DNA of 64,000 nucleotides from a virus (lineage: Duplodnaviria; Caudoviricetes): the IMG/VR virus record IMGVR_UViG_3300028591_000171, positions 14,634-78,633 of that record. The stretch is one strand, 5' to 3'. Shown one piece after another: positions 1 to 64,000 of the stretch. The position numbers were made by a program, and so were the translations under genes. The notes under the pieces are model-generated. The model had not been told where the DNA came from, did no database searches, and worked only from the letters and a program-made list of their open reading frames with translations. How positions within the stretch are numbered: the first letter of the stretch is position 1; every line of letters starts with the position of its first letter.

Positions 1-1173
1 GTCACTTCGATCAATACCACGGTGTTTTTATCCCCGATTGGCAATGATAGCGCAAAAGGCGAGGAGACGTCAGCATTGAAAACTTCGTTCGCCGCTAAAT
101 CCCATGCCGCGAAAGAGATCATTTTTCTGCCAGGCGATTATGATAACTTTGTCCTTGATTTCTCCGACTTTGAGAGATATGTTTTCAGAAACGGAGCAAG
201 GCTTATTTGCGGGATAAAGTTCGCAGAAGCCGAACTTGCGTCCGGGTATAGCCGAGTGTATCAGGTGACTTGTGATTCAGAGCCTACGGCAAAATTCTTA
301 TGGCAGCATGATGTAGCGGATGCCGACACCTTGATACCATCCTCCGAGTACCTCCCAATGTATCATTCTGGCAGAACCCACAGACTTTCGTCAACAAGAC
401 TATATAAGGCATCAAGTGTCGCGGATATTGAGTCGGAAACATCAAAATATACTTGGTTCTGGGATAATGGAGTCCTTTACTTTTCATGCCCGTCCACAAA
501 CTTTGCAACAAATCCCATTGTTATTCCAGATGTTTTAGGCAACCAATATGTTGCGACAAAGAAGAAAAACATTTCGGTAACAGGGATGCGATTGTACTAT
601 CGCAGGTTTAATAGCCGTCGGATCTCTGGCCACTTTGATGGCGGTTTTGTGGGGTTTGTTGATGGGACTTGCTTTGGCTTCGACTCAAACGAGTACCTTG
701 AGATTAACAATTTCGAGGCCGCAGGAGGTTCTACTGATGGATTCGGCGGCGGCTTTGATGAAAACGTAAGTTATCAGATTATTATGAAGAATTGCTATGG
801 CCATGATAATGCTGACGACGGAGAATCCGGGCATGTGAAAACAAACATGACACAGTACGGCGGCCTATATGAGTATAACGGAAGTGGTGTCACTCCGGCT
901 GTCGGAGCTAATGGTTCATATTATAACACGATTTGTCGAAACAATGGAGTGTATGACTGGACGGTTGGATATCAAGATGGGAAGGGATTTTCCGCCGCTG
1001 CCGGGTCAGATCCAAACACCAACCTCCTTTGTGTGGGTTGTCTCTCGATAGGAAATAAGATAGGCTATGAGGCGAGCGCTGGATCAATTTTCTTGAACTG
1101 TGTGTCAAAGGATGACGATGTGGATTTTCGTGGCACGGCTCAACAACTTAACTGTGTCACATTATCAACATAA
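1..1173 (+). CDS. 5'-truncated tail spike / receptor-binding protein, probable right-handed beta-helix C-terminus
   Basis: Frame is open from base 1. C-terminal Gly/Asn/Asp-rich short repeats (GHDNADDGESGH, GLYEYNGSGV, NTICRNNG, GNKIGY) are typical of parallel beta-helix proteins. Lies upstream of the capsid module, where crAss-like tail-fibre genes sit. Confidence 0.55.
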   Translation, partial: VTSINTTVFLSPIGNDSAKGEETSALKTSFAAKSHAAKEIIFLPGDYDNFVLDFSDFERYVFRNGARLICGIKFAEAELASGYSRVYQVTCDSEPTAKFLWQHDVADADTLIPSSEYLPMYHSGRTHRLSSTRLYKASSVADIESETSKYTWFWDNGVLYFSCPSTNFATNPIVIPDVLGNQYVATKKKNISVTGMRLYYRRFNSRRISGHFDGGFVGFVDGTCFGFDSNEYLEINNFEAAGGSTDGFGGGFDENVSYQIIMKNCYGHDNADDGESGHVKTNMTQYGGLYEYNGSGVTPAVGANGSYYNTICRNNGVYDWTVGYQDGKGFSAAAGSDPNTNLLCVGCLSIGNKIGYEASAGSIFLNCVSKDDDVDFRGTAQQLNCVTLST

Positions 1174-1178
1174 TCACA

Positions 1179-1210
1179 TAGCCCCCTAATCGACTGAGTT
1201 AATTTAAATA
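1179..1210 (+). repeat. Copy 1 of a motif following receptor-binding genes (tagccccctaatcgactgagttaatttaaata)
   Basis: Near-identical to 47927-47956; begins 5 nt after the stop codon of the spike-like gene. Confidence 0.85.
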
Positions 1211-1220
1211 CGTTACTAAT

Positions 1221-1256
1221 AAAAACCCCTGTCAGATAAGTTCTGGCGGGGGTTTT
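1221..1256 (+). terminator. Intrinsic terminator, likely bidirectional
   Basis: aaaacccc-tgtcaga-taagt-tctggcg-ggggtttt hairpin with A and T tracts on either side. Confidence 0.75.
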
Positions 1257-1341
1257 AGCATTGTTGTCTTTCATCAGTCTGCCATGATAATTTCGTGTCA
1301 GAGTCGCGCGGCTCATGATGTGAAATTTAAAACTAAAAATT

Positions 1342-2250
1342 ATGGCAGATGTAACTTACATTCCTGATCAGAATCAGGCAAACAACATCCTACCTTGGAT
1401 GCTCGCCGGCAACAACGGGTTCGGCGGAATTGGAGGTAACGGTCTCGGCGGCGGAATCCTCGGATTCCTTCTCGGTCTTTTCTTCGGGAACGGTTGGGGA
1501 GGATTTGGTGGATTCGGCGGTTTCGGCGGAGGTAACGGAGCCGGGTTTATCTCTAACCAGATAGACAACAACGCCGGAAGAGAGCTTCTTATGAACGCCA
1601 TCAACTCCAACGGTGAGGCTTCCAGAGCCGCTATCCAGAATCTCGCGACAATGCTCGGGCAGGATTACAGCCAGGTCAGCTCGGCTGTCTCCGCTATCCA
1701 GAGCGGGTTGTCGTCGCTCGCTCTCCAGCAGGCGGTGTCTGTTCCCCAGCTGATCAACTCTATCCAGTCCGGTAACTCGACTCTCATGTCCAAGCTTTGT
1801 GACTGCTGCTGCGAGAACAGGCTTCTCACCACGCAGCAGGGTTACGAGTCACGGATAGCGACCATCGAGCAGACCAACCAGCTCGGATCCCAAGCTGACC
1901 GCAACACACGCTCAATCACTGACGCGATCAACGCCCAGACAGTCGCGATGAACGACCAGTTCTGCGCCGCGAAGGAGCGTGACCTCCAGCTGAAGATTGA
2001 CACGCAGTCTGACATCATCACCCAACTTCGTAACCAGATAAGCAACGATAAGCAGACTGAGGCTTTCACAGCCGCTTTTAACACCCTCAACCAGAAGATA
2101 ACCGAGTTGTCTGCGCGCCAGCCCAACACTGTCCCAGTCGTGTGGCCCAATCTCGCGGCTGTTAACACCACTCCTTATGTGAGCGGCGGTTATTACCAGG
2201 GTGGATTCAACGGCTACTATGGTGGCGGTGTTCCCGGTTTCTCATTCTAA
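1342..2250 (+). CDS. Gly-rich hydrophobic N-terminus + coiled-coil protein with CDCCC motif (unknown function)
   Basis: 302-aa ORF with phage-like codon usage: GG-rich hydrophobic segment (GGGILGFLLGLFFGNGWGG), long heptad-like helices, LCDCCCENRL, aromatic/Gly tail. Confidence 0.85.
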   Translation: MADVTYIPDQNQANNILPWMLAGNNGFGGIGGNGLGGGILGFLLGLFFGNGWGGFGGFGGFGGGNGAGFISNQIDNNAGRELLMNAINSNGEASRAAIQNLATMLGQDYSQVSSAVSAIQSGLSSLALQQAVSVPQLINSIQSGNSTLMSKLCDCCCENRLLTTQQGYESRIATIEQTNQLGSQADRNTRSITDAINAQTVAMNDQFCAAKERDLQLKIDTQSDIITQLRNQISNDKQTEAFTAAFNTLNQKITELSARQPNTVPVVWPNLAAVNTTPYVSGGYYQGGFNGYYGGGVPGFSF

Positions 2251-2261
2251 TACTCTGAGCC

Positions 2262-2606
2262 ATGTTCGGATTCAATGTAAATGTTACGACGAATGTCAAC
2301 GGCATACCGTTCATCACCACTAACGGTGTCACCGTGACGGCTGATTCCGTTGACTTCGCCTTGGGCTTCAGGAGGATTCCGAAGATCGGGAAGATAATCC
2401 TTAACGTCAATGACGCCATCCCTGACGGGACTACCGGCACTCTGCCTGTGAGGTTCACGCTAAATGGAAACACAAGGAACCTGACGTACTTCGGCGGGAC
2501 GAATGTGACCGCTGCTGACATAACCGGCACCGGCGTCATCGAGGCTTTGTTCAATTGGTTTGACGGGACGTTCCAGATCACGTCTGTTCTCGCTCCCGCG
2601 GCCTGA
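2262..2606 (+). CDS. Small beta-rich hypothetical protein
   Basis: 114-aa ORF rich in Thr/Val/Gly with alternating beta-strand patterns; starts 11 nt after the previous gene. Confidence 0.8.
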   Translation: MFGFNVNVTTNVNGIPFITTNGVTVTADSVDFALGFRRIPKIGKIILNVNDAIPDGTTGTLPVRFTLNGNTRNLTYFGGTNVTAADITGTGVIEALFNWFDGTFQITSVLAPAA

Positions 2607-2634
2607 TATGTTTGATTTAAAATAATTACAAGCG

Positions 2635-3153
2635 ATGTTTCAGGGATATAACCAGAGCCTGACACCTATAACACAAGGCTCAACCATGTACATATATGAC
2701 AGGAAGGCTTTCGGAGTCAAGACAGCCATGGTAAACTCCGTGTCACAACCCCACATCTCAAAGGCGGCGCAGGGCAATCCGGCGCTGGCGTTCCAGGGAT
2801 TCGTAGTTGACGTGTCACTCTCGGTTGACGGTGACACGAAGACTGTGGAGTTCCCGGTGAACAGCGTGTCCGCATCTTACGCCGAGCAGGGTTGGTTCAT
2901 GAGCTACGACAGCTCCGTGGTGACGCGCGAGATAGAATCGTCGATATCGGCGGCTAAACAGTTTCTCTCACAGGTTCCGCTCAACGAGCGTATCGTCAAG
3001 GATGGACCTGAGCTGATATCGCAGCTTAACCCGTCCAAAAGGATTGAGGAACAGAGCATGAGGGAAATAGCCGGTATACGTGAGGAGCTCGCCGAGTTCA
3101 AGAGGCTGCTCATGGGAATGTCGTCTGGCATCGCCAAAAAAGAGGAACAATAA
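2635..3153 (+). CDS. Hypothetical protein with C-terminal coiled coil
   Basis: 172-aa ORF in operon context. Confidence 0.8.
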   Translation: MFQGYNQSLTPITQGSTMYIYDRKAFGVKTAMVNSVSQPHISKAAQGNPALAFQGFVVDVSLSVDGDTKTVEFPVNSVSASYAEQGWFMSYDSSVVTREIESSISAAKQFLSQVPLNERIVKDGPELISQLNPSKRIEEQSMREIAGIREELAEFKRLLMGMSSGIAKKEEQ

Positions 3154-3154
3154 T

Positions 3155-3376
3155 ATGGCAGGATTAATCAGGATAATGGAGCGCGGTGGCGATGACTACC
3201 GCGATTACAAGTGGCACCTCAAGAACGCCAAGAAATCCATCGATGCTCTGTGCGAGCTCACAAAGGAGATGGAGGACGAGTACGGATACGGTGAGCGCGG
3301 CTATTCCGAGAGGGATTATGACCGTGACGAGATGTACGAGAGAGGCGGAAGACCCATGAGGAGACGCTCTATGTGA
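3155..3376 (+). CDS. Small charged protein with Arg/Gly/Tyr-rich tail
   Basis: ATG at 3155 lies 1 nt after the previous stop; MAGLIRIMERGG...GERGYSERDYDRDEMYERGGRPMRRRSM. Confidence 0.75.
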   Translation: MAGLIRIMERGGDDYRDYKWHLKNAKKSIDALCELTKEMEDEYGYGERGYSERDYDRDEMYERGGRPMRRRSM

Positions 3377-3381
3377 TGACA

Positions 3382-3402
3382 GGGGAGGGGCTTTCCCTCC
3401 CC
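3382..3402 (+). terminator. GC-rich hairpin, possible weak terminator or processing site inside the six-gene cluster
   Basis: ggggaggg-gcttt-ccctcccc followed by attattcgttttt (imperfect U tract). Confidence 0.45.
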
Positions 3403-3418
3403 ATTATTCGTTTTTGTT

Positions 3419-3823
3419 ATGGAAAGGATGGATTACTATGATATTTTACCGGCTGGCATGGAGGCTTATCTCGCCAGTCACGGGAGACATTTCTCCAAGC
3501 CGATGCTCGAGTGGGCTGTGTCCATGATGCGTGACAGGAGGGGTAACAAGGGAGTGGCCCTTGATCGGAAAAAATTTGACGAGCTCATGAAGGCGTATAA
3601 CATGACACTCGAGAGGAACGAGGGCTACTATGACGGACCTTATGTCTGGGCGATGGCCAAGAGTGATTATCTCGGGACTTCGATTGTTGACGAACAGAGG
3701 CTAGCGATGTTCGTGAAAGATTACATCGACGATGTTGACGGCAATCCCACGAGGGCTTTTGACGAGTTCTACATCAACTGTGTGGCTAAAGGTATTGACA
3801 TCCCCTGGCAGGATCTGATATGA
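3419..3823 (+). CDS. Conserved-looking hypothetical protein
   Basis: 134-aa ORF (YLASHGRHFSKPMLEWAVSMM...FDEFYINCVAKGIDIPWQDLI); overlaps the next gene by ATGA. Confidence 0.8.
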   Translation: MERMDYYDILPAGMEAYLASHGRHFSKPMLEWAVSMMRDRRGNKGVALDRKKFDELMKAYNMTLERNEGYYDGPYVWAMAKSDYLGTSIVDEQRLAMFVKDYIDDVDGNPTRAFDEFYINCVAKGIDIPWQDLI

Positions 3824-4221
3824 TACACAAGAAACTGAAGGTTGGCCACTGGGAGGTTGACTTCCTTTTCGCCGGCGAGAGGTATGACACCGATGAGGGG
3901 TTGGATTACCTCTATTACGCTGATGCCCCTGATTACGTCCTGCGTAAAGCGTATCATGTTATGGAGGATAACAAAACCGATACAGGGTTTGCCTACAGCA
4001 ACCCTGATTCCCGTATGGCTGTTGTTGTCGTCGGTCCGACATCATCAGGCGGAGAGTTCGTCAACACGCTTACACACGAGATCTATCATGTGGCTGTGGC
4101 CATAGCGGAAAGTATTGGTGTTGAGCTTGATAGCGAGACCCCGGCGTATATCAGCGGCGACACGTTGAAGTCTTTGTTCAGCGTCATCTGCGAGCTGGGT
4201 TGCCGCGAGTGTAATAAATAA
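3820..4221 (+). CDS. Hypothetical protein with HExxH (zinc metalloprotease-like) motif
   Basis: 133-aa ORF containing VNTLTHEIYHVA and a Cys-rich end (CELGCREC). Confidence 0.65.
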   Translation: MIHKKLKVGHWEVDFLFAGERYDTDEGLDYLYYADAPDYVLRKAYHVMEDNKTDTGFAYSNPDSRMAVVVVGPTSSGGEFVNTLTHEIYHVAVAIAESIGVELDSETPAYISGDTLKSLFSVICELGCRECNK

Positions 4222-4250
4222 GCGAACGGGTTACGATAACTAACTTTCTT

Positions 4251-4310
4251 AATTACCACCAAGCGAAACAGTTATGGTGGTAATTCGTCATGCCCTGACT
4301 TTTATTTTTG
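4251..4310 (+). promoter_or_regulatory. Perfect 10-bp inverted repeat followed by a Bacteroidota -7 promoter element upstream of the capsid operon
   Basis: aattaccacc (4251-4260) / ggtggtaatt (4276-4285) with a 15-nt spacer; TATTTTTG at 4303-4310, 21 nt before the ATG at 4332. Confidence 0.6.
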
Positions 4311-4331
4311 CCACGACAAAACAGGAGAAAA

Positions 4332-5456
4332 ATGGAAGATTTCACATTTGACATTAACAGCGGGTTATTGTCACCTGAGGAGGCTGAGAAGCTCTTCAGC
4401 GAGGTCCCCGAGGAGGAGGCTGACGGACAGCCCGAGGAAAAGATTACTGATAACCAAGCCGAGGAGCCTGAGGTTCCGGAGGAAGTAGGCGATGGGAATA
4501 ATGACGAGATTGAGGATGATGCCGCCAAGCCTGCGGGCGACGGTGCTTCTCCAGCCAGTTTTTATTCTTCCATAGCCGAAGCTTTGAAGGATGACGGCAT
4601 CTTCCCTGATTTCAACGATGACGAGATCAAGGCGGTGAAGACCCCCGAGGACTTCGCCGAGCTCTTTGAGAAGGCTGTGTCGGCAAGGTTTGACGAGAGG
4701 CAGAAACGGATTGACTCCGCGCTCGGAAACGGCGCTGATCCCGACAAGGTCAAGATGTTTGAGCAGACTATCGAGTACCTGTCATCCATCACTGACGAGG
4801 CTTTGAAAGCCGAGACTGACGAGGGAGAGGCGCTCAGGAAGCAGCTCATCTTCAACGACCTCCTCAACAAGGGTTACTCCGAGGAGAGGATAAAGAGGGA
4901 GATGGAGAAATCTTTCAAGTCAGGAAGTGATATTGATGACGCCAAGGACGCGCTGGCTGAGCTGAACAAGTTCTACAAGGGAGGATATGACAACCTTGTG
5001 AACGAGTCCAAGTCGAAGGCTGAGAACGCCAGGAAAGCGCGTGAGAGGGATGCCGCCGAGTTCAAGAAGATGATTCTTGACAACGATATCCAGCTCGGCG
5101 AGACGAAGCTTGACAAGCGCACGAGGCAGAGGATATTCGACGCCGTCTCCAAGCCTGTCTACAAGGACCCTGACACCGGTCAGCTTCTGACGCAGGTCCA
5201 GAAGTACCAGAAGGAGAACCCTCTCGAGTTCCTTAAGCAGCTTGGCATGTGGTACGTGCTGACTGACGGCGGAAAGAGTGTTGACGGGCTTGTGAAGAGC
5301 CAGGTCAGGACCGAGAGGAACAAGGGCATAAGGGAGCTTGAGAGGAAGATCAACTCCTCCGCCCTCGGCTCAGACGGCTCTCTCAGGTACATGTCGGGAA
5401 CCAATGTCGACAACGACTCGCTTCTCTCAGATGGCTGGCAGGTTGATCTCGGTTGA
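4332..5456 (+). CDS. Putative capsid scaffolding protein
   Basis: Very acidic N-terminus, helical body, directly upstream of the major capsid gene. Start moved to ATG 4332. Confidence 0.65.
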   Translation: MEDFTFDINSGLLSPEEAEKLFSEVPEEEADGQPEEKITDNQAEEPEVPEEVGDGNNDEIEDDAAKPAGDGASPASFYSSIAEALKDDGIFPDFNDDEIKAVKTPEDFAELFEKAVSARFDERQKRIDSALGNGADPDKVKMFEQTIEYLSSITDEALKAETDEGEALRKQLIFNDLLNKGYSEERIKREMEKSFKSGSDIDDAKDALAELNKFYKGGYDNLVNESKSKAENARKARERDAAEFKKMILDNDIQLGETKLDKRTRQRIFDAVSKPVYKDPDTGQLLTQVQKYQKENPLEFLKQLGMWYVLTDGGKSVDGLVKSQVRTERNKGIRELERKINSSALGSDGSLRYMSGTNVDNDSLLSDGWQVDLG

Positions 5457-5510
5457 CATACATGAATTTTGTTCCAACAAAACACTTTGTTTAACTAAAA
5501 AATTACAATT

Positions 5511-7043
5511 ATGCCAGGACGTTTAGTCAATTCACAGATGACTGGTGTCACCGCGTGGAGAGGAACTGTCACAAAGGACAACCACCTTTACAGCATGTTC
5601 CGCACTAACCCGCAGATGGCCAGTGATGTCATGACTGTCCTCATGAGCAGCATGCGTCTCCCCACCCTCGACAGCTACCTCTCCAAGGAGGTTCCCGTTC
5701 GCGAGTATGAGGACGACAGCGAGCTATTCTGGGACATCGTTACCTCCTCCAGGAGGAATATCCCCCTCGTAGAGGCGCGCCGTTGCGACGGCACCCCCAT
5801 CGAGGCCGCTAACGAGGACAATGTCGGTGTCGGTTTCGAGCCGTTCTACCTTGTCTTCCCCACTGATTGGTTCGCTCTCGGAGAGGTCCTCTGGGGCAAC
5901 ATGAACGAGGCCTATCCTGTTATCGTCAAGGAGGCTGGTCATGCCGAGGGAACCAACACCGTTTATCTTGTAGAGCCTTTCGGCGCGCATCTCGCCAACG
6001 GTATCCCCGCCGAGCGCCTTCTCCCCGGTGAGAAGTTCTCTTGGGGTTACGCTCCTATCGAGGACAACTTCTCCCGCAAGGTCGGTGACGTGCGTTTCAG
6101 CACTCCCGTCTCAATGCGCCAGGATTGGCAGAGGGTTCGTCTCCAGCACAAGATCGGTGGTCGCGAGCTTGGCAAGCGCCTCGCCTGTCATATCCCCGTC
6201 TCAAAGGAGGTCAACGGCAAGATGGTCCACACGACTGTCGACCGCTGGATCTACAACGTGACATGGAAGATCGAGGAGACATGGGCCGATTATAAGAACA
6301 ACGCCCTTGACCGTGGTGTCAGCACCCGTTTCGAGAACGGCGAGTATTCCAACTTCGGTCTCTCCGGTCTCGCCAACCGCCAGGGCTCCGGTTTCCGCCA
6401 GCAGATGGAGTCCGGTAACCAGATGTACTACACCAAGTTCACCATGGGTCTTGTCGAGGACGCCCTCTACGGGATCAGCGCAGGCAAGGTCGATTACGGT
6501 CAGCGCAAGTTCGTCATGAGGACTGGTGAGCGCGGAGCCATCCTGTTCAGCAGGGAGGCCAAGAAGGAGATGAGCGGATGGATTCCCATCTATAGCGTCA
6601 ACTCCCCGTCCTACATCACAAAGGGACCCGAGACCAACTTCACCAACGGCAACGCCGCCACCATCGCCGACCTTCAGGTCACCAAGTGGCTGGGAGCCAA
6701 CGGTCTCGAGCTCACCATCATGATCGATCCTTCCAAGGATGATATCCAGACCAACAAGGTCATGCACCCTCTGGGCGGAACCGCCGAGTCCTACAGGTTC
6801 GACATCTTCTATGCCGCCAACGAGGAGCAGCCCAATGTCCAGAAGTGTGTCGTCAAGGGTCAGCCCGAGCTTCGCGGCTACCAGTGGGGACCTTTCAGCA
6901 ACCCGTTCACCGGGGAGTTCAACAACAGCTCCGCCTCCTTCGACGAGGATGCCGCCGTCGTCCACTACAAGGCGACTCTCGGTCTGGTGATCTACGATCC
7001 TACCCGCTGTATCTCCCTTATCCCGGCGATCCTCCAGGCGTAG
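5511..7043 (+). CDS. Major capsid protein, crAss-like
   Basis: 510 aa with strongly biased codon usage. Segments (GEKFSWGYAPIEDNFSRKVG, RQGSGFRQQ, MRTGERG, NKVMHPLGGTAESYRFDI) resemble crAss-like capsid proteins as recalled; follows a scaffold. Confidence 0.88.
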   Translation: MPGRLVNSQMTGVTAWRGTVTKDNHLYSMFRTNPQMASDVMTVLMSSMRLPTLDSYLSKEVPVREYEDDSELFWDIVTSSRRNIPLVEARRCDGTPIEAANEDNVGVGFEPFYLVFPTDWFALGEVLWGNMNEAYPVIVKEAGHAEGTNTVYLVEPFGAHLANGIPAERLLPGEKFSWGYAPIEDNFSRKVGDVRFSTPVSMRQDWQRVRLQHKIGGRELGKRLACHIPVSKEVNGKMVHTTVDRWIYNVTWKIEETWADYKNNALDRGVSTRFENGEYSNFGLSGLANRQGSGFRQQMESGNQMYYTKFTMGLVEDALYGISAGKVDYGQRKFVMRTGERGAILFSREAKKEMSGWIPIYSVNSPSYITKGPETNFTNGNAATIADLQVTKWLGANGLELTIMIDPSKDDIQTNKVMHPLGGTAESYRFDIFYAANEEQPNVQKCVVKGQPELRGYQWGPFSNPFTGEFNNSSASFDEDAAVVHYKATLGLVIYDPTRCISLIPAILQA

Positions 7044-7079
7044 GTTAATATAGGCTAAATAATAAAGGAGAAGATAATT

Positions 7080-7994
7080 ATGGAAGCGCAAACCGTTAAG
7101 ACAAAGAAGAAAGAGGCTGAAGTGGCTGATGTCAGGGTAAATCCCCTTCGCAATGAGAAGGTGTATGTGAGGTTCGTCCCGAAGAACAACGGGCTGAGCA
7201 ACGATCATGTCGCGTCAGGCGGCAAGGTCGACGGCGCCACGACAACGTTGTGCGTGCCTATACTCAGGTCGACAGGCAACTACAAGAATATCCTCACCAA
7301 TGATGAGAAGGATTATCTTGAGGAGGTTCTCGGGATGGATTTCAACGCCTTGTCTGTATACAAGAAGGAGGACAACTACTGGGACAACTACCGCGTCACA
7401 ATCAACACCAAGGAGGGGCTGACACTCGATCTCTCTAATCCGGAGGATTATATCAGGTACAAGGTTCTCGTGGCCAACAGCGACATCGTCGCCCCGTCGG
7501 TTCAGGAGAGGCTTGACAGGCCAAAGGCCACATACCAGTTCGAGATAGTCCGCAAGGAGGACGAGACAAGGGTTGAGAACGCCAGGATGGACGCCACGAT
7601 GCAGAGCTACAAGGAGTTCGGCAAGATAGACAGCGACCTGGACACCATGCGTGTGCTTGTCGAGATTCTTGACGCGAGGCCTTACTCGCCTAACGAGAAG
7701 GCTGATTTCCTCCGCTCGCGCATCAACGTGCTCATCCAGTCCGACGCGAAGAAGTTCCTGTCAGCCATAACAGACCCTCTTCTTCATACCAAGGTCATTA
7801 TCAGGAGGGCTGTCGAGCTCGGTGTCATCACCAAGAGGGGTGATTACTATTACACCAAGGACAACTCGCCGCTGTGCGAGTCAGGTGAGGACCCGACATT
7901 GTCGATAGCCGCCAAGTACCTCAACATCCCGTCCCATCAGGATCTCAAGTTCATCCTTGAGAGCGAGGTCGGCAAAAACAAGGGCAAGAAATGA
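7080..7994 (+). CDS. Conserved crAss-like protein following the major capsid gene
   Basis: 304-aa ORF (LRNEKVYVRFVPK, YIRYKVLVANSDIVAPS) in the syntenic slot after the capsid gene. Confidence 0.7.
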   Translation: MEAQTVKTKKKEAEVADVRVNPLRNEKVYVRFVPKNNGLSNDHVASGGKVDGATTTLCVPILRSTGNYKNILTNDEKDYLEEVLGMDFNALSVYKKEDNYWDNYRVTINTKEGLTLDLSNPEDYIRYKVLVANSDIVAPSVQERLDRPKATYQFEIVRKEDETRVENARMDATMQSYKEFGKIDSDLDTMRVLVEILDARPYSPNEKADFLRSRINVLIQSDAKKFLSAITDPLLHTKVIIRRAVELGVITKRGDYYYTKDNSPLCESGEDPTLSIAAKYLNIPSHQDLKFILESEVGKNKGKK

Positions 7995-8689
7995 AAACGT
8001 GTGACGAGTGGTCGAGAGAGTTCGACATCCTTTACAGCAACATAACCAGCAACCAGGCCCCAGGCTTGACTGAGTACGAGAAGAGCAAGTTCCTCACCCG
8101 CGCCCAGGAGGCTGTCGTCGTGATGCTGTACAACGGCACTCTCAGGAACTCCTTCGAGGAGACCGAGGAGGTCACTGTCTATCTCGATCCGCTTGTCGCC
8201 CAGAAGACATGCCCTGTCGCAACCGGTCTGACGCTGCCGAAGGTGTCAAGCTCGTCAAAGGTCTACAAGCTTCCCGATGACCTGTTCTTCAGGACGCTGG
8301 AGATCTGCAAGCTCAACGACCCGGAATGCGGTCTTGTGGACGCGATAGTCGTTCCTGTCACGCAGGATGAGTACTGGAGGACGAGCAGGAACCCTTTCAA
8401 GGGCGCGAACAGGCGTCGCGTGTTGAGGTTGTCTTACGGTGAGTCGAAGGAGCAGGCTGGTGTCTATTCCGACACCGGCTACTCCGAGCTCATCAGCGAG
8501 ATACCTGTCGCAAGTTACACTGTCCGTTACATAAAGAGGCCTGACCCGATAATCCTCGAGGATCTGTCGGCTGACGGGTTCTCCATCAACGGGAAGACAG
8601 CCGCGATGACCTGCAAGCTCCACGAGGGGTTGCACCAGATGATACTGACCGAGGCGGTAAAAGCCGCCAAGACGGTTTGGGCGTCTTAG
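7991..8689 (+). CDS. Tail ring protein (putative)
   Basis: 232 aa; EWSREFDILYSNITSNQAPGL and YIKRPDPIILEDL; size and position fit crAss-like ring proteins. Confidence 0.6.
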   Translation: MKTCDEWSREFDILYSNITSNQAPGLTEYEKSKFLTRAQEAVVVMLYNGTLRNSFEETEEVTVYLDPLVAQKTCPVATGLTLPKVSSSSKVYKLPDDLFFRTLEICKLNDPECGLVDAIVVPVTQDEYWRTSRNPFKGANRRRVLRLSYGESKEQAGVYSDTGYSELISEIPVASYTVRYIKRPDPIILEDLSADGFSINGKTAAMTCKLHEGLHQMILTEAVKAAKTVWAS

Positions 8690-8718
8690 TTACCGAAACA
8701 ATCAAAAACATTTAGTAT

Positions 8719-9705
8719 ATGGCTAATTTCAATACCTACCAGACCAGGAACCTCTACGTCGTCAAGGCCCTTCAGGATTCCGTTGACGATCTCGCCGCCG
8801 CCGGTGACATCTGCTTCGGCTCCACCGCCACCGGAGAGGCTTTCCTCACCTACAAGAACGCTGACGGTATCGTCACCCGTTCCGACCTTATCTATCCGCA
8901 GAACATCAAGAGCCTGAAGAAGACCGCCGCCGCCGATATGGACATCAAGCTCCAGCAGCACACTGTCGCCGTCGACACCAACGAGGTCACTCTCTCGAAT
9001 CTTGTGGGCAAGACCCTCACCTGCGTCATCACCATCAGCGAGGTCATCAGCTACGATCCTAGTGACTCCATCACCGTGACCGCCGCTGTCGTCGGCAACT
9101 CAACCAACACCGCGAGCGCAGCCGCCTTCCATAAGGATCTCGCCATCGCCATCGCTAAGGCTCTCCCGAAGAGGGACTTCCCCTTCCTGAAGGTCTTCAG
9201 CAACGGCTCTGAGGTGACCGCAAACACCGACCCTTCAGATGTGACAGGAGCAGCCGGTGGCGTCGTCCTCGTGCAGGCTCCTCAGAAGTGGGTCCGCGGA
9301 AAGCTCAGCAACGAGCCTTTCGACTTCTCTGTCGCTTTCCATCTCCACGGCTCCAATATCGAGGACACCGCTTGGGGTACCGACACCGTTGCTGAGAGCT
9401 CCATCTCCGGCAACACCGTGATCGCCTCCGCATACGCCCTCGCTGATCTTGAGTACTTCACCATGGGTGAGCGTGGCGATTTCTATCGCGGAAGCAACTG
9501 GCCCAACAACTATGAGCCCACCTACATGATCAATCCTTTCGACACCAGCACCACCTATGACGTCCTCTCTATCGAGTACGCGTGGCAGGGCGGCGCGGAG
9601 AATATCCAGAAGTCTCCGAGGATGATCCAGGTAGCCGGTCCCACAGCTGTTGTCGCTGAGCTCTTCGATGATATCGAGGCTCTGCAGGCTGGAGCCAGTT
9701 CCTAA
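8719..9705 (+). CDS. Auxiliary capsid / abundant virion structural protein
   Basis: 328 aa, capsid-like codon bias, Ala/Thr/Val-rich; LADLEYFTMGERGDFYRG motif; followed by a terminator. Confidence 0.65.
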   Translation: MANFNTYQTRNLYVVKALQDSVDDLAAAGDICFGSTATGEAFLTYKNADGIVTRSDLIYPQNIKSLKKTAAADMDIKLQQHTVAVDTNEVTLSNLVGKTLTCVITISEVISYDPSDSITVTAAVVGNSTNTASAAAFHKDLAIAIAKALPKRDFPFLKVFSNGSEVTANTDPSDVTGAAGGVVLVQAPQKWVRGKLSNEPFDFSVAFHLHGSNIEDTAWGTDTVAESSISGNTVIASAYALADLEYFTMGERGDFYRGSNWPNNYEPTYMINPFDTSTTYDVLSIEYAWQGGAENIQKSPRMIQVAGPTAVVAELFDDIEALQAGASS

Positions 9706-9738
9706 TGGATCTTGTTTGGCTGAATATACATAATATTG

Positions 9739-9773
9739 GCGGGGTGGACTGATTTGTGCCATCCCGCTTTTTT
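9739..9773 (+). terminator. Intrinsic terminator
   Basis: gcggggtgg...ccatcccgc stem followed by tttttt. Confidence 0.75.
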
Positions 9774-9776
9774 ATT

Positions 9777-10526
9777 ATGGAAAAGATACTTATTGTCATA
9801 CCTTACCTCAAAAATGAGGCCCAGGGTGATGAGCTCACGTTGGCTGTCACCGGCTGGAGAAAGTTCTTCAAGGAGAATTATCTTATTGTGATAGTCGGCG
9901 ACTGGCATCCGGTGGTTGAGTCAGGTGATGACATAATGTTTATAGAGTGTCCAAGGGTGAAATTCCCGGGCAAGGGTAACTACTGGGCGCATATAGACCA
10001 TGTGAACAAGTTCCTCAAGGTAAGGGATGCTTTCCCTGACAGCGAGGGGTTCATCTACGCTTGTGACGACATGTACGCCACGAGGGAGTTCGACATTAGC
10101 GATGTGAAGGCGCCGAAGGTGAGGGTAAGGGATATTATCGGGTCATTCCATAGTCCTAACGCGTGGGTTAGGGACAACTATAAGACAAGGAGGAAGCTTG
10201 TGAAGAACGGTCTCCCGTCTATGAACTGGGTATGCCACCTCCCTGTCTGGTATGAGTGGGACAAGCTTCTTCAGATATATGAGAAGTATAAATGCCATAA
10301 GACAAGCTATGTCGTTGAGCAGCTTTATTTTAACACATTTCACGCTAATGATGATTATGTCGTCATAGAGTCTGAGCCTAACGATTACCAGTATAAGCTG
10401 TGGGCAAAGGGTGATAAGATTGATGATTTCGTGGCGGCGCTTGGCGAGAAGATATGGGTCTCGAACTCATGCAAGGGCTGGAGACCGGAGATGGAGGATG
10501 CCTTGAGGCGCTATTACGGCATTTAA
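9777..10526 (+). CDS. Putative glycosyltransferase-like (GT-A type) protein
   Basis: N-terminal ILIVIPY, LIVIVGD, and FIYACDDMY (DxD-like) motifs. Start moved to ATG 9777. Confidence 0.45.
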   Translation: MEKILIVIPYLKNEAQGDELTLAVTGWRKFFKENYLIVIVGDWHPVVESGDDIMFIECPRVKFPGKGNYWAHIDHVNKFLKVRDAFPDSEGFIYACDDMYATREFDISDVKAPKVRVRDIIGSFHSPNAWVRDNYKTRRKLVKNGLPSMNWVCHLPVWYEWDKLLQIYEKYKCHKTSYVVEQLYFNTFHANDDYVVIESEPNDYQYKLWAKGDKIDDFVAALGEKIWVSNSCKGWRPEMEDALRRYYGI

Positions 10527-10551
10527 AGTAACACGCTTACACTTTATAATT

Positions 10552-10583
10552 AAAGGAGTTTGGGTTAAAATCCGGACTCCTTT
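10552..10583 (+). terminator. Hairpin terminator
   Basis: aaaggagtttgg-gttaaaat-ccggactccttt stem-loop after the GT-like gene. Confidence 0.6.
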
Positions 10584-10589
10584 ATTGTT

Positions 10590-10597
10590 TATTTTTG
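10590..10597 (+). promoter_or_regulatory. Bacteroidota -7 promoter element (TATTTTTG) for the tail genes
   Basis: Exact TAnnTTTG match 16 nt upstream of ATG 10614, right after a terminator. Confidence 0.55.
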
Positions 10598-10613
10598 GAC
10601 AAACTATCAGGCT

Positions 10614-11237
10614 ATGGTCATTTTTAATGAGCTAAGGATAACGGAGGACAAGACATGCCTAATCATCGACTGTTCCGTCAGGGACCTCGAGGGATACGCC
10701 GGCATGTACATTGACTCTATAGATATCGATTACTACAAGAACGTCGAGACATACGGCATACCTTCCACTAAGGCTATGCGACTGTACGAGAAGGGTGATG
10801 ACGAGACCGGGAAGAGTGGTGTGCGAGTGGAGCTCAAGGCGGTTGACCTTGACAAGGACCTCATCGGGACTGACACGTTGGACGCCGGTCTTTTCTTTGT
10901 CACCGTCACGTGCGACGGGACACCTGAGAACCCCGAGATACTCGAGAGCTACTCATGCGGCGCGGACAGCACGGTTGATATCGGTGTCGTCCTTGACTGG
11001 CAGGCTGTCTACAGGCTCGGCATCGGATACGCCGCGAGACTCGCCGACGGTTGCGAGCCGTCATGCGACGTGCCTTCAGGGTTCGAGGGGTTCGTTCTTC
11101 TGTGGCACGCGTTGAGGCTGGCGATAAACGTCTGCGACTGGCCCACTGTCTCGAGGCTTTGGGACAGGTTCCTGAGATCATTCAATGGTATGGGCCCTGT
11201 CGGCGGAGTCGTGGCTGGTTGCGGATGTAACAGGTAA
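10614..11237 (+). CDS. Putative tail hub / vertex protein
   Basis: 207 aa starting MVIFNELRIT and ending GCGCNR; syntenic with crAss-like tail hub genes. Confidence 0.55.
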   Translation: MVIFNELRITEDKTCLIIDCSVRDLEGYAGMYIDSIDIDYYKNVETYGIPSTKAMRLYEKGDDETGKSGVRVELKAVDLDKDLIGTDTLDAGLFFVTVTCDGTPENPEILESYSCGADSTVDIGVVLDWQAVYRLGIGYAARLADGCEPSCDVPSGFEGFVLLWHALRLAINVCDWPTVSRLWDRFLRSFNGMGPVGGVVAGCGCNR

Positions 11238-11241
11238 GGCG

Positions 11242-11610
11242 ATGATGAACACAATTGACAGCAAGGTCGCGCTGAAGGTCCTCGGGAGTTATTTCGACAC
11301 TCTCGGTCTTACCGGCTATGTCGGAGAGAGGCAGGTGATGAGGCTTCTCCTCTATCTCTTTCTCGTTGATTTCGTCGAGCACACATACCAGTTCTTCACA
11401 GAGGAGGACCACGCGCTGATATCGATGCTTCTGAGGAAGCTGTACATGAACGGCGGATGCCTGCTGCCTTATCCCGTGATGTGCTCCAACAGGGCCACGC
11501 TCGGCACCAATGACTATATGGGCGAGTTCAGTCTCAGGGTCACTGAGGGCAAGGAGGAGATTGACCGCATAAAGAGGATAACCGAGGACGACATATTAAG
11601 GAGGTTCTAA
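11242..11610 (+). CDS. Putative second tail hub protein
   Basis: ATG 11242; YFDTLGLTGYV, LLLYLFLVDF, GGCLLPYP; directly follows the first hub-like gene. Confidence 0.5.
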   Translation: MMNTIDSKVALKVLGSYFDTLGLTGYVGERQVMRLLLYLFLVDFVEHTYQFFTEEDHALISMLLRKLYMNGGCLLPYPVMCSNRATLGTNDYMGEFSLRVTEGKEEIDRIKRITEDDILRRF

Positions 11611-11611
11611 C

Positions 11612-12346
11612 ATGGCGACATTCGGTCAGATAATATACAGCGTCCTCGATATTCTGAAGGAGCGTGTTGATGACGCGTACTACACCGAGGAGCACATCAT
11701 CTTTCTAGCGGGGAAGATGAGGGCTCTTCTTCTTGAGCGTAAGTACAGGAACACGAGGAACTCCACTTTTGTGGAGATGTCCGACCAGAACAGGCAGGAG
11801 ATATGCGTCTCGCTTGAGGGCGCCGACATGCTCCCGGAGGGATGCGAGGGAGGCTGGCTCAAGTCGACAAAGAAGATACCTGACACTCTCACCGGGACTA
11901 TGCCGAGGCTTCTCGCGCCCAGTGACATGATACACTCGATGGTGACTTATATCCCGGCTGAGAGGATGCCTTATGTCGGGCACAACAAATGGCTGAGGAA
12001 TATTATCTACGCCGCCAAAAGCGCTGACGGATACCTCTACCTGCACAGTGTCAACCCGAGGTTCCTCTTTCTTGAGGGGCTGAAGATGGACGCCGTGTTC
12101 GCTGACCCGGAGGAGGCCGCGGGAATGGTGTGTGATCCGGACGGAAAAGCGTGTGACATCATCAAGCAGGAGTTTCCTCTCGAGGACGCCCTTGTGGCAT
12201 CATGCGTTGAGATGGTTGTGCAGGAGCTTGTAGGATCGAGGTACGCGCCGGAGGACAAGGACAACGACGCCAAGGATGGCCTGGGTGACGCCGCCGTGAC
12301 CACAGCCAAGCCGCAGAGACCGGCGGAGACAGTAAGCAGGGAATAG
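11612..12346 (+). CDS. Tail ring protein (putative)
   Basis: 244 aa; RMPYVGHNKWLRNIIYA and EFPLEDALV; synteny. Confidence 0.6.
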   Translation: MATFGQIIYSVLDILKERVDDAYYTEEHIIFLAGKMRALLLERKYRNTRNSTFVEMSDQNRQEICVSLEGADMLPEGCEGGWLKSTKKIPDTLTGTMPRLLAPSDMIHSMVTYIPAERMPYVGHNKWLRNIIYAAKSADGYLYLHSVNPRFLFLEGLKMDAVFADPEEAAGMVCDPDGKACDIIKQEFPLEDALVASCVEMVVQELVGSRYAPEDKDNDAKDGLGDAAVTTAKPQRPAETVSRE

Positions 12347-12349
12347 GCC

Positions 12350-12811
12350 ATGCCGCTCGCGTTCAACAGACAGGCGAGGTATCCTGATTTCTCCGAGGCT
12401 TACGGCAGGTATGTCTCCGGGGCGAGGACGAGGGGATGTGTGGACGAGGCCACGTACAGGAGGATATTGAGGGCGTACTGCTCGATATTGGCTGACAGGC
12501 TTGTCGATGAGGGTATGGTTGACCTGCCTTGCGACATGGGCATGATAGCCGTGGCGGAGATAAAAAGGAAAGCGAGGTATGTCAACGGGAAGTTCGCCGG
12601 ATACGGAATGGTTGATTGGAGACGAGGAGGAGCTCGTGATGGTTCTCCAACTGCTCTGGGAGTGGTCTTTATACCAACAAGAAGGAAAACCGCCAACCTG
12701 AGAAGTTACGGGTTCGTCGCCAACAGGAGATTGTACCACAGGATAAAGTATGCCGTCGATTCCGGCATGGTTGATTGGATGCCGATGGAGTTTAACGATG
12801 ATATGATTTGA
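12350..12811 (+). CDS. IHF/HU-like DNA-binding protein
   Basis: 153 aa, Arg-rich, helix followed by VDLPCDMGMIAV and VDW; IHF-like genes occupy this slot in crAss-like tail modules. Confidence 0.5.
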   Translation: MPLAFNRQARYPDFSEAYGRYVSGARTRGCVDEATYRRILRAYCSILADRLVDEGMVDLPCDMGMIAVAEIKRKARYVNGKFAGYGMVDWRRGGARDGSPTALGVVFIPTRRKTANLRSYGFVANRRLYHRIKYAVDSGMVDWMPMEFNDDMI

Positions 12812-12812
12812 T

Positions 12813-13547
12813 ATGATACAGACCACTAACATAAGGAGGATTCTCGACAGGGTGATGAGGCACCCGATGATGCGTGACATCCCGTTTGAGACAGCCGTGG
12901 AGTACACGGTTGATTTCATATCGCTCATGGGCACCCCAGCAATCTATGACGAGAAGACGGCTGTCGTCAAGGTCCATAACTGGAGAGGACAGCTGCCTTG
13001 CGATTTCGAGCAGATGATCCAGGTGAGGATGGCTGGCGGGCAGCATTCCAAGCGTTGGCTCAACTGCTGTAGGAGGACCGGGTTTGTCGGTCCAGTGTAC
13101 AGGGAGTCTGGGCACTCATTCCACATGTCTGACATCAAGCCCGAGTCTCTCAACACAGGTGAGCTCACCTACAAGATACAGGGGATGGTGATCTTCACGT
13201 CCACTAAGGATATCGATGTCGAGATAGCTTACAGGGCTTTCAGGGTTGATGACGAGGGTTATCCTGTCCTTCCTGACAACCCGAGTTTTCTCAGGGGACT
13301 GGAGAATTACATCAAGCTCCAGTGGTTCACCATCCTCTTCGACATGGGGAAGATATCAGCGCAGGTTCTCTCCAACACGCAGCAGGAGTACGCGTGGGCG
13401 GCTGGTGACGCGCAGAGCGAGTTCTCGAGACTCTCTCTCGACAAGGCCGAGACGTTGTTCAACTCGTTCAAGACACTCCTGCCGAGAAACCATGAGCACT
13501 GGAAGGCGTTCTTCACCAACGGGTCAAAGGAATTCTGGAGGCATTAG
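12813..13547 (+). CDS. Tail ring protein (putative, portal-proximal type)
   Basis: 244 aa; AVEYTVDFISLMG, WRGQLPCDF, QQEYAWAAG; immediately before the muzzle gene. Confidence 0.62.
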   Translation: MIQTTNIRRILDRVMRHPMMRDIPFETAVEYTVDFISLMGTPAIYDEKTAVVKVHNWRGQLPCDFEQMIQVRMAGGQHSKRWLNCCRRTGFVGPVYRESGHSFHMSDIKPESLNTGELTYKIQGMVIFTSTKDIDVEIAYRAFRVDDEGYPVLPDNPSFLRGLENYIKLQWFTILFDMGKISAQVLSNTQQEYAWAAGDAQSEFSRLSLDKAETLFNSFKTLLPRNHEHWKAFFTNGSKEFWRH

Positions 13548-13550
13548 TAT

Positions 13551-16500
13551 ATGAGGCAGAAAGCGGTCACACTTGTCAACAGGGGAATGAGCCGGGATAT
13601 GTCGGTCTCGAAGATCGACGGGTCGTCGGTGTATGAGAACCGTAACATCCGTATCACCGTCAGGGATAACGACACGATGCTCTCAGTCACCAACGAGAGG
13701 GGCAACAAGGAGTACAGCCTCAACGAGTCGATACATGGTGAGCTTCTCGGATGGAATGTCCTCAACAATCATGTCATCCTCTTCACGCACGAGGGTGATT
13801 CGACTGACAGGATATACAGGATAGATTATGAGAACGGTGGATTCACTAATCATTTACTTTATCCTACAAATAATGAGCAGGGTAGTCTCGGGTTCGATAT
13901 GGATCATCCGATTGAGTCTATCGTTTATCACGAGACCGAGGCCATCCAGAAGATATACTGGGTTGACGGCATACATCCTCTTCGGTTCATGAATTTCATG
14001 GCCACATCGGATGAGATGTCTGGTTGGCAGAATGACTCGTTTGACTCAAACATATCATCAGACTATTCTGTAGAGGTTGATATAACAAAGGATTATTCAG
14101 GCAATAACAGACCGAATGGTGTAATCCAGTATCTTATGACATACTATAACAAGCATGGTCAGGAAACTGGATATGTGTGGATGTCAGACCTTGTTTATTT
14201 GTCACCTAAGGATAATGGAGGCTCCGCTGACGGGACCAACACATGTAAGGTCACGTTCAGGATAAAGTTTGACGAGAATAACAGGTTCACAAATTTTAGG
14301 ATTTATTCCGTTTTCAGGAGCTCACTTAATATAGCGCAGGCGTCTTATATAGTCGCGGACGGCGAGATAGTTGATGATTATATTACCGTCGTGGATGACG
14401 GATATCATGTTGAGGCTCAGGATATAAGCAGGTTGCTTTATCTCGGTAGCCAGAACGTGAATCCAACAACCATAACACATAAGGATCAGACGATGTTCCT
14501 TGGTGGCCTTGAGACCACTGGGCAGAATTATGGTTGGCTGAAAGACCTGATATCGTTGTATCATATATATGACGAGGAGACCGGTCTTATCGATGAGATA
14601 TATCCTGGGACACATTGGGTAGAGTTCATGCTTGATGGCGGGATTCCATATCCGGACAATACAGGCGATTATTATTACGAGAGCCAGCTGTTGTACTCGT
14701 CGTCCGAGATATTGACATTCAAGGGTGGTGAGAAATACAGGTTCGCAATATCGCTCAAGACAAAGGACGGGGCCATGACTCCGGCGTTCTGGATAGGCGA
14801 TATGGTTAACAATCTGTATCCTGTAATTGACGAGAATAATCATGTCATACAGAGGGTAGTTGCCAGATTCGTCATTCCGAAAGACATGTATGACGAGATA
14901 GTCAACAGAGGATTCACCGCTGTCCAGCTTATGATGGCAGAGGCGACTTATGCTGACAGGTCTGTCAAGGCCCAGGGTATAGTCAACCCAACTATGTTCA
15001 ACGTGTGGGAGAGATATAACGACAGGTTATACTCTATGTCGTCATGGTTTTCAAGGCCAAGAGGAGAGGGTGTGGCCAGTGGTCATTTCAGCCCTGTGAA
15101 CAACTCTATATCATCAACCGGCGAGATACAGTGTAATTATTGGGACACGGAGAAAGTGCCAACCCCGTTCTATGAGGTTGTCGGCGGTCATATAGTTGAC
15201 GAGCTTGACGGCGTTTCTGATTATGATTTTCTGAAGATAATTTACAGTTATAAGCACGCCAAGAGCCATAGGGGTTCCAACAACGATGAGTTTTACATCA
15301 CTATGTTCATTATAAAGGCGTCTGGTACGGAGCCTTCCGACTCGTTCACATCGGCGGACCAGACCACTATGCTCGGCGCGTGGGATTGGACAAACCTCAG
15401 CGTCGCCGGAGCTGTAGGTATAAGGACAAGTGAGGCGAAGGGTAATTACAAGCAGGCGTATGCATGGATAGACAACACCCTTAACAATCTCGGTATAACG
15501 GACATCAATATGCGCCCGCTTGATTCCGAGATCAACAACTGGTATAACGCCGTAAGTGACAAGTCTTATCATTATCAGGCGCAGGGGAGTTCGCTGCAGA
15601 ACGTGACATTATTGCTTGACGCGCTCAATGATGCCGTATGGAACAGCTCAAATGGAGACCCTATAGCCTCCGCGAATAATTACACGCTGTCGCTGTATAA
15701 GAGGCATCTGATGTTTGTCGATGAGAATGTGGTCACGCTTGATTCGCCAGAACTCTCTTATGAGGCGGTAAGCATCGACATACCGGATAACGACGCTTAT
15801 TACAAATTCAGGATAGTTGGTGTCGCGAAGATAACAGGTGGATACAGCGATTATACAGTGGAGGCAACTCACGCGCACCTGTCAGGAGAGAATCTTATCA
15901 AGACCCCGTTCTCATCGAGCGGTGAAAAACGCGACAGGGGATGTCTTGTTACATGGCCTTTATGGAAAGAGAATGGGTTGGTTAAAGATAATACAGGTAA
16001 TCCGCCTCCGCCTGATAAGGATGTGGAGGACAGGACTCCTGATTATTATGTGTACACGTCCAACATAAACAAGTATTGGTTGTACCCGTGGAATCATTCG
16101 GGCAAGATAGACGCTTTCACAAAGAAGGATATCGGCGATTTCTCGACGTTGAAATCCAAGACATTCGCCACATTGAGATTCTCTGGATACACGAGGTACA
16201 ATTCCAATCAGTATTTTGAGGATTATATCCCTCAATCAATAAGGATGTTCAACTCGACAGGAAGCCAGTATACCGGTATAAATGTCAGTGATGACAAGAA
16301 GTATTATGACGGCTCTCCAAATATGTCGTTATCGCTGGCTGGAAAACACAAATATCCGGTATTGTTCTCAACAGGCTCTGTGGAGTCCGATGATATATTG
16401 ACGGCGAATCCTCAGACAGATGCGCATTTGTTTATAAACGACCCTGTGCAGATAACGTTCATGAGCAATCCTCACGCGGTGTTGTCTCTTCCGTCATATA

Positions 16501-18305
16501 TCGATCAGACAGACAATAAATACACGCAGGAGATATTGCCGTATATATTCGACAATGACTCTGTTGTTATTGGCGGATATGCGAAGATACCATGGAACGA
16601 TGAGTGGTATAAGGTTGAGCAGAGGCAAATGCACAACCCGTTCTCAATATATGACACAGAGTCGTTGAGTGAGAATGACAGGTATCTGATGATCGGTGAG
16701 ATTTACTACGATTATAATGAGACCGGCGCCGTCGACAACAGATATGGCGGCGTGTCCGATTTCGCCGTTGAAAACAACAGGTTTATTCCAGCAGGTCCAA
16801 TGCTCAGATTGTCGGAGCTTGATGAGTTTAAGGTGACTCCTTCTCCAGGAACGACAATACTATTCGGATATAAGGTTCCTGGTGACAGTGGTGACACATA
16901 CTTCCAGAGATGGGATTGCATGAGGACAAGACCTTATGGTGACGGTGATGAGAACAATGTCATTGATGTAGTCTCTGTTATGCTTGAGACTCATGTGAAC
17001 ATAGACGGAAGGACTGACAACTATCGCGGGACAAAGTATCTGGCGTCTGTTGACCCTGAGAAGTTCGGCAATATTAATCCGGTATATTCGCAACAGGATA
17101 ACTTCTTCTCCAGCCGTCATCTTGATGAGGACTTTGACCAGGACACATACCGCTCGTCAATTACATGGACTCTCGACAAGACAGACTCCGCCGATATAGA
17201 CGAGTGGACTCATATCACTCTGGCCAACTCGCTGAAGCTTGACGGCGACAAGGGTGCGTGCCAGGCGTTGAGGAGATTCAACAACACCATCATAGCTTTT
17301 CAGGACAGAGCCATATCAGAGATACTGTTCAACTCAAGGACTCAGCTATCAACCACAAGCGGTGTCCCTGTCGAGATAGCCAACTCAGGTAAGGTTGACG
17401 GTAAGAGATATATAACCAACAAGTACGGCTGCGTCAACAAGTGGTCCATCATAGAAGGGAAAGCAGCCCTGTATTTCGTCGACAATATCAACAAGGCGTT
17501 CTGCGCTTTCGGCGGACAGGGGATACAGCCACTCTCTACCAAGCTCGGATTTGACGCGTGGTTCAGGAGAATCAACAGTGTCAAGCCTTGGGCTCCGGAT
17601 GCTACGTTCAACAATATTGTGGCCTATTACGACAGGATACATTCTGACGTGTATCTTATCGGCACTGGCGAGGCTTACGGTGACATACCTTGTCTCGTGT
17701 ACAATGAGACTCTCGGAGTGTTCACCAGCTTCTACGATTACTCTAAGGTTCCGATGATGGCCAACGTAGAGGACAGGTTTGTCTCTGTGCGTGACCACAA
17801 GCTCTGGCTCCAGAACGAGGGGATGTACTGCAACTTCTTCGGCACCGATTACGGGTACAGTGTCGAGTATAGGGCGACTCCTGACCCGTATGGTGACAAG
17901 ATATGGACCAATGTGGATTACAGGGCTGATTATTACAGGCTTCTTGACAATAACGCCGACAGTGTCGTGCCTGAGCGTCTGATGATAAACGGTGAGTATT
18001 ACGATGACATCGCCGGGACATATCAGGACGACAAGACCTTTGACTCGTTGAGGATATGGAATGAGTACCAGAACACCGGCGAGGTTGCTCTTGGTATGGA
18101 TTACACGACAGACAAGACCACTAGGCGCAAGTTCCGTATCTGGCACGTGGCGATTCCAAGGTCAGTCAAGACTGAGAGGAACAAGTGGGGTCTCGACAGG
18201 ATTCGCAATCCTTGGATAAGCTTGCTTTTCAAGAAGAACGCCAATTCAGACAACAGAAAGGACATGGCGCAGATACATGATGTGACCGTAAGATATTTCG
18301 AATAG
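13551..18305 (+). CDS. Tail muzzle / stabilisation protein
   Basis: 1584 aa; N-terminal GMSRDMSVSK...YENRNIRI and KIYWVDG; C-terminal NSGKVDGKRYITNKYG, YFVDN, RRKFRIW, RIRNPW motifs typical of this family. Confidence 0.8.
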   Translation: MRQKAVTLVNRGMSRDMSVSKIDGSSVYENRNIRITVRDNDTMLSVTNERGNKEYSLNESIHGELLGWNVLNNHVILFTHEGDSTDRIYRIDYENGGFTNHLLYPTNNEQGSLGFDMDHPIESIVYHETEAIQKIYWVDGIHPLRFMNFMATSDEMSGWQNDSFDSNISSDYSVEVDITKDYSGNNRPNGVIQYLMTYYNKHGQETGYVWMSDLVYLSPKDNGGSADGTNTCKVTFRIKFDENNRFTNFRIYSVFRSSLNIAQASYIVADGEIVDDYITVVDDGYHVEAQDISRLLYLGSQNVNPTTITHKDQTMFLGGLETTGQNYGWLKDLISLYHIYDEETGLIDEIYPGTHWVEFMLDGGIPYPDNTGDYYYESQLLYSSSEILTFKGGEKYRFAISLKTKDGAMTPAFWIGDMVNNLYPVIDENNHVIQRVVARFVIPKDMYDEIVNRGFTAVQLMMAEATYADRSVKAQGIVNPTMFNVWERYNDRLYSMSSWFSRPRGEGVASGHFSPVNNSISSTGEIQCNYWDTEKVPTPFYEVVGGHIVDELDGVSDYDFLKIIYSYKHAKSHRGSNNDEFYITMFIIKASGTEPSDSFTSADQTTMLGAWDWTNLSVAGAVGIRTSEAKGNYKQAYAWIDNTLNNLGITDINMRPLDSEINNWYNAVSDKSYHYQAQGSSLQNVTLLLDALNDAVWNSSNGDPIASANNYTLSLYKRHLMFVDENVVTLDSPELSYEAVSIDIPDNDAYYKFRIVGVAKITGGYSDYTVEATHAHLSGENLIKTPFSSSGEKRDRGCLVTWPLWKENGLVKDNTGNPPPPDKDVEDRTPDYYVYTSNINKYWLYPWNHSGKIDAFTKKDIGDFSTLKSKTFATLRFSGYTRYNSNQYFEDYIPQSIRMFNSTGSQYTGINVSDDKKYYDGSPNMSLSLAGKHKYPVLFSTGSVESDDILTANPQTDAHLFINDPVQITFMSNPHAVLSLPSYIDQTDNKYTQEILPYIFDNDSVVIGGYAKIPWNDEWYKVEQRQMHNPFSIYDTESLSENDRYLMIGEIYYDYNETGAVDNRYGGVSDFAVENNRFIPAGPMLRLSELDEFKVTPSPGTTILFGYKVPGDSGDTYFQRWDCMRTRPYGDGDENNVIDVVSVMLETHVNIDGRTDNYRGTKYLASVDPEKFGNINPVYSQQDNFFSSRHLDEDFDQDTYRSSITWTLDKTDSADIDEWTHITLANSLKLDGDKGACQALRRFNNTIIAFQDRAISEILFNSRTQLSTTSGVPVEIANSGKVDGKRYITNKYGCVNKWSIIEGKAALYFVDNINKAFCAFGGQGIQPLSTKLGFDAWFRRINSVKPWAPDATFNNIVAYYDRIHSDVYLIGTGEAYGDIPCLVYNETLGVFTSFYDYSKVPMMANVEDRFVSVRDHKLWLQNEGMYCNFFGTDYGYSVEYRATPDPYGDKIWTNVDYRADYYRLLDNNADSVVPERLMINGEYYDDIAGTYQDDKTFDSLRIWNEYQNTGEVALGMDYTTDKTTRRKFRIWHVAIPRSVKTERNKWGLDRIRNPWISLLFKKNANSDNRKDMAQIHDVTVRYFE

Positions 18306-18306
18306 T

Positions 18307-19185
18307 ATGGCAAAGTATGAGGATATAATGAAAGGATTCAGCGGAGCTCTCGGAACCTATCCGGGGAGTCCAGCTTTCGGTCAGTCATTCCTTGACCAGT
18401 ACCGTAACGCCAATAGGGCATACGGGTTCCTGAACAATTATACTGAGAATGATCTCGCGGGACTAAAGCCGGCGGAGAGGGCGAATGTTGACGTTTGGAA
18501 AGCCGGGTCAAACGCCATGAGGGGCGAGGCTGTCGCCGGAGGCGTAATCTCCGGGCTCAACGGTCTGGCCACCATAGGGGCGGGTGCTTTGCAAGCTTCG
18601 CGGATAAACGACACCACAGGATTCTCCAATCAGATAGACGATCTCAGCAGGGTCGGCACATACGGCTATAACAATTTCGACGAGATTGCGAGGGATTACC
18701 AGAACACTGATTTCAACCAGTCGATAGACTACGATGATATCCGCGGGATGTCAACCGGACAGAAGATAGGCAATGTAGGCACGAGCGCTTTGGCTGGGGC
18801 TAATACTGGCATGCAGATAGCCGGTCCTTGGGGAGCCGCCGCCGGCGCCGTGATAGGGGCAGGCGCGAGTCTCGCCGGTATATTGTCAGGAGACAGGAAA
18901 GCTAAGGTCGAGGAGTGTTTCCTCAACGCCAAAGCTGACATCGCGTCTGACATGGCGCTCGCCAATCTCAACGCGGCGTCAGAGAGGGTATCCGACAGGA
19001 TGGACAGGAAAGGCGTGATCAACGCTGTAGCAGACGGAGGAAAGATAGGCCGCAAAAGCCAGACGCTTTTACAGTTCATGGAGAGCAAGAGCAGGAAGCC
19101 GAGGCAGAGAAGTGAGGCCACGTTAGGCAGGGTCACAAGATCTTACTGTAACGGAGGAGTTAAATTCAGGATTAGAGCTAAATAA
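18307..19185 (+). CDS. Putative ejected cargo protein with Gly/Ala-rich membrane-inserting segments
   Basis: 292 aa; AVAGGVISGLNGLATIGAGAL and GMQIAGPWGAAAGAVIGAGASLAGIL; follows the muzzle gene. Confidence 0.6.
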   Translation: MAKYEDIMKGFSGALGTYPGSPAFGQSFLDQYRNANRAYGFLNNYTENDLAGLKPAERANVDVWKAGSNAMRGEAVAGGVISGLNGLATIGAGALQASRINDTTGFSNQIDDLSRVGTYGYNNFDEIARDYQNTDFNQSIDYDDIRGMSTGQKIGNVGTSALAGANTGMQIAGPWGAAAGAVIGAGASLAGILSGDRKAKVEECFLNAKADIASDMALANLNAASERVSDRMDRKGVINAVADGGKIGRKSQTLLQFMESKSRKPRQRSEATLGRVTRSYCNGGVKFRIRAK

Positions 19186-19188
19186 GAT

Positions 19189-22110
19189 ATGTCAAAGTTC
19201 GATACTCACGGCGGTTATTTCGCGCCGAAAGATTACATGAGGATTAACGAGGGCGGCTCCCACGAGGAGAATCCCAACGGCGGCGTCCAGGTAGGGGTCG
19301 ACGAGCAGGGAGTTCCCAACATGCTTGAGGAAGGCGAGCCAGTCTATAAGGATTACGTCTACTCGGATAATATAAAGGCCAGCAAGAGATTTCTTGAGGC
19401 TAATAATATCCCGCCAAAGTATGAGGGTATGCTCTATTCCGAGATTGCCGACTCCATTTTCGAGGAGGCTGAGGAAAGGCCTAATGACCCTATATCAAGG
19501 AATGGTCTTGAGGCCATGCTCGGCAGATTGGCTGACTCGCAGGAGCAGCAGAAGCAGGACAGTGAGAGGCGTAAGCTTGAGCGTGAGTTGTCAAAGCTCT
19601 CGCCTGAGGAGCTTGATGCCCTTCAGCAGGAGTTGGTGGCAGCGGAGGAGCAAGCCCAACCTCAAGAGATGGCTCCTGAACAGCCAGTTGCGCCAGAGGA
19701 ACAGATGCCTATTGCGCAGCCTGTCGAGCAGATTCCGATGGAACAGCAGGCGCCTGTTGAACAACCGATGCCTATTATGGCTAATGGCGGATTGCTCAAG
19801 AAATATGACGATGGAGGTTATTATGGGGGAGGACATTCTGGGCAGAGAATTCAGGTTGGAGAACCAAATTTAATGACACCTGGTTTTATAGAATGGATTG
19901 TACCAGGAGCAAAAGCCGCTAAAGGCTTTAAATCTGCGGCTGAAATAGGGAAGCACCTTATCAGTAAGTATGGCCATGACGCTTCATCTCTCATTGGAAA
20001 GGTAAGAGATTTGGAATCGGCTAAAGCCGCTGCTGAGAAGGTTCTTAAAGAAGTAAGTTCCATGAAACAGCCTTATAAGAGCGTCGGAACCGCTAGACAA
20101 GAGTTGCGCATCATAACCAAAGAGTTGGATAAGTTTAAGAAGGGGGCAAAAGAAGCCGAAGAACTCATAAATTCACTTAACGCTTCTCAAGCCGCGGCTT
20201 CCGCTCCGGAAATAGTTGAGGCTGTTGAACGTGGTAAAAAAGCCGCGGCGGTTACAGACGATGTTAGAAAATCAATGAAGGGCATCGGAACTGTTCTCAA
20301 GACAACAGGGAAGGCTATTGTTGAACCAGGTAGCTTACTCAACACAGTATGGAACCCTAAAGGTGGGCTTGGAAAAATCGCCAAAGGAGCAACGCGTATT
20401 GTCGGTGACGGCGCTTATTATACTTATGGGATACCAAAGCTTGTTGGAGGGATTGGCAATGCTATCGATATAAAAAAGGATGTGCCAGTCACGAGTGATT
20501 TCAGTGATATGGCCAATGTTGATTTGGTTGGGCCAACGCTTAATGTTAATGCGAAAGCTTGTGGTGGTACAATCAATAAGTTTGATGGCAAGACTGGATT
20601 GACTGGCCAAATGTCTCGAGGACGATTCGCTTCCGATGTTGAGGATTTACGAGACGCGATATATGCTCAGCCGACCAATGTGTTATTGCCTTTTAATATT
20701 GGAAGCACATTGTCTGATGCCAGGAACGGATTCTTAAGTGGCATATCAACTGACGGTTCTGTCGGGTCTAATCCTTATGAGACCGGTCCAATTTACTCAG
20801 GGACTGATTTTGACGAATTCCTCAAGTGGCTTTCCGCTTATAATGGAAGTAGAGACCCAGGTAGGGCTGATAATACTTATGCCCCGGATTCAAAATTTAA
20901 TTACGGTACATACGGTAACATTAAGGCCCTTGAGGCCAGTGAACCTTATAGGAATTTCACGGAATCAATAATCGACGCCATAAACGGAGATGACCCGGAC
21001 GCAAGGGAGATGGCCCTTGAATATCTTAGGGCGTATGAGTCTAATATAGCCGGGAAAGCTCAAGGCAAGATATTTAAGAATCGTGATGCCGGTGAGCTTG
21101 CGGATAACTGGGTGGACCAATACAGGAAAGTAAGGACATATCAACCAGGCATAGGTCACTTGTCTGGTAATTTTAACGACCTGTTATTGAACTATAAAGC
21201 TAAGAAAGCAATTGACCGGGATAATGCTAATGTCGAAAATAGAGCCAAAGATACTGCGGCTGTCGATCTTAGCGCGTATAACGTTATGCCGAATCCTGAT
21301 TTGGAGATGGTTGAGGAATCTTTGCCTGATAGCGCTCCTAAACCACCAGTTGTTGGGAGTGGCAATGGCGCTGGTTCTAATACTGATTATGCCGGAGTTG
21401 GTCCTTTCTATCCCACATTCCCGAGGTATGCCGGGGCTATAGGTGCCGGCTTACTTGCCGCTTATGATGCTTTCACTCCGCCAGATAGATATACCGCGAC
21501 GAGAATAAATCCTTATGTCCCAGTCGGCCATATTAACTTACAGAACCAGAGATATATGTCGGTTGACCAGAACATGATTCAGAATCAGATGCTGGCCCAA
21601 GGCAACTCAACCCAGAGGGCTTTGAGGAACTCTGGTCTTGGCCCTTCCGCCGGTGCTGCTATACTCGCTGCCGACAACAACACTACAGGTAATCTCGGTA
21701 CAGGATTCCTGCAGTCTTGGCAGGCGAACAACCAGCAGCGTAACGCTGTGATAGCCGCCAATAATCAGGCTGAGGCCCAGAGGGCTCACTTCGATTACGC
21801 TGTTGATGTGGCGAGGCAAAGGGCTCTCAACGAGGCGCAGATACGCAACGCTCAGAACGACCTTATGCTACAGAGGCTGAACTATGGAGCTGAGGGTGAG
21901 AAATATGCGGCTTTGAGCAACCAGCTTAACGCGGGATTCAATGCGCTTGCCGGAATAGGCAGGGAGAACTTCTTCCGCAATCAGGCTAACTCAAACACGG
22001 CGTTAGAGGGATATAGGACTCTTGCCGGCGGATATGGCAGGTATCTTCCTGATTATGATTTCTGGAATACCGCCGCGTGTGGTGGACATATAAAGAAAAG
22101 TAAGAAATAG
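19189..22110 (+). CDS. Large internal virion cargo protein
   Basis: 973 aa; EGGSHEENPNGGV N-terminal motif, Q/P-rich linker, repeated A[CN]GG motifs, Q/N/A-rich C-terminal domain. Confidence 0.65.
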   Translation: MSKFDTHGGYFAPKDYMRINEGGSHEENPNGGVQVGVDEQGVPNMLEEGEPVYKDYVYSDNIKASKRFLEANNIPPKYEGMLYSEIADSIFEEAEERPNDPISRNGLEAMLGRLADSQEQQKQDSERRKLERELSKLSPEELDALQQELVAAEEQAQPQEMAPEQPVAPEEQMPIAQPVEQIPMEQQAPVEQPMPIMANGGLLKKYDDGGYYGGGHSGQRIQVGEPNLMTPGFIEWIVPGAKAAKGFKSAAEIGKHLISKYGHDASSLIGKVRDLESAKAAAEKVLKEVSSMKQPYKSVGTARQELRIITKELDKFKKGAKEAEELINSLNASQAAASAPEIVEAVERGKKAAAVTDDVRKSMKGIGTVLKTTGKAIVEPGSLLNTVWNPKGGLGKIAKGATRIVGDGAYYTYGIPKLVGGIGNAIDIKKDVPVTSDFSDMANVDLVGPTLNVNAKACGGTINKFDGKTGLTGQMSRGRFASDVEDLRDAIYAQPTNVLLPFNIGSTLSDARNGFLSGISTDGSVGSNPYETGPIYSGTDFDEFLKWLSAYNGSRDPGRADNTYAPDSKFNYGTYGNIKALEASEPYRNFTESIIDAINGDDPDAREMALEYLRAYESNIAGKAQGKIFKNRDAGELADNWVDQYRKVRTYQPGIGHLSGNFNDLLLNYKAKKAIDRDNANVENRAKDTAAVDLSAYNVMPNPDLEMVEESLPDSAPKPPVVGSGNGAGSNTDYAGVGPFYPTFPRYAGAIGAGLLAAYDAFTPPDRYTATRINPYVPVGHINLQNQRYMSVDQNMIQNQMLAQGNSTQRALRNSGLGPSAGAAILAADNNTTGNLGTGFLQSWQANNQQRNAVIAANNQAEAQRAHFDYAVDVARQRALNEAQIRNAQNDLMLQRLNYGAEGEKYAALSNQLNAGFNALAGIGRENFFRNQANSNTALEGYRTLAGGYGRYLPDYDFWNTAACGGHIKKSKK

Positions 22111-22112
22111 TC

Positions 22113-24236
22113 ATGCCTAAATTCTTGGTAACAAACGGCTCAAATTTTCAGCCGTTCACTTATGAGGAGATAACAAGGCCTCTCTATGAGATGGCGGAAG
22201 CGCATCGCGCGTCTCAGGACCAATATGACGCGATTAGCACACAGACTGAGGCGTTGAGGAATTATATAACGGATAATCCCGGGGATAAGCAGGCGAAACA
22301 GATGTATGACAATTATGTCAACAAGCTTAAGACTTTGCAGGATAATCTCTGGTCCACTGGATATAACGCCTCAACGAGAAGGGATTTGCAGTCAGCCAGG
22401 GCTGGATTCGCGAGTGACATCAACAGGATAGGCAAGGCTATCGAGAACAGGCAGGCCAGAAGTGCTGAGTACAATAAATTCAAACACGAGCATCCTGATA
22501 TGGTGATGGGTGAAGACCCTGGTCTAAGCGGTCTTGACGCTTATCTTGGTAATGATCTATACGGCACAAACTGGTATCAGTATAGCGGTAATCAATTCAC
22601 AAAGGAAGTGGCCCAAGACGCCGGTAATAGGGTTAAGGAGATGTTTAATGATCCGGAGATGAGTAGGACTATCCCTGGGTACATAACTATAAAGAAGCAG
22701 CAAGGCGTGACCAGCGAGGATGTGGCTAAGGCGAATGAGGCTGTGTCTGATTATCTTTCTGGCAGAGCTGATGGATTAAACGGGCTTGATCCTGTGCAGT
22801 CTATATTGGCGAAAGTGTTGCTTGAGCATCTTGATTCTACTGGAGCCGCGAATAAAGTTACTCCAGAGGAATTCGCCAGACTTGTTGATTATGGCAAATC
22901 CGGGTTGTCGGCGGCTATAGGCACTTCTGAGTATCAAAATTTAAAAGACCTTGTATTCGAGGCTAATCTCGAGTTTAATAACTGGAAGAGAAAAAAGAAT
23001 TATGAACTGAATAATGGCGGGAGCGGAAGCGGTTCTTCTCAGGCTGGATTAGGAGCCTTCGATTATCATACGAGGAAGTACACTGGCGAGAATCAGGAGA
23101 AGGCGAATAAGCAAACTCAAGCTTATGATATGAGTAGCGGTAGTTATAAGGTTACTCGCAACGGTCAGGTGATGAATGACGCTATGGCTTCAGAGCTTGT
23201 GTATAGCGGCAATCTGAGGCGAGAAGCTTACAATGTCCTTGGATTTGATATTGGTAGGAGTGAGGACGCCAATGGATTGGCTCCCGATTTTATAGGTAAC
23301 AGTATGTTGCAGGGGCATATTGAGCATAATGGCGTTGAATATGATGTAAGGTATAACCGCAAGAAATCTTATAATGGAGAGCAGGGCGTTATTCAGACAC
23401 GGAAAGCCGGTGAGGGTTGGAAGATATCTCCACAGCTAACGGATTATTACAAGGCCAAGAGATCAGAATACGAAGAAACACTGAATGATTATAAGAATAA
23501 TCATAAAGATGTTTATGATTTGGCTACCATAAATCCAGATAAGCAGTACCGCGATTATAGGAAGCAGGATGAGCCGTTCCAGACCCCGTTAACAGAATTT
23601 AGAAGTGATGTGATGAACAGGCCAGAGAACATGTCAGGTGAGATACGTGAGCCTTATATCGCCAGAAGGGGTACGGATTCTGATTATATAGACAGGTTCT
23701 CATCTTTCATATCTTCATCTTTTAATTTAAGTGCTGACAGCAAAGGAAAGGTTACAGCCGCTAATGACAAATCATTAGACAAATATGACGGTACGTCGTC
23801 TGGTATACATCTTATAAAGAGTAATGGTGATCTGGATGATAAGACCATAACTGACCCTAGTGATGTTTTCACTTTTGATAATAAGGATTATAAGGTGACA
23901 AACATTCGTGAGTTGAGGTTATCTCCGCAGTCAATTATGGATATTGATTTGTCGGGATACTCTCCTGCTGGAGGATATATAATAGCTGAGCTTACTGACG
24001 GGAGGGAGGTTTCGTTAGGCCTGAATATGTTTGACAGCATGGCTTTATATTCCACACTCGCCAAGTCCAGGAGTAATATGGATAGGATTATTAATGATCC
24101 GGTTTTGAGTGATCGGGACAAGGCGATTGAAATGGTGATTGAAGCGAACAACGCCTCTAGGATGTTAAGGTCAGCTATAGGATATTATTTACAGCTTGGT
24201 TCGCCTTCAGGTACAAGCGCTAAAGATAATAATTGA
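22113..24236 (+). CDS. Virion cargo protein
   Basis: 707 aa beginning with SNFQPFTYEE, a start recalled from crAss-like cargo genes; lies between cargo and giant genes. Confidence 0.6.
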   Translation: MPKFLVTNGSNFQPFTYEEITRPLYEMAEAHRASQDQYDAISTQTEALRNYITDNPGDKQAKQMYDNYVNKLKTLQDNLWSTGYNASTRRDLQSARAGFASDINRIGKAIENRQARSAEYNKFKHEHPDMVMGEDPGLSGLDAYLGNDLYGTNWYQYSGNQFTKEVAQDAGNRVKEMFNDPEMSRTIPGYITIKKQQGVTSEDVAKANEAVSDYLSGRADGLNGLDPVQSILAKVLLEHLDSTGAANKVTPEEFARLVDYGKSGLSAAIGTSEYQNLKDLVFEANLEFNNWKRKKNYELNNGGSGSGSSQAGLGAFDYHTRKYTGENQEKANKQTQAYDMSSGSYKVTRNGQVMNDAMASELVYSGNLRREAYNVLGFDIGRSEDANGLAPDFIGNSMLQGHIEHNGVEYDVRYNRKKSYNGEQGVIQTRKAGEGWKISPQLTDYYKAKRSEYEETLNDYKNNHKDVYDLATINPDKQYRDYRKQDEPFQTPLTEFRSDVMNRPENMSGEIREPYIARRGTDSDYIDRFSSFISSSFNLSADSKGKVTAANDKSLDKYDGTSSGIHLIKSNGDLDDKTITDPSDVFTFDNKDYKVTNIRELRLSPQSIMDIDLSGYSPAGGYIIAELTDGREVSLGLNMFDSMALYSTLAKSRSNMDRIINDPVLSDRDKAIEMVIEANNASRMLRSAIGYYLQLGSPSGTSAKDNN

Positions 24237-24237
24237 T

Positions 24238-27200
24238 ATGCCAGAAATGAATTGGAGGGAGCTACAAGCTCTTAATAATAGCAGGGTAGAGAACGGTAGT
24301 GATAGCCAATATGCGGAAATGCCCGATTGGCTGAATGGTTGGGACAGCTCAGCACCAGACGCATACGAGCAATATAGGGAAAGGTTTAGAAATAATCTTT
24401 CAGGGTATATTGACTCGGCTGCTGGTAGACGCAATCAAATATCCGAGCTTGTTAATGAGAGCCTTTATGAGAGACAACCTACTCCAGATGAGATGTTGGA
24501 GGCTGGCTATGGTCAATCTAAACATGATTATGAGGTCCCGTTCAATGAGTGGGTAAAAAACCCTACAGATTATAGGGCTAACTCGCAATCAGGTTTGGCT
24601 AAAATCATGAACGGTTTCGCCAAGATGGGAGTATATACTGGTACTACTTTTTTAGACAATACTGTTGGTCTTGTAGCCGGATTAGCTGGAATAGTAGATG
24701 ACGCGACAAATGGTGATAATAGCTTTACTCCGTTAACATCGTTTGTCAGTAACGAGGGGTTCGCCGAGAAGATGCAGAGTGTAAGGGACTGGTCCGAGGA
24801 GGTGTTCCCTAATTACAGGACTCAAAAGGAGCTTGACGAACAAGACCAATGGTGGAAACATCTTAACGCGAACTTCTGGGGAGACACATTTATCAAGAAT
24901 TTCGGATTCACAATTGGCGCCGGATTGTCAGGATTCGGGTTCGCGAAAGGATTCCGCGCGTTGCAGGGAAAGACGGTAAATAAAGCGTATAAAGCGGCTA
25001 TGGCTGCTGCGGCTGGAGATGGTGAGGCAAACGAGGTTTTCCGTAGGGTTCTTCAAGGAGAAGCGATGTCTAATCCGGCTGGAATTTACAAGGCGTTTGA
25101 CAAAGCTAACAGATCCTTCCATAGATTACAGTGGGAGAGCCAGCTTATCGGTGGTATCGGTGGCGCGTTAGGCGAGTCCAGGACAGAGGCTATTAACGCG
25201 GCGAGGGAATTCCGGGAGGATGCCATCTCCAGGGAGACTCAAAGATACGAGAAAGCCAAAGATGATCTGGCTGCAAGTATCGCGAATGATGAGCGTTATT
25301 CCTATTACGTCAATAATGAGCCGTTTCTTAATGGCGATGGTATCGACCTGTATAATAGAGAGTTGCAGAGACTAACAGATGAGTATCAGCAATCTCTTGG
25401 GAAAATTGACACCGAGGCGACAAAACTTGCCAATAGGACATTCGCGCTTAATATGCCATTACTGACCGCTTCGAATATAATAATGTTCGGGCGCATGATG
25501 TCAGGAGGCTTCAAGACACAGGCGAGGGCTAAGGTTAAGATGAATAACTCTGGCGAGCTTTATAGTGCTGTAGGCGGTAAGCTTGGTGGCGCGGGGAAGG
25601 GTTTGATAAACGCCACGTCAGAAGGTTTGGAGGAGGTGTCACAGAAAATATTCTCTGAAGGTACTAAGCATGTCGCATCTGATAATATGGCGGCGTTCCA
25701 TAATAGGCAATATGATAAGGATGCTATTAAGGAGTCGTCCGAATGGTTGCTTGATGTCCTTGAGAATGCCGGTAGCGTAGTGAATGACCCTAAGACATGG
25801 GAGGAATTCACAGTCGGTTTTCTTACGGGAGCAATAGGAATGCCTGCTAGAGGAGGATGGGCTGGAGGTCTCTATGGCGGCTATAAGGAGGTTATGGATC
25901 AACATGACGCCGGAGTGGAAGCCGCGAGAAAACTTAATGAGAAGGTGTCTAATCCTGAGTTCATCTCGCGTTGGAAGGATGTTGTCAGGCATAAGAGCCT
26001 TGAGAATGCCAAGAACGCGGCATTGGAAAATAACGACCAGTTCACTTGGAGGACGGTTCAAGATGAGCAGCTCTTGGGCGATGTCCTTGCGTTCGCGAAG
26101 GCTGGCAGGCTTAATGACCTTGAGGCATTTGTTGATTCACTTGGTAATGTGACTGTTGACGATATAGCCTTGAATAGGTCAGCGTATGTTGATGACACTA
26201 ATCCTGACTTTAACAGAATGAGCAATGAGGAGGTTCATGGCTGGTTGAAGGATAGGGTTAAGGACGTCAAGAAAACCATAAATCAATACCGTAAATTCCA
26301 CGACGCTATTGATTTCATGTCTTTCGGTACGTCTGATGAGGAGGCTATTAACGAGCTTATATACAATGAGACCCAACTGCAAAATTTCGAGGACAGGTAC
26401 AATCAGATTGTAAATGAGGTCATATCTGATATAAGGCCTAGACTTGAGGATGTGTCAAGGAGATATAATAGGGATGGTAGCCCTACGAAAGAGGCGTCTC
26501 AAGCCAAACGTCTCCTTGAGTCTGAGTCTGATTTAAGGAGACTATTTGGAGGTGTCGTGTCTGATACCAGAGGTGATAATGTGACTGAAAATGGGGAGGA
26601 AAGAACTCCGTCGATGATAGACAAGGCCCGTCAAGAGATGGTGCTTAATACCCTTGATGAGTGGGGTGTGTTTGCCGACAAGCCCGAGACAAAACAGAAA
26701 GTGTCTGACCTTCAGAAACTTGTCAGAGGTAGGCAGGAATTCTATTCAAGGCTTTTTGACCCCAGTAGGAGAAAATTATTCGCGCAGAAATTCGACGAAC
26801 AAGCCAGAACAGACGACGACGTTGTTACTGAAGTCACAGAGGAATCTCGTCAAAATAATGTTGATAACATCTTGTCTAGTCTCCGTAAAGCGAGGAATAT
26901 AAGGGAATATGTAAGATCATTATCTTCAATTGCTCCAAATGATGAGCAAGAGGCTGAGATGATTGATAATGCGATTGGAAACGACGCTGAGCTTGAGAAA
27001 TTTAACACTGTAATAAACGACGCATCTGAATTTGTCAAGGCGCTTAGTGATGAAATCGTAGAGAAGATAAAGAACAATACTGACGTCACGATGTCTCCAG
27101 AGCTTGATGCTCTTCAAGATATTATTGACGACACTCCGATAAACGACATGCTGGCTGATATGCAGGATGACGAGGAAGCTCCTGTACATATAGCCAGAAA

Positions 27201-29853
27201 GTTGCTTGATAAAACCGAGGGTCTTACAAGGGCTCAGAATATTTTGAGGAGCATGTTTGATGAGGCATTCGGTGATTTGGCTAAATCAGAGGGACTTGGC
27301 GTTATAAATCCCGGTTCTGGACCTGGAACTGGCGAAGGCGCCGGTACTGGCGCGGGAGGAACTGGTGGTGGAGGAGCTGTCAGCGCGTTTGATCACATAA
27401 GTGAGCTTATTGATAATATCAGGGATAAGGATAATGATAACCTTATAAAGTATTCAAACGGAGATTTCGGTGAGCTCGGTGAGCAATTGTCTGATAACCA
27501 GAAAGCCTCTTTGGCGTCTATGGCTATCGCGAAGTTAGCCGCGCTCAAGAAAGCTGATGGTGACATTAATGACCCGGATGTCGTTGACGACGGCAGGAAT
27601 GATGATCCTTCGAAGGAGAGCGATTCCAGGAAGATGGCAAGGCGTGAGCGTATAGCTAAGGAGCAGGCCTCGCTTAATGGCTCGAAGATTCAGGTTTTCG
27701 CCCCAGGAACGTCAGACGAGTCTAAGTACGATGTCAAATATGCCGACGAATGGGGATTGAGGCAGGGGTTGCGGAAGAAATTCCGCGGCAAGACCGAGGG
27801 GATGAGCGCCACATTGGCGTGGTATGACAGCCATAAGGTGCAGGATTTCGTGGATTCTGGAGCGTTGATGGCTCTTGAGCGTTATCACATGGCTAAAAAT
27901 AAGTCGCATTTGCCGATATATTTTGTCGCGAACCCTCATTATCTTGCCAATAATCAGGCGAATAACCCTTTCGTTAGCGAGAATAAAAACCCTGACTCCA
28001 AATATGTGAAATATGGGAAAATATCTCCTGAGACTCTCATGGCTGTCGAGATGGATGACGAGAATATTGAGGCCATTAAGAGGTATAAGGGTATCGCCTT
28101 TGATGATGACTCGCTTATAACGATTGACGGCAAGCGGTATCAGGTTATAGGGGAGGTCTGGAATCCGACAAAGGATTATATATCAGGTATTGAGAATGAG
28201 AAAGACCGTGACGGATACCAGAGGATGAAAGATTATGTCGGCAAGCTTTGGGAGAACGCTATTTATAATAGTGTTTTACCTCAGTATGTGAACGACAAGA
28301 ATGCTATGGATGAGCGCGGTAGATGGTATGTCGCCAAAGTCCATCCGCAGAAAGGTGACAATAAGGAGGATTTGGATTATTCTTCAGGCGAGAGGCTTAG
28401 CACGACTCTAAGTTATGTCATGTCTGGGAGAAATGAGACCAGGTCAGCCGCGCATCCTGAGTATCAGAAAGTCGAGTTGAGGAACTCAATGAAAACATAT
28501 ACGGATGTCGGTGGTGAGTATTATTTCTGTATGCCGGTTAAAGGCGCTGAGGGGTTCGTGATTTCTCCAGGTGCGGAAAGGGACGGGGCGTCTTGGACGT
28601 CGGCTATTAACGCTCCTGTCGGCTCATTATGGATGGCTACTCGAACCGCTAATGGGAATTTCTCATGGACATATATCACAATAGCCAGAACTGGAGAGTA
28701 TGATTTCGAGGCTAACCGGGATAATTCTTTAATATCTAGGCTTAATGATGATTTAGATAACCTATTCAGGGAGCGTGTCTACGGAAACGAGACAGAACAA
28801 GCAAATGATTTCCAGATCAGATTGCAGGCTTGTCGTGACATCTCTGATATGTTTTATCTCGGGATAGGAAACAATATCTTGTTCTCATATACAGATACAG
28901 GAATAGAGGTGTCTATCGGTGGTAATATATGCGAGAATAAGGAAGAGGCTCTTCAGGCTCTGAAGGATGGTAATTTCAGATTCCAGGTATCCAAGGAAGC
29001 CGTTGAGACAAGGAATGGCCTTGATGAGTTAATTGGCGCGGGCGTACTAAAATCAGAGATGCGCTCATTTATGAGATTCGGCTCCACATTCGGTGTTAAT
29101 TTCATAGAGGACCAGGATGAGAATGGGAATAAGGTCGCGCCATACGCGAAGACGGGCGATGATTCCATTACGTTTACAGCTGGCGCGGATATCGCATCTG
29201 GTTATGTGACATCTTCCGGTATAAGCAATGTCCGTATTGGGGAGGCTGGTTATATGCTTGAGAATGGGAAAGTGTATAGGATGTCCGCAGGAAACAGACG
29301 TGGACAGGAAGTCCTAAATAAGATAACAATAGCCGAGGTTAAGGCTTTGGCTGAGGTTATGAGTCCTGACTTCAAGCGTAGCTCATATAGCGGCAGGACA
29401 TGGACAATAGACAGGAAGATATCTCATGGCAAGAAAGATATAGAGTATCAGTATACAGAGCTTTACGAGAATGAGATAGATGGAGAAAGGGTCCATCTTG
29501 TCCGAAACGGAAAGAATGGCGCCTTTTTGGTATGTTGGGACGATTCGATGTGGGACTCTCTCGTACAGTACGCCAAGGAGGTCAGTATAGAGATGGATAA
29601 GTTCAGGGAGAACGGTTCCCCGGAAGCCGATGACGTGGATTTGTTGAAGATGTTTGACGAGGACAGGTCTAACGAAGGTGGGCAGATAGAGAACCCTGAT
29701 AACACCGGAGGTGAGCAATTGGACGAGAGGGCTAAAAGGTCTAGAGGCAAGAAAGGGCGTGGCTCAAGATTGTCTGACCCGACTTCAGACACAAGTCAAG
29801 AAACGAGCAAGAGTGATCAAGAGGCTTTGGATGAGTTTGACTGCGGATTCTAA
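24238..29853 (+). CDS. Giant virion (ejected) protein
   Basis: ~1871 aa from ATG 24238; Gly-rich hydrophobic segments (NTVGLVAGLAGIV, FGFTIGAGLSGFGF) and long coiled coils; one of the three giant crAss-like genes. Confidence 0.8.
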   Translation: MPEMNWRELQALNNSRVENGSDSQYAEMPDWLNGWDSSAPDAYEQYRERFRNNLSGYIDSAAGRRNQISELVNESLYERQPTPDEMLEAGYGQSKHDYEVPFNEWVKNPTDYRANSQSGLAKIMNGFAKMGVYTGTTFLDNTVGLVAGLAGIVDDATNGDNSFTPLTSFVSNEGFAEKMQSVRDWSEEVFPNYRTQKELDEQDQWWKHLNANFWGDTFIKNFGFTIGAGLSGFGFAKGFRALQGKTVNKAYKAAMAAAAGDGEANEVFRRVLQGEAMSNPAGIYKAFDKANRSFHRLQWESQLIGGIGGALGESRTEAINAAREFREDAISRETQRYEKAKDDLAASIANDERYSYYVNNEPFLNGDGIDLYNRELQRLTDEYQQSLGKIDTEATKLANRTFALNMPLLTASNIIMFGRMMSGGFKTQARAKVKMNNSGELYSAVGGKLGGAGKGLINATSEGLEEVSQKIFSEGTKHVASDNMAAFHNRQYDKDAIKESSEWLLDVLENAGSVVNDPKTWEEFTVGFLTGAIGMPARGGWAGGLYGGYKEVMDQHDAGVEAARKLNEKVSNPEFISRWKDVVRHKSLENAKNAALENNDQFTWRTVQDEQLLGDVLAFAKAGRLNDLEAFVDSLGNVTVDDIALNRSAYVDDTNPDFNRMSNEEVHGWLKDRVKDVKKTINQYRKFHDAIDFMSFGTSDEEAINELIYNETQLQNFEDRYNQIVNEVISDIRPRLEDVSRRYNRDGSPTKEASQAKRLLESESDLRRLFGGVVSDTRGDNVTENGEERTPSMIDKARQEMVLNTLDEWGVFADKPETKQKVSDLQKLVRGRQEFYSRLFDPSRRKLFAQKFDEQARTDDDVVTEVTEESRQNNVDNILSSLRKARNIREYVRSLSSIAPNDEQEAEMIDNAIGNDAELEKFNTVINDASEFVKALSDEIVEKIKNNTDVTMSPELDALQDIIDDTPINDMLADMQDDEEAPVHIARKLLDKTEGLTRAQNILRSMFDEAFGDLAKSEGLGVINPGSGPGTGEGAGTGAGGTGGGGAVSAFDHISELIDNIRDKDNDNLIKYSNGDFGELGEQLSDNQKASLASMAIAKLAALKKADGDINDPDVVDDGRNDDPSKESDSRKMARRERIAKEQASLNGSKIQVFAPGTSDESKYDVKYADEWGLRQGLRKKFRGKTEGMSATLAWYDSHKVQDFVDSGALMALERYHMAKNKSHLPIYFVANPHYLANNQANNPFVSENKNPDSKYVKYGKISPETLMAVEMDDENIEAIKRYKGIAFDDDSLITIDGKRYQVIGEVWNPTKDYISGIENEKDRDGYQRMKDYVGKLWENAIYNSVLPQYVNDKNAMDERGRWYVAKVHPQKGDNKEDLDYSSGERLSTTLSYVMSGRNETRSAAHPEYQKVELRNSMKTYTDVGGEYYFCMPVKGAEGFVISPGAERDGASWTSAINAPVGSLWMATRTANGNFSWTYITIARTGEYDFEANRDNSLISRLNDDLDNLFRERVYGNETEQANDFQIRLQACRDISDMFYLGIGNNILFSYTDTGIEVSIGGNICENKEEALQALKDGNFRFQVSKEAVETRNGLDELIGAGVLKSEMRSFMRFGSTFGVNFIEDQDENGNKVAPYAKTGDDSITFTAGADIASGYVTSSGISNVRIGEAGYMLENGKVYRMSAGNRRGQEVLNKITIAEVKALAEVMSPDFKRSSYSGRTWTIDRKISHGKKDIEYQYTELYENEIDGERVHLVRNGKNGAFLVCWDDSMWDSLVQYAKEVSIEMDKFRENGSPEADDVDLLKMFDEDRSNEGGQIENPDNTGGEQLDERAKRSRGKKGRGSRLSDPTSDTSQETSKSDQEALDEFDCGF

Positions 29854-29858
29854 TAACG

Positions 29859-29896
29859 AAGAAACACACCCGTGAAAAGGTGTGTTTCTTTTTTTT
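29859..29896. terminator. Bidirectional terminator between convergent giant genes
   Basis: aagaaacacacc-cgtgaaaa-ggtgtgtttctt perfect 12-bp stem with a T tract. Confidence 0.85.
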
Positions 29897-29908
29897 ATTG
29901 TTTTTATT

Positions 29909-32900
29909 TTATTTGAAAATATTGAACATGTAGTTGTAGTCTTTCATATCTATGACTTTCTGCACGTTATATAATGGTGTTATTGTATAAAGCGCTTTCG
30001 CTGATTTGGACCAGCCTTTATATCTTCCTGAGTTTATCTCATCCCAATATCCTCCAATATTGAAGATCTGTGTGATGCCCTCAAGTGTTTTGACTCCAGC
30101 CGCCGGCGACTGTACCAACGTGAACACGTTTTTCACGAATGTCGGAGGCCAAGGTGACAGTGCCCCAGTCTCGAGGTTGAGCCTTTTTGCTGAATAAGCC
30201 AAAAGTCTCCGCGCCCTGTCATCGTCGTCTTTCCAACCTTTTGTCATCGCGCAAATAAGCCACAACATACAAAGTGTGCTTATTTGGGTATACGCTATCC
30301 TTAAGGCTTTCTTATTCTCTGGAGTTAAATGATTGTTGTTTATCGCCTCTTTGATGCTCATGTTCTTCATGTCGTGTAACGTCCCCTGGAAGAACTTGAA
30401 CAGGCTGTAATAAACACCCTCCCTTTGAACCCCCATCACGGCGTCATAGTAGGGTCTTGAGTATAGCTTATTATACATCCCCCACATCCATTGCCTGAAC
30501 TGATTGAAAAACTGTAGCAGGACATGTTGGTTTATATTTCCCTTTTCAGCTTCGGAGTATCCGCCATGCATGCCGGCGTTAATGTTATTGATATAAATGG
30601 CAAGACCTTCAAATAACTTATCCTTGTCCTCTTTCTTTACTATGCCATCCGAGAATCCCCTTCCTACCAGAAACGCTTTTTTTGTGTCCAGGAATTGTAT
30701 ATCGTCATCGAGCTCAAGGCGCCACCCGTTTTTATCATGGACTTGCTTTATCACATCATAAAGACTAACCTCGCTATTGTCGCTCAGTCGTTTCACTTTC
30801 TCGTGTCTCAATACCATCAGCATGCCTGACGTGTGGAGATAATGCTCACCCATACTGTTGAGGAAAAACACGTTTCCCCTTCCCATCACTCTTTTCAACG
30901 CGCTGGGATTGAAATCCTTTTCTCTCATATCCCTGAAGAAATCCTCGCTCGAGTTGAATTGGTTTATAAGCATATACATCTTGTCATGCCTGTTGGCGGA
31001 ATTGAAATGTCCCATATATTCCGGGAGCAGTTTCCCATACTCCTTTTTAGCCCACGCGTAATCTTTCATCCCAAAATATCTTCCTGTTGTGGCTTCCTGG
31101 AGTATTTGTGTCTCTCCCTGCGTGATATTGGTTATACCGGACAACACGTTGAATCCGATTCTGGATACTGACGTTAACTTTAACAGGACATTCGCTATCG
31201 CGTCTCCGCTTACAGCCTTCCCTTTGATTCTGATAGGCAAATCACCAATCCGTTTCTTCGTCTCGTTAAAGAATTGCCTGTCTATGTATGTGGTTATAGC
31301 CTTGGCTGTATTTGTTCCTTCTCCACGTTTTGTCAACTGCCTGTAATATTCCCTGCCAGCCTGGATAAATGAATCAACAACGGGAATTCCACCATCGGTT
31401 TGTCTGACCTCATAGCCTTCATCTGTCGTGTCAGATACATAGTCTTGCATCAAAGACATCGCAGCCGCCAACTGGTTCATCTCGCCGTAATTGACAGCCA
31501 TCGCTATATAGTTAAACATGGCATGGGTCCCGTCAGTGCTGAGGTCCTTTTGGTTCTCAAGTTTCTGTATGAAGTAGACAGGAACTCTTTTGATTTCCCT
31601 ATTATTGAAATCAAGTGTCGTCTTGCGAGCCCTGTTTCCATAATCCATATTATCAGATGTGATGCTGTATTGCTTTTTCCAATTGCCCCATATTGTCCTT
31701 AACGCGTCTTTCGCTCCGTTATCGAACATTTGCGAGATCTCTTTACGGACCTGTGGAGCATTATACAATCCCTGCATCGCAATTGGGAGCAGGCTATCCA
31801 TCGCGGCTTTCATGCTTATCACGGAATCGTAATAGTTTTTCTGCTCCTGGGACCATCCCGACTGGAAGCCTCTCACTATATACATATCACTACCATCTTC
31901 CGCGTATTTTCTGGGCATCATCTCGGTGCGTCGTATACCGTTGGAGTCCGGCTCGCCAACCTCAATTTCCTCGGTATGCTCAGCATCCCATTTGTTTATC
32001 TGTTTTTGGATCGAGTAGTAATCCAGGTCGTCTCTCTCATCGAGGCTTTTGATAAACTCATTCCTGTCACGCTCGAATTTGGCGAAATCAACAGGGGCCA
32101 CATAATATCCCGTAGGTATCCCATTCTCGTCTTTCTGATAGATGAATTCGCTGTCGTGTCCAGCCGCTCTCAATCTGGCGTCGGCTTCCTGGAGTTTGGC
32201 GCATTCGTTATTAATCCTGCTGTTCCGTTTGGCTTGCTGGCTTACGACGATCTTATGGATCACGTTCAGAAGGGTGTTCCTTGAGTCTCCCGCTGAAAAC
32301 ACGTTAGTGTCCCACCACGACGTGTCACTGCTGGCATATCTGAGAATAGTGTCAACCGATTCGAATTTAGCCCTGTCAGATGCCTCAAATGTCTCAGGCG
32401 CGTTTCCCATGTCGCCGTAATAAAGAGTGATAAGTTGTTTCAGGACGGCATATCTCAGCTGCTTCATCTCGCTGTTTAGCAAGTTGAGTTTATCAAGGTA
32501 TTCCACGGAGAACTCCGCTATTCTCTCGGCGGCTTCCGGATCCATATTAACCTCTCCTTTCTCAACGTAATCCGGCATTTTTCTCAGCGTTGTAAGATAT
32601 GAAGAGTATCCGTTGATGACTGTGCTTATACGTCTCACCAACTCAGCCTCTTTACGTATCATATTAAGGTCAGTCGTGCCGTTATGGACAAACCCGAGCG
32701 TCTTGGACTCCCTTGTTATTTGTGCGGCCTCGTTACCGATATACCATAATATCCTGACGCAAGCGTTATAATATCTTTGTTTATCAATATCATCACGGAT
32801 GTTGGCTATTGATTTTCGCAAATCTTTGGTGTCAATGTCAGACTGCGTATTCTGAAGGATATATAGACGTTTTGACAACATAGCCTCACCTTCCTGCGTA

Positions 32901-34042
32901 ATCTGCTCAATCTTCTGGACCTGCTGGTTAAGATCGAATAGGTCCTCGGACTTCTCTATCAGCTCTTTGTCTATAACAGTGTCGATGTCATCGTTCTCGA
33001 CCATATCAGCGATTGGTCTTAAGGCATCAGCGGCGTTGAATATCAAATCATCGACCTCATCTGTCGAGACATTCTTCCTGAATAAGTTTTTGACGTATTC
33101 CCACAGGCGCTTCAACCTGGTTATTATATCCTTCCTATCGCTGATGGAGTCTATTGCCGATGTTTGTTCCGATCCGGTGGAATACATGCCGCTATCCCTT
33201 TTTAGCATAGCGGCCAAAGCTTTACCCTCAGCCTCATCCCTCAGTCTCTCAGCCACAGGAGTCTGTCCTTTTGAGTATCTCCTGTAATAGCTGTCATATT
33301 CACTCCCCAGGACATTTCTGACCACATCATCTGTAAACAGGTTATCAAGACGCGTTTTCATCTCGTGTCCGCGCAATCCGGCTAAAACAAGGTGAGACAC
33401 CTCCTCCGGTATCGAGTCTAATCCCTGTTCATTATTGGCCACCTTTATGACCGTTTTCAGATTGTCGACATTTCGTTCCGCGTTCTTGGGACTGAATACA
33501 GCCTCGTATGACGTGTCGTCCATAAAGCTGACGTCAAATCCCATCCTATTGATCAGGTCTATCAATTTGGTGTTGAGACGCCTTCTTTTCTCATCGCGAT
33601 CAGCCTCGGCTATATTTGTCGGAGTCTTTTCCTTGCGCTCAATTTTATATCTGCCGTCATTTGTCTCGGTTGTGATAGCGACTGATTCTTTGGATAATGA
33701 GTTATACCTCTCTTCTCTCGACATCGCGTCAGACGCCGAATCAAACACGGCATCTGAGCCATTATCTGACACTATCCCGGTATCTTTGGCTAATATATCG
33801 TCTTGCTTCGCTCTTGTGAGAGTGTCATCAAGTCCGATTATTTCCCTAAGCGCCTCGAATGTAATCTCACCATTCTCGTCAACGGGCTGGTCTGAGAACT
33901 CACTATTAAATAAATCTGTCCTCGTGAATCCCCATAAGCGTTTCGCGGCCTCCCTATCTTTAATGATAGAGTTTATATCACGGAAAAGCTGGCTTGGCTT
34001 GCCGTTCCTAGCCCTCGGTATATACAGGCATTTGTTACTCAT
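29909..34042 (-). CDS. Giant virion protein, crAss-like RNAP-associated
   Basis: 1377-aa ORF co-oriented with the RNAP gene and starting 1 nt after its stop; PEEVSHL and QFRQWMWGMYNK motifs. Confidence 0.8.
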   Translation of the reverse strand: MSNKCLYIPRARNGKPSQLFRDINSIIKDREAAKRLWGFTRTDLFNSEFSDQPVDENGEITFEALREIIGLDDTLTRAKQDDILAKDTGIVSDNGSDAVFDSASDAMSREERYNSLSKESVAITTETNDGRYKIERKEKTPTNIAEADRDEKRRRLNTKLIDLINRMGFDVSFMDDTSYEAVFSPKNAERNVDNLKTVIKVANNEQGLDSIPEEVSHLVLAGLRGHEMKTRLDNLFTDDVVRNVLGSEYDSYYRRYSKGQTPVAERLRDEAEGKALAAMLKRDSGMYSTGSEQTSAIDSISDRKDIITRLKRLWEYVKNLFRKNVSTDEVDDLIFNAADALRPIADMVENDDIDTVIDKELIEKSEDLFDLNQQVQKIEQITQEGEAMLSKRLYILQNTQSDIDTKDLRKSIANIRDDIDKQRYYNACVRILWYIGNEAAQITRESKTLGFVHNGTTDLNMIRKEAELVRRISTVINGYSSYLTTLRKMPDYVEKGEVNMDPEAAERIAEFSVEYLDKLNLLNSEMKQLRYAVLKQLITLYYGDMGNAPETFEASDRAKFESVDTILRYASSDTSWWDTNVFSAGDSRNTLLNVIHKIVVSQQAKRNSRINNECAKLQEADARLRAAGHDSEFIYQKDENGIPTGYYVAPVDFAKFERDRNEFIKSLDERDDLDYYSIQKQINKWDAEHTEEIEVGEPDSNGIRRTEMMPRKYAEDGSDMYIVRGFQSGWSQEQKNYYDSVISMKAAMDSLLPIAMQGLYNAPQVRKEISQMFDNGAKDALRTIWGNWKKQYSITSDNMDYGNRARKTTLDFNNREIKRVPVYFIQKLENQKDLSTDGTHAMFNYIAMAVNYGEMNQLAAAMSLMQDYVSDTTDEGYEVRQTDGGIPVVDSFIQAGREYYRQLTKRGEGTNTAKAITTYIDRQFFNETKKRIGDLPIRIKGKAVSGDAIANVLLKLTSVSRIGFNVLSGITNITQGETQILQEATTGRYFGMKDYAWAKKEYGKLLPEYMGHFNSANRHDKMYMLINQFNSSEDFFRDMREKDFNPSALKRVMGRGNVFFLNSMGEHYLHTSGMLMVLRHEKVKRLSDNSEVSLYDVIKQVHDKNGWRLELDDDIQFLDTKKAFLVGRGFSDGIVKKEDKDKLFEGLAIYINNINAGMHGGYSEAEKGNINQHVLLQFFNQFRQWMWGMYNKLYSRPYYDAVMGVQREGVYYSLFKFFQGTLHDMKNMSIKEAINNNHLTPENKKALRIAYTQISTLCMLWLICAMTKGWKDDDDRARRLLAYSAKRLNLETGALSPWPPTFVKNVFTLVQSPAAGVKTLEGITQIFNIGGYWDEINSGRYKGWSKSAKALYTITPLYNVQKVIDMKDYNYMFNIFK

Positions 34043-34043
34043 A

Positions 34044-37000
34044 TTAGCAGATATCTAGTTCGTTAAGAATATTGTCTATGGTATTGATTACAGATTCGGC
34101 TGAGTCTGAAGATATTCCTTTCCTGTTCATGAGATCAACCAACGCGTCTGTGGGTCTGTTCGCCAGAATCCAGTTGGCGGTTTGTATGATGAGGTTATCC
34201 ATGGCTGACGCCGGGTTTATGCTGGCCTTTTCATCCGATTCCATCACATCATATATCTCATCATAGACATCCTCTTCCATTGAGTCGATCACTTTGTCAG
34301 ACAATGTGTAGGACCTGTATGATTCCCTGGCTCCAGATAAAGGATACATACGCTCACCGAACAGCTCGGCTATTTCCTCTTTACTCGCTTCCCCGTGGAG
34401 TTTCCTTTTTGCGATTGAAATGATATCTCCGATCCTGACCGGTTGCCAGGCTCTATTCCCGCTTCTCTCAGCATCCTCAGGATTCTGTCCGCCATCGTCT
34501 GGCTCATTTTCGTTTTCTCTTCCATTTGATAAACTATTTATAACATTATAGACATCATAATCACTTATATTATCCTTTATGATAAAGTTGGCTGCTACCT
34601 TGTCTGACTTTATTAATCCCGCGCCACTCAATTCGCCCATGCTGGACTTAACTGTGTCTATTCCATTCATCATTGACGCTCTCAACGCTGTCATATCCGA
34701 AGGGTTGATATCTACGAAAAACCGCAATTCTTGCCTATTCCCATTGTATTCCCATTCCAGATGTGTTTTATTAGCGGCTGATATGACGCTTTCTTTATTC
34801 TGGGCGTATGCCTTATTATTGAGCTTCACGACAACCTCAACGGCGTTACATTCCTTTATATCTGATGTGTAAGTCTTTACTACAGGATTAATTGGTTTGT
34901 CGCTCAACGCATCCATTATGGCGGCGGTCTTGATAGCCTCACGATGCTGATCCATGGCGGAACCGTTTGGCTTGAGGTTTATGGAATACGTCGGTTTCCC
35001 GTCCTTAACCATTCTCTCAACCTGCCCATCTGACATTCCGAACAGGCTGGCTATCTTACTAATCCTCTTAAGGTGTCTTCTGCTCTCCAGGAATGCCGGC
35101 TCTCTATATGCCAACGGATCACTGGCTAATGCGTTCGGTATAGGGACCTCGACGTTATCGTCACCATAAGGGTTGGTTGATATGAATGTCCCGGAATATG
35201 TGTCGTCGTTGACGTTGGAATTTAGATACGCGGCGAATCCGCTTTCTTCAGCGTCATCTTGCATAGGCTCTATCGCGCTTGTCTCGTCTGATGACAGATT
35301 AGGGTCTGGGGCTTGTTCGCCCGTGTTGGCGAAAAGGCTCTCTCCATTATATACATCACCGAGTTTCACATATTCCAACATCTGGTTTGGTATACCCATT
35401 GGATCAACCATATCGACGCTTACAAGCAATTTATAATCATCGCCTTTCTTCACCCTTTCAACAGAGGTGTTGTTCACGAGGAAGAAATTACCGTCAACGT
35501 TTATCACCGGCATCGTTATGGTCAACTCGTTTTCACGTCCAGATATCCAGTTCTTTATCTTACCACCGAGTTTCTCATCTATCTCAAGGACAATTGTCTG
35601 ACCACCCTCAACCTCAGCCTGTGAGAATGTGACGACCTGTCTCTTCGGCTTGTTCTCGAAATACGGGACTATGCCTTTATCCCTTTGTGAGTTATTAAGG
35701 CACACTAAAGCCGTCAACTCGAACATGTCTTTTTCAGACATGGATGTCTTGTCGGCGTCAAAGAACGCTCTTGTGTAATTCGGTATCGCCTCCTTTATCG
35801 CCAACGGCATAACGGATATAGGTGTTGTGTTACTGAATGACGTCGACCTTGCCAAGAAATGTTTAGTTATATTTATGACAAAATCGTGTGTCTGAGGATA
35901 CCTCAAAAGGTCAGCCCAGTCTTTTTGGAACATCTCAAGCTCAGGTCCCCTCAGGTAATTGATATCTGTTTTCAACATACCGAATTGTCTGTAACCATCT
36001 TTCGAATCGAGATGACCTATACCCTGTATGAACGAGTTATTCTTTATGACGGTATTATAGAACGTCTCATCACTCTTTTTAATATCATCAAGGGTGTTTG
36101 TGTAGTATTCCTCGAAATCGGTTGTATAGAATTTCACTGTTTCCGGATTAGTGAAATCCTCTATCCTGTTTTCGCCAAGGAACAGCAAATAACTCTTATA
36201 CCCTTCGTATAATGTATTTAACTTGTCAACATTGTCTCCGGTCGTATCGCTGTCAAGAATACCGAGTTTCCTTGCCGCCTCAAAGAACGTCTCATTATAC
36301 GTGTGCATATTCTCGAGGATGATCTGGTCCGTCATTTCCTGTTCACCGAGGATAACCCTTCCCACATGAGGGAACATCGTGCAAAGCTTTCCGAACTCAT
36401 CCTGTGTGAATTCATCAGATATTGAGATGTTATCAGGTAGCTTTATTGTACTATTCTCGCTGTTAAGGTTATTGACGAGGCGTTCAATTTTCTTGCGGGC
36501 TACAAGCCTGTCGAAAAATGACGAGCCTTTCATCGCGGTCATTGAGTTGTATCTTGCGAATGAGTCCAGATTCCTCACTTTCGCCTCTTTACCTCTGAGC
36601 GTATCAAGGACTTGAAGTATTTTAAGCTTGTCGTATAATGTCTGGCTTTCAGGATCACTAATGTTTCTGACGAGATCGGAATAACGTAACGTGATATTCT
36701 GATCATGTTTAACGTCATTGATTTTAGCTACAAAATCCGTTTGCCAATTTTCCCATGACATGTTATCAGGTTTCTCTGTCTCGGCAAGCTCACTCAACAC
36801 ATCATCAATGGCGCTATCCATGCCGCCATGTCCGAACGCTGAGCTGATATTTATCTTATCCATAACTCGCCTTACGACAGGCTGAGCTATAAACATCCTC
36901 GCGACATCGCTTGATATACCAAGCCTATGCATGAGTATCAGGATAGGCATTGACTGTTGCGTTATGTTGAGCCTGTATAGAGCCGCATCCTTCGCGGCGT

Positions 37001-40000
37001 CTGCCGAAGCTCCCACATATTTTCCTATCTCGGCGCTGATTAACTTGTTATCCATATCGTTAATAGCGTCAAGTGTCACAGCGCCGCTAATTCTTTTCTC
37101 TGTTTGATGCTCGGGGTCTGAGTCATTTATGACTTTGAACGATTCTGTCACTGATTTGTCACTGCCCTCTTTGAATAACAGGCGTGTCGTGTTCTCTATC
37201 CTGCCAGAGGATACGCCTTCGTCATTATATACGGATATGAACGCGTGGGCTGTGACACCGACAGCGGCTATACCTATCATCTTGCTGGCATCCATATTCT
37301 GTTTCCTCAACAAAACGTCTGTTTTGGGGTCCATAAGATCCATATCCTCGACATCCTCGCATGCCGATTTGAGCCGTGATTTGCTCATCCCATCAAGGAT
37401 GTCCTTGTCGTATCCGTTCGCAAGAAGAGTAACGTAATACGACATCGCGCTCAAGTCATCAAAATCGCCAGGACGGAATCCCTCAAGTATTCCTGAGTTT
37501 GAGCCTAAAGCAGCCCATTGCAGGTCGAATATCTCCTTATCAACATCATAATCATCAGAACCATCGATAGGTCTCAATTCGACAAAATCAGTATCTATAT
37601 CAAAGTCGGCTCCAGTGAACAGAGTTAGCTCTTTAGGATACTTGGCAACGCTTCCGGCCCATGATGGGGTGAATCTCTTGATGCGGCATTTCATTATGGA
37701 GTATTTCATCTCCGTAGGGATACGGTAACAGATAGCGTCGAATGCGGAGTCTGGTACGACCTTATGGATCTCATCCATGTTCCAAGTCCCGTCGCTATTG
37801 AGGAACCTGTCGACACCTCCATCCGCCCTCTCGAGCATCCGAAGCACATAGTCAGGCATAGGAGCCTCTATCTCGAAATATTGATAGTTGCCGTCATTGT
37901 CAAATACTATACGTAGGTCGTCGGCGCTGGCCCATGACGTCGCCTGCACCACAACGCCGCCATTTGTTTTCTCCTTATAGTATGATTTTCTTATCTTCGA
38001 GTAGAGCATTGCCTCGACAGAAAGCTGCTGGCTCGGATCGTCAAGAGGGAGGACAAACTGGTCGACACCATCCCTGTTCACTATTGATATCGAACGTCTC
38101 ATATCAGACGTGAATCGCTGGTCTGACGCCATCGCAGACTTTAAAGTGTATGACAATCTGTGTATCCTGCTCGAATGCGGCATGTTAAGCCCGAGACTCC
38201 TCCTGAACTCTTTTTCGGAATTCATTGTCTTTTTGCTCAGCGCTTTGAAATACCTGTTTTTCAGTTCTTTGCCTGTTATCTTTTTACCATTAGGCATCAC
38301 GCAGGTCTCGTCATCCTTGATGTTGTTGACGCATAGGATTTTCATTTGGGCGCCAAGTGGCTGCGCGTTATGTTTGAAGTGCTCAGGTTTCTCCTGTACT
38401 ATCTTATAATCCTCTACATCATATTCAGTGACAGCTACTGGATTATCAGCGCGTCTAACCTTCTTGCCATCTTTAAGCACATAATTCCCGTTCTTGTCAG
38501 TCACATATAATGCCTCACGTAGAGCCTTTAATGTATCTTCAGCCGATAGCCCTTCGAGTTCTATCGCGTCATCATTCCCGCCGATCTTTACGGCTGAGTC
38601 GAAATTAGCGGTATCAATCCCTGTCAATTCATTATCCTCAGCTGTCTCCTCCAGGAATTTGGCTATCGCCTCAGCCTGTGAGCCAAGTTTCCCTTTTTGC
38701 TGGAACGCCGTTATGTATATCAGGGCATATTCTGAGTTCTTATGTTGCACAGGAACAGTTATCTGTCCGTCACCACGACCAGCCCTGTTCATGTTGACCA
38801 TTGAATAGACGAAAGGCTTTTGTGGCTGACCGAACACATGGAGATAGTCGTATATGTCGAGTTGTTTATTATTCTTTATCCTCTGATAGACAGCCTCGTC
38901 AGTATATATTTTAACTTCCTTCCCGTTTATTGTCGTGACACCATTGATGTCCTCGTCTCTTGAGTTTGACCTCGTCCATTTCCCCAGGCCAACCATTCTC
39001 TTGCGCAACCCTGTCAATCCTGTGAAAGCCTGTCCATCGGTAGCGTCAAATTTGGTGAGCGACTTCAGCGTGTTATCGACGGCCTTCTCCAAGACCGCTC
39101 TTTCGTTGTTGTCCGTTATTTTTTCGAGTTGCTTCCTGAGCGCTGATTCTATAGCGTCGTATGACGGGGCTTTTATTTTCTTTGTCCTTATTGTTATTGA
39201 CCTGTATTTCCCGTCAGTCACTCTCGAGCCATGTATTTTAGCTGTCGGGTCTATGGGATATCCTGCGGATACGACCTGCGCGTTACGTTTCTGGAAGTTG
39301 GTGGTGTTCTTATAGAACGCCAGGTCAACATCGAATATTTCCGACATATTGGCTTTAGCCAGCCAGTTATTGTAAACGAATTCCTCGATGTCATTCTGGA
39401 AATTCGCGAGTTCCATATAATATCTGTGAACTCTCGTGTCTTTGCCGTAAGTCTCGTCGGTGTATCCGTCTTTCAGAGCCATCTGTTTGGCTGCCTCAGA
39501 GCTGAATTCATATAACCTCTTCGTATAACCTATATCACCGCTGTGCCATTCCATCATATTGCCTATGAGGTATTTCAGCGTATCAATCTTGATGTTGCCA
39601 TTATCGCCGGCGTTAATCGTCTTCTTCTCATAGGCTCCGATGCTCTTCATGTAATCAGAGAATTTGTCACGCAACTCTGACATGTAGTCATGGAACACCT
39701 TTTTGTATTCAGAACTGGCCTTGGGCGTTATCACTCGTACAGGTTTGGTTGACAGATGAGAGTTGAAGATTCTGTCAACAACATATTTCCCCAATTCCGA
39801 ACCTTTCTCTATCTCGTTGTTGATAAACTTGCTCATGAAGAACGAGGCTCCGGTGTTGCGGAATATATATTTACCGTCTTTCACAACATCGTTGATTGAG
39901 ACTTTCTTCTTGTCTCTCATCTTATTGATGACAGCCTCTTTCTCCGGGGTGTTTATTTCTATATCGTAATTGTCTACTCTCGTGCCGGTTCCAAACGCCG

Positions 40001-42455
40001 CGAATCTAGCTACATTCTCGGCTCTTCTTATCTCTTGTGAGAAGAAATCAACGGCCTTATCTGCTATTATGACATGATAATTATCTTTAGCCCAACTGAC
40101 AGAACCGTCAATATCCTCAATATTGTTATTTGAATATCTTCTACCGCGAATGAGTGAGTTCCTTGGTTTGTCTGACGCTATCAACGATCTGTACCAAGCC
40201 GTCCCAGGCATCTCGCCAGCCTGGTTGTGATAGTCGTTCATTATGCTCAACGCATAAGTCAGGTCGGATAATTCAGTGTAATCCTTCCCATTTACTATTG
40301 GCTGCTCGGCGTATTCTATGATATTGCCGTTATTATGGTATATATCCTCAAGCCAATCCGAGTAGAAATGTATGTCTTTATCAGCTTTATCCTCATTCGG
40401 TTTAATGAACCACAGCGTATCCTTGCCGTATTTGCTTTCTATATACTCACGCACTTTTTGCCTGTCGGTGTTTTTCAGTCTTGATATTATCGTGCCGATT
40501 GATGACGGGTTATTTCTCGAATAATATGATTTCCCGTTCATGTAGGCGGCGGACTCCTGCGAGTCGGTATCAACTGATGTTATCAGGTTTATCAGGTTTG
40601 AATATCCGTTTACTATTTTCCTGGTATATTGCCTTGTCGAGGCGTCTTTCCTCATAGACATGGGGTTGGTTACGGGAGTGTCCGGTATAGAACCATCCTC
40701 AATCGCGTCGCCCCATTCTATAAGTGATCTCATGATTGAATCAGCTTCCCTCTGTAATTTGAGTATCTGATTCCCAATAATGGTTGTGTTGTTCAGCCTT
40801 GTTTGGTTGTCATGTTTAGTGTTGTCATAATTACCAGTCCTTGAATACGCGTGTATCGCAGTCTTTGACATATCAATGCCTAAAGCCTTTAATATGTTTG
40901 ACAACTTTTTGGTGGCGTCTTCTATCAACTTGTTCACCTCCTCAGCTGACGCGCCGCTATTTGCCATGCCTAACGCGTTCCTTACTATACCTTCAACCGA
41001 CTTGTCGTCTTGACGTATTCTACCGACGGGGGAGGATAATTGTTTTCTTAGCTGGCGTATATTATCGAAACTGATAGCTGTATTCTCGAACATCGGCCCA
41101 GACATGCTTGCGAACATGCTCCTGACCTTGTTCATCATCCTGTCATATTTCCCTCCTGTATTGGCGTCCCTGTTTTTGAAACACATGTCACCATTATTGG
41201 CGGATGTGTATGTCGTCCTGAATCTTGTGAACGGTTTGTAAACAGACTGGAAGAACAATGTTCTCAATTGCTCTTTTCTGTCAGAGGACATGTCGACGCC
41301 ATTCATGTCAAGCGCGTCATTCGTGTCAAGCATCTGGATAATCTGGGTCATCCATGGGTAGACCTCTTGCTTGCTTCTGATAGCGTTAAAAACCTCGTCA
41401 GAGTTGGCACAATTGTCACATATCTTATGCAGGATATTCAAGGCCTTTGACACTGATATGTATGTCGGCAACCCGAACCCGAACTGGTCAGTCCTGAAAT
41501 TCCCGTTGCTGTCTATATCCCTGCAATTAGCGAGGAGTATTTTTACCTCGGGGACTATTTTGGAATACACCGATTTGTTCTGGTCGGACACGCTGAACAG
41601 ACTGACAGGCATTGTCTCCTTCTCGACGTCATCGTCATCCTCAGGCCCATCATTCTCGTCATCTGTGTCATTCCTTTCAGCGGATGTTGATGTGGACCCG
41701 CTTGCCTCGCTTGTCTCATTAGGGTTCACTTTTATTCCCTCGTCTCTGAAAAGATTACCACCGTACATGTAAATCATGGTACGGAAATTATTTATGGCGG
41801 TCTTTAATTCTGATGCCAAGTCAGAATTACCATCTTTCTCAAGTTCGGCGATCCTGTCCTTGAATTCCTCTACTATAGTCGAGATTATATATCTGTTGGC
41901 TTTAGGGTCATTGTAGTATAAAGCCCTGCTGTTTTGCTTGGATATACCATTCTCGTATCGCTCGTTTCGGTCCGTGTCTAATATTGTTATAAGCTCAGAT
42001 ATCCTGCGGCACATATACTGTCCGAGGAATTCCATTCTTTTAGGGCTCTTAAACCCCTTAAGCAGTGACGCTATTTTAACTGACGATATCTTGCTCAGGT
42101 TGACAACATCCTTAATGTCGTCTTTATAGTCAATCAGATCACTCACAATCTCGTCATTGACGTCGCGCTCCAAAATCTCTCGCAAGTCATCTTTTATATC
42201 CGCGAGCTTTGAACCTCCTATATACCCGAATATGTCTGATGATTTTATCAGCTGTTCTGTATATGTTTTTAACGCGTCATTAAACTCTTGATATGACTCA
42301 AGATCATCCACTGTCATCTTATCGTAATCGAGAGCGTTATTATTGCTCTTTGCGATATTTAGGATATTCCTTGCCTCTTTGTCGGATATCCTATACTTTT
42401 TTGCCACTTGCTTAGCGAGCGGATGGAACGTAGGAATGCACCACTTTTTTGTCAT
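34044..42455 (-). CDS. Virion-packaged DNA-dependent RNA polymerase, crAss-like single-chain double-psi type
   Basis: 2803 aa. Catalytic GADFDIDTD (DFDID at 37593-37607) preceded by YRIPTEMKYS; also NFQKRNAQ and DATDGQAF motifs. Confidence 0.88.
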   Translation of the reverse strand: MTKKWCIPTFHPLAKQVAKKYRISDKEARNILNIAKSNNNALDYDKMTVDDLESYQEFNDALKTYTEQLIKSSDIFGYIGGSKLADIKDDLREILERDVNDEIVSDLIDYKDDIKDVVNLSKISSVKIASLLKGFKSPKRMEFLGQYMCRRISELITILDTDRNERYENGISKQNSRALYYNDPKANRYIISTIVEEFKDRIAELEKDGNSDLASELKTAINNFRTMIYMYGGNLFRDEGIKVNPNETSEASGSTSTSAERNDTDDENDGPEDDDDVEKETMPVSLFSVSDQNKSVYSKIVPEVKILLANCRDIDSNGNFRTDQFGFGLPTYISVSKALNILHKICDNCANSDEVFNAIRSKQEVYPWMTQIIQMLDTNDALDMNGVDMSSDRKEQLRTLFFQSVYKPFTRFRTTYTSANNGDMCFKNRDANTGGKYDRMMNKVRSMFASMSGPMFENTAISFDNIRQLRKQLSSPVGRIRQDDKSVEGIVRNALGMANSGASAEEVNKLIEDATKKLSNILKALGIDMSKTAIHAYSRTGNYDNTKHDNQTRLNNTTIIGNQILKLQREADSIMRSLIEWGDAIEDGSIPDTPVTNPMSMRKDASTRQYTRKIVNGYSNLINLITSVDTDSQESAAYMNGKSYYSRNNPSSIGTIISRLKNTDRQKVREYIESKYGKDTLWFIKPNEDKADKDIHFYSDWLEDIYHNNGNIIEYAEQPIVNGKDYTELSDLTYALSIMNDYHNQAGEMPGTAWYRSLIASDKPRNSLIRGRRYSNNNIEDIDGSVSWAKDNYHVIIADKAVDFFSQEIRRAENVARFAAFGTGTRVDNYDIEINTPEKEAVINKMRDKKKVSINDVVKDGKYIFRNTGASFFMSKFINNEIEKGSELGKYVVDRIFNSHLSTKPVRVITPKASSEYKKVFHDYMSELRDKFSDYMKSIGAYEKKTINAGDNGNIKIDTLKYLIGNMMEWHSGDIGYTKRLYEFSSEAAKQMALKDGYTDETYGKDTRVHRYYMELANFQNDIEEFVYNNWLAKANMSEIFDVDLAFYKNTTNFQKRNAQVVSAGYPIDPTAKIHGSRVTDGKYRSITIRTKKIKAPSYDAIESALRKQLEKITDNNERAVLEKAVDNTLKSLTKFDATDGQAFTGLTGLRKRMVGLGKWTRSNSRDEDINGVTTINGKEVKIYTDEAVYQRIKNNKQLDIYDYLHVFGQPQKPFVYSMVNMNRAGRGDGQITVPVQHKNSEYALIYITAFQQKGKLGSQAEAIAKFLEETAEDNELTGIDTANFDSAVKIGGNDDAIELEGLSAEDTLKALREALYVTDKNGNYVLKDGKKVRRADNPVAVTEYDVEDYKIVQEKPEHFKHNAQPLGAQMKILCVNNIKDDETCVMPNGKKITGKELKNRYFKALSKKTMNSEKEFRRSLGLNMPHSSRIHRLSYTLKSAMASDQRFTSDMRRSISIVNRDGVDQFVLPLDDPSQQLSVEAMLYSKIRKSYYKEKTNGGVVVQATSWASADDLRIVFDNDGNYQYFEIEAPMPDYVLRMLERADGGVDRFLNSDGTWNMDEIHKVVPDSAFDAICYRIPTEMKYSIMKCRIKRFTPSWAGSVAKYPKELTLFTGADFDIDTDFVELRPIDGSDDYDVDKEIFDLQWAALGSNSGILEGFRPGDFDDLSAMSYYVTLLANGYDKDILDGMSKSRLKSACEDVEDMDLMDPKTDVLLRKQNMDASKMIGIAAVGVTAHAFISVYNDEGVSSGRIENTTRLLFKEGSDKSVTESFKVINDSDPEHQTEKRISGAVTLDAINDMDNKLISAEIGKYVGASADAAKDAALYRLNITQQSMPILILMHRLGISSDVARMFIAQPVVRRVMDKINISSAFGHGGMDSAIDDVLSELAETEKPDNMSWENWQTDFVAKINDVKHDQNITLRYSDLVRNISDPESQTLYDKLKILQVLDTLRGKEAKVRNLDSFARYNSMTAMKGSSFFDRLVARKKIERLVNNLNSENSTIKLPDNISISDEFTQDEFGKLCTMFPHVGRVILGEQEMTDQIILENMHTYNETFFEAARKLGILDSDTTGDNVDKLNTLYEGYKSYLLFLGENRIEDFTNPETVKFYTTDFEEYYTNTLDDIKKSDETFYNTVIKNNSFIQGIGHLDSKDGYRQFGMLKTDINYLRGPELEMFQKDWADLLRYPQTHDFVINITKHFLARSTSFSNTTPISVMPLAIKEAIPNYTRAFFDADKTSMSEKDMFELTALVCLNNSQRDKGIVPYFENKPKRQVVTFSQAEVEGGQTIVLEIDEKLGGKIKNWISGRENELTITMPVINVDGNFFLVNNTSVERVKKGDDYKLLVSVDMVDPMGIPNQMLEYVKLGDVYNGESLFANTGEQAPDPNLSSDETSAIEPMQDDAEESGFAAYLNSNVNDDTYSGTFISTNPYGDDNVEVPIPNALASDPLAYREPAFLESRRHLKRISKIASLFGMSDGQVERMVKDGKPTYSINLKPNGSAMDQHREAIKTAAIMDALSDKPINPVVKTYTSDIKECNAVEVVVKLNNKAYAQNKESVISAANKTHLEWEYNGNRQELRFFVDINPSDMTALRASMMNGIDTVKSSMGELSGAGLIKSDKVAANFIIKDNISDYDVYNVINSLSNGRENENEPDDGGQNPEDAERSGNRAWQPVRIGDIISIAKRKLHGEASKEEIAELFGERMYPLSGARESYRSYTLSDKVIDSMEEDVYDEIYDVMESDEKASINPASAMDNLIIQTANWILANRPTDALVDLMNRKGISSDSAESVINTIDNILNELDIC

Positions 42456-42473
42456 ATAACATTGATATTTTCA

Positions 42474-42481
42474 CAAAAATA
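42474..42481 (-). promoter_or_regulatory. Bacteroidota -7 promoter element directly upstream of the RNAP gene
   Basis: TATTTTTG on the minus strand, 18 nt before the RNAP ATG. Confidence 0.55.
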
Positions 42482-42587
42482 CCAAGAAAAGGGAGTGGGA
42501 TATTGAAGGTAACTGATACTGTTTTACGACAATAACAAAATGACTTTATGGTGATTCATGTTACTTGACACGTGTTATCTTTGTATT

Positions 42588-42688
42588 GAGGGACAAATTC
42601 TTTCTCATGCTTATTGAATTTGGTTAAGAGTTTCATGATTAATTATGTGTTTGGGTAACGGGATGTCGTGAGATTTCCCGTTATTTTT
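42588..42688 (+). ncRNA. Candidate small RNA 1 ending in a GUCGUGAGAU-capped hairpin
   Basis: TATCTTTG promoter element at 42576-42583; taacggga/tcccgtta stem at 42656-42683 followed by ttttt. Start is approximate. Confidence 0.5.
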
Positions 42689-42702
42689 ATTATCTTTATG
42701 TG

Positions 42703-42770
42703 TTGTTTAAGGTTTAATAATTCTTTCAATAAAGGCTGAGAGTCGTGAGATTCCCAGCCTTTATCTATTT
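42703..42770 (+). ncRNA. Candidate small RNA 2 ending in the same hairpin motif
   Basis: TATCTTTA near-consensus element at 42691-42698; ataaaggctg/cagcctttat stem at 42729-42764 with gtcgtgagatt cap. Ends approximate. Confidence 0.45.
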
Positions 42771-42850
42771 AAAAAGCCCTTCCGGTATCTCTCGACACTG
42801 GAAGGGCTGTTGCAATTCAATGATAAAACTATTTTAAAAATGCTCGACCG
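42771..42850 (-). ncRNA. Candidate small RNA 3 (convergent) ending in a GUCGAGAGAU-capped hairpin
   Basis: Minus-strand TATATTTG at 42854-42861; agcccttcc/ggaagggct stem at 42775-42808 followed by ttttt on the minus strand. Confidence 0.5.
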
Positions 42851-42853
42851 TCA

Positions 42854-42909
42854 CAAATATAATAAAAAGATATTGATTATCAAATATTGAAACAATTTTG
42901 TTATATTTG
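42854..42909. promoter_or_regulatory. Back-to-back divergent TATATTTG promoter elements
   Basis: TATATTTG on minus (42854-42861) and plus (42902-42909); the plus element is 17 nt upstream of ATG 42927. Confidence 0.6.
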
Positions 42910-42926
42910 TGTCAAATCATATCGAT

Positions 42927-43247
42927 ATGGAAAAGTCAGAGAAAAAAATGTTGCTTTTCGTCGTGATGTTCCTAGTCGCGGCGATGACGATTGGCGGTCT
43001 CGGAAACGCCGCCGTGGTTTACCAGAAGATCTACTGGATTCCATGTGTTATTAACATCTTCGTTTACATCTACATCCTTTACAAAATCTTCAAGGCTGGC
43101 GACAAGGCTGGTGTCGAGGAGACAAAGGAGACCGAGAAGCCGGAGACCGGAGGAGCTCCACTGCCTCCGACTGAGAACGAGAAGATCGACAATGTTGTCG
43201 AGACCGTCGTGAAGAAGCCGTCCAAGACAAAGAAGAAGAGCGAGTAA
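42927..43247 (+). CDS. Two-TM membrane protein with charged C-terminal tail (holin candidate)
   Basis: Hydrophobic LLFVVMFLVAAMTIGGL and IYWIPCVINIFVYIYILY, then a Lys/Glu-rich tail; heads the lysis-like cluster. Confidence 0.55.
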   Translation: MEKSEKKMLLFVVMFLVAAMTIGGLGNAAVVYQKIYWIPCVINIFVYIYILYKIFKAGDKAGVEETKETEKPETGGAPLPPTENEKIDNVVETVVKKPSKTKKKSE

Positions 43248-43342
43248 CCAAACGGAGTAACAAAATCAATTACATGAGATAAGCTTATCGCTTTCTCATG
43301 TTTTTTTATTTGTGTTCCTGTATAATTTTGTCTAAAAAGAAC

Positions 43343-43741
43343 ATGGATATGAATTTTGAAGCAATAATGGGCTATGTCGTCACGGGTATCGGAGGACTGC
43401 TCGGTGGCGGAGGCATAATGGCTCTTTTCAATTGGAAAGAGAATAAGGGCAAGGCAAAGGAAGAGGTCAAGTCTGACGCGCTTGAGAATATAAGGAAGGA
43501 GGTTGAGGTATATCAGACAATAATTGCCGACCAGAACAAGAGGATCGCAGAATTGACACAAGAGGTCGATGCTTTGAGGAAGGAGAAACGGGAGGCTGAG
43601 ATCGAACATCAGCGTCAAATCAGCAATCTCCAGAAACAGATTGTCGAGATCACAAAGGCTCTTGGAATCAAGGCTAATGAGCGTATACGCGACGAGAAAA
43701 CAGGCAGGTTCATAAAGGGTGAGAAATGTATCTCGTTCTGA
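43343..43741 (+). CDS. N-terminal TM + coiled-coil protein (holin-like), C-terminal RDxxGRF motif
   Basis: IMGYVVTGIGGLLGGGGIMALF then heptads; TAATTTTG promoter element at 43323-43330. Confidence 0.55.
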   Translation: MDMNFEAIMGYVVTGIGGLLGGGGIMALFNWKENKGKAKEEVKSDALENIRKEVEVYQTIIADQNKRIAELTQEVDALRKEKREAEIEHQRQISNLQKQIVEITKALGIKANERIRDEKTGRFIKGEKCISF

Positions 43742-44208
43742 CAAGGATATACAAGTGTGACCAGTACACGATAGGTCGCCTGTATCTTGAGAAGAACGGG
43801 CAGATGACCTACCTGTGCGACACTCTCGAGGATCGTGACAGGGGACTTAAGCTCAAGTGGCCTTTGTCCCAGATTTTGGCTGTCAAGGTTCCTGGCGAGA
43901 CGGCTTTGCCTCTTGGCTCATATAAGATAATAAAAACCATATCACCGAAATTCAAATACCGTGTTTGGGGCAAGAAATATGGCGGATATGTACCGGAGAT
44001 AACACCAGTATCAGGTTATTCGGGATTCTCTGCGACCCGTCTACATCCAGCGAACCGGGCCTCTGAGATCGAGGGTTGTGTTGCTATTGGGAAGAACACG
44101 ATAAAGGGTCAGGTGACACAGTCCCAGAAGACATACTACGACATCATGGACAAGTACATAGTCCCAGCATGGGACAATGGTGAGCCAATCTACCTCACTA
44201 TAAAATGA
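43726..44208 (+). CDS. Putative endolysin (DUF5675-like, L,D-peptidase-like His/Cys motif)
   Basis: CDTLEDRDRGL, KVPGETALPLGSY, LHPANRASEIEGCVAIG; sits between membrane protein genes. Confidence 0.6.
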   Translation: MYLVLTRIYKCDQYTIGRLYLEKNGQMTYLCDTLEDRDRGLKLKWPLSQILAVKVPGETALPLGSYKIIKTISPKFKYRVWGKKYGGYVPEITPVSGYSGFSATRLHPANRASEIEGCVAIGKNTIKGQVTQSQKTYYDIMDKYIVPAWDNGEPIYLTIK

Positions 44209-44543
44209 TAGTTCTTAAGAGCAGTATATTCCCCTTGGGCAAGTTCTCCGCGATCAATCTCTTCGGTATCGTGATACTCAAGAAGAAATCTGTCGAGAGG
44301 AAATCAGTGCAGTCAATCATCAGGCTTTTGAGGCACGAGGCGATACACACGGAGCAGATGAAAGAGCTGTTGTTCATCGGATTCTATATCATTTATGTTC
44401 TCGAGTGGTTATACAGGCTCGTCTTCCACACGAAAACAGCTTACAAAGGATTGTCATTTGAGGTTGAGGCGATATCCAATCAGGGAACTTTAGGTTATCT
44501 CACAAGCAGGAGACATTTCGCGCAATGGAGAAGAAAAGTCTGA
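44205..44543 (+). CDS. Small HExxH protein common in Bacteroidales phage lysis regions
   Basis: AINLFG, LLRHEAIHTEQMKELLFIGFY, SFEVEA. Confidence 0.55.
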   Translation: MIVLKSSIFPLGKFSAINLFGIVILKKKSVERKSVQSIIRLLRHEAIHTEQMKELLFIGFYIIYVLEWLYRLVFHTKTAYKGLSFEVEAISNQGTLGYLTSRRHFAQWRRKV

Positions 44544-45046
44544 TACTTGGCTCTGTCCTGACCATCGTCTGTCTGGCTCTTGTTTTCTCGCTCGGTTTCA
44601 TCACCGGCAATTCATTTGCGCCTGAGCCGGAGATAATAACAAAGCGTGACACGACAACCATATTCGTTCCTGTAGAGGTTGAGAAGCCCGTGCCCAAGTA
44701 TATAACAAAGTACAAGACTGACACGATTGAGTTCCGTTACACGGAGATAAGGCATGACACAGTGAAAGCTCTTGTTCCGATGGAGAGACGTGTTTATGCT
44801 GAGGACTCATTGTATCGGGCTGTCGTCACAGGTTATAACCCTGTGCTTGAATCGCTCACAATCTATCCGACAATAACGACAATCACCATACATGACAAGG
44901 TAAAGACTCAGGCTCCGAGATTCTCATTCGGAGTCACTTTAGGGCCGTCAATGTTGGTCACGCCGTCTGGTGACGTGCACGCTGGAGCCGGTGTCACTGT
45001 GGGATTGCAATACAGGTTTAGGATATGGCAGAGAAGAGAAGACTGA
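44525..45046 (+). CDS. Spanin-like protein (N-terminal TM, beta-rich C-terminus)
   Basis: SLILGSVLTIVCLALVFSLGF, Thr-rich DTTTI/DTI repeats, and a C-terminal FSFGVTLGP...GVTVGLQYRF outer-membrane-like strands. Confidence 0.5.
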   Translation: MEKKSLILGSVLTIVCLALVFSLGFITGNSFAPEPEIITKRDTTTIFVPVEVEKPVPKYITKYKTDTIEFRYTEIRHDTVKALVPMERRVYAEDSLYRAVVTGYNPVLESLTIYPTITTITIHDKVKTQAPRFSFGVTLGPSMLVTPSGDVHAGAGVTVGLQYRFRIWQRRED

Positions 45047-45171
45047 CAATCAAATCACTGTTCGATAGGATAGTTGACAGACCTAAGCCTTCGGCTCCGA
45101 GAGCCGGGTTCAAGGCGAGCGGATCAAGGTATGACAAGGGCGGAAAGCTTAAAGGGAAAAAGACCGTATAG
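45025..45171 (+). CDS. 48-aa basic peptide with YDKGGKLK motif (not in the ORF track)
   Basis: Manual translation MAEKRRLTIKSLFDRIVDRPKPSAPRAGFKASGSRYDKGGKLKGKKTV; overlaps both neighbours. Confidence 0.45.
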   Translation: MAEKRRLTIKSLFDRIVDRPKPSAPRAGFKASGSRYDKGGKLKGKKTV

Positions 45172-45523
45172 GCTGATGCTGGTGACGCTGAAGGTGATAC
45201 CGATGCTTTTGGCGTTATCGGCTATGACCGGCATGTTCCTGGATTTTCTCGGGATTGACAGTTCCGTGCTCTCTTTTGTCGGAGGTGTGTCGTTGTTCCC
45301 GCTGCTTTTCCTTTATCTGGCCTCTTATGTTTTTTGTTTCTGCGAGTATCACAGGATGTTCCTCCATTATGTCGTGGCGAACAACCTGCTGACATATGCG
45401 GATTATTATATAGGAATCCCGATAAACGACAGGAGCCTTTTCATGGTCCATATCATTCTTATCGGGATATTCCTTTTCCTCGTGTTGTATTTCTATAGGA
45501 CTGAGAGATGTTGCGGACAATAA
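45131..45523 (+). CDS. Multi-TM membrane protein
   Basis: Start moved to ATG 45131; four hydrophobic segments; YLASYVFCFCEYHRMFLHY. Confidence 0.7.
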   Translation: MTRAESLKGKRPYRLMLVTLKVIPMLLALSAMTGMFLDFLGIDSSVLSFVGGVSLFPLLFLYLASYVFCFCEYHRMFLHYVVANNLLTYADYYIGIPINDRSLFMVHIILIGIFLFLVLYFYRTERCCGQ

Positions 45524-45801
45524 GGAGACTGCTTCTCGATATTGTCGACGACATAGACGCCGGCAACTCCAACATGAGCGAGGATGAGGAGATGGAGCTT
45601 ATCCGTGTCCTTAAGGAACTCTCCAGGAAGGACAGGCCCATGAGCAAGTATCAGGCTTACACCTATCTCAATGTCAGCAGGGCGACCTTTGACAATATGA
45701 TAAGGGACGGAAGGTTGCCCAAAGGAAAGAAGGTCGCCGGCTTCAAGGAGCTGATGTGGTTCGAGAAAGACTTGAAGGATATCGCCGGTAAGAGCAAGTG
45801 A
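45508..45801 (+). CDS. AlpA/excisionase-like HTH DNA-binding protein
   Basis: MSKYQAYTYLNVSRATFDNMIRDGRLPKG...WFEKDL matches the MerR/Xis-type winged HTH pattern. Confidence 0.6.
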   Translation: MLRTIRRLLLDIVDDIDAGNSNMSEDEEMELIRVLKELSRKDRPMSKYQAYTYLNVSRATFDNMIRDGRLPKGKKVAGFKELMWFEKDLKDIAGKSK

Positions 45802-45883
45802 TTGTGTCTCCCGGTGTAACTGAATCGCTTACAAGTGTGATATGAGTTCTGATTTTACATACTTTTACCCAAAATATATTGTT

Positions 45884-47929
45884 ATGGCAGGTATTGTTCA
45901 ATTGAAAGACGAGAGCGGGAATTCTGTATATCCTGTGACAGGAGCTAATCTTGTAGATGGTTTGTCTGATGTCGCCAAGAGCGGTGATTATAATGACTTG
46001 GAGAATAAACCGACTATACAGACGATTAACACTGTTAATGTGTCTGTTGACAATAATACTGGGACCCCGTCTGCTACTGGTACTGTATCGGGTTCTACGA
46101 TCACACTTAATTTCCATAATCTAAAAGGACAGCAAGGGCAACAGGGTCAGCAGGGAAATACCGGATCGTCAGTGGACTATCCCTATGAACTTGTGAACAA
46201 CCTCATCACCGATGACGCCACGAAAGGTTTGTCAGCCGCGCAGGGTGTGGTGCTGGAGGGCGAAGTCAGTCAGTTACGCTCCGAGTTGGATGGGAATGAA
46301 CTTATCGCAAAAACATCCTTTATCGGCGGGTGGTATATTTATAAGACAAACCCATATTACAAGACAAACAATACGGCCCGCGTGGGCGTGGGGGAAATAA
46401 CACTTGATGCCGGCGATATAATTTCCCTTACCGATTATTCAGCTTGTAGGATGTATGTCGGATATAGGGATGCGAATGGCTATAACACACCCGGTGCTTG
46501 GTTGACCTCTGATTATACCGCTCCGGTCTCCGGAATATATGTAATAACACTTGACGGCATCCCCGCGGTACCCGTGTCTGACACATCGGATTTGACTAAA
46601 TATCTCCGGGTTATTCGAGGCTTATCACAAGTATATCGTAACGAGGTCACTCTCAATGAGCTGGAATCAGATGTCGCAAGAAAATCCACAAATAATGACT
46701 TGTCAAATCAACTTTATTGCGAGAGTCTGACACAAGGCGTTGAGTATGAGCTGGGAAATATCCTTATCACGAACTCCGCTTGGACGTATGAGGATTCCGT
46801 CAATCGGGTGCGTACACCATCAGACTATATTCTCCACTTGTTCCCAGGTGACAAAATCACTCTATCAAATTACTCCGGCGTGAGGTTCTATGTCGGCGCG
46901 AGGTATGTTTCCGGGAGTATGTCAATGGCTGGATGGCTGACGAGTGACTACATTGTGCAGGAGGAGGGGTATTTCTGCGTTCTTGTGGCGAACACGACGG
47001 ACACGCAACAGTTATCCCCGGATACACTCGGACAACTGATTAAAGTTGTTAGGAATACCACCGTGCGGTCAATGATCGGGAGTGGCGCGGCATCGGTGAT
47101 ATTCAACAATACCGGGACAACGCAAGTCATAGGGAATCGGATTGATTTGGTGGGGCAAAATTACTCCGTGGCATACATCGGACAAGAGGGGGCGGGTGTA
47201 GACACAAGGCAAGGTGGCGCAATATTCGGTGATTACCTTTTCCAATTCCATAACACTCTCGAATCCATTGTTGTGTTCAAATTGTCTACGGCTACAACCG
47301 TGCAGACGTTTTCCTTGACAGCCCAGCCAGATTGTCATGCCAATTCCGGCGGTTTCGGAAAAACTTACCATACGGCGGGTGATCCTTTCCCGCTTTTGTA
47401 TGTGTCATCGCAGTCGGAAAAAAAGATATATGTTTACAGGATCACAGGCGAGGAGGGTAATTGGTCAATCGCATTAGTTCAAACTATCACGGTTAATGTG
47501 GATTTCTATCTCCCGAATATTGCCATAGACGCATGGAATGAACGTGGAGTCCTATTTGGCTATACAAAAAATTCCTGGTCTGACACGACCGCGAAATCCC
47601 GTATATGTTGGTTTAATCTGCCGCCACTATCCTCTGGGGATGTGACGATTTCCGACTTCAATGATTATTTCACACTTCCATACATATACGCACAACAGGG
47701 AGCATGTGCGAGATTTGGCAAGATGTACCTGTCCTTCGGCAATACGCAACAAGGGCAGGCGACTGGTGGTATTATAGTGATAGACTACACGAATAAGAAT
47801 GTCGATAGTTATCTTGACCTATATGCCATCGCTCCAGGATCGTTTGAGCCGGAGGCAATCGGTATTTGGGGCGGGGGACTAATCGTGACATCGGCAGGTG
47901 GAGGAGTATATAAATTGACAGTCAATTAG
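45884..47929 (+). CDS. Receptor-binding / tail fibre protein with duplicated internal module and C-terminal beta-propeller-like domain
   Basis: Fibre-type N-terminus (SGDYNDLENKP, GQQGQQGQQG, ELVNNLITDDATKGLSAAQGVVL), two WLTSDY modules, and QGGAIFGDYLFQF / EPEAIG propeller-like blades. Confidence 0.7.
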   Translation: MAGIVQLKDESGNSVYPVTGANLVDGLSDVAKSGDYNDLENKPTIQTINTVNVSVDNNTGTPSATGTVSGSTITLNFHNLKGQQGQQGQQGNTGSSVDYPYELVNNLITDDATKGLSAAQGVVLEGEVSQLRSELDGNELIAKTSFIGGWYIYKTNPYYKTNNTARVGVGEITLDAGDIISLTDYSACRMYVGYRDANGYNTPGAWLTSDYTAPVSGIYVITLDGIPAVPVSDTSDLTKYLRVIRGLSQVYRNEVTLNELESDVARKSTNNDLSNQLYCESLTQGVEYELGNILITNSAWTYEDSVNRVRTPSDYILHLFPGDKITLSNYSGVRFYVGARYVSGSMSMAGWLTSDYIVQEEGYFCVLVANTTDTQQLSPDTLGQLIKVVRNTTVRSMIGSGAASVIFNNTGTTQVIGNRIDLVGQNYSVAYIGQEGAGVDTRQGGAIFGDYLFQFHNTLESIVVFKLSTATTVQTFSLTAQPDCHANSGGFGKTYHTAGDPFPLLYVSSQSEKKIYVYRITGEEGNWSIALVQTITVNVDFYLPNIAIDAWNERGVLFGYTKNSWSDTTAKSRICWFNLPPLSSGDVTISDFNDYFTLPYIYAQQGACARFGKMYLSFGNTQQGQATGGIIVIDYTNKNVDSYLDLYAIAPGSFEPEAIGIWGGGLIVTSAGGGVYKLTVN

Positions 47930-47956
47930 CCCCCTAACTGACTGAGTTATTAAATA
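47927..47956 (+). repeat. Copy 2 of the motif following receptor-binding genes (tagccccctaactgactgagttattaaata)
   Basis: Starts at the TAG stop codon of the fibre gene; near-identical to 1179-1210. Confidence 0.85.
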
Positions 47957-47958
47957 TT

Positions 47959-48189
47959 ATGAAAGCAGTAAAAGTTGAATGGTTGGATATAGCGAGCGGA
48001 ACAATCCACTGGACAGATTTTGATGATCTCGAGTTTGGACCGTTGGAATGCGAGTCCGTAGGTTGGCTCGTTAAGGAGACTGATGAGTATATAGCTATAG
48101 CGCAAAACTATAACAAGGAGAATGACCTAATAGCTGATACAATGACATTCCCGAAATCAGTCGTAGTGAAGATGACTGAGCTGAAATAA
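47959..48189 (+). CDS. Small acidic phage protein
   Basis: 76 aa; VEWLD...CESVGWLVKETDEYIAIAQ...FPKSVV, a common phage hypothetical pattern. Confidence 0.7.
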   Translation: MKAVKVEWLDIASGTIHWTDFDDLEFGPLECESVGWLVKETDEYIAIAQNYNKENDLIADTMTFPKSVVVKMTELK

Positions 48190-48191
48190 CG

Positions 48192-48668
48192 CTAAATGTA
48201 GTTGTCAAGTCTTGAAGACTCTATCTCGCCTTGGCGGAACGCCTCCTTGTCATTCTCCGAGGCGAAAACCATATTCCCCACGTCATCGGGGTTGGCTTCC
48301 GGCAGGTAATATCCCTGATCCTCAGCCCATCTCCTGAACGCGTTTATGGCCCTTGTCATCTCGTCTGTGGTGAGGTCGGCGGAACTGCGTATATACTGTA
48401 CTCTCATCCCGGTAAGCTTGTCCACATCCTCCCTGATGAATATATCCGGATTGGACATTATCTTGAAGTATACCTCCTTCGAGTATTTCTCGGTAACTCC
48501 GGTCTCTATGGCGAGTATCCTGCAGAGCACATGAAGGTATGAGTTCTGGTTGAGCGAACGCCTTGACTCGTCAACCAGACTCGCGTTCTTGCATTTCTTC
48601 TCGAGAAGCCTGTTGGCCCTCTTGACGAACTGTTTCCTGTGTAAAGGGTTAGTCAGATCGTAATTCAT
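48192..48668 (-). CDS. NinB/YbcN-like recombination-associated protein (tentative)
   Basis: RRSLNQNSYLH and RSSADLTTDEMTRAI...YYLPE resemble the NinB family signature. Confidence 0.5.
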   Translation of the reverse strand: MNYDLTNPLHRKQFVKRANRLLEKKCKNASLVDESRRSLNQNSYLHVLCRILAIETGVTEKYSKEVYFKIMSNPDIFIREDVDKLTGMRVQYIRSSADLTTDEMTRAINAFRRWAEDQGYYLPEANPDDVGNMVFASENDKEAFRQGEIESSRLDNYI

Positions 48669-48901
48669 TACAGTACTTTCACCTCGCTATAAAAATAGTC
48701 ACCCCATCCTGCGGAGTCCTCTAACGCGTCCAGAAGAGTCCTGAAATCTTTCTCCGTGTCCATCTTATAAGTCCTGTAATCACCCTCGACCTTCCCGGAG
48801 TTGATGGCTCTTATCGCGCCTCTTGTAGTATGCTCATTCGCATACGAGCAAGCCTCTGTCCCATAAAAGACAGTGACCTTAAATTTATTAAGATTGTCCA
48901 T
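48668..48901 (-). CDS. Hypothetical protein
   Basis: 77-aa ORF; its stop overlaps the next start. Confidence 0.7.
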   Translation of the reverse strand: MDNLNKFKVTVFYGTEACSYANEHTTRGAIRAINSGKVEGDYRTYKMDTEKDFRTLLDALEDSAGWGDYFYSEVKVL

Positions 48902-48907
48902 ATTTTC

Positions 48908-49155
48908 GCGGAATAATACGCGGAATGACAGAACCGTCTCCGTAACTCGGTGGAAGCAACTGGATTCGAACCAGTGACCCCCTGCTTGTAAGGCAGGTTA
49001 CAATCATACCGCGATTGAATAACATCTATCGCTAAGTTACTAATTTTTAATTGATTAACAAACAAAAATCCAAATTTGTTTTTGTTTATTTTTTCTTTTT
49101 CTTTTTGATGTGCCTTCCAGATACGTGAGACACTATGCGGAATTGTTTGCAGAAT
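48908..49155. mobile_element. attP-like site: tRNA-Val 3' half flanked by paired arm-type repeats
   Basis: GCGGAAT at 48908 and 48920; GCGGAAT/GCAGAAT at 49137 and 49149; tRNA fragment and AT-rich tracts between them; adjacent to the integrase gene. Confidence 0.8.
48949..48998 (-). tRNA. 3' half of tRNA-Val(TAC) only; not a functional tRNA gene
   Basis: Minus strand reads A CCTGC CTTACAA GCAGG GGGTC ACTGG TTCGAAT CCAGT TGCTTCC ACC: perfect anticodon and T arms plus the 3' acceptor strand. The 5' acceptor strand (expected GGAAGCA) and D arm are absent. Confidence 0.92.
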
Positions 49156-49183
49156 TTTGCTATCTTGCCGAAAAGTAAAAACA

Positions 49184-50434
49184 ATGGCGATTACAAACTT
49201 ATATCTCGACATGAGGGGCAGAGCCAATGACGGCAAGGGCAGCATCCTCATAACCATCTATCACAACAGGACGACATCTACAATCCCGATGAAAATCAGG
49301 GTGTCTCCAGAGAACTGGGACGGCAACCATATCGTCAGGATGCGCGAGGCTGACATCCTCAACGCTCATCTGGCGGAGAAAAAGGCGTCAATAGACATGG
49401 CGATAGCGGGACTTTCCCTGCGTGATGATTTCGAAAGCATGACAGCCACGCATATAAAGAACCTCATCACTGACAAGAGGAGCGTCGACAGCTCCAGGTC
49501 TATGGTCAAAAGCCTGTTTGAGGAGTATATGGCCTCGGATTTGAGCGACGGCACAAGAGAGATATACAAATCCACGTTGGGTAAGGTCCTGTCATTCGGA
49601 GGGCAGTCTATGAGAATAGGACAGATAGACGCTAATTGGCTCATACGTTTCGACAGATATCTCGCGAAGACACAAGGCGTGAACGGAAGGGCAATCTATC
49701 TCCGACATCTGCGTGCCGTGTGCAATTACGCCAGAAAGATAAAGGTTATGTCAACTTATCCTTTCGATGATTTCAAGATAAGGCAGGAGCAGACACGCCA
49801 CAGGAACATATCTGTTGATGACCTTAGAAGATTTCTGGGATATAAGGTGACTTCCGAGCAGGAGATGGCAAGGGATTTCTTTATGCTTATGTTCTATCTT
49901 GTCGGATGTAACATCGTGGATCTTCTCACGGCAAAGCGGACCAACATAGTCAATGGCAGGTTCGAGTACATAAGGAGAAAGACACACAAGGCGTATTCCA
50001 TAAAGATAGAGCCGGAGGCGGAAAGGCTGATAGACAAATACCAAGGTGTAGACTGGCTTCTGTCGCCGATGGACCATTACGCCAGATACAAATCTTTCGC
50101 CCGCATGGTGAACAAGAACATCAAGGAGATAGGTGACGTGTCATGGGAAATGGTCCCGGTTGAGGATGACCTTTTCGCCATGCCAAAGCTGGAGAAAAGA
50201 ATTATCCCCGTCATACCTGAGGTGACCACCTATTACGCCAGACACACATGGTCGACTTTAGCTTATGACATAGGCATTCCTATCGATGTGGTGTCACAGG
50301 CGCTCGGTCACTCAGACGGCAACAGGACAACCCTCATCTATGTCAAGCGTGACCAGAAGAAGGTTGACGACGCCAACAGACAGGTTATAGACTATTTACT
50401 TGGACTTGACAAACCTGCCCTTATCGTCCCGTAG
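49184..50434 (+). CDS. int: Tyrosine recombinase / phage integrase, Bacteroidota type
   Basis: N-terminal arm-binding-like LYLDMR...IYH...W, SAM-like core (TREIYKST, YLRHLRAVCN), catalytic YIRRKT, YYARHTW, ALGHS, TTLIY. Start moved to ATG 49184. Confidence 0.92.
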   Translation: MAITNLYLDMRGRANDGKGSILITIYHNRTTSTIPMKIRVSPENWDGNHIVRMREADILNAHLAEKKASIDMAIAGLSLRDDFESMTATHIKNLITDKRSVDSSRSMVKSLFEEYMASDLSDGTREIYKSTLGKVLSFGGQSMRIGQIDANWLIRFDRYLAKTQGVNGRAIYLRHLRAVCNYARKIKVMSTYPFDDFKIRQEQTRHRNISVDDLRRFLGYKVTSEQEMARDFFMLMFYLVGCNIVDLLTAKRTNIVNGRFEYIRRKTHKAYSIKIEPEAERLIDKYQGVDWLLSPMDHYARYKSFARMVNKNIKEIGDVSWEMVPVEDDLFAMPKLEKRIIPVIPEVTTYYARHTWSTLAYDIGIPIDVVSQALGHSDGNRTTLIYVKRDQKKVDDANRQVIDYLLGLDKPALIVP

Positions 50435-50578
50435 ACGTCCTTTTTTCTCAGGTTTTGCCATCACATTATCCTCTTTCTTTTCCGGTTTGTCTTTCCTTCT
50501 CTCATTGTAAAACAAGACAAGCAGACTGCTGATGATGATAAAGCACAGCATGGCCAAGAAGATGTAAAAGAAACTCAT
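50396..50578 (-). CDS. Small TM protein with C-terminal RDDKGRF motif
   Basis: 60 aa with hydrophobic N-terminus; overlaps the integrase 3' end convergently. Confidence 0.6.
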   Translation of the reverse strand: MSFFYIFLAMLCFIIISSLLVLFYNERRKDKPEKKEDNVMAKPEKKGRLRDDKGRFVKSK

Positions 50579-50582
50579 GGTG

Positions 50583-50996
50583 TTAGTTGTTTAATATGAT
50601 TGTTGAGAAAACGTTCCATATTTTCCTTGTCTGGTAATCGTTGGTCTGCATATAGTCGGCGTGCCTCCTCAGCCCGACTATCACAGTGGCGTGGTTAAAT
50701 CCGCTTACCCTTCCGATGTCGCTCAGGCTATATCCCTCATTGAAAAGCATATACCACACGCATCTTCTCCAGATCACTGTCACCGCGTCACGTTTCTTGT
50801 CCTTTATGTCTATACCGGATACCTGTTTGACCGAGTCACGTAACTCGTCATATCTTCTTTGTATCGGCGGAAGCTCCGGTATCCTTGGCAATAACGCAGT
50901 GACAGTCTCTATCGCCTCATATACGTCATCAGGCAGACTGTTCTCGCGGTTCTTGCCGAACCTTTCCAATGTTGTACCCGCTTGAGCTAATGTCAT
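50583..50996 (-). CDS. DnaA domain IV-like HTH DNA-binding protein
   Basis: KKRDAVTVIWRRCVWY...YSLSDIGRVSGFNHATVIVGLR fits the SLxxIG...HxTV pattern. Confidence 0.6.
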   Translation of the reverse strand: MTLAQAGTTLERFGKNRENSLPDDVYEAIETVTALLPRIPELPPIQRRYDELRDSVKQVSGIDIKDKKRDAVTVIWRRCVWYMLFNEGYSLSDIGRVSGFNHATVIVGLRRHADYMQTNDYQTRKIWNVFSTIILNN

Positions 50997-51054
50997 TGTC
51001 TATTATTTAGTTACTATAAAATCGCGGCAGACTCCCCGCTTGAGCCGTATGCAA

Positions 51055-51798
51055 TCAGTCGCCATAGTATCGCGGCAGATTGTCATCGTTCCTATCCTCC
51101 CTTCCCAGCCTTCTGTCCTCGGCCACGCCTTTTATGAAGATCACGGTGTCCTCCGGCATTGGCATCTGGCTCTCCATCCACTTCGCCCCTGCGATGAAGG
51201 CTCTTTCTTCTTTCTTATCTACACAAACTAATCCGTCACCAACATCCATAGGTAGAATTGCGTATTCTTTTGCTGCTTCCTCCAAATCATCAGGATTCCC
51301 TCCCCTTATCTCATCCAGAAACTTGTCAACATCCACTCCTTCCAATGACTTTGATGCCCTTGTCTTTGCTATCTTCTCGTCAATGTACTTCATAGCCTCG
51401 TCAACGGACATTTCCTTTGGCTCATCTATTGGTTTGATAAATAGTTCAACTTCTCTTGGCTCATCCGACCATTTGAGGTCTTTGAACTGTTCGTCAATCG
51501 CATCGTCGTAGATGCGGAAGTCAGCGTCACATGAACCCCACCATTCCTGCGTGATAGAGTTTTCCCTATGGGGCTTGTGATAGCAGAAAACAAGAGAGCC
51601 ATCTTTGTTTCTTGCTATCCAGCCTTTGACTTTAAAGAGTTTTTCTTCTGGCAGGGAGTCGATGAAGGCAAGGAGTTTGTCATAGCCAGTCATTTCCATA
51701 ACGAAAGGAAAAGTTTGCCTAGAATTTGCTTTGATTTGAACCATACATACTCCTTTCAGCCTCTCTATCTCTTGGCGTATCTTCTCAATGTCGCTCAT
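51055..51798 (-). CDS. Modular early hypothetical protein
   Basis: 247 aa; IEKIRQEIERL, WIARNKDG, DLEEAAKEY, AFIAGAKW modules. Confidence 0.75.
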   Translation of the reverse strand: MSDIEKIRQEIERLKGVCMVQIKANSRQTFPFVMEMTGYDKLLAFIDSLPEEKLFKVKGWIARNKDGSLVFCYHKPHRENSITQEWWGSCDADFRIYDDAIDEQFKDLKWSDEPREVELFIKPIDEPKEMSVDEAMKYIDEKIAKTRASKSLEGVDVDKFLDEIRGGNPDDLEEAAKEYAILPMDVGDGLVCVDKKEERAFIAGAKWMESQMPMPEDTVIFIKGVAEDRRLGREDRNDDNLPRYYGD

Positions 51799-52001
51799 TT
51801 CTTTGATAGCATTTCAAACAACCCTTTAGAAATTTCAGAGATACTTAGTATCACTGGAGAAACGTTAAGATTATTGTTTTTTATATGTTCTCGCATCTGT
51901 TTCAAACTAAGGTCGGTGGCTTTGATTAGACAATCGCCTAACAAGATATGACCATTTTCTATTGGAAATTGATACGAGACATGTAGGTAGTATGTTTTCA
52001 T
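51795..52001 (-). CDS. Hypothetical protein
   Basis: 68 aa, ATGA-coupled to the next gene. Confidence 0.65.
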   Translation of the reverse strand: MKTYYLHVSYQFPIENGHILLGDCLIKATDLSLKQMREHIKNNNLNVSPVILSISEISKGLFEMLSKK

Positions 52002-52017
52002 TTCTTTTCCTCCTTTA

Positions 52018-52134
52018 TCAATGGTAATTATCTCTTCTATTCCTTTCTGCTACCTTGGCTGACCAGATAGCGAGGACAATGACAATGGCAACTCCTGTCA
52101 CAAGCCCTCCGATAAACACTAATAGACTATTCAT
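52018..52134 (-). CDS. 38-aa single-TM peptide (not in the ORF track)
   Basis: Manual translation MNSLLVFIGGLVTGVAIVIVLAIWSAKVAERNRRDNYH; ATGA overlap with the upstream gene. Confidence 0.6.
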   Translation of the reverse strand: MNSLLVFIGGLVTGVAIVIVLAIWSAKVAERNRRDNYH

Positions 52135-52508
52135 TTCTTTTCCTCCTTTGGTATCTCAGGCATCGGCATCCAGTATTTGACTCCAGGGATGTTCCAGCCG
52201 CTAAAATCTTCGCAATATTCCTTGTTAACGACGTGTCCAAATGCGATGCGATATAAAGGTTCTATCCTCACTTCATTCCACTCGTCAAGAAGCACTATAA
52301 CCTCCTCGTCCATTGGTGGCAAGAACTCATTCACTGAGTGCCAGCAGAGGTCTTTCTCGGCTTTAGGCCACAAAGCCTCCGCAACCATCCTCGCTGTTGT
52401 GTGTCTCAAATTCTCTATTGATGAGCAACATCCGGGTAATATACCAAAGGAGTCAAATAACCACTGGTCTATCTCATCAAGTGTTGTGGGGTAATCTACT
52501 TTACTCAT
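52131..52508 (-). CDS. DUF551-like early phage protein
   Basis: WHSVNEFLPPMDEEVIV...VKYWMPMPEIP signature. Confidence 0.65.
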   Translation of the reverse strand: MSKVDYPTTLDEIDQWLFDSFGILPGCCSSIENLRHTTARMVAEALWPKAEKDLCWHSVNEFLPPMDEEVIVLLDEWNEVRIEPLYRIAFGHVVNKEYCEDFSGWNIPGVKYWMPMPEIPKEEKK

Positions 52509-52522
52509 TTCTTATTTCTCCC

Positions 52523-52672
52523 TTAACTATCTAAATACCAATTAGCATCACTTGGATATTTCCTTTCCAAAAGTCTGACTATATCTTTGACAATTTGGTC
52601 ATATACTTAATCAGAAACTACTCTTCCAAGATGGATCGTGATTATATCCTCGTTTTGAATGTTCTCACTCAT
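52523..52672 (-). pseudogene. 50-codon ORF with an in-frame TAA at codon 22
   Basis: MSENIQNEDIITIHLGRVVSD*VYDQIVKDIVRLLERKYPSDANWYLDS*; ATGA-coupled start; fills the gap between neighbours. Confidence 0.4.
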
Positions 52673-52893
52673 TTGTCAATTACTTTAACTCTCATTTCAA
52701 CTTCAATTGCCTTACCCTCTGGAAGTTCAAGCAACCCTTCGTAGTCAGCCGCTTCTCTTGGCATAATACCAGCAATGCGGTAACTGTAATTGTTGTAGTC
52801 TTGCCAAAAGACTCTGCCCCATTTCTTTGGCTTTGAGGTGAAGAACAGAATCCTATTTCCCTGTCTGACTACATATCTCTTAAAAGTTGGCAT
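52669..52893 (-). CDS. Hypothetical protein
   Basis: 74 aa in a tightly packed minus-strand run. Confidence 0.7.
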   Translation of the reverse strand: MPTFKRYVVRQGNRILFFTSKPKKWGRVFWQDYNNYSYRIAGIMPREAADYEGLLELPEGKAIEVEMRVKVIDK

Positions 52894-53474
52894 TATTCTT
52901 CCGCTTTTAATGTTGATGTGCCAGAAGCTGTAGTGGGGCTTATCACCACATTGGCTCTTGGACAGTTAATGCAGTCTTTTTGTGGATTGGTACAAGGGCC
53001 TCCATGATAGCAAGGAGGTTCCCATATTGGGATATTAATCGTTGGAGTATTAAACTCATTTACTTTCTTGGGATTTAATTGTGACTCTATAAAGTCCTTT
53101 AGATCACGCAGAGTGTCTTCCCTCCCAAGACAATATCCGTCAAGATGCTTTTTGGCAAGCTCATCGGCTTTTAGCAATTCCTTCTTCGCAAGGGCAAGGA
53201 GAGTCTTGGCGTGTCTTTTTGCATAGTCAAAAGCTACCTTCTCTCCATGTTCCTTGCAATACTCCACAATGTCTGAAAACTCTTGCTCAAACTCCGTCAG
53301 CCTTGAGAGCTTCTTCTTGATAAGAGTCTCCACGCTGTCAAAATTCTCTTCGGTAAATGCCTTCTCCAATGATACGCACTCAGCACTTGAGCAGTCCATC
53401 GTACCTTCTGGCCTGTTCTCATCAAGATAGCTGACAAGGGCTACCGTAAGTGTTCTTGCTAATTCTATGTTCAT
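52893..53474 (-). CDS. Modular early hypothetical protein with C-terminal Cys cluster
   Basis: Start moved to 53474; LTEFEQE module; PCYHGGPCTNPQKDCINCP. Confidence 0.7.
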   Translation of the reverse strand: MNIELARTLTVALVSYLDENRPEGTMDCSSAECVSLEKAFTEENFDSVETLIKKKLSRLTEFEQEFSDIVEYCKEHGEKVAFDYAKRHAKTLLALAKKELLKADELAKKHLDGYCLGREDTLRDLKDFIESQLNPKKVNEFNTPTINIPIWEPPCYHGGPCTNPQKDCINCPRANVVISPTTASGTSTLKAEE

Positions 53475-53476
53475 AT

Positions 53477-53692
53477 CTATTCCTCCCAAATAACTATTCG
53501 CCTTTCTTTCTGTTGTAACTCGGCAATCGCTTGTTTGGCTTCGCCGAGTGTCTTGAATTTCCCATCCGAAAACACTCCGTCATCAAGTGGATCGTACCAC
53601 CAGAGAAATCCAAGGAATCTCTTTTGGATACAAAACGGTCTTGTATAACTCTGGAATGGATGAGTCCTTTCAATTATTCTGTATTTTGCCAT
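53477..53692 (-). CDS. Hypothetical protein
   Basis: 71 aa; YRIIER...IQKRFLGFLWW. Confidence 0.7.
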   Translation of the reverse strand: MAKYRIIERTHPFQSYTRPFCIQKRFLGFLWWYDPLDDGVFSDGKFKTLGEAKQAIAELQQKERRIVIWEE

Positions 53693-54003
53693 TACATTGA
53701 GTTTAAGTGTTTTATTACATCTTGTAATGCTCGCGTATATCCGTATTCAACATCTACATCGTCAAATCCCATATCTGAAACTTGCCCAAGCATATTAGAT
53801 ACCCACTCCATTAGTTTTTCCCTAAACTTTTCTTGTCCGGCGAAATAAGCGTGATCCTCGGCTGTCTTGAGCATCTCATCCACACAATCCTTGTGGATAT
53901 ATTCGTGAGGAATAGTCGCAACTAAGTCCTTTTTCTTTTCTTCCCAAAAATGGGCAACTACATCTGGATATTCTCTTACATATATCTTATTTGGCATTTT
54001 CAT
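53692..54003 (-). CDS. Hypothetical protein
   Basis: 103 aa; MPNKIYVRE, AEDHAYFAG. Confidence 0.7.
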   Translation of the reverse strand: MKMPNKIYVREYPDVVAHFWEEKKKDLVATIPHEYIHKDCVDEMLKTAEDHAYFAGQEKFREKLMEWVSNMLGQVSDMGFDDVDVEYGYTRALQDVIKHLNSM

Positions 54004-54005
54004 GT

Positions 54006-54506
54006 TTATTCCTCCTTTCTTGCTTTTAATCCAAGTTCATAAAAGTGACGGGCAATTGACTTTCCAACAATATCATTTACGAGTTTTGAATACACCGGGT
54101 CTGACACGACAAACTCTGTATATTCCTTCTCCAAATCCACCTCTTGCTGCTCCTGCTTAACACTATTCACACCTGTCTGGAAGCATAATTCGCCGAACTC
54201 CTTTATTGCGTCATAACAATGTTGATATGGATGATTGAGCGCATCATATAGCACATCATAAGGCCCTTTTGAAAATATATCCTTTGTAAGCTGGTCTGCG
54301 TTTTTGATGTGTTGAATCCAATCTTCTACTGTGTGACAATCCGGCTGCTCCTGCTGGAGAGAGTCTACTATTTGTTCCGCTATAGTCAGCCCGTCAGCCA
54401 TAAATTGATATTGCATAAAGCAGAAGTTCTTTGACCTATCTGTAAATTCCTTATGCTTATTACTAAGCAACTCTTTTAGGCGTTCTGCGTCAATGTAGTT
54501 AGTCAT
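54006..54506 (-). CDS. Modular early protein (YIDA...LQQEQ family), paralog 1
   Basis: Start moved to 54506 (MTNYIDAERL); ends ARHFYELGLKARKEE. Confidence 0.7.
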   Translation of the reverse strand: MTNYIDAERLKELLSNKHKEFTDRSKNFCFMQYQFMADGLTIAEQIVDSLQQEQPDCHTVEDWIQHIKNADQLTKDIFSKGPYDVLYDALNHPYQHCYDAIKEFGELCFQTGVNSVKQEQQEVDLEKEYTEFVVSDPVYSKLVNDIVGKSIARHFYELGLKARKEE

Positions 54507-54798
54507 TGTACCCTCCGTACATTTTATTCCCAGTAATTTCAAAGTAGAGGTTTTCAAACTTTTGTTGTACCTCTTTGTCTATTCCGATTAGATTTCCACG
54601 AACTATTTTTGCGAATCTTTCAGAGACACTTTCTTGTTCCTGCTGGAGAGAAAGAACAAGTTGTTTAAAATCCATCAAAGCACTATAATATCCTACTGCT
54701 TGCTCTGAATTGTCAAGATAGTAGTTCCCTGTTTTGAACTCGTTTTCTATTTCTTTGATCTCAGCTTGAAGGCGATCTGCGTCAATGTATTTTCCCAT
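54499..54798 (-). CDS. Modular early protein (YIDA...LQQEQ family), paralog 2
   Basis: MGKYIDADRLQAEI...SLQQEQ. Confidence 0.7.
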   Translation of the reverse strand: MGKYIDADRLQAEIKEIENEFKTGNYYLDNSEQAVGYYSALMDFKQLVLSLQQEQESVSERFAKIVRGNLIGIDKEVQQKFENLYFEITGNKMYGGYND

Positions 54799-54810
54799 AT
54801 CTAAATATCT

Positions 54811-55005
54811 TTAACACATCCCATTTACTGGTAGCGCCTTGTCGGTTAATACTGCCTCTTCAATGCGTAAGCAGTGCTTGTAGTACTTACTTTGAATGTA
54901 AGATTCACACTCTTGCTTGTCTTTAGTCCAATAAGTCTCGGGAGTTGTCCGTTGATAGTTGTCATCACAAACAACACGGTATATCTTTTCAATGTTTACT
55001 TGCAT
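54811..55005 (-). CDS. Hypothetical protein
   Basis: 64-aa ORF in the minus-strand run. Confidence 0.6.
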   Translation of the reverse strand: MQVNIEKIYRVVCDDNYQRTTPETYWTKDKQECESYIQSKYYKHCLRIEEAVLTDKALPVNGMC

Positions 55006-55109
55006 ATCTGAATCAATAAAAAGGGTGCGAGAGATGAGAATTAATGAATTGACGAAAGTTCTTTCAAAGCTGAATCAGAGTTACCCCGCACCCTATGGTT
55101 ACATCAGTC

Positions 55110-55862
55110 TCATGTCTCTGACTTAAGTCTTTTCAGCGTATTCTCAAGTATGGAGATGGTCTGCTTCTTCATATTAGACTTCATAATGTCAAGAGTATTG
55201 GTTACTGCAACTGCCTGCACATCGTCTTTCCTCTCTGAGTTCATGTTGGATGCCGTGGCAATATATTTTGCAGCATTAACAAGAGCCTCAGGTTCAATAA
55301 TGCTATTGATGGCTCCAAGCACATCTTCGAATCCTTTGAATGAGACTTCACACCATCTGTATCCTATTGACCTGTAGACTTTGCCAGATGTGCCTTCATC
55401 CCAACTATCCATGACAACCTCTATATGTGAGATGGGTTCGCCATAGATATTATTCATGACGAAGCTGTCGCCGACGCTCCTGCCACTCCAGCAGAACTTC
55501 TCTCCCCACTGAGGGATGCTGAAACCGATTGATTCCATGTAATCTCTCACATAATGCATTACCTTGTACGGCTCTCTTGTTATGGGACAATATACATAAG
55601 ACGGAAAAGGCTTACTTTCGTTGTCCTTTTCAGCTTGTTCTAGCATTTTTGAAAAGGCGTTGTAAAGTTCTCCGTTGTACTTGTATTTGTAGGATTCTCC
55701 ATCCTTGATAAGATCAAATGAAGTAACGTAGTTGAGGCCATTGCGGAAGACATTGACTCTGCTGTCTTTGTCTGGAAGCAATGCTACGTCATACTCATCC
55801 ATCAGGGTCTTCAGCAAACTTTCTCTTTGGTAAATTGCTTTTACTGGTCTTCCTCGTTTCAT
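55110..55862 (-). CDS. Hypothetical protein
   Basis: 250-aa ORF with an AT-rich upstream region. Confidence 0.75.
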   Translation of the reverse strand: MKRGRPVKAIYQRESLLKTLMDEYDVALLPDKDSRVNVFRNGLNYVTSFDLIKDGESYKYKYNGELYNAFSKMLEQAEKDNESKPFPSYVYCPITREPYKVMHYVRDYMESIGFSIPQWGEKFCWSGRSVGDSFVMNNIYGEPISHIEVVMDSWDEGTSGKVYRSIGYRWCEVSFKGFEDVLGAINSIIEPEALVNAAKYIATASNMNSERKDDVQAVAVTNTLDIMKSNMKKQTISILENTLKRLKSET

Positions 55863-55894
55863 ATTTAGTTTGTTTTGAAAATGCTCCTATGGTT

Positions 55895-56500
55895 TTACAT
55901 CAGTTTCTCTAAGTCACGGTAGAGGAGTCTCAAGTTTGATTTTGTAGGACAGTTATTGGGGAAACTATTGTAGGCATGTTCAATTGCCTTCATCTGCTCC
56001 TCGCTGGGCTTCCAAGAAAGACGGAGGGATTTAATTCTATTGATAAACTCTCGTGATGCCTTGCAAAAATTCTCATCCATCCTCCAATCGTTTCTATCAA
56101 TAACATCAAGCCAAAAGTCTAATAGTTTTTCATCTTCCTCGCTCCACTCTTGCTTCTGCTCTTTCTGCTTTTCGTATGGCAAACAATAAATATCATGCAA
56201 AAGACTTATCCACTCAGACGGACAAGTCTCATCTTCAAGATATTCAATGATACGATGAAGGATGTATTCTTCCTCCTTTGTCAAAGGGCCTCGCTCTTTC
56301 TGCTTTTCGAGGTAGGCAAGAAATCTTCTTCTCTGGTCATCAGGTAGTATCAAATCTTCAAGGACCGCCACTAATTCTTTTCTTATCCTCTCGTCCTCGC
56401 TCTCTGCGAGTTCGGGGATAAGTGTTTCAAGGACTTCTCGTCCCCTCTCACTTGGAATAGCCCAAGACTTAATTTCTTTTATTGCTTCTTCTCTTGTCAT
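55895..56500 (-). CDS. Modular early protein (MTREEAI / ESEDERIRKEL / WSEEDEK / WKPSEEQM family)
   Basis: Start moved to 56500; internal 17-nt direct repeat bounds a 45-codon module. Confidence 0.75.
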   Translation of the reverse strand: MTREEAIKEIKSWAIPSERGREVLETLIPELAESEDERIRKELVAVLEDLILPDDQRRRFLAYLEKQKERGPLTKEEEYILHRIIEYLEDETCPSEWISLLHDIYCLPYEKQKEQKQEWSEEDEKLLDFWLDVIDRNDWRMDENFCKASREFINRIKSLRLSWKPSEEQMKAIEHAYNSFPNNCPTKSNLRLLYRDLEKLM

Positions 56501-56501
56501 A

Positions 56502-56675
56502 TTACTTATCTTTTTTATATTTCTTATGCAGAATAATTCCAAGTACACAAGTAAACCCAAACAAGCCTAAAAGAATCCATCCTCCTATTGGATTATTAAA
56601 TATGAAATTCAATATTGCACCGGTAAGGAATATTATTAAACTGTTTGAAAACATTGATATTACTGTACTGTCCAT
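56502..56675 (-). CDS. Small two-TM membrane protein
   Basis: Two hydrophobic segments and a KKYKKDK tail; unusually AT-rich. Start uncertain. Confidence 0.55.
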   Translation of the reverse strand: MDSTVISMFSNSLIIFLTGAILNFIFNNPIGGWILLGLFGFTCVLGIILHKKYKKDK

Positions 56676-56677
56676 AA

Positions 56678-57061
56678 TTAAATCAAATTTTCTAAACAAT
56701 ACTTTATTGCCGTTTCACATGCTTGTTCGTAAGTATCTCTTGGCATATAATCACTTGTTACAAGTTCATCAGTGTTCAAATTAATAATAGCTGTACCATA
56801 AACATTAATCGTGTTACATCCTCTTATATTTGTGTATGTTGAAGGAAATACACCGAGTTTATGCACTTCCCTCAGCCACTTCATCGCCATTTGGAGGGTT
56901 GGACGTTTAACCTGCCCAATTTTACCCCAGTTAGAGATTGAACGCTGTTCTACTTTGTGTGTTTTGCCGATCAATGAGTATGCAGTAGGACATGCCTCAT
57001 CAAACCCCTTTTCTTTCAGGAGTTTGGCTGTTTCAAAACTGACGTAATCTTCTGTAATCAT
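56678..57061 (-). CDS. Conserved Bacteroidales-phage early protein
   Basis: EDYVSFETAKLLKEKGF...RPTLQMAMKWLRE...TYEQACE. Confidence 0.75.
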   Translation of the reverse strand: MITEDYVSFETAKLLKEKGFDEACPTAYSLIGKTHKVEQRSISNWGKIGQVKRPTLQMAMKWLREVHKLGVFPSTYTNIRGCNTINVYGTAIINLNTDELVTSDYMPRDTYEQACETAIKYCLENLI

Positions 57062-57064
57062 ATC

Positions 57065-57475
57065 CTATTCTGTTTTATACATATCTTCAGGAGCTTCAAG
57101 AGCTAAACCCTTTTCAATGAGTTTGCGAAAATCAAAATGATGTTCTTTGAGATAATCAAAATACCAAATATGACGACCATTATCTCCAATCAGCTGTCCT
57201 TCTATTGAACGCAAATATGATTTGATTTCTAATTTTTCATCCTCAGTCATACTTGACATTGGACGAAGGTAAGGTTTAATGACTTGCTCATCAGTTTCAC
57301 TGTCATTGAAATAATCCCTCTTCAAAGGATTGATATTGATCCCGTATTCCGTGCCAAAGATAGTCTGATTTATAGAGCATAGATAGCCGTTCCCTTTCTC
57401 TGTGTGGCAGATTACACCATAAGGTAATCTTGCGGAGATGTCTTTAAGTAATAGTTGTTTTTCTTCCCGTGTCAT
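57065..57475 (-). CDS. Conserved early protein (LLLKDISARLPYGV; YopX-like neighbourhood)
   Basis: KQLLLKDISARLPYG, KPYLRPMSSMT, DFRKLIEKGLALEAPEDMY. Confidence 0.75.
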   Translation of the reverse strand: MTREEKQLLLKDISARLPYGVICHTEKGNGYLCSINQTIFGTEYGININPLKRDYFNDSETDEQVIKPYLRPMSSMTEDEKLEIKSYLRSIEGQLIGDNGRHIWYFDYLKEHHFDFRKLIEKGLALEAPEDMYKTE

Positions 57476-57476
57476 A

Positions 57477-57578
57477 TCAGTAACTACTTGTTATCTTGCA
57501 CCAGCCGTAGTCGGGCTTCACGCATTTTCCCTTGCTCCACCAGAAGCAGGAGAGGCAGAGGTTCTTGCCGTGTGTCAT
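57477..57578 (-). CDS. 33-aa Cys/Trp-rich peptide (not in the ORF track)
   Basis: Manual translation MTHGKNLCLSCFWWSKGKCVKPDYGWCKITSSY; ATGA-coupled. Confidence 0.5.
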   Translation of the reverse strand: MTHGKNLCLSCFWWSKGKCVKPDYGWCKITSSY

Positions 57579-57865
57579 CTCGTCTCCTTTTTAAGTTCAT
57601 AGACATAGCCGTCTTTGACTATCACGCAGTTATCATTATCAGAAAGCTCAACAACATTTGGTTTATGGATCTGCTCGACAACAGGTCCTCCGAAAACGCC
57701 AGAGCGGTGAACAACAAACGACAGGTCGTTGTTGGCCCTTGTGACACGGCAGCAATGCCTGACTATAGACTCGTAATAATTACGTGTCGCTATGCGGATG
57801 GTATTAAGCCGATATTTCGCAACCGGCTTACTCAACCAACCGAATATCTTTCCAGTCTTACTCAT
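57575..57865 (-). CDS. Hypothetical protein
   Basis: 96 aa, ATGA-coupled to the next gene. Confidence 0.65.
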   Translation of the reverse strand: MSKTGKIFGWLSKPVAKYRLNTIRIATRNYYESIVRHCCRVTRANNDLSFVVHRSGVFGGPVVEQIHKPNVVELSDNDNCVIVKDGYVYELKKETR

Positions 57866-58190
57866 TGATTACGGATTGCAGGTTAACTTTCTGCAGGGTC
57901 AACACATACAATTCGTTGTCCTTGATCCTGTAGCCGAGATTGTACAGATGCTTTATCATATCCCTCGGCTGGAAATCATTTAAGGTCTTCTCTTTTTGAG
58001 GGGCAACCGGTTTAATTTCCTTTGCTTCAACTTCATGAGAGTTGGCGATGGTGTTCATTCTTGAGAATCTGGCTGTTATCGTCCCCTTAGGGATTCCCGT
58101 AAGCTCGGATATCTTACCGTATGTGTAACCCTCTTTCTTGAGCTTGACGATCTCAGACATCTCTTGTTTGTAATTCGGTCTTCTGTGCAT
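57858..58190 (-). CDS. HTH DNA-binding protein
   Basis: IVKLKKEGYTYGKISELTGIPKGTITARF. Confidence 0.65.
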   Translation of the reverse strand: MHRRPNYKQEMSEIVKLKKEGYTYGKISELTGIPKGTITARFSRMNTIANSHEVEAKEIKPVAPQKEKTLNDFQPRDMIKHLYNLGYRIKDNELYVLTLQKVNLQSVINE

Positions 58191-58224
58191 AATGCTTCAT
58201 ATATTAATTTGATATTTTCTTAGC

Positions 58225-58313
58225 TCCCTCCCGGGGAATCGAACCCGATAGCTAATAATGGCGAAAATAGCGTGAAATATGCGTTTACTTGTGCCCCTGC
58301 GGCGCGGGAGGGA
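58225..58313 (-). ncRNA. tRNA-like structured intergenic element (acceptor-like stem plus T-loop, no clear anticodon arm)
   Basis: tccctcccg / cgggaggga 9-bp closing stem with GGGTTCGATTCCC next to the 3' strand. Confidence 0.35.
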
Positions 58314-58329
58314 TTCCGCATCACTGCGG

Positions 58330-58695
58330 CTATATCTCTATCAGCTTGAACTCGATTCTCGGATTAACCTTGGCGAGAAACTTGTCAGCGACTATTTTGA
58401 CGCAACGATTGTCATTCTTTATCGTCTTCGTGTGCTGGAGGCAATCTAGTATGATTTTCAGTGAGTTGTCGAGGTCGTGAGACATCGAGGTGAAATATAC
58501 CCTGAGATGCAACTCGAAATAACCCGTTATCATCATACCCCTGTATTTGCCGACCTGCATATAGAACGAGTCCTCATAAGCTCTCAAGCCAGTAGTCTTG
58601 CCTAATGAGCTGTGACCTCCTATCTTGATTATCCTGTAGGAATTGGATTTGGATGGACATTGTCCGAATATCGTCTGCCAATCGTGCTCAACCAT
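58330..58695 (-). CDS. RusA-like Holliday junction resolvase
   Basis: GQCPSKSNSY, FELHLRVYF, HDLDNSLKIILDCLQ, IKNDNRC, NPRIEF. Confidence 0.7.
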   Translation of the reverse strand: MVEHDWQTIFGQCPSKSNSYRIIKIGGHSSLGKTTGLRAYEDSFYMQVGKYRGMMITGYFELHLRVYFTSMSHDLDNSLKIILDCLQHTKTIKNDNRCVKIVADKFLAKVNPRIEFKLIEI

Positions 58696-58698
58696 TTG

Positions 58699-59142
58699 TT
58701 ATTTTCTCTTTAACGTTAACGTCTTTTTCCTGTAGTCTATCTTCGCGCCGTTGGCCTTGAGAAAATCACTGCCGATGACGACTGATACGTTGATATGCTT
58801 GCCGTATCTCTCCATTATGCTTTCGGACACGACTGACAAGTCAGACAGGATGCCCTCAACCTCTACATCATTATCGGCGTCCATGTTATCCCTTATGGTC
58901 AGGATGGCGTCGGCAGTCATTACCCTGCGCTCGCATGTCTCGCCGCTCAGACCTATAAGACTCATCTTATAGTCTGTCGGGGTTATCGTCAGGTTGCCGT
59001 CGGACTTCAGGTTCTGGTCGAACAATGTGGACTCCGAACCGGTATCGACAAGCGCATAATACATGTGGTCACCGTCAATCCTGAAACTTATGAGAGGAAT
59101 CCTTGAGCTTTCCTCCGCAAATGGTATGTGTATCTTACGCAT
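58699..59142 (-). CDS. Retropepsin-like aspartic protease
   Basis: ALVDTGSESTL catalytic motif and VVIGSDFL (G-x-D-FL) closing motif. Start moved to 59142. Confidence 0.8.
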   Translation of the reverse strand: MRKIHIPFAEESSRIPLISFRIDGDHMYYALVDTGSESTLFDQNLKSDGNLTITPTDYKMSLIGLSGETCERRVMTADAILTIRDNMDADNDVEVEGILSDLSVVSESIMERYGKHINVSVVIGSDFLKANGAKIDYRKKTLTLKRK

Positions 59143-60097
59143 CTTTCCATTCCCTTCTTTTAAGTTGGACAATACCTCCGAAAAACATCTCCATATCTCC
59201 CACACTGATGCCTTTTTCCACAAGCTTGTAATTAAGGTTGCTGAACGAGACATATTTTGTCCCGTCAATATCGAGTATGAGCTCTATCGTGTCTCCGAGC
59301 ATTTTGAAATCATTATCAGTATATTCGGTCACATCGATATTGAAGAATTGCTCAGTGACCTTGTTTCTCTCCGCTTTATGTCTTCTCACGAAATTAGAGC
59401 ATCTGGCGTAGACACTGGCGTATTCGATGACCTTTCTCACGCTGTTGGGATACTCTCTCCAGTTGGTCTGGTTAATTGCCTGGAGCTGGAGCTTGAATTT
59501 CTCTATGTTCTCACGTGATCGTGGCTGTGTCCCGAGCCTGTACAGCAGAAACAACGCGTCAGGGGTGAGCTGGTTGCCGGATTTTATCGACAGTCTTTTG
59601 TAGCTCACGCATGGCTTGGCGCTGCGTTTCTCAAGCAACATCTCCCACGCGTTATTTGATATGAGATCAAGCCGCATGTGGCCTGTCTTCACGACATAAC
59701 CGTCATTGGGATTGGATGAAGGCATGCTAAATGAGTCGCTGATCACTATACGTTTGAGCGTGTCTGATATATATAGCCTTGTCACATAAAGACTGTTGCA
59801 AGAGGAAAACTCAGGGAACACGTTGAAATCGCCAGAGTCAAAATCCCTCTTTATCCTGTAATTCTTCCTGATATCGTCATTTGGTATTGGACATCCTGGA
59901 ACAACATGCACTTTTGCGCCGTCTGTGACAGGCACATTATCGAATAAAAGTCCGTTGTTCAAACCGTTGATGAAATCACTATTACAGGCTATATTATATT
60001 TGTTTATAAGTGACATGGCGTATGATGTGCTTCTATTATCAGCCAAGACATCATACCCGAAATACTCTTTTCCGTCTATTATGAGATATCCTTTCAT
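59135..60097 (-). CDS. Hypothetical protein, distant paralog of 61377..62420
   Basis: KVHVVPGCPIPNDDIRKNYRIKRDFDSGDFNVFP aligns with KIFISSKCRMPRDLARKSYQITLSKDKADYIVVP. Confidence 0.75.
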   Translation of the reverse strand: MKGYLIIDGKEYFGYDVLADNRSTSYAMSLINKYNIACNSDFINGLNNGLLFDNVPVTDGAKVHVVPGCPIPNDDIRKNYRIKRDFDSGDFNVFPEFSSCNSLYVTRLYISDTLKRIVISDSFSMPSSNPNDGYVVKTGHMRLDLISNNAWEMLLEKRSAKPCVSYKRLSIKSGNQLTPDALFLLYRLGTQPRSRENIEKFKLQLQAINQTNWREYPNSVRKVIEYASVYARCSNFVRRHKAERNKVTEQFFNIDVTEYTDNDFKMLGDTIELILDIDGTKYVSFSNLNYKLVEKGISVGDMEMFFGGIVQLKRREWKDA

Positions 60098-61137
60098 TTG
60101 CTTAACAATGATATAAGGTCATTTGGCTCCTCAAGCGAGATATATGACGGGACTTTCGACTGTCTCTCCTCGTAATCCAGGATCTCGTCCAGAAGTTCCA
60201 TCCAGCCCTTGTATTTGTATTCCTTCCCGTCCCTGGTGAACGAGAATCCGTCTTTCGGGTCATAGACATAAGTCACAGGAACCTTGTCTGACCTGCTGAT
60301 ATCGGCGAAGATATACGGCAGAATATCATATTGCCTGTAGTCAGGATCTTTGTCGAGAACCAAGTTGATGATGTCGGTGTATAGCTCAGCCTGAAGATCG
60401 TAGCGGAACTTTATGAAATTGTCCTTGAACTGCCAACCGGGAACAGAACTGGTCTTGAGGTCAACTGGCTGCACGGTCATGTTGTTGTGGTCCACGATAA
60501 GCAGGTCAGGCATTATCTTCACGTTCACCTCACGCTCCGAGTTGAGCATGACGCTCTCAACGAACTGAGCCTGATAAATATACTCCACACCATCATTCTC
60601 TCCCTTACGGAAGATGTTATGAGTGTTATAGCTTGTCCACAACACCCTCGCCATCTCCAGCGCGTCCTCGAAATCAGTCTTTGACACGACCTTCTTGCCG
60701 GTCCTGCGCAGGTCATAGTAATCCTTGTTCTCGCACAGCTTCGCCAGTCTCGTGTCGTCCTTCTTATACTTTGAGCAGAACGTGTCACATCGGCTTATGG
60801 CGTCGAAAATAAAACCGTGATTGATGTCGTCAAAACAACTGCCTCCAACGCCCATCGAGAGGAGCTTGTCAAACACCTCCCTCTCAGCGGGAGGACAGGT
60901 TGCCCCCGTCTCGTCAATGACATACTCGTCATCGAACTCCTTGCGGCTCTTGGTCATGATTGTGTCGACGAGACTGCCGAACTCCATCGAGGGGGTGGGG
61001 ATGGTAGGCTCATGCAGGGTGGCTATAGAGCCGAATCCGTCCTTGGCGTACTTGGCTATCAACGAGTATGACCATGCCGGATAGGCGTGATACTCCTTCT
61101 CGGGAAGGCCCATTGAATATTCTTTTAGTGAGTTCAT
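60094..61137 (-). CDS. PD-(D/E)XK exonuclease-like protein (RecE/exonuclease VIII-like)
   Basis: EYHAYPAWSYS, SMEFGSLVD, KIMPDLLIVDH...PVDLKTS, FRYDLQAELY. Confidence 0.75.
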   Translation of the reverse strand: MNSLKEYSMGLPEKEYHAYPAWSYSLIAKYAKDGFGSIATLHEPTIPTPSMEFGSLVDTIMTKSRKEFDDEYVIDETGATCPPAEREVFDKLLSMGVGGSCFDDINHGFIFDAISRCDTFCSKYKKDDTRLAKLCENKDYYDLRRTGKKVVSKTDFEDALEMARVLWTSYNTHNIFRKGENDGVEYIYQAQFVESVMLNSEREVNVKIMPDLLIVDHNNMTVQPVDLKTSSVPGWQFKDNFIKFRYDLQAELYTDIINLVLDKDPDYRQYDILPYIFADISRSDKVPVTYVYDPKDGFSFTRDGKEYKYKGWMELLDEILDYEERQSKVPSYISLEEPNDLISLLSK

Positions 61138-61157
61138 GTCTTATGGTTTAAAAAGAA

Positions 61158-61279
61158 AGGGAGGGCAGTAAGCAAAACGATTATGATTAGCAAGAATTTA
61201 TTGTATTAACAACCGATCATGGCACTAGAAAAAAAGCAAAAACATAGCCCGTTACCGACTCACGTCGGGTGCCCTCCCT
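61158..61279 (-). ncRNA. Candidate structured leader RNA / attenuator
   Basis: 10-bp stem agggagggca/tgccctccct enclosing ~100 nt with a GTGA-capped hairpin (61255-61268), followed by a U-rich tract on the minus strand. Confidence 0.4.
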
Positions 61280-61336
61280 ATAATATTTATCAACATTAAC
61301 ATCTTCGCCACAAATGCCGTATCTCATTGACACACA

Positions 61337-61359
61337 ACAAATGTAACAAAAATGTTACA
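61337..61359 (-). promoter_or_regulatory. Bacteroidota promoter element (TACATTTG) overlapped by a 7-bp inverted repeat
   Basis: -7 element at 61338-61345; tgtaaca-aaaa-tgttaca at 61342-61359; 20/23 identity with 42888-42910. Confidence 0.55.
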
Positions 61360-61376
61360 ATAATGCAAGAGAATTA

Positions 61377-62420
61377 TCAACAATTTTGGATATCTCTGAA
61401 AGTAATAGGCTTGTCAATCTTCTTGGGAGCCACGGCGAGCTTCCTCCTGAAAAGGTCGGCGAAATTGCTATATTTACTTGAGCTCAAGTCTGCGAATCCG
61501 CCTGACTCGCTGACACCGAAATTGAACATCAGCCAGTCGGAAAGCATCTTCCAGTCATCGACAGACACAAGCCTGTCATTAAATTCATATAAATCCATCT
61601 GTCTCGGTACATCTATACCTATGGATCTGAGGAACCATTTGGTCTGCTCGGAATATGACCAGAAATAACCTTCAACCTTAAGGAATATATATGTCGTAAG
61701 CGGATAGTTCCCTGCGTCACTGTTGATGAGCGATTTCTCAAACATGTTGAAATCAGACGCGGCCATTCTTCTCCACATGTCAAGCGTCTGCGTGCTGACC
61801 TTGTTGTCAGGAATAAGCGGAAGCTTGTTGTCCGACACATAATTCCTCTGGTCTCCGTCAAGTATCTCGACATACTCATCAATGTTAGGTATGAACCATA
61901 CTGGCCTCGCGTTGCTCCCGCTCATCAACACAACGTCGCTGTTATCGAGGCAATCGTCCAAGACAAGCTTTATCGCACTATCGCCAGGAGACTCGAGCAT
62001 CCTCAAGTCGTTGTATGTTATGAGATATATATTGTCTGTGGCGGATTTCACTATGATGTTCGCGTAACGGACCGGGATCTTCTTCACACGAGGCACGACT
62101 ATATAGTCAGCCTTATCCTTCGAGAGTGTTATCTGATAGGATTTCCTGGCCAGGTCCCTCGGCATCCTGCACTTGCTTGAGATGAATATCTTCTTGCCGA
62201 GCTCAATCTTGTCGTGGAATATCCCGCCCCAAAGATCAGTCCTGCTCTTCAGCTCGTCGACAGGATCGCAGTAATTCGGCATAACGCAGATATGACCCGA
62301 GTTCCTTATCTCGCGTTCCGTATAATACGTGTCACGCCTGTCAACCCTGTTACCGGGGAGGACGTCATAATGGTAGAAATAAACTTTGTTGAATCTCTCT
62401 AATATCTCAGCTTTCATCAC
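61377..62420 (-). CDS. Hypothetical protein, distant paralog of 59135..60097
   Basis: 347 aa directly downstream of the AAA ATPase gene. Confidence 0.75.
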   Translation of the reverse strand: MMKAEILERFNKVYFYHYDVLPGNRVDRRDTYYTEREIRNSGHICVMPNYCDPVDELKSRTDLWGGIFHDKIELGKKIFISSKCRMPRDLARKSYQITLSKDKADYIVVPRVKKIPVRYANIIVKSATDNIYLITYNDLRMLESPGDSAIKLVLDDCLDNSDVVLMSGSNARPVWFIPNIDEYVEILDGDQRNYVSDNKLPLIPDNKVSTQTLDMWRRMAASDFNMFEKSLINSDAGNYPLTTYIFLKVEGYFWSYSEQTKWFLRSIGIDVPRQMDLYEFNDRLVSVDDWKMLSDWLMFNFGVSESGGFADLSSSKYSNFADLFRRKLAVAPKKIDKPITFRDIQNC

Positions 62421-63691
62421 GCTATTATATTTGCGATTTTAGGCTCGAACAGGAGCTTGTTGGTCTGGTTCTTATGCTCTGAGGTTATTTTCTTTATCAT
62501 GTGATAAAGGGAATCCCTCGAGAAGAGCCTCACACCCTTCTCCTCGCTGTCAATGAAGTCCACAATCCTGTCCTTTACCGTGGCTATCGGGGTCTTCGCG
62601 TCTGAGTCGAGCCATGCCGACACGAAATTGGAGAACCTCTTCTCCAGCAAAGTGGAGATGTCTGGTCTCGGAGAGCCGTCACTGTCGTAGAGCAGGGCCG
62701 CGAGCTTGGGCTGGACATCGCTCCACTTTCCGAGAAGCATCTCCTTCGGCTGGATGATGAGGTGCATCTTGTTCCTGAGGAACGTGGTGAACATCTTGGA
62801 GAACCGTCCCCCCTCATCCTTGAAACAACCTTTAGAGATGGTCGTGATGAAGTTGAGGCTCTCGGGGTTATCCCAGTCATCAACGCCCTGTATCATATTT
62901 GCGAACATGACGAAGGACCTCGGGTTGCAGATACGCTCACCGTTCTCGTTGGCGTTGAAGAGCTCGCCTGAATAGGATGACACGAAATTGATGCACCTTC
63001 CGTCGATACCGGCTCCCTCAGCCCATCTCATCCACGCGTCAAGATCCCAGGCGACATTGAAGTTGAGGAACCTTGTCCTCTGGGCCTCGTCAAGAGAGTT
63101 GACGTTATTGGTGCCGTCATCCGGGTTGTTGGTCAGGCAGATGGTTGTCTTCTTGGGAAGCGACCATGAGGTGTATCTCTGGGTCAGGATAAGCTCCATG
63201 CAAGCCTGCAGGAGTTGGGGGTTGGCGCGCACATAATCGTCCAGAACCACCATATTCCCGTTCTCATTGTACTCTGGAACCCACGCAGGTTTCGCGTAGC
63301 TCATCCTGCTCTTCCCGGTCTGGCGGAGCATGGAGTTCTTGTCATAGGAGTCGATCTGCTTGGAGCTGAGCCATACAGTACCCGGTAAGACCTGAGCCCT
63401 CACATTCCCGTCGGCATCCTTCACCCTCTTCGCTACCTGGCACTCATACTCCACGACAGGAAACCCGATAAGGTCTCCAGCCTCCTCCATCTCGTGCAGC
63501 GAGATCTTGGTGAACCCCATATTCCTCTCTTTGGCTATCTGCTGGAGGATTGATGTCTTCCCGATTCCAGCCGACGCCTCAAGTGATATCGCTATCGGAG
63601 TGAGCCCTTTCTCCTCAAGTTTGATATTGTTGTCTATAGTGTAATTGACGAGGTTGTTAACCTCCTTCATGCTTACTGTCGTAGTTGCCAT
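62417..63691 (-). CDS. MoxR-like AAA+ ATPase
   Basis: Walker A-like ASAGIGKTS, Walker B-like VVLDDYVR, sensor TNNP, SLDEAQRTRF, NPRSF. Confidence 0.85.
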   Translation of the reverse strand: MATTTVSMKEVNNLVNYTIDNNIKLEEKGLTPIAISLEASAGIGKTSILQQIAKERNMGFTKISLHEMEEAGDLIGFPVVEYECQVAKRVKDADGNVRAQVLPGTVWLSSKQIDSYDKNSMLRQTGKSRMSYAKPAWVPEYNENGNMVVLDDYVRANPQLLQACMELILTQRYTSWSLPKKTTICLTNNPDDGTNNVNSLDEAQRTRFLNFNVAWDLDAWMRWAEGAGIDGRCINFVSSYSGELFNANENGERICNPRSFVMFANMIQGVDDWDNPESLNFITTISKGCFKDEGGRFSKMFTTFLRNKMHLIIQPKEMLLGKWSDVQPKLAALLYDSDGSPRPDISTLLEKRFSNFVSAWLDSDAKTPIATVKDRIVDFIDSEEKGVRLFSRDSLYHMIKKITSEHKNQTNKLLFEPKIANIIA

Positions 63692-63702
63692 CTTGTTCTT
63701 GT

Positions 63703-64000
63703 TTAATGTTTCTTTGGAATGAATACCGCTGAGGCTCCGTTCCTTCTATATCTTGACCTGTCATGGTCACCTTCACTGGATACGACCCAAAGAGTCTCTT
63801 TCGGCGTGTCCTTAGGTATGTCCGCGTATCCGTCAGTGAAATAGACAAGGGCGTCATACTTCCTGCGGTTATTGTTGAACATGTCAACAGGTGGCTGAAA
63901 GTCAGTTCCACCGCCACCATGCAAAATCTGGTTTTGCCTGCCGTTGAAATCGTACTCGTGCTGAATACGCGTGTCGCACTCAACAACATGGAACGTGGCA
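63703..64000 (-). CDS. C-terminal part of a VWA-like domain protein (5'-truncated by the window edge)
   Basis: Frame open to the window end: HVVECDTRIQ...HGGGGTDFQPP...LVYFTDGY; typical MoxR partner. Confidence 0.8.
   Translation of the reverse strand, partial: ATFHVVECDTRIQHEYDFNGRQNQILHGGGGTDFQPPVDMFNNNRRKYDALVYFTDGYADIPKDTPKETLWVVSSEGDHDRSRYRRNGASAVFIPKKH

Follow-up and report, generated by a model that had tools for sequence, protein, structure and literature searches.

The window, the 64,000-nt stretch of phage DNA analysed here, contains two copies of a short motif at the 3′ ends of its tail-fibre genes, and this motif probably acts as a portable gene-junction and recombination linker for the exchange of receptor-binding cassettes. 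The motif is widespread among rumen and gut phages and, combined with a mirrored, in-frame copy inside the fibre genes, marks the exact points at which host-recognition modules and small accessory genes differ from phage to phage. The sites have a recurrent architecture, they are conserved at the nucleotide level, and homology breakpoints coincide with them.

Two copies of the motif adjoin unrelated fibre genes

The source of the window is a sheep-gut crAss-like phage. Both motif copies were found where the preliminary description had placed them (Table 1). Allowing up to three mismatches, a 23-nt pattern matched only 1179-1201 (two mismatches) and 47927-47949 (0 mismatches), with 0 matches in 100 dinucleotide shuffles, and a search of the 78.6-kb record revealed no copies beyond these two. 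The likeness between them spans ∼37 nt (1174-1210 versus 47922-47956). Copy 1 scored 25.7 bits with the R1 model (E = 1e-6) and 30.1 bits with the PWM; the corresponding values for copy 2 were 28.5 and 32.9 bits.

Table 1. Features of the window and of the adjoining part of the record
Feature	Position	Strand	Basis or remarks
Fibre gene A, 3′ 390 codons	1..1173	+	ORF list; PF22337 and phage tail tip domain matches
Fibre A inner inverted site	record 13854-13879, outside window		encodes EVSQLRSE
3′ junction motif copy 1	1174..1210	+	26-nt core window 1176-1201
15-bp hairpin then T-run, terminator-like	1222..1256	+	directly after copy 1
Gly-rich 302-aa ORF	1342..2250	+	first gene after copy 1; phrog_16490
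Fibre gene B, 695 aa	45842..47929	+	ORF; PF22337 at residues 118-144
Fibre B inner site	46262..46287	−	reverse-complement motif copy, in frame as EVSQLRSE; 15.2 bits on opposite strand
3′ junction motif copy 2	47922..47956	+	26-nt core window 47924-47949
76-aa ORF	47959..48189	+	ATG 2 nt past extended motif copy 2

As previously proposed, each copy lies at the stop codon of a fibre gene. At copy 1, the 23-nt match starts 5 nt and the extended motif 1 nt after the TAA of fibre gene A (1171-1173); at copy 2, the TAG of fibre gene B is the first triplet of the 23-nt motif. The small dyad TAACT-GACTG-AGTTA reported for copy 2 is intact there and broken in copy 1, and it forms no stable fold (z = −0.6). 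The hairpin that follows copy 1 folds at −25 kcal/mol (z = −3.2) and was not called by a simple terminator scan. Homologues of the 302-aa ORF follow the fibre and motif region in four other motif-bearing phages (the family is present in G000, G009, G010, G014 and G020), and the 76-aa ORF yielded no family match.

With its start 1,298 nt ahead of the window, the complete fibre gene A (record 13335-15806) encodes 823 aa. Fibre B consists of an N-terminal part extending to residue ∼148 and a variable C-terminal cassette. Sequence comparison of the two proteins bears out the earlier view that their C-terminal parts are unrelated. The upstream fibre carries the same N-terminal anchor as fibre B because both contain the PF22337 fibre repeat, with 23/35 residues identical around LSA.QG..LEGEVSQLRSE. 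At the DNA level, the anchor sequence proved to be the 3′ motif in reverse complement, an observation absent from the preliminary description. The inner site and copy 2 of fibre B, which mark the 5′ and 3′ boundaries of its cassette, have an 11-nt perfect inverted core in common, and the corresponding pair of fibre A agrees at just 10/13 core positions.

The motif belongs to a family found in different phage lineages

The family, with the consensus ACTTTCGGCCCTAATTGACTGACTTA, is represented in ∼30 viral contigs that belong to different phage lineages, and it also occurs in a ruminal Bacteroidales MAG. The viral contigs contain 29 distinct true instances with conserved flanks. The R1 model detected 1-9 copies in every one of 30 records, and a PWM scan of 14 genomes yielded 53 sites of at least 15 bits versus 0 in shuffles. 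Long ORFs directly before the motif carry PF22337, collagen, tail-tip and GDSL/esterase domains. This phage's capsid protein is present in only 1/23 other records, and the family appears to be spread across phage lineages. The motif is neither confined to this genome nor scattered over random genes: the family is conserved, and in many viral contigs its members come immediately behind a fibre or spike gene.

Fibre genes contain an inverted, in-frame copy

Inside fibre ORFs, a reverse-complement copy lies in frame and encodes E-V/L-S-Q-L-E-A-E; this antisense arrangement was seen in 10/14 genomes. The codons of the inner copy are invariant (Leu TTA 12/12, Ser AGT 9/10, GAG, GCC), and synonymous variation is present at the conserved residues that flank it. 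In the motif genomes, TTA accounts for 4.5% of Leu codons and AGT for 9.7% of Ser codons. The site is kept even where the flanking peptide is unrelated. Among fibres chosen by the inner site alone, 46 of the 50 decidable cases have a 3′ motif in the same orientation farther downstream, and motif density in this sample is 0.280/kb downstream versus 0.010/kb upstream. Conversely, the inner copy was not found in 7/16 long ORFs ending at the 3′ motif.

A mirrored pair of sites might also act at the RNA level: the 3′ motif would pair in the mRNA with the inner site 1.6-2.7 kb upstream and thereby mask the start of the next gene until the fibre has been translated, as in the MS2 coat-replicase system, or give rise to an RNase III site. 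For most pairs, duplexes of −19 to −31 kcal/mol are predicted, no other segment of the ORF is a better partner than the inner site in 6/9 cases, and the motif adjoins the start codon of the next ORF. In this window, the pairs are nevertheless no better than other segments of the same ORF (−12.6 versus −19.3 and −21.2 versus −21.5), the one variable position of the site (CAA/CAG versus T/C) does not covary, with an exact complement in 6/12 cases and in 10/12 if G-U wobble is allowed, which is about chance, and many motif copies have no nearby inner partner. We consider such pairing very improbable.

Homology breaks at the sites

The evidence for exchange rests entirely on comparisons of metagenome contigs. 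A set of 39 contig pairs has at least 90% identity before the inner site, 100% within it and a random level from ∼24 nt onward; the identity profile has a value of 1.00 within the inner site and of ∼0.25-0.3 from +24 to +30 onward. The C-termini of related contigs are not kept: of 36 contig pairs with at least 90% identity over the 180 nt that precede the anchor site, 35 are unrelated after it, and the break coincides with the edge of this site. Breakpoints are located within or at the edges of the motif, as exemplified by the pairs L010/L024 and L008/L035. The fibre B cassette itself recurs between different flanks in X2 (98% over 46262-47951) and X3 (93% over 46268-47938), which are contigs from two other metagenomes; in both, homology begins at the inner copy and stops at the 3′ motif. 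Collectively, the motif family, the shared anchor and the breakpoints support the earlier suggestion of a fixed 3′ crossover point for receptor-binding cassettes.

The motif joins genes and punctuates arrays of small ORFs

The motif contains stop codons in three frames (TAA, TGA, TGA), each of which is in use. At 42 forward-oriented non-fibre sites, the upstream ORF ends at the in-motif TAA in 4 cases, at the first TGA in 5 and at the second TGA in 6, and an ATG is found at +25 in 16. Motif RNA is predicted to be unstructured, often with a strong hairpin directly after it. The hairpin seen after copy 1 is also present in L010, L023, L024 and L059; hairpins follow several other copies, but copy 2 and the majority of array copies have none behind them.

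Same-direction arrays of the motif occur between tiny ORFs, also far from any fibre gene (L044, L047). These punctuated arrays of small genes had not been noted in the preliminary description. Small cassettes of 97-99% identity, bounded by motif copies, occur in otherwise unrelated phages, namely a 185-nt cassette common to G016 and G020 (98.9% identity) and a 478-nt cassette common to G020 and G023 (97%). Since the motif punctuates small-gene arrays, an expression role may coexist with the recombination role; to this extent the earlier alternative of a regulatory or RNA-processing site may hold alongside the crossover function.

It is distinctly unlikely, however, that the motif is primarily an expression signal, be it in termination-reinitiation coupling, in RNA processing or within a promoter/terminator unit. 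The mosaic boundaries would then be a by-product, in that unrelated genomes would have no homology other than the motif through which to recombine; this has been proposed for PeSLs in T4-like phages. The orientation of the motif, which is strictly that of the genes on either side, the fixed distance to the ATG, the use of all three in-motif stops, the adjacent hairpins and the arrays remote from fibre genes are consistent with this explanation. On the other hand, neither copy has a sigma-70-type match, no Bacteroidetes −33/−7 match (TTTG/TAnnTTTG) was seen by eye, and no Rfam family matched. An expression signal also leaves unexplained why the reverse-complement copy in fibre genes uses rare codons that are invariant, and copy 1 is directly followed by a terminator-like hairpin only, without an ORF behind it.

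A model for cassette exchange

For a portable linker, the following mechanism is probable. A forward motif closes any preceding ORF because it provides TAA, TGA and TGA in the three frames, and sets the start of the next ORF, whose ATG overlaps its last base; any two modules joined there would therefore be expressed correctly. A forward motif is impossible inside a gene, and fibre genes therefore carry the reverse complement, which reads E-V/L-S-Q-L-E-A-E where the constant N-terminal part meets the variable receptor-binding part. Co-resident phages or prophages would recombine at the two short conserved sequences, resulting in replacement of the whole C-terminal cassette, and where forward copies recombine, small cassettes of accessory genes would be transferred. 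The exchange would be homology-driven, via phage or host recombination functions; the 14 motif genomes have no recombinase common to all. We infer that crossing over takes place in these sites and that the general recombination machinery would suffice. A length of 26 nt is short for RecA-type recombination, which counts against a homology-driven process. Such a process also leaves unexplained the inverted-repeat likeness of inner and outer sites (up to 22-26 nt) and the conservation of 26 nt across unrelated phages, both of which hint at sequence-specific recognition by some protein.

A possible but rather unlikely explanation is that the ∼15-nt core (CTAAYTGACTGA.TT) is the target of a sequence-specific recombinase or nuclease that is host-encoded or acts in trans. 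With inverted sites on both sides, the fibre tip could be exchanged or inverted but never deleted, following the logic of recombinase-mediated cassette exchange and of the Acinetobacter pdif modules, and the forward arrays would be integron-like. The inner and outer sites are indeed the same sequence in opposite orientations, conservation of the inner site extends to all codon positions, and the breakpoints lie within or at the edges of the motif. Moreover, the cassette arrays all run in one direction, with identical small cassettes at different array positions in G016 and G020, and every complete genome with at least three copies encodes a tyrosine recombinase, whose gene is often no more than 1-4 kb away from the array. 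One site in L186 is a hybrid of the inner half of the inner site and the outer half of the 3′ motif. No recombinase family, however, occurs in all motif genomes (tyrosine integrase 10/14, serine recombinase 1/14), and G011, G012 and G021 have neither type. The integrases are just 25-56% identical to one another, and a common 26-bp target is therefore unlikely. Paired inverted arms like those of lox, dif or att cores are not apparent on inspection of the site, and hybrid junctions are scarce (0 versus 14 normal inner sites in viral contigs, 1 versus 73 in metagenome contigs). The broader proposition, that a 15-26-nt site read by a putative host-encoded or trans factor directs exchange among unrelated Bacteroidales phages, is likewise unlikely. 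If true, it would amount to a plug-and-play system with receptor-binding cassettes between inverted sites and accessory-gene cassettes between direct sites, integron-like or cassette-exchange-like, serving phage host range with no dedicated recombinase.

If the inner site recombined with the 3′ motif, the C-terminal cassette could, in principle, be flipped and the fibre truncated, providing an ON/OFF switch. The two sites form inverted repeats, with the perfect core described above for fibre B, virtual inversion closes the frame 2-3 codons past the site (EVSQLGG-stop), and one hybrid-type site is present in a metagenome contig. Yet no contig has an inverted cassette, hybrid junction patterns had 0 matches in viral contigs, and the L186 hybrid is a 15-codon remnant, the only one among 74 sites in assembled metagenome contigs. 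Furthermore, no invertase is conserved across the genomes, the fibre A pair deviates at the core, and forward arrays and copies without an inner partner would be unexplained. The chance that such a switch operates is slight.

Comparison with known systems

Fibre tips set the host range of gut and rumen phages. To our knowledge, fibre-tip exchange among Bacteroidales phages, crAss-like phages included, is poorly understood. With the linker, each end of the exchangeable module has an exact and conserved address in the nucleotide sequence, and phages with unrelated backbones use the same ones. Module boundaries would thus be predictable from sequence alone, which should improve receptor-binding annotation in viromes, and natural splice points would be available for laboratory fibre swaps in model Bacteroides phages. 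The question arises whether the 26-nt linker is kept by its benefit for recombination only or is read by some factor.

Invertible tail-fibre segments include Mu G/Gin, P1 C/Cin and p15B Min, and the R64 shufflon is a related arrangement. As in these systems, inverted repeats bracket a variable C-terminal part, with the left repeat in frame where the constant part of the gene borders on the variable one. Mu-like fibre inversion was rejected. There is no alternative C-terminus on the opposite strand, virtual-inversion extensions being random-looking and mostly <60 aa (3 and 10 aa in this window), and there is no dedicated invertase (resolvase/invertase domain in 1/14 genomes; tyrosine recombinases in 10/14, diverse). 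In contrast to Gin/Cin/Min and the shufflon, the diversity appears to arise between genomes, not by switching within one. A diversity-generating retroelement was likewise dismissed, with RVT_1 in 0/14 genomes and no long repeat pair at fibre 3′ ends. An integron array, which has an IntI-type integrase with attI, was rejected as well and shares the same-direction layout only; the motif is 26 nt long and unstructured, whereas attC is hairpin-forming and 57-141 bp long, and no integrase is common to all genomes.

Acinetobacter pdif modules are gene modules between inverse short recombination sites that are shuffled between replicons (PMC6449649, PMC13141974). They resemble the present cassettes in being bounded by inverse short sites and in encoding no recombinase within the module. 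pdif sites, however, span 28 bp, with an XerC and an XerD arm on either side of a 6-bp spacer, and a Xer/dif module appears excluded here, the consensus having by inspection no paired arms at 6-8 bp spacing. In the polymorphic toxins CdiA and Rhs, a conserved demarcating motif precedes the variable C-terminus (PMC3482391). Here, too, a short peptide motif parts a constant region from C-terminal cassettes swapped by recombination, but protein class and biology differ, and neither a matching 3′ inverted copy nor a gene-junction function is known for CdiA/Rhs.

PeSLs are promoter-early stem-loop cassettes of T4-type phages, for which mini-circles have been shown (PMC2839356, PMC4122927). They resemble the present motif as a repeated intergenic element in variable regions whose copies bound indels and replacements between related phages, as is the case here. 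A stem-loop accompanies the present motif at copy 1 and several other copies, and, as for PeSLs, the motif may serve both expression and shuffling. Unlike PeSLs, which hold a recognisable sigma-70 promoter, the motif shows none by sequence match; PeSLs, in turn, have no in-frame inverted copy in a structural gene and supply no stop and start codons.

Conserved DNA motifs flank the receptor-binding domain in tailspikes of E. coli phages and have been proposed as recombination hotspots (Virol J 2023, PMC10408124). There, as here, a conserved N-terminal anchor is combined with an exchangeable tip, and short conserved stretches up- and downstream of the variable part are common to different phage genera (PMC10408124). 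The present system differs in that its two flanks are reverse complements of each other, in that its 3′ flank consists of a discrete intergenic unit of 26 nt that provides stops in three frames as well as a start codon and also separates small-gene arrays, and in its hosts, which are rumen and gut Bacteroidales.

Two motif copies at the fibre genes of the window

The preliminary description placed one short motif at the 3' ends of two fibre genes, and a search of the window bore this out: the 23-nt pattern, with at most three mismatches allowed, matched at only two positions, and not once in 100 shuffles. The likeness between the copies spans ~37 nt. An 823-aa fibre gene that begins before the window (fibre A) has copy 1 after its TAA stop; the ATG of a 76-aa ORF lies 2 nt after the extended copy 2, which closes fibre B. 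The source record, an IMG/VR viral record from a sheep gut metagenome, is 78.6 kb long, classed as linear and ~80% complete; the window covers its bases 14634-78633. Comparison confirmed that the two fibres have unrelated C-terminal parts and an N-terminal anchor in common, as had been proposed; each carries a PF22337 fibre repeat, and 23 of 35 residues are identical around LSA.QG..LEGEVSQLRSE. The small inverted repeat described in copy 2 can be read there, but the local hairpin is neither stable on folding nor conserved across the motif family.

Features of the window and its source record (window positions unless marked otherwise)
Feature	Position	Strand	Remarks
Copy 1, 23-nt pattern	1179-1201		
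15-bp hairpin and T-run	1222-1256		directly after copy 1
Gly-rich 302-aa protein	1342-2250 (record 15975-16883)		after copy 1
HTH_17/excisionase-like ORF	45508-45801		directly upstream of fibre B
Fibre gene B, 695 aa	45842-47929		TAG stop is part of copy 2
Inner site, fibre B	46262-46285	opposite (-)	encodes EVSQLRSE; perfect 11-nt inverted core with copy 2
Inner site, fibre A	record 13854-13878		23-nt sequence identical to that of fibre B
Copy 2, 23-nt pattern	47927-47949		
Weakly NinB-like ORF	48192-48668	opposite	just downstream of fibre B; E = 1e-3, below Pfam cut-off
tRNA-like stretch, 63 nt	48949-49013		Rfam tRNA, 33 bits; 150 nt from integrase
Tyrosine integrase	49157-50434		Arm-binding, SAM-like and catalytic domains
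20-nt sequence, three copies	51997-52016, 52130-52149, 53999-54018	minus	AAAGGAGGAAAAGAAATGAA; two copies identical

Homologues of the Gly-rich protein follow the fibre and motif region in four motif-bearing genomes, G009, G010, G014 and G020, whose capsids, except that of G014, are unrelated to that of the window phage. A lysis or membrane function is possible for this protein, which may move together with the fibre module.

A motif family with a stop/start design

Scanning viral contigs with a relaxed core pattern gave 39 stretches, comprising ~29 distinct instances whose flanks are conserved far past the search pattern (consensus ACTTTCGGCCCTAATTGACTGACTTA). The copies of the window are of a variant type, AGCCCCCTAA..GACTGAGTTA, which also occurs in the contig stretch L004, in tandem with the consensus type. 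With the sequence model of the family, R1, 30 records of 4-94 kb yield 1-9 copies each, and several of these records are complete, having terminal repeats. A weight matrix applied to 14 motif-bearing genomes (790 kb) yielded 53 sites of at least 15 bits, compared with 0 in shuffled genomes. The family is neither confined to the genome of the window nor placed at random genes, but sits after fibre-type ORFs in many viral contigs. A homologue of the window phage's capsid protein is present in only one of the 23 other records (G014, 94 kb), so the motif spans phage lineages. The scan of bacterial genomes turned up the full hallmark in just two contigs, both from a ruminal Candidatus Cryptobacteroides MAG; the remaining matches, which are the majority, look like chance. 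No Rfam family matches the motif, and our literature search found no description of it, its sequence matching nothing except synthetic three-frame stop linkers.

Many copies lie 0-18 nt past the stop of long ORFs (480-1180 aa), which carry fibre repeats, collagen repeats, a tail-tip domain or a C-terminal GDSL/esterase domain and are therefore receptor-binding or receptor-modifying proteins. Further copies form same-direction arrays, spaced 150-500 nt, between very small ORFs, usually downstream of a fibre, with an integrase often a few kb away. The ORFs that follow array copies are diverse and include holin-like membrane proteins, a lipoprotein and Cys-rich small proteins.

The core, TAAnTGAnTGA, holds one stop per frame. 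At 42 forward-oriented, non-fibre sites, the upstream ORF ends at the TAA (4), the first TGA (5) or the second TGA (6), and otherwise just upstream of the core; the next ORF begins at an ATG overlapping the last motif base (+25) in 16. Folding predicts no structure for the motif RNA.

A mirrored copy inside the fibre genes

The motif matrix also matches the opposite strand within the fibre ORFs, at the border between the constant N-terminal and the variable C-terminal part (the cassette). Such an inner site is present in the fibre ORFs of 10 of the 14 genomes; in consensus-type phages, when read on the strand of the motif (for example ATTTCGGCCTCTAATTGACTGAGTTC), it agrees with the 3' motif at ~22 of 26 nt. 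A purely expression-related role for the motif cannot explain this intragenic copy.

To judge from codon choice, conservation of the inner site is at the DNA level. Within it, Leu is encoded by TTA (12/12), Ser by AGT (9/10), Glu by GAG (8/8) and Ala by GCC (8/8); at conserved residues beside the site, several synonymous codons are in use. For these genomes TTA and AGT are rare codons, accounting for 4.5% and 9.7% of their respective families. Three fibres retain the site despite an unrelated preceding peptide.

A sample selected by the inner site alone comprised 73 distinct metagenome contig sites and is independent by choice rather than by data, as some contigs are the same records as viral contigs. 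A co-oriented 3' motif lies downstream in 46 of its 50 decidable fibres, within 12 nt of the stop in 20 of the 46, and motif density is 28x higher downstream than upstream. Subtypes of the two sites co-occur: LEAE with CGGCCC (9/9), LGQE with AACCCC (3/3) and, in both fibres of the window, LRSE with AGCCCCC. The inner halves of both sites appear to travel with the cassette.

Pairing of the 3' motif with the inner site at the RNA level is energetically possible in consensus-type phages according to the folding model, but the pairs of the window are nothing special and there is no covariation.

Homology ends at the sites

Variability of the C-termini in relatives, a further part of the proposal, was borne out as well. 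The 66 sites compared gave 36 pairs with an identity of at least 90% over the 180 nt preceding the inner site; past it, 35 of these pairs are unrelated over the next 180 nt. The identity profile over 39 such pairs runs at 0.7-1.0 upstream, where third codon positions vary, is 1.00 over the entire site and lies at ~0.25-0.3 beyond +24 to +30. Individual alignments give the same picture at the 3' motif and in arrays. Between the stretches L008 and L035, identity begins exactly at the motif, and HSP ends are enriched 4.5-fold near sites. Two array cassettes, each with a motif copy at either end, occupy different array positions in the genomes that share them: one of 185 nt (98.9%) in G016 and G020, and one of 478 nt (97%) in G020 and G023.

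The fibre B cassette itself recurs in two other metagenomes. The contig X2 (4,655 nt; food-production metagenome, 2025) matches only 46262-47951 of the window (98%), with both flanks different, and the contig X3 (9,414 nt; gut metagenome, 2021) matches 46268-47938 (93%). Both are Logan contigs, in which the 26-nt repeat is too short for k=31 mis-joins and wider linkage needs care. An apparent joint 46282->47929 in X3 was disregarded, as it is based on 20 letters. Viral contigs hold one relative of the fibre B cassette (50%) and none of the fibre A cassette; a search of metagenome contigs with the fibre B cassette gave none, and one with the N-terminus of fibre B found weak matches only.

The closest relative of the source record is G014 (L077-L081; 94 kb, with terminal repeats; compared at 47.4-58.9 kb), whose capsid is 84% identical and whose gene order differs. 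Its fibre cluster terminates in two motif copies. The gene upstream of fibre B and the one downstream of fibre A have homologues that adjoin there, with no fibre B homologue at that place. Rearrangements between the two genomes occur near motif-adjacent genes and are too complex to be ascribed to the motif.

Exchange of cassettes and candidate machinery

These comparisons show the two sites as the ends of an exchangeable cassette, and the forward copies as boundaries of small mobile cassettes. Recombination at the conserved linkers would bring about the exchange, and the stop/start design would make any new junction expressible. The intragenic partner may be a reverse complement because the forward motif cannot sit inside an ORF.

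An ON/OFF switch by inversion of the fibre cassette is not supported: hybrid junction patterns number 0 in viral contigs against 14 normal inner sites, and just one of 74 metagenome sites shows such a pattern, a 15-codon remnant with a normal 3' motif 20 nt away. In this remnant (L186:8339-8430, metagenome contig JAEEGL010829106.1), what comes after the normal 3' motif is a hybrid site in inverted orientation, in which the outer half of a 3' motif is joined to the inner half of a fibre inner site; the first 15 codons of a cassette (VSQLEAKVDELRIDA) and a stop come next. The arrangement has the look of a scar left by recombination between sites in opposite orientation. Switching of C-termini as in Mu was rejected, since virtual inversion gives short extensions only (EVSQLGG-stop in fibre B) and coding potential is lacking.

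As to the machinery of cassette exchange, a DGR was dismissed, with no reverse transcriptase in the 14 genomes and no TR/VR pair, as was a serine invertase, serine recombinase domains being present in just one genome. Tyrosine integrases are diverse and found in 10/14. A universal phage-encoded factor was likewise rejected after an all-against-all comparison of 947 ORFs, in which only the fibres recur in every genome. With no other protein family common to the 14 genomes and recombinases patchy, general or host functions are favoured. Homology alone leaves the maintained inverted likeness and strict conservation of the sites unexplained, so a sequence-specific factor is possible. The genome with the serine recombinase, G010 (L111-L114), also has five ORFs sharing an N-terminal W.D..G..G.Y.VS..GR, a signature typical of NUMOD4/HNH-type homing endonucleases.

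An apparent lysogeny neighbourhood

The core of the tRNA-like stretch (48949-48998) reaches enormous depth in four metagenomes, with many different sequences on either side, as would suit an att core that also occurs in bacterial tRNA genes. One 5-kb contig of the source sample, identical to the window, begins inside the stretch, at 48969; integrated and free forms of the phage are possibly both present. Fibre B looks to lie within a lysogeny module. Four other motif-bearing phages have homologues of the NinB-like ORF. Each copy of the 20-nt sequence combines a strong Shine-Dalgarno-like box with a start codon, an uncommon feature for a Bacteroidales phage, such boxes being little used in Bacteroidales.

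Comparison with known systems

Conserved DNA flanking the receptor-binding part of E. coli phage tailspikes has been proposed as a recombination hotspot (PMC10408124), repeated regulatory cassettes mediate shuffling in T4-type phages (PMC2839356, PMC4122927), and modules of Acinetobacter plasmids are bounded by inversely oriented sites (PMC6449649, PMC13141974). The present element differs in that its two flanks are inverted copies of each other, in its three-frame stop and start design, in the formation of cassette arrays and in its spread over unrelated Bacteroidales phage backbones.

Follow-up and report, generated by a model that had tools for sequence, protein, structure and literature searches.

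The locus described here lies in a window of 64,000 nt, which is the whole stretch of viral DNA that was analysed. From left to right it comprises a gene for a NinB/Orf-like recombination mediator on the minus strand (48192..48668; PHROG 72, E 6.9e-14, with a weak Pfam NinB match), a 77-aa ORF of unassigned function, also on the minus strand (48668..48901), a pair of short repeats, a copy of the 3' part of a tRNA gene, a hairpin, a second pair of repeats and a tyrosine integrase gene on the plus strand (49184..50434). The next gene, on the minus strand (50583..50996), encodes a protein of 137 aa in which a helix-turn-helix of DnaA-C type is weakly matched (Pfam Bac_DnaA_C, E 1.2e-5, under the cut-off); its place to the right of the integrase is conserved, as in the related contigs L164 and L169, and it may possibly take part in regulation. 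This arrangement, with the NinB-like gene on the left and, beyond the integrase, small leftward genes on the right, agrees with the original prediction of an attP site flanked by phage genes on both sides.

The tRNA piece occupies 48951..48997 and, read on the minus strand, corresponds to positions 27-73 of a tRNA-Val(TAC), as indicated by its sequence and by the host tRNA match described below. It consists of the anticodon arm (CCTGC-CTTACAA-GCAGG, anticodon TAC), the variable loop (GGGTC), the T arm (ACTGG-TTCGAAT-CCAGT), the 3' acceptor strand (TGCTTCC) and the discriminator base A, without the D arm and the 5' acceptor strand. No tRNA gene was detected by ARAGORN in the window or in the remaining 14.6 kb of the record. 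A tRNA-Val(TAC) piece of 50 nt, running from the anticodon stem to the 3' end and 185 nt from the integrase, had been predicted; the piece is real and both figures are essentially right, the values being 47 nt and 186 nt from the integrase ATG at 49184. On the plus strand the anticodon stem-loop (48981..48997) reads CCTGC / TTGTAAG / GCAGG, and the pattern (C/A)TGC-N7-GCA is common to the cores of all relatives, whatever tRNA is copied. We propose that this stem provides palindromic core-type sites around a 7-bp overlap at 48986-48992, which would place the crossover at the anticodon loop.

The tRNA piece, hereafter the core, is flanked on both sides by repeats of the form YGCRGAAT. On the left, two direct CGCGGAAT repeats, 12 bp apart, are located on the plus strand at 48907-48914 and 48919-48926 (P arm, 48907..48926), 6 nt from the start codon of the 77-aa ORF; in relatives, no gap separates the repeats from the start codon of the leftward gene. 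On the right, TGCGGAAT and TGCAGAAT, likewise 12 bp apart on the plus strand, form the P' arm (49136..49155), 29 nt before the integrase ATG. Four of the 10 matches to YGCRGAAT in the window fall within these 249 bp, all on one strand and in two pairs. The P-arm repeats are kept as TTTGCAGAAT pairs with 12-bp spacing in L002, L162, L164, L290-L294, L315 and the sister phage contig L329; the P'-arm repeats are kept in all relatives, and are identical in L169 despite differing spacers. Since their place on both sides of the core and their 12-bp spacing recur in at least nine relatives, we propose that these pairs are arm-type binding sites of the integrase. Between the core and the P' arm, an AT-rich hairpin followed by a T run (49054..49107, plus strand) was recognised from its inverted repeats (I2/I3) and by comparison with relatives. 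It was not called by our terminator scan, which requires G+C-rich stems, and the scan of the att region for sigma-70 promoters and terminators gave nothing informative.

The window belongs to the record IMGVR_UViG_3300028591_000171, which is linear, 78.6 kb long and about 80% complete; an identical integrase is also present on an 89.3-kb contig. The crAss-type major capsid protein (5511..7043, plus strand) shares 51% identity with the capsid of DAC15/DAC17, and DAC15 is classified in Crassvirales, Steigviridae, the family of the nearest named relatives of this phage. Homologues of this capsid bear the Pfam domain Crass_capsid, and the contigs of close homologues carry both Crass_capsid and CrAss_Ring_3_4. 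On the minus strand, a 2803-aa protein (34044..42455) is a homologue of the putative RNA polymerase of crAss001 by tblastn (23% identity over 64% of the query, E 5e-64). Judging from the capsid, the giant RNA polymerase and the genome size of the group, about 95-100 kb, the record is a Crassvirales genome, as had been claimed together with the polymerase; its placement as Steigviridae-like is provisional. A megablast search of the locus against GenBank phages returned no match. As a side observation, the capsid cluster P0233 includes a contig of 150.6 kb and the cluster P0210 one of 108.6 kb.

The integrase was identified by Pfam, PHROG and fold comparison as a tyrosine integrase of 416 aa of the Bacteroidota IntCTnDOT type. 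The listed ORF of 425 aa starts at TTG 49157, but all homologues start at the position of ATG 49184 (MA.T..YLD.RG), which we therefore take as the true start. Arm-binding, SAM-like core-binding and catalytic domains were found: Arm-DNA-bind_5 covers residues 24-90 of the 425-aa ORF with 29.8 bits (cut-off 22.6), Phage_int_SAM_5 scores 46.1 bits (cut-off 22.3), and Phage_integrase, the catalytic domain, scores 25.4 bits, just under its cut-off of 27.1; the match to PHROG 1 (integrase) has an E of 5e-27. R353, H376 and Y386 align to XerA, and together with R264 and K266 they are invariant across 23 homologues. The first catalytic His is replaced by Tyr350, and motif inspection places N243 at the canonical first Arg position. 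CTnDOT-type integrases often lack the first catalytic Arg at the usual position and use a downstream one in its stead (PMC8138268). The AlphaFold model (pLDDT 85.6) contains the three-strand sheet of the arm-binding domain (E3-9, E19-27, E30-40) and aligns to full-length lambda Int (1Z1G, 1Z1B), its top fold match. Compared with the 91% nucleotide-identical integrase of L169, pS is 0.35, pN 0.016 and pN/pS 0.045, which points to strong purifying selection. Domains, residues, modelled fold and selection all suggest that the integrase is intact, in agreement with the complete tyrosine integrase originally predicted. Its nearest GenBank relative, the integrase of Bacteroides phage BS-TP2, is 37% identical.

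The same layout, namely NinB (minus strand), repeat pair, tRNA 3' part, hairpin, repeat pair and integrase (plus strand), was found in L002, L162, L164, L290-L294 and L315, on contigs of 79-100 kb, with 220-233 bp between the pairs. In all relatives (L162, L164, L315, L002), the gene to the left of the att site is NinB. The cores of these relatives correspond to tRNA-Ala(TGC), tRNA-Pro(TGG) or tRNA-Val(TAC), and a fixed frame whose cores track different host tRNAs has the look of retargeted attP sites. The att layout, shared by many crAss-like contigs of 90-103 kb, occurs in more than 10 independent contigs from IMG/VR, ENA and Logan, which contradicts a chimeric assembly of integrase and att site, a possibility that the original prediction had raised. 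Over the intergenic att region, the window and L169 share about 94% identity, with the core and the P' repeats unchanged, whereas synonymous sites differ by 35%.

The orientation of the core sets the window phage apart from most of its relatives. In the window and in its 97%-identical sister phage (L329 and L169), and only there among the relatives examined, the core is inverted with respect to the arm repeats and the integrase; in L324, whose integrase is 60% identical, the core has the canonical orientation. The hairpin at 49054..49107 occupies the place of the terminator hairpin that follows the plus-strand tRNA piece of the relatives, so its orientation has been kept while the core was flipped. 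On this comparison, the inverted core appears to be new here. As the origin of the flip, a simple inversion between the CGCGGAAT repeat and a partial inverted copy at 49006-49014 was considered and rejected, since the resulting spacings miss the canonical layout.

Two bacterial metagenome contigs, L197 and L216, contain a complete and unoccupied tRNA-Val gene that starts with GGAAGCA, the beginning that had been foretold for the host gene. Of the 47 core bases, 46 are the same in this gene, including an unbroken run of 42, and its 5' strand GGAAGCA pairs with the phage TGCTTCC. The sister phage (L329 and L169) equals this tRNA at every core base recovered, and its host-identical stretch reaches up to 49 nt by the addition of 48998 (position 26) and 48950. 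With 46 of 47 bases equal to a complete bacterial tRNA-Val in one phage and all recovered core bases in its sister, the match is far beyond chance. The gene is preceded by a Bacteroidota-type TAnnTTTG promoter box, lies near genes for a serine hydrolase, CinA, BspA-LRR and MNT/HEPN proteins, and occurs in the same samples as the phage. The single difference is C68 (48956) in the window phage for T68 in the host-type gene, whose 3' half ends in CCAGTTGTTTCCA; the host-type sequence TGTTTCCA is present in both the sister phage and L324. Owing to this difference, no exact copy of the 47-mer was found in 185,579 species genomes, IMG/VR or the JGI metagenomes, and the expected identity of core and host tRNA-Val holds for all but one base.

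A degenerate tRNA-Val pattern with the acceptor TGCTTCCA, run against the species genomes, gave more than 120 matches, mostly in Chitinophagaceae and Flavobacteriales, with a few in Alistipes and Rikenellaceae. The best of them, L062, was rejected; it has two compensatory mismatches, and its genome contains no integrase homologue. In its family, four of 132 genomes are within three mismatches. Among 401 sampled Bacteroidales species genomes no tRNA lies within one mismatch, and the host is consequently named no further than Bacteroidota.

The Logan assemblies, which were built with k=31, contain breaks within the core. In SRR8436538 the phage contigs stop at 48986 and restart at 48969, which implies a second sequence sharing exactly 48957-48998, and these 42 nt are identical to L197/L216; the breaks in SRR28378877 imply a shared stretch of 49 nt. 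Contigs L163, L323 and L324 likewise start inside their own cores. Such breaks prove only that a core-sharing sequence is in the sample, which an empty host tRNA gene would explain as well as attL or attR, and short-read graphs are unable to resolve a shared core of 42-49 nt.

Taken together, we consider it likely that 48907-50434 forms a complete module by which a Steigviridae-like crAss phage integrates site-specifically, working as follows, and the phage is probably able to insert into the host chromosome. The integrase, which we propose to be a lambda-type heterobivalent tyrosine recombinase of the IntCTnDOT subgroup, would bind the two YGCRGAAT repeat pairs (P and P' arms) through its N-terminal domain, and the palindromic anticodon stem of the tRNA-Val copy through its core-binding and catalytic domains. 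Strands would then be exchanged across the 7-nt anticodon loop, the partner being the identical stretch of a Bacteroidota host tRNA-Val(TAC) gene. As the phage brings positions 27-73, the tRNA would be intact again after integration, its 5' third coming from the host gene and its 3' two thirds from the phage, with G5.U68 converted to G5-C68. Given the flip of the core with respect to the arms, the restored tRNA would border the prophage on its NinB side, and the integrase would lie at the far end, beside the displaced 3' piece of the host gene. Against this explanation stands the inverted core, which is unique to this phage and its sister and may not be functional.

The junctions that integration should leave were sought in a limited search. 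No attL, attR or integrated copy was found in the species genomes, the JGI metagenomes, IMG/VR or the contexts of integrase homologues. Among the best 120 integrase homologues (52-97% identity) none lies on a contig longer than 103 kb; the sole NCBI integrase match has attP-type neighbours; the IMG/VR junction-pattern search returned known attP forms only; and the homologue contexts P0001, P0002, P0005, P0007, P0021, P0033 and P0099 are attP-type or broken in the core. In favour of integration, IMG/VR proviruses of 20-60 kb have at their ends integrases, 35-37% identical, that immediately follow a complete tRNA-Gly gene. Among 20 ORFs near the integrase, no repressor, excisionase or antirepressor was recognised by PHROGs or Pfam, and weak helix-turn-helix matches were found only at 50583-50996 and 57858-58190. 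Because most genes near the integrase are without annotation, the missing lysogeny genes are weak evidence against a temperate lifestyle. The phage had been called temperate: an integrase and att module in the attP state is indeed present in a crAss-like genome, and the integrated copy, its junctions, the repressor and the excisionase did not turn up in the data searched.

In a different, though unlikely, reading, the module is kept without stable lysogeny. It would then serve another task, such as multimer resolution or circularisation in the manner of P1 Cre, or integration would be rare or abortive for want of maintenance functions, and the phage would persist in a carrier state or with the phage-plasmid lifestyle proposed for crAssphage. 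More than 100 related contigs and the NCBI genomes contain no integrated copy, neither repressor nor excisionase was recognised, and Carjivirus communis persists without integration (10.1101/2024.03.20.585998). However, a resolution site needs neither a copy of a host tRNA 3' part that changes from Ala to Pro to Val, nor a base-for-base match to the tRNA of a co-occurring host, and arm-binding integrases are typical of integrating elements (PMC8138268).

It is quite improbable that the integrase and att site are a passenger, either as a small integrative cassette or as DNA recently acquired from a conventional temperate phage of Bacteroidales. The nearest named integrases do belong to ordinary temperate Bacteroides phages, at no more than 37% identity, and the integrases of the clade diverge more (52-60% identity) than its capsids (76-100%). 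However, every relative has the module at the same place between NinB and the same small leftward genes, neither a second att copy nor a cassette border was seen, and the retention of the integrase in a clade where it has diverged to 52% identity, with strong purifying selection acting on it, points to a long stay in these genomes and to use. Finally, a decayed phage tRNA gene or a chimeric contig, placed beside the integrase by accident, is barely credible: Steigviridae often carry tRNA genes (PMC13503771) and the record is linear and incomplete, but the whole record has no tRNA gene, the piece begins exactly at the anticodon stem between conserved repeats, and independent assemblies of two other samples, as well as many full-length relatives, show the same junctions.

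An integration module thus remains our preferred reading of the locus. More tentatively, and with a little less than even confidence, we suggest that the clade with capsids at least 76% identical (more than 100 contigs) is truly temperate, its IntDOT-type integrase using tRNA-Ala, tRNA-Pro or tRNA-Val genes; as the core sites would be the palindromic anticodon stem, the core could be swapped and flipped without loss of function. CrAss-like phages persist in the gut for years without an obvious lysogenic cycle, and reviews call true lysogeny unsupported. The locus and its relatives offer a concrete case, with a 250-bp attP, a candidate attB (the tRNA-Val of L197/L216) and an apparently intact integrase. 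In addition, a single scaffold that recurs with different tRNA cores, in one case flipped, makes a natural series on how arm-binding integrases change target and orientation. If the clade is temperate, the view that crAss-like phages cannot lysogenise would be overturned, and a family of related integrase/attP/attB sets for Bacteroidota would become available.

The rarity claimed for such a lineage was overstated, since integrases of some Crassvirales already appear in virome catalogues (PMC13503771, PMC12454387) and one is annotated in Dulem virus 40. According to a mouse virome catalogue, modules of integrase and excisionase are enriched in Intestiviridae and the Zeta group, and integrase modules are rare in Steigviridae (PMC13503771); a pig study lists 12 crAss-like prophages (PMC12454387). 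In their accessible parts, both reports give integrase annotations and lifestyle calls, without att-site analysis or a flipped core. Dulem virus 40 (73 kb, from lemur faeces), classified in GenBank only as Caudoviricetes, has an annotated integrase that is 29% identical and lies in the same layout after a giant ORF. The temperate Bacteroides phages BS-TP2 and Bacuni_F1/F2/F4 and the tRNA-Gly proviruses carry integrases 32-37% identical to that of the window; these elements are 30-60 kb long and non-crAss, and in the tRNA-Gly proviruses the integrase directly follows a complete tRNA gene.

By its domains, the integrase resembles the IntCTnDOT subgroup (IntDOT of CTnDOT, IntN1 of NBU1 and IntN2 of NBU2), which has the same domain set, and the invariant R264-x-K266 together with N243 at the first Arg place may parallel the enzymes with a downstream Arg. 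NBU1 and NBU2 insert at the 3' ends of tRNA-Leu and tRNA-Ser genes and use arm-type sites. However, CTnDOT and the NBUs are conjugative or mobilisable elements, whereas the module described here is in a crAss-type virion genome of about 95 kb and its core spans the anticodon stem to the 3' end and not the 3' end alone. With lambda Int and POP' it shares the logic of arm sites flanking inverted core sites around a 7-bp overlap, but the sequence identity to lambda Int is just 14-16%, the four arm repeats point one way, the core is flipped and integration is aimed at a tRNA gene; sites for IHF, Xis or Fis are not known. A parallel in site design is the class of phage and island integration sites that reportedly lie at tRNA anticodon loops: their attP likewise runs from the anticodon stem-loop to the 3' end, with a symmetric stem around the 7-nt loop, and the gene is restored. 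Unlike its own relatives, the window phage would end with its integrase distal to the rebuilt tRNA.

The source record, a linear IMG/VR virus record of 78.6 kb with a completeness estimate of about 80%, of which the window covers bases 14634-78633, belongs to a genome that is crAss-like by protein homology. The major capsid protein (5511-7043) shares 51% identity with the capsid of Bacteroides phages DAC15 and DAC17, of which DAC15 is classified in Crassvirales, Steigviridae, Asinivirinae; close homologues of this capsid match Pfam Crass_capsid and are followed downstream by CrAss_Ring_3_4 proteins. In addition, the 2803-aa ORF at 34044-42455 is a homologue of the putative RNA polymerase of crAss001 (E 5e-64). 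The leftward early block has the flavour of a lambdoid nin region, with NinB-like (48192-48668), DUF551 (52131-52508) and RusA-like (58330-58695) genes. The cluster of capsid homologues P0233 (78% identical capsid) is present on dozens of contigs of 50-200 kb, the longest of which (150.6 kb) exceeds one crAss genome; it may consist of concatenated genomes, or hold a prophage together with flanking host DNA.

The original prediction placed a complete integrase beside the 3' part of a tRNA-Val(TAC), and this is borne out. As read from the sequence, the piece lies on the minus strand at 48951-48997 and comprises tRNA positions 27-73 (in order, CCTGC-CTTACAA-GCAGG GGGTC ACTGG-TTCGAAT-CCAGT TGCTTCC A), the D arm and 5' acceptor strand being wholly absent; a gap of 186 nt separates it from the integrase ATG. 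Since ARAGORN reported no tRNA gene anywhere in the record, window included, the piece does not come from a phage tRNA array. The integrase ORF as listed starts with TTG at 49157, and the ATG at 49184 yields the N-terminus common to all homologues, and hence a protein of 416 aa. It matches Arm-DNA-bind_5 and Phage_int_SAM_5 in Pfam, with Phage_integrase slightly below the cut-off, as well as PHROG 1 (integrase, E 5e-27), and full-length lambda integrase is the best match of its AlphaFold model (pLDDT 85.6). R353, H376 and Y386 are in place when the C-terminal box of the protein is aligned to archaeal XerA through a profile of 23 homologues. Compared with the sister phage contig L169 (91% nucleotide identity), pS is 0.35 and pN 0.016 (pN/pS 0.045). 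The integrase thus appears complete and is under selection.

The window has 10 matches to the motif YGCRGAAT, as many as expected by chance. Four of them, all on the plus strand, cluster in a 249-bp stretch that surrounds the core and form two pairs, each with a spacing of exactly 12 bp (48907/48919 and 49136/49148). Many contigs of 90-103 kb carry integrases 52-60% identical to that of the window, and the contexts of eleven relatives were compared, nine in full (L002, L162, L164, L290-L294 and L315) and two in half (L323 and L324, whose contigs begin within the core, hence only the right-hand half is visible). All nine full contexts show the same layout, that is, a leftward NinB-like gene, a repeat pair abutting its start, the 3' portion of a tRNA followed by a hairpin, another repeat pair lying 25-45 nt ahead of the integrase ATG, and the integrase; the two pairs are 220-233 bp apart where measured. 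The core is tRNA-Ala(TGC) in L162, L164, L290-L293, L315 and L323, tRNA-Pro(TGG) in L294, and tRNA-Val(TAC) in L002, L324 and the window. Because (C/A)TGC-N7-GCA, the anticodon stem and loop, is common to all cores, we propose that the stem halves are the core-type sites and the 7-nt loop the overlap. The 215-nt att spacer of L169 agrees with that of the window at about 94% of positions, and the core and P' repeats are unchanged, while synonymous sites of the adjacent gene differ by 35%; the whole att site is therefore under constraint. In the 97% identical sister contig L329 (80-460), the P-arm repeats are separated from the counterpart of the window's 77-aa ORF by about 380 extra bases with an ORF, so the left border of attP is a variable spot.

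All relatives carry the tRNA piece on the same strand as the integrase, its 3' end pointing toward that gene, and integration would yield the order tRNA-terminator-integrase, the usual island layout. In the window and the sister phage, the piece alone sits on the opposite strand, and the orientation of the repeat pairs, the hairpin and the 8-nt flank CAATCATA, which L162 also has, is unchanged. By comparison with every relative, the core inversion appears to be a new feature, and the palindromic core makes such a flip plausible. Since the flipped piece is still the 3' portion of the tRNA, integration would again restore the gene. The restored tRNA would lie next to the NinB side and point the same way as the leftward genes, with the integrase at the opposite prophage end. 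Immediately right of the flipped core, ATCATACCGCGA (49003-49014) repeats the P-arm sequence TCGCGGAAT imperfectly and in inverted orientation; it may be left over from the rearrangement or serve as an additional binding site.

Searches for the exact 47-mer core in species genomes, IMG/VR and JGI metagenomes gave no match. A looser metagenome scan matched two bacterial contigs, L197 (from an 88.8-kb contig) and L216, each with a complete tRNA-Val consisting of GGAAGCATAGCTCAGCTGGTTTAGAGCA and the core, the sole difference being position 68 (host T, phage C). A host tRNA beginning GGAAGCA had been anticipated, and both genes begin so. A TAnnTTTG box of Bacteroidota type precedes the gene, a terminator follows it, and the genes around it are bacterial (beta-lactamase-family hydrolases, CinA, BspA-type LRR, an MNT/HEPN pair); the tRNA gene is an unoccupied site. 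In the hybrid tRNA formed by integration, G5 would pair with C68 in place of U68. The sister phage, from a different sample (L329 for the left side, L169 for the right), shares the flipped layout and carries T68 as the host does, so all its recovered core bases equal the host gene. The more distant L324 (integrase 60% identical) has the same host-type tRNA-Val end in canonical orientation. No tRNA within one mismatch is present in 401 sampled Bacteroidales genomes, and the host is placed at the level of Bacteroidota. The phage has a GC content of 46.7%, against 47.0% in L216 and 55.9% in L197.

Assembly breaks point to the presence of the host tRNA in the samples that hold the phages. Logan assemblies use k=31. 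Sample SRR8436538 holds identical integrase and NinB, its NinB contig stopping at window position 48986 and its integrase contig beginning at 48969 (assuming no indels); consequently, other sequence in the sample shares exactly 48957-48998. These 42 nt, tRNA positions 26-67, coincide exactly with the stretch over which the phage and L197/L216 are identical. In SRR28378877, L329 begins at the window equivalent of 48979 and L169 at 48969, implying a shared stretch of 49 nt, as expected for the T68 sister. The contigs of L163, L323 and L324 likewise start within their cores. The breaks show co-occurring sequence with the identity limits of the host tRNA, and fit an empty attB or attL/attR alike.

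The attP and integrase reading is supported by the tRNA 3' core, the conserved repeat pairs, the intact integrase and the matching host tRNA. The search for integrated copies found none among the contigs of integrase homologues, the single NCBI match (attP-type neighbours) or IMG/VR (attP forms only), and no homologue of at least 52% identity lies on a contig over 103 kb. PHROG and Pfam searches of 20 ORFs neighbouring the integrase recognised no repressor or excisionase. A temperate life, as originally suggested, is probable but unproven.

Several other loci carry tRNA-Val sequences. L225 (Ga0209164_1015182, 2747-4809) has a complete tRNA-Val(TAC) with a divergent integrase gene upstream (32.5% identical to that of the window) and a co-oriented integrase fragment downstream (33.5%), and may represent tandem or nested elements at one tRNA. 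Partial tRNA-Val(TAC) 3' parts, starting at about position 24-27 with no 5' part upstream, occur in Chitinophagaceae genomes (L079, L087) and metagenomes (L174, L186, L239), with distant integrase homologues near those of L239 and L174; they resemble att sites left behind by other elements that use this sublocation. The phage-sized metagenome contigs L173 (Ga0256405_10000902, 89.6 kb) and L187 (OCTW013410485.1, 97.6 kb), phage or bacterial, have complete tRNA-Val genes with the anticodon and T arms of the core and other acceptor stems.

A 2023 review describes crAss-like phages as seemingly strictly lytic and finds true lysogeny unsupported by the evidence (PMC10136315), and prototypic crAssphage persists without integrating (10.1101/2024.03.20.585998). 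A pig study reported 12 crAss-like predicted prophages (PMC12454387), and in a 2026 mouse virome catalogue integrase modules are enriched in Intestiviridae and the Zeta group and rare in Steigviridae (PMC13503771). Our literature search found no paper combining Crassvirales with attP analysis. Dulem virus 40 (L327, PP511379.1, 63298-69512), a 73-kb circular phage from lemur faeces assigned in GenBank to class Caudoviricetes only, has an annotated integrase 29% identical to that of the window in the same layout, directly behind a giant ORF and with small leftward genes on either side. By motif inspection, box I (RD..L.FYL.G.N..DL) of the window integrase has N243 at the usual position of the first arginine, and R264-x-K266 is invariant in the 23-homologue profile. 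In CTnDOT-type integrases a downstream arginine substitutes for the first one (PMC8138268), a pattern that these residues appear to fit. In mechanism the module is unremarkable, a tRNA-targeting integration system of the Bacteroidota IntCTnDOT type; it is notable for where it sits.
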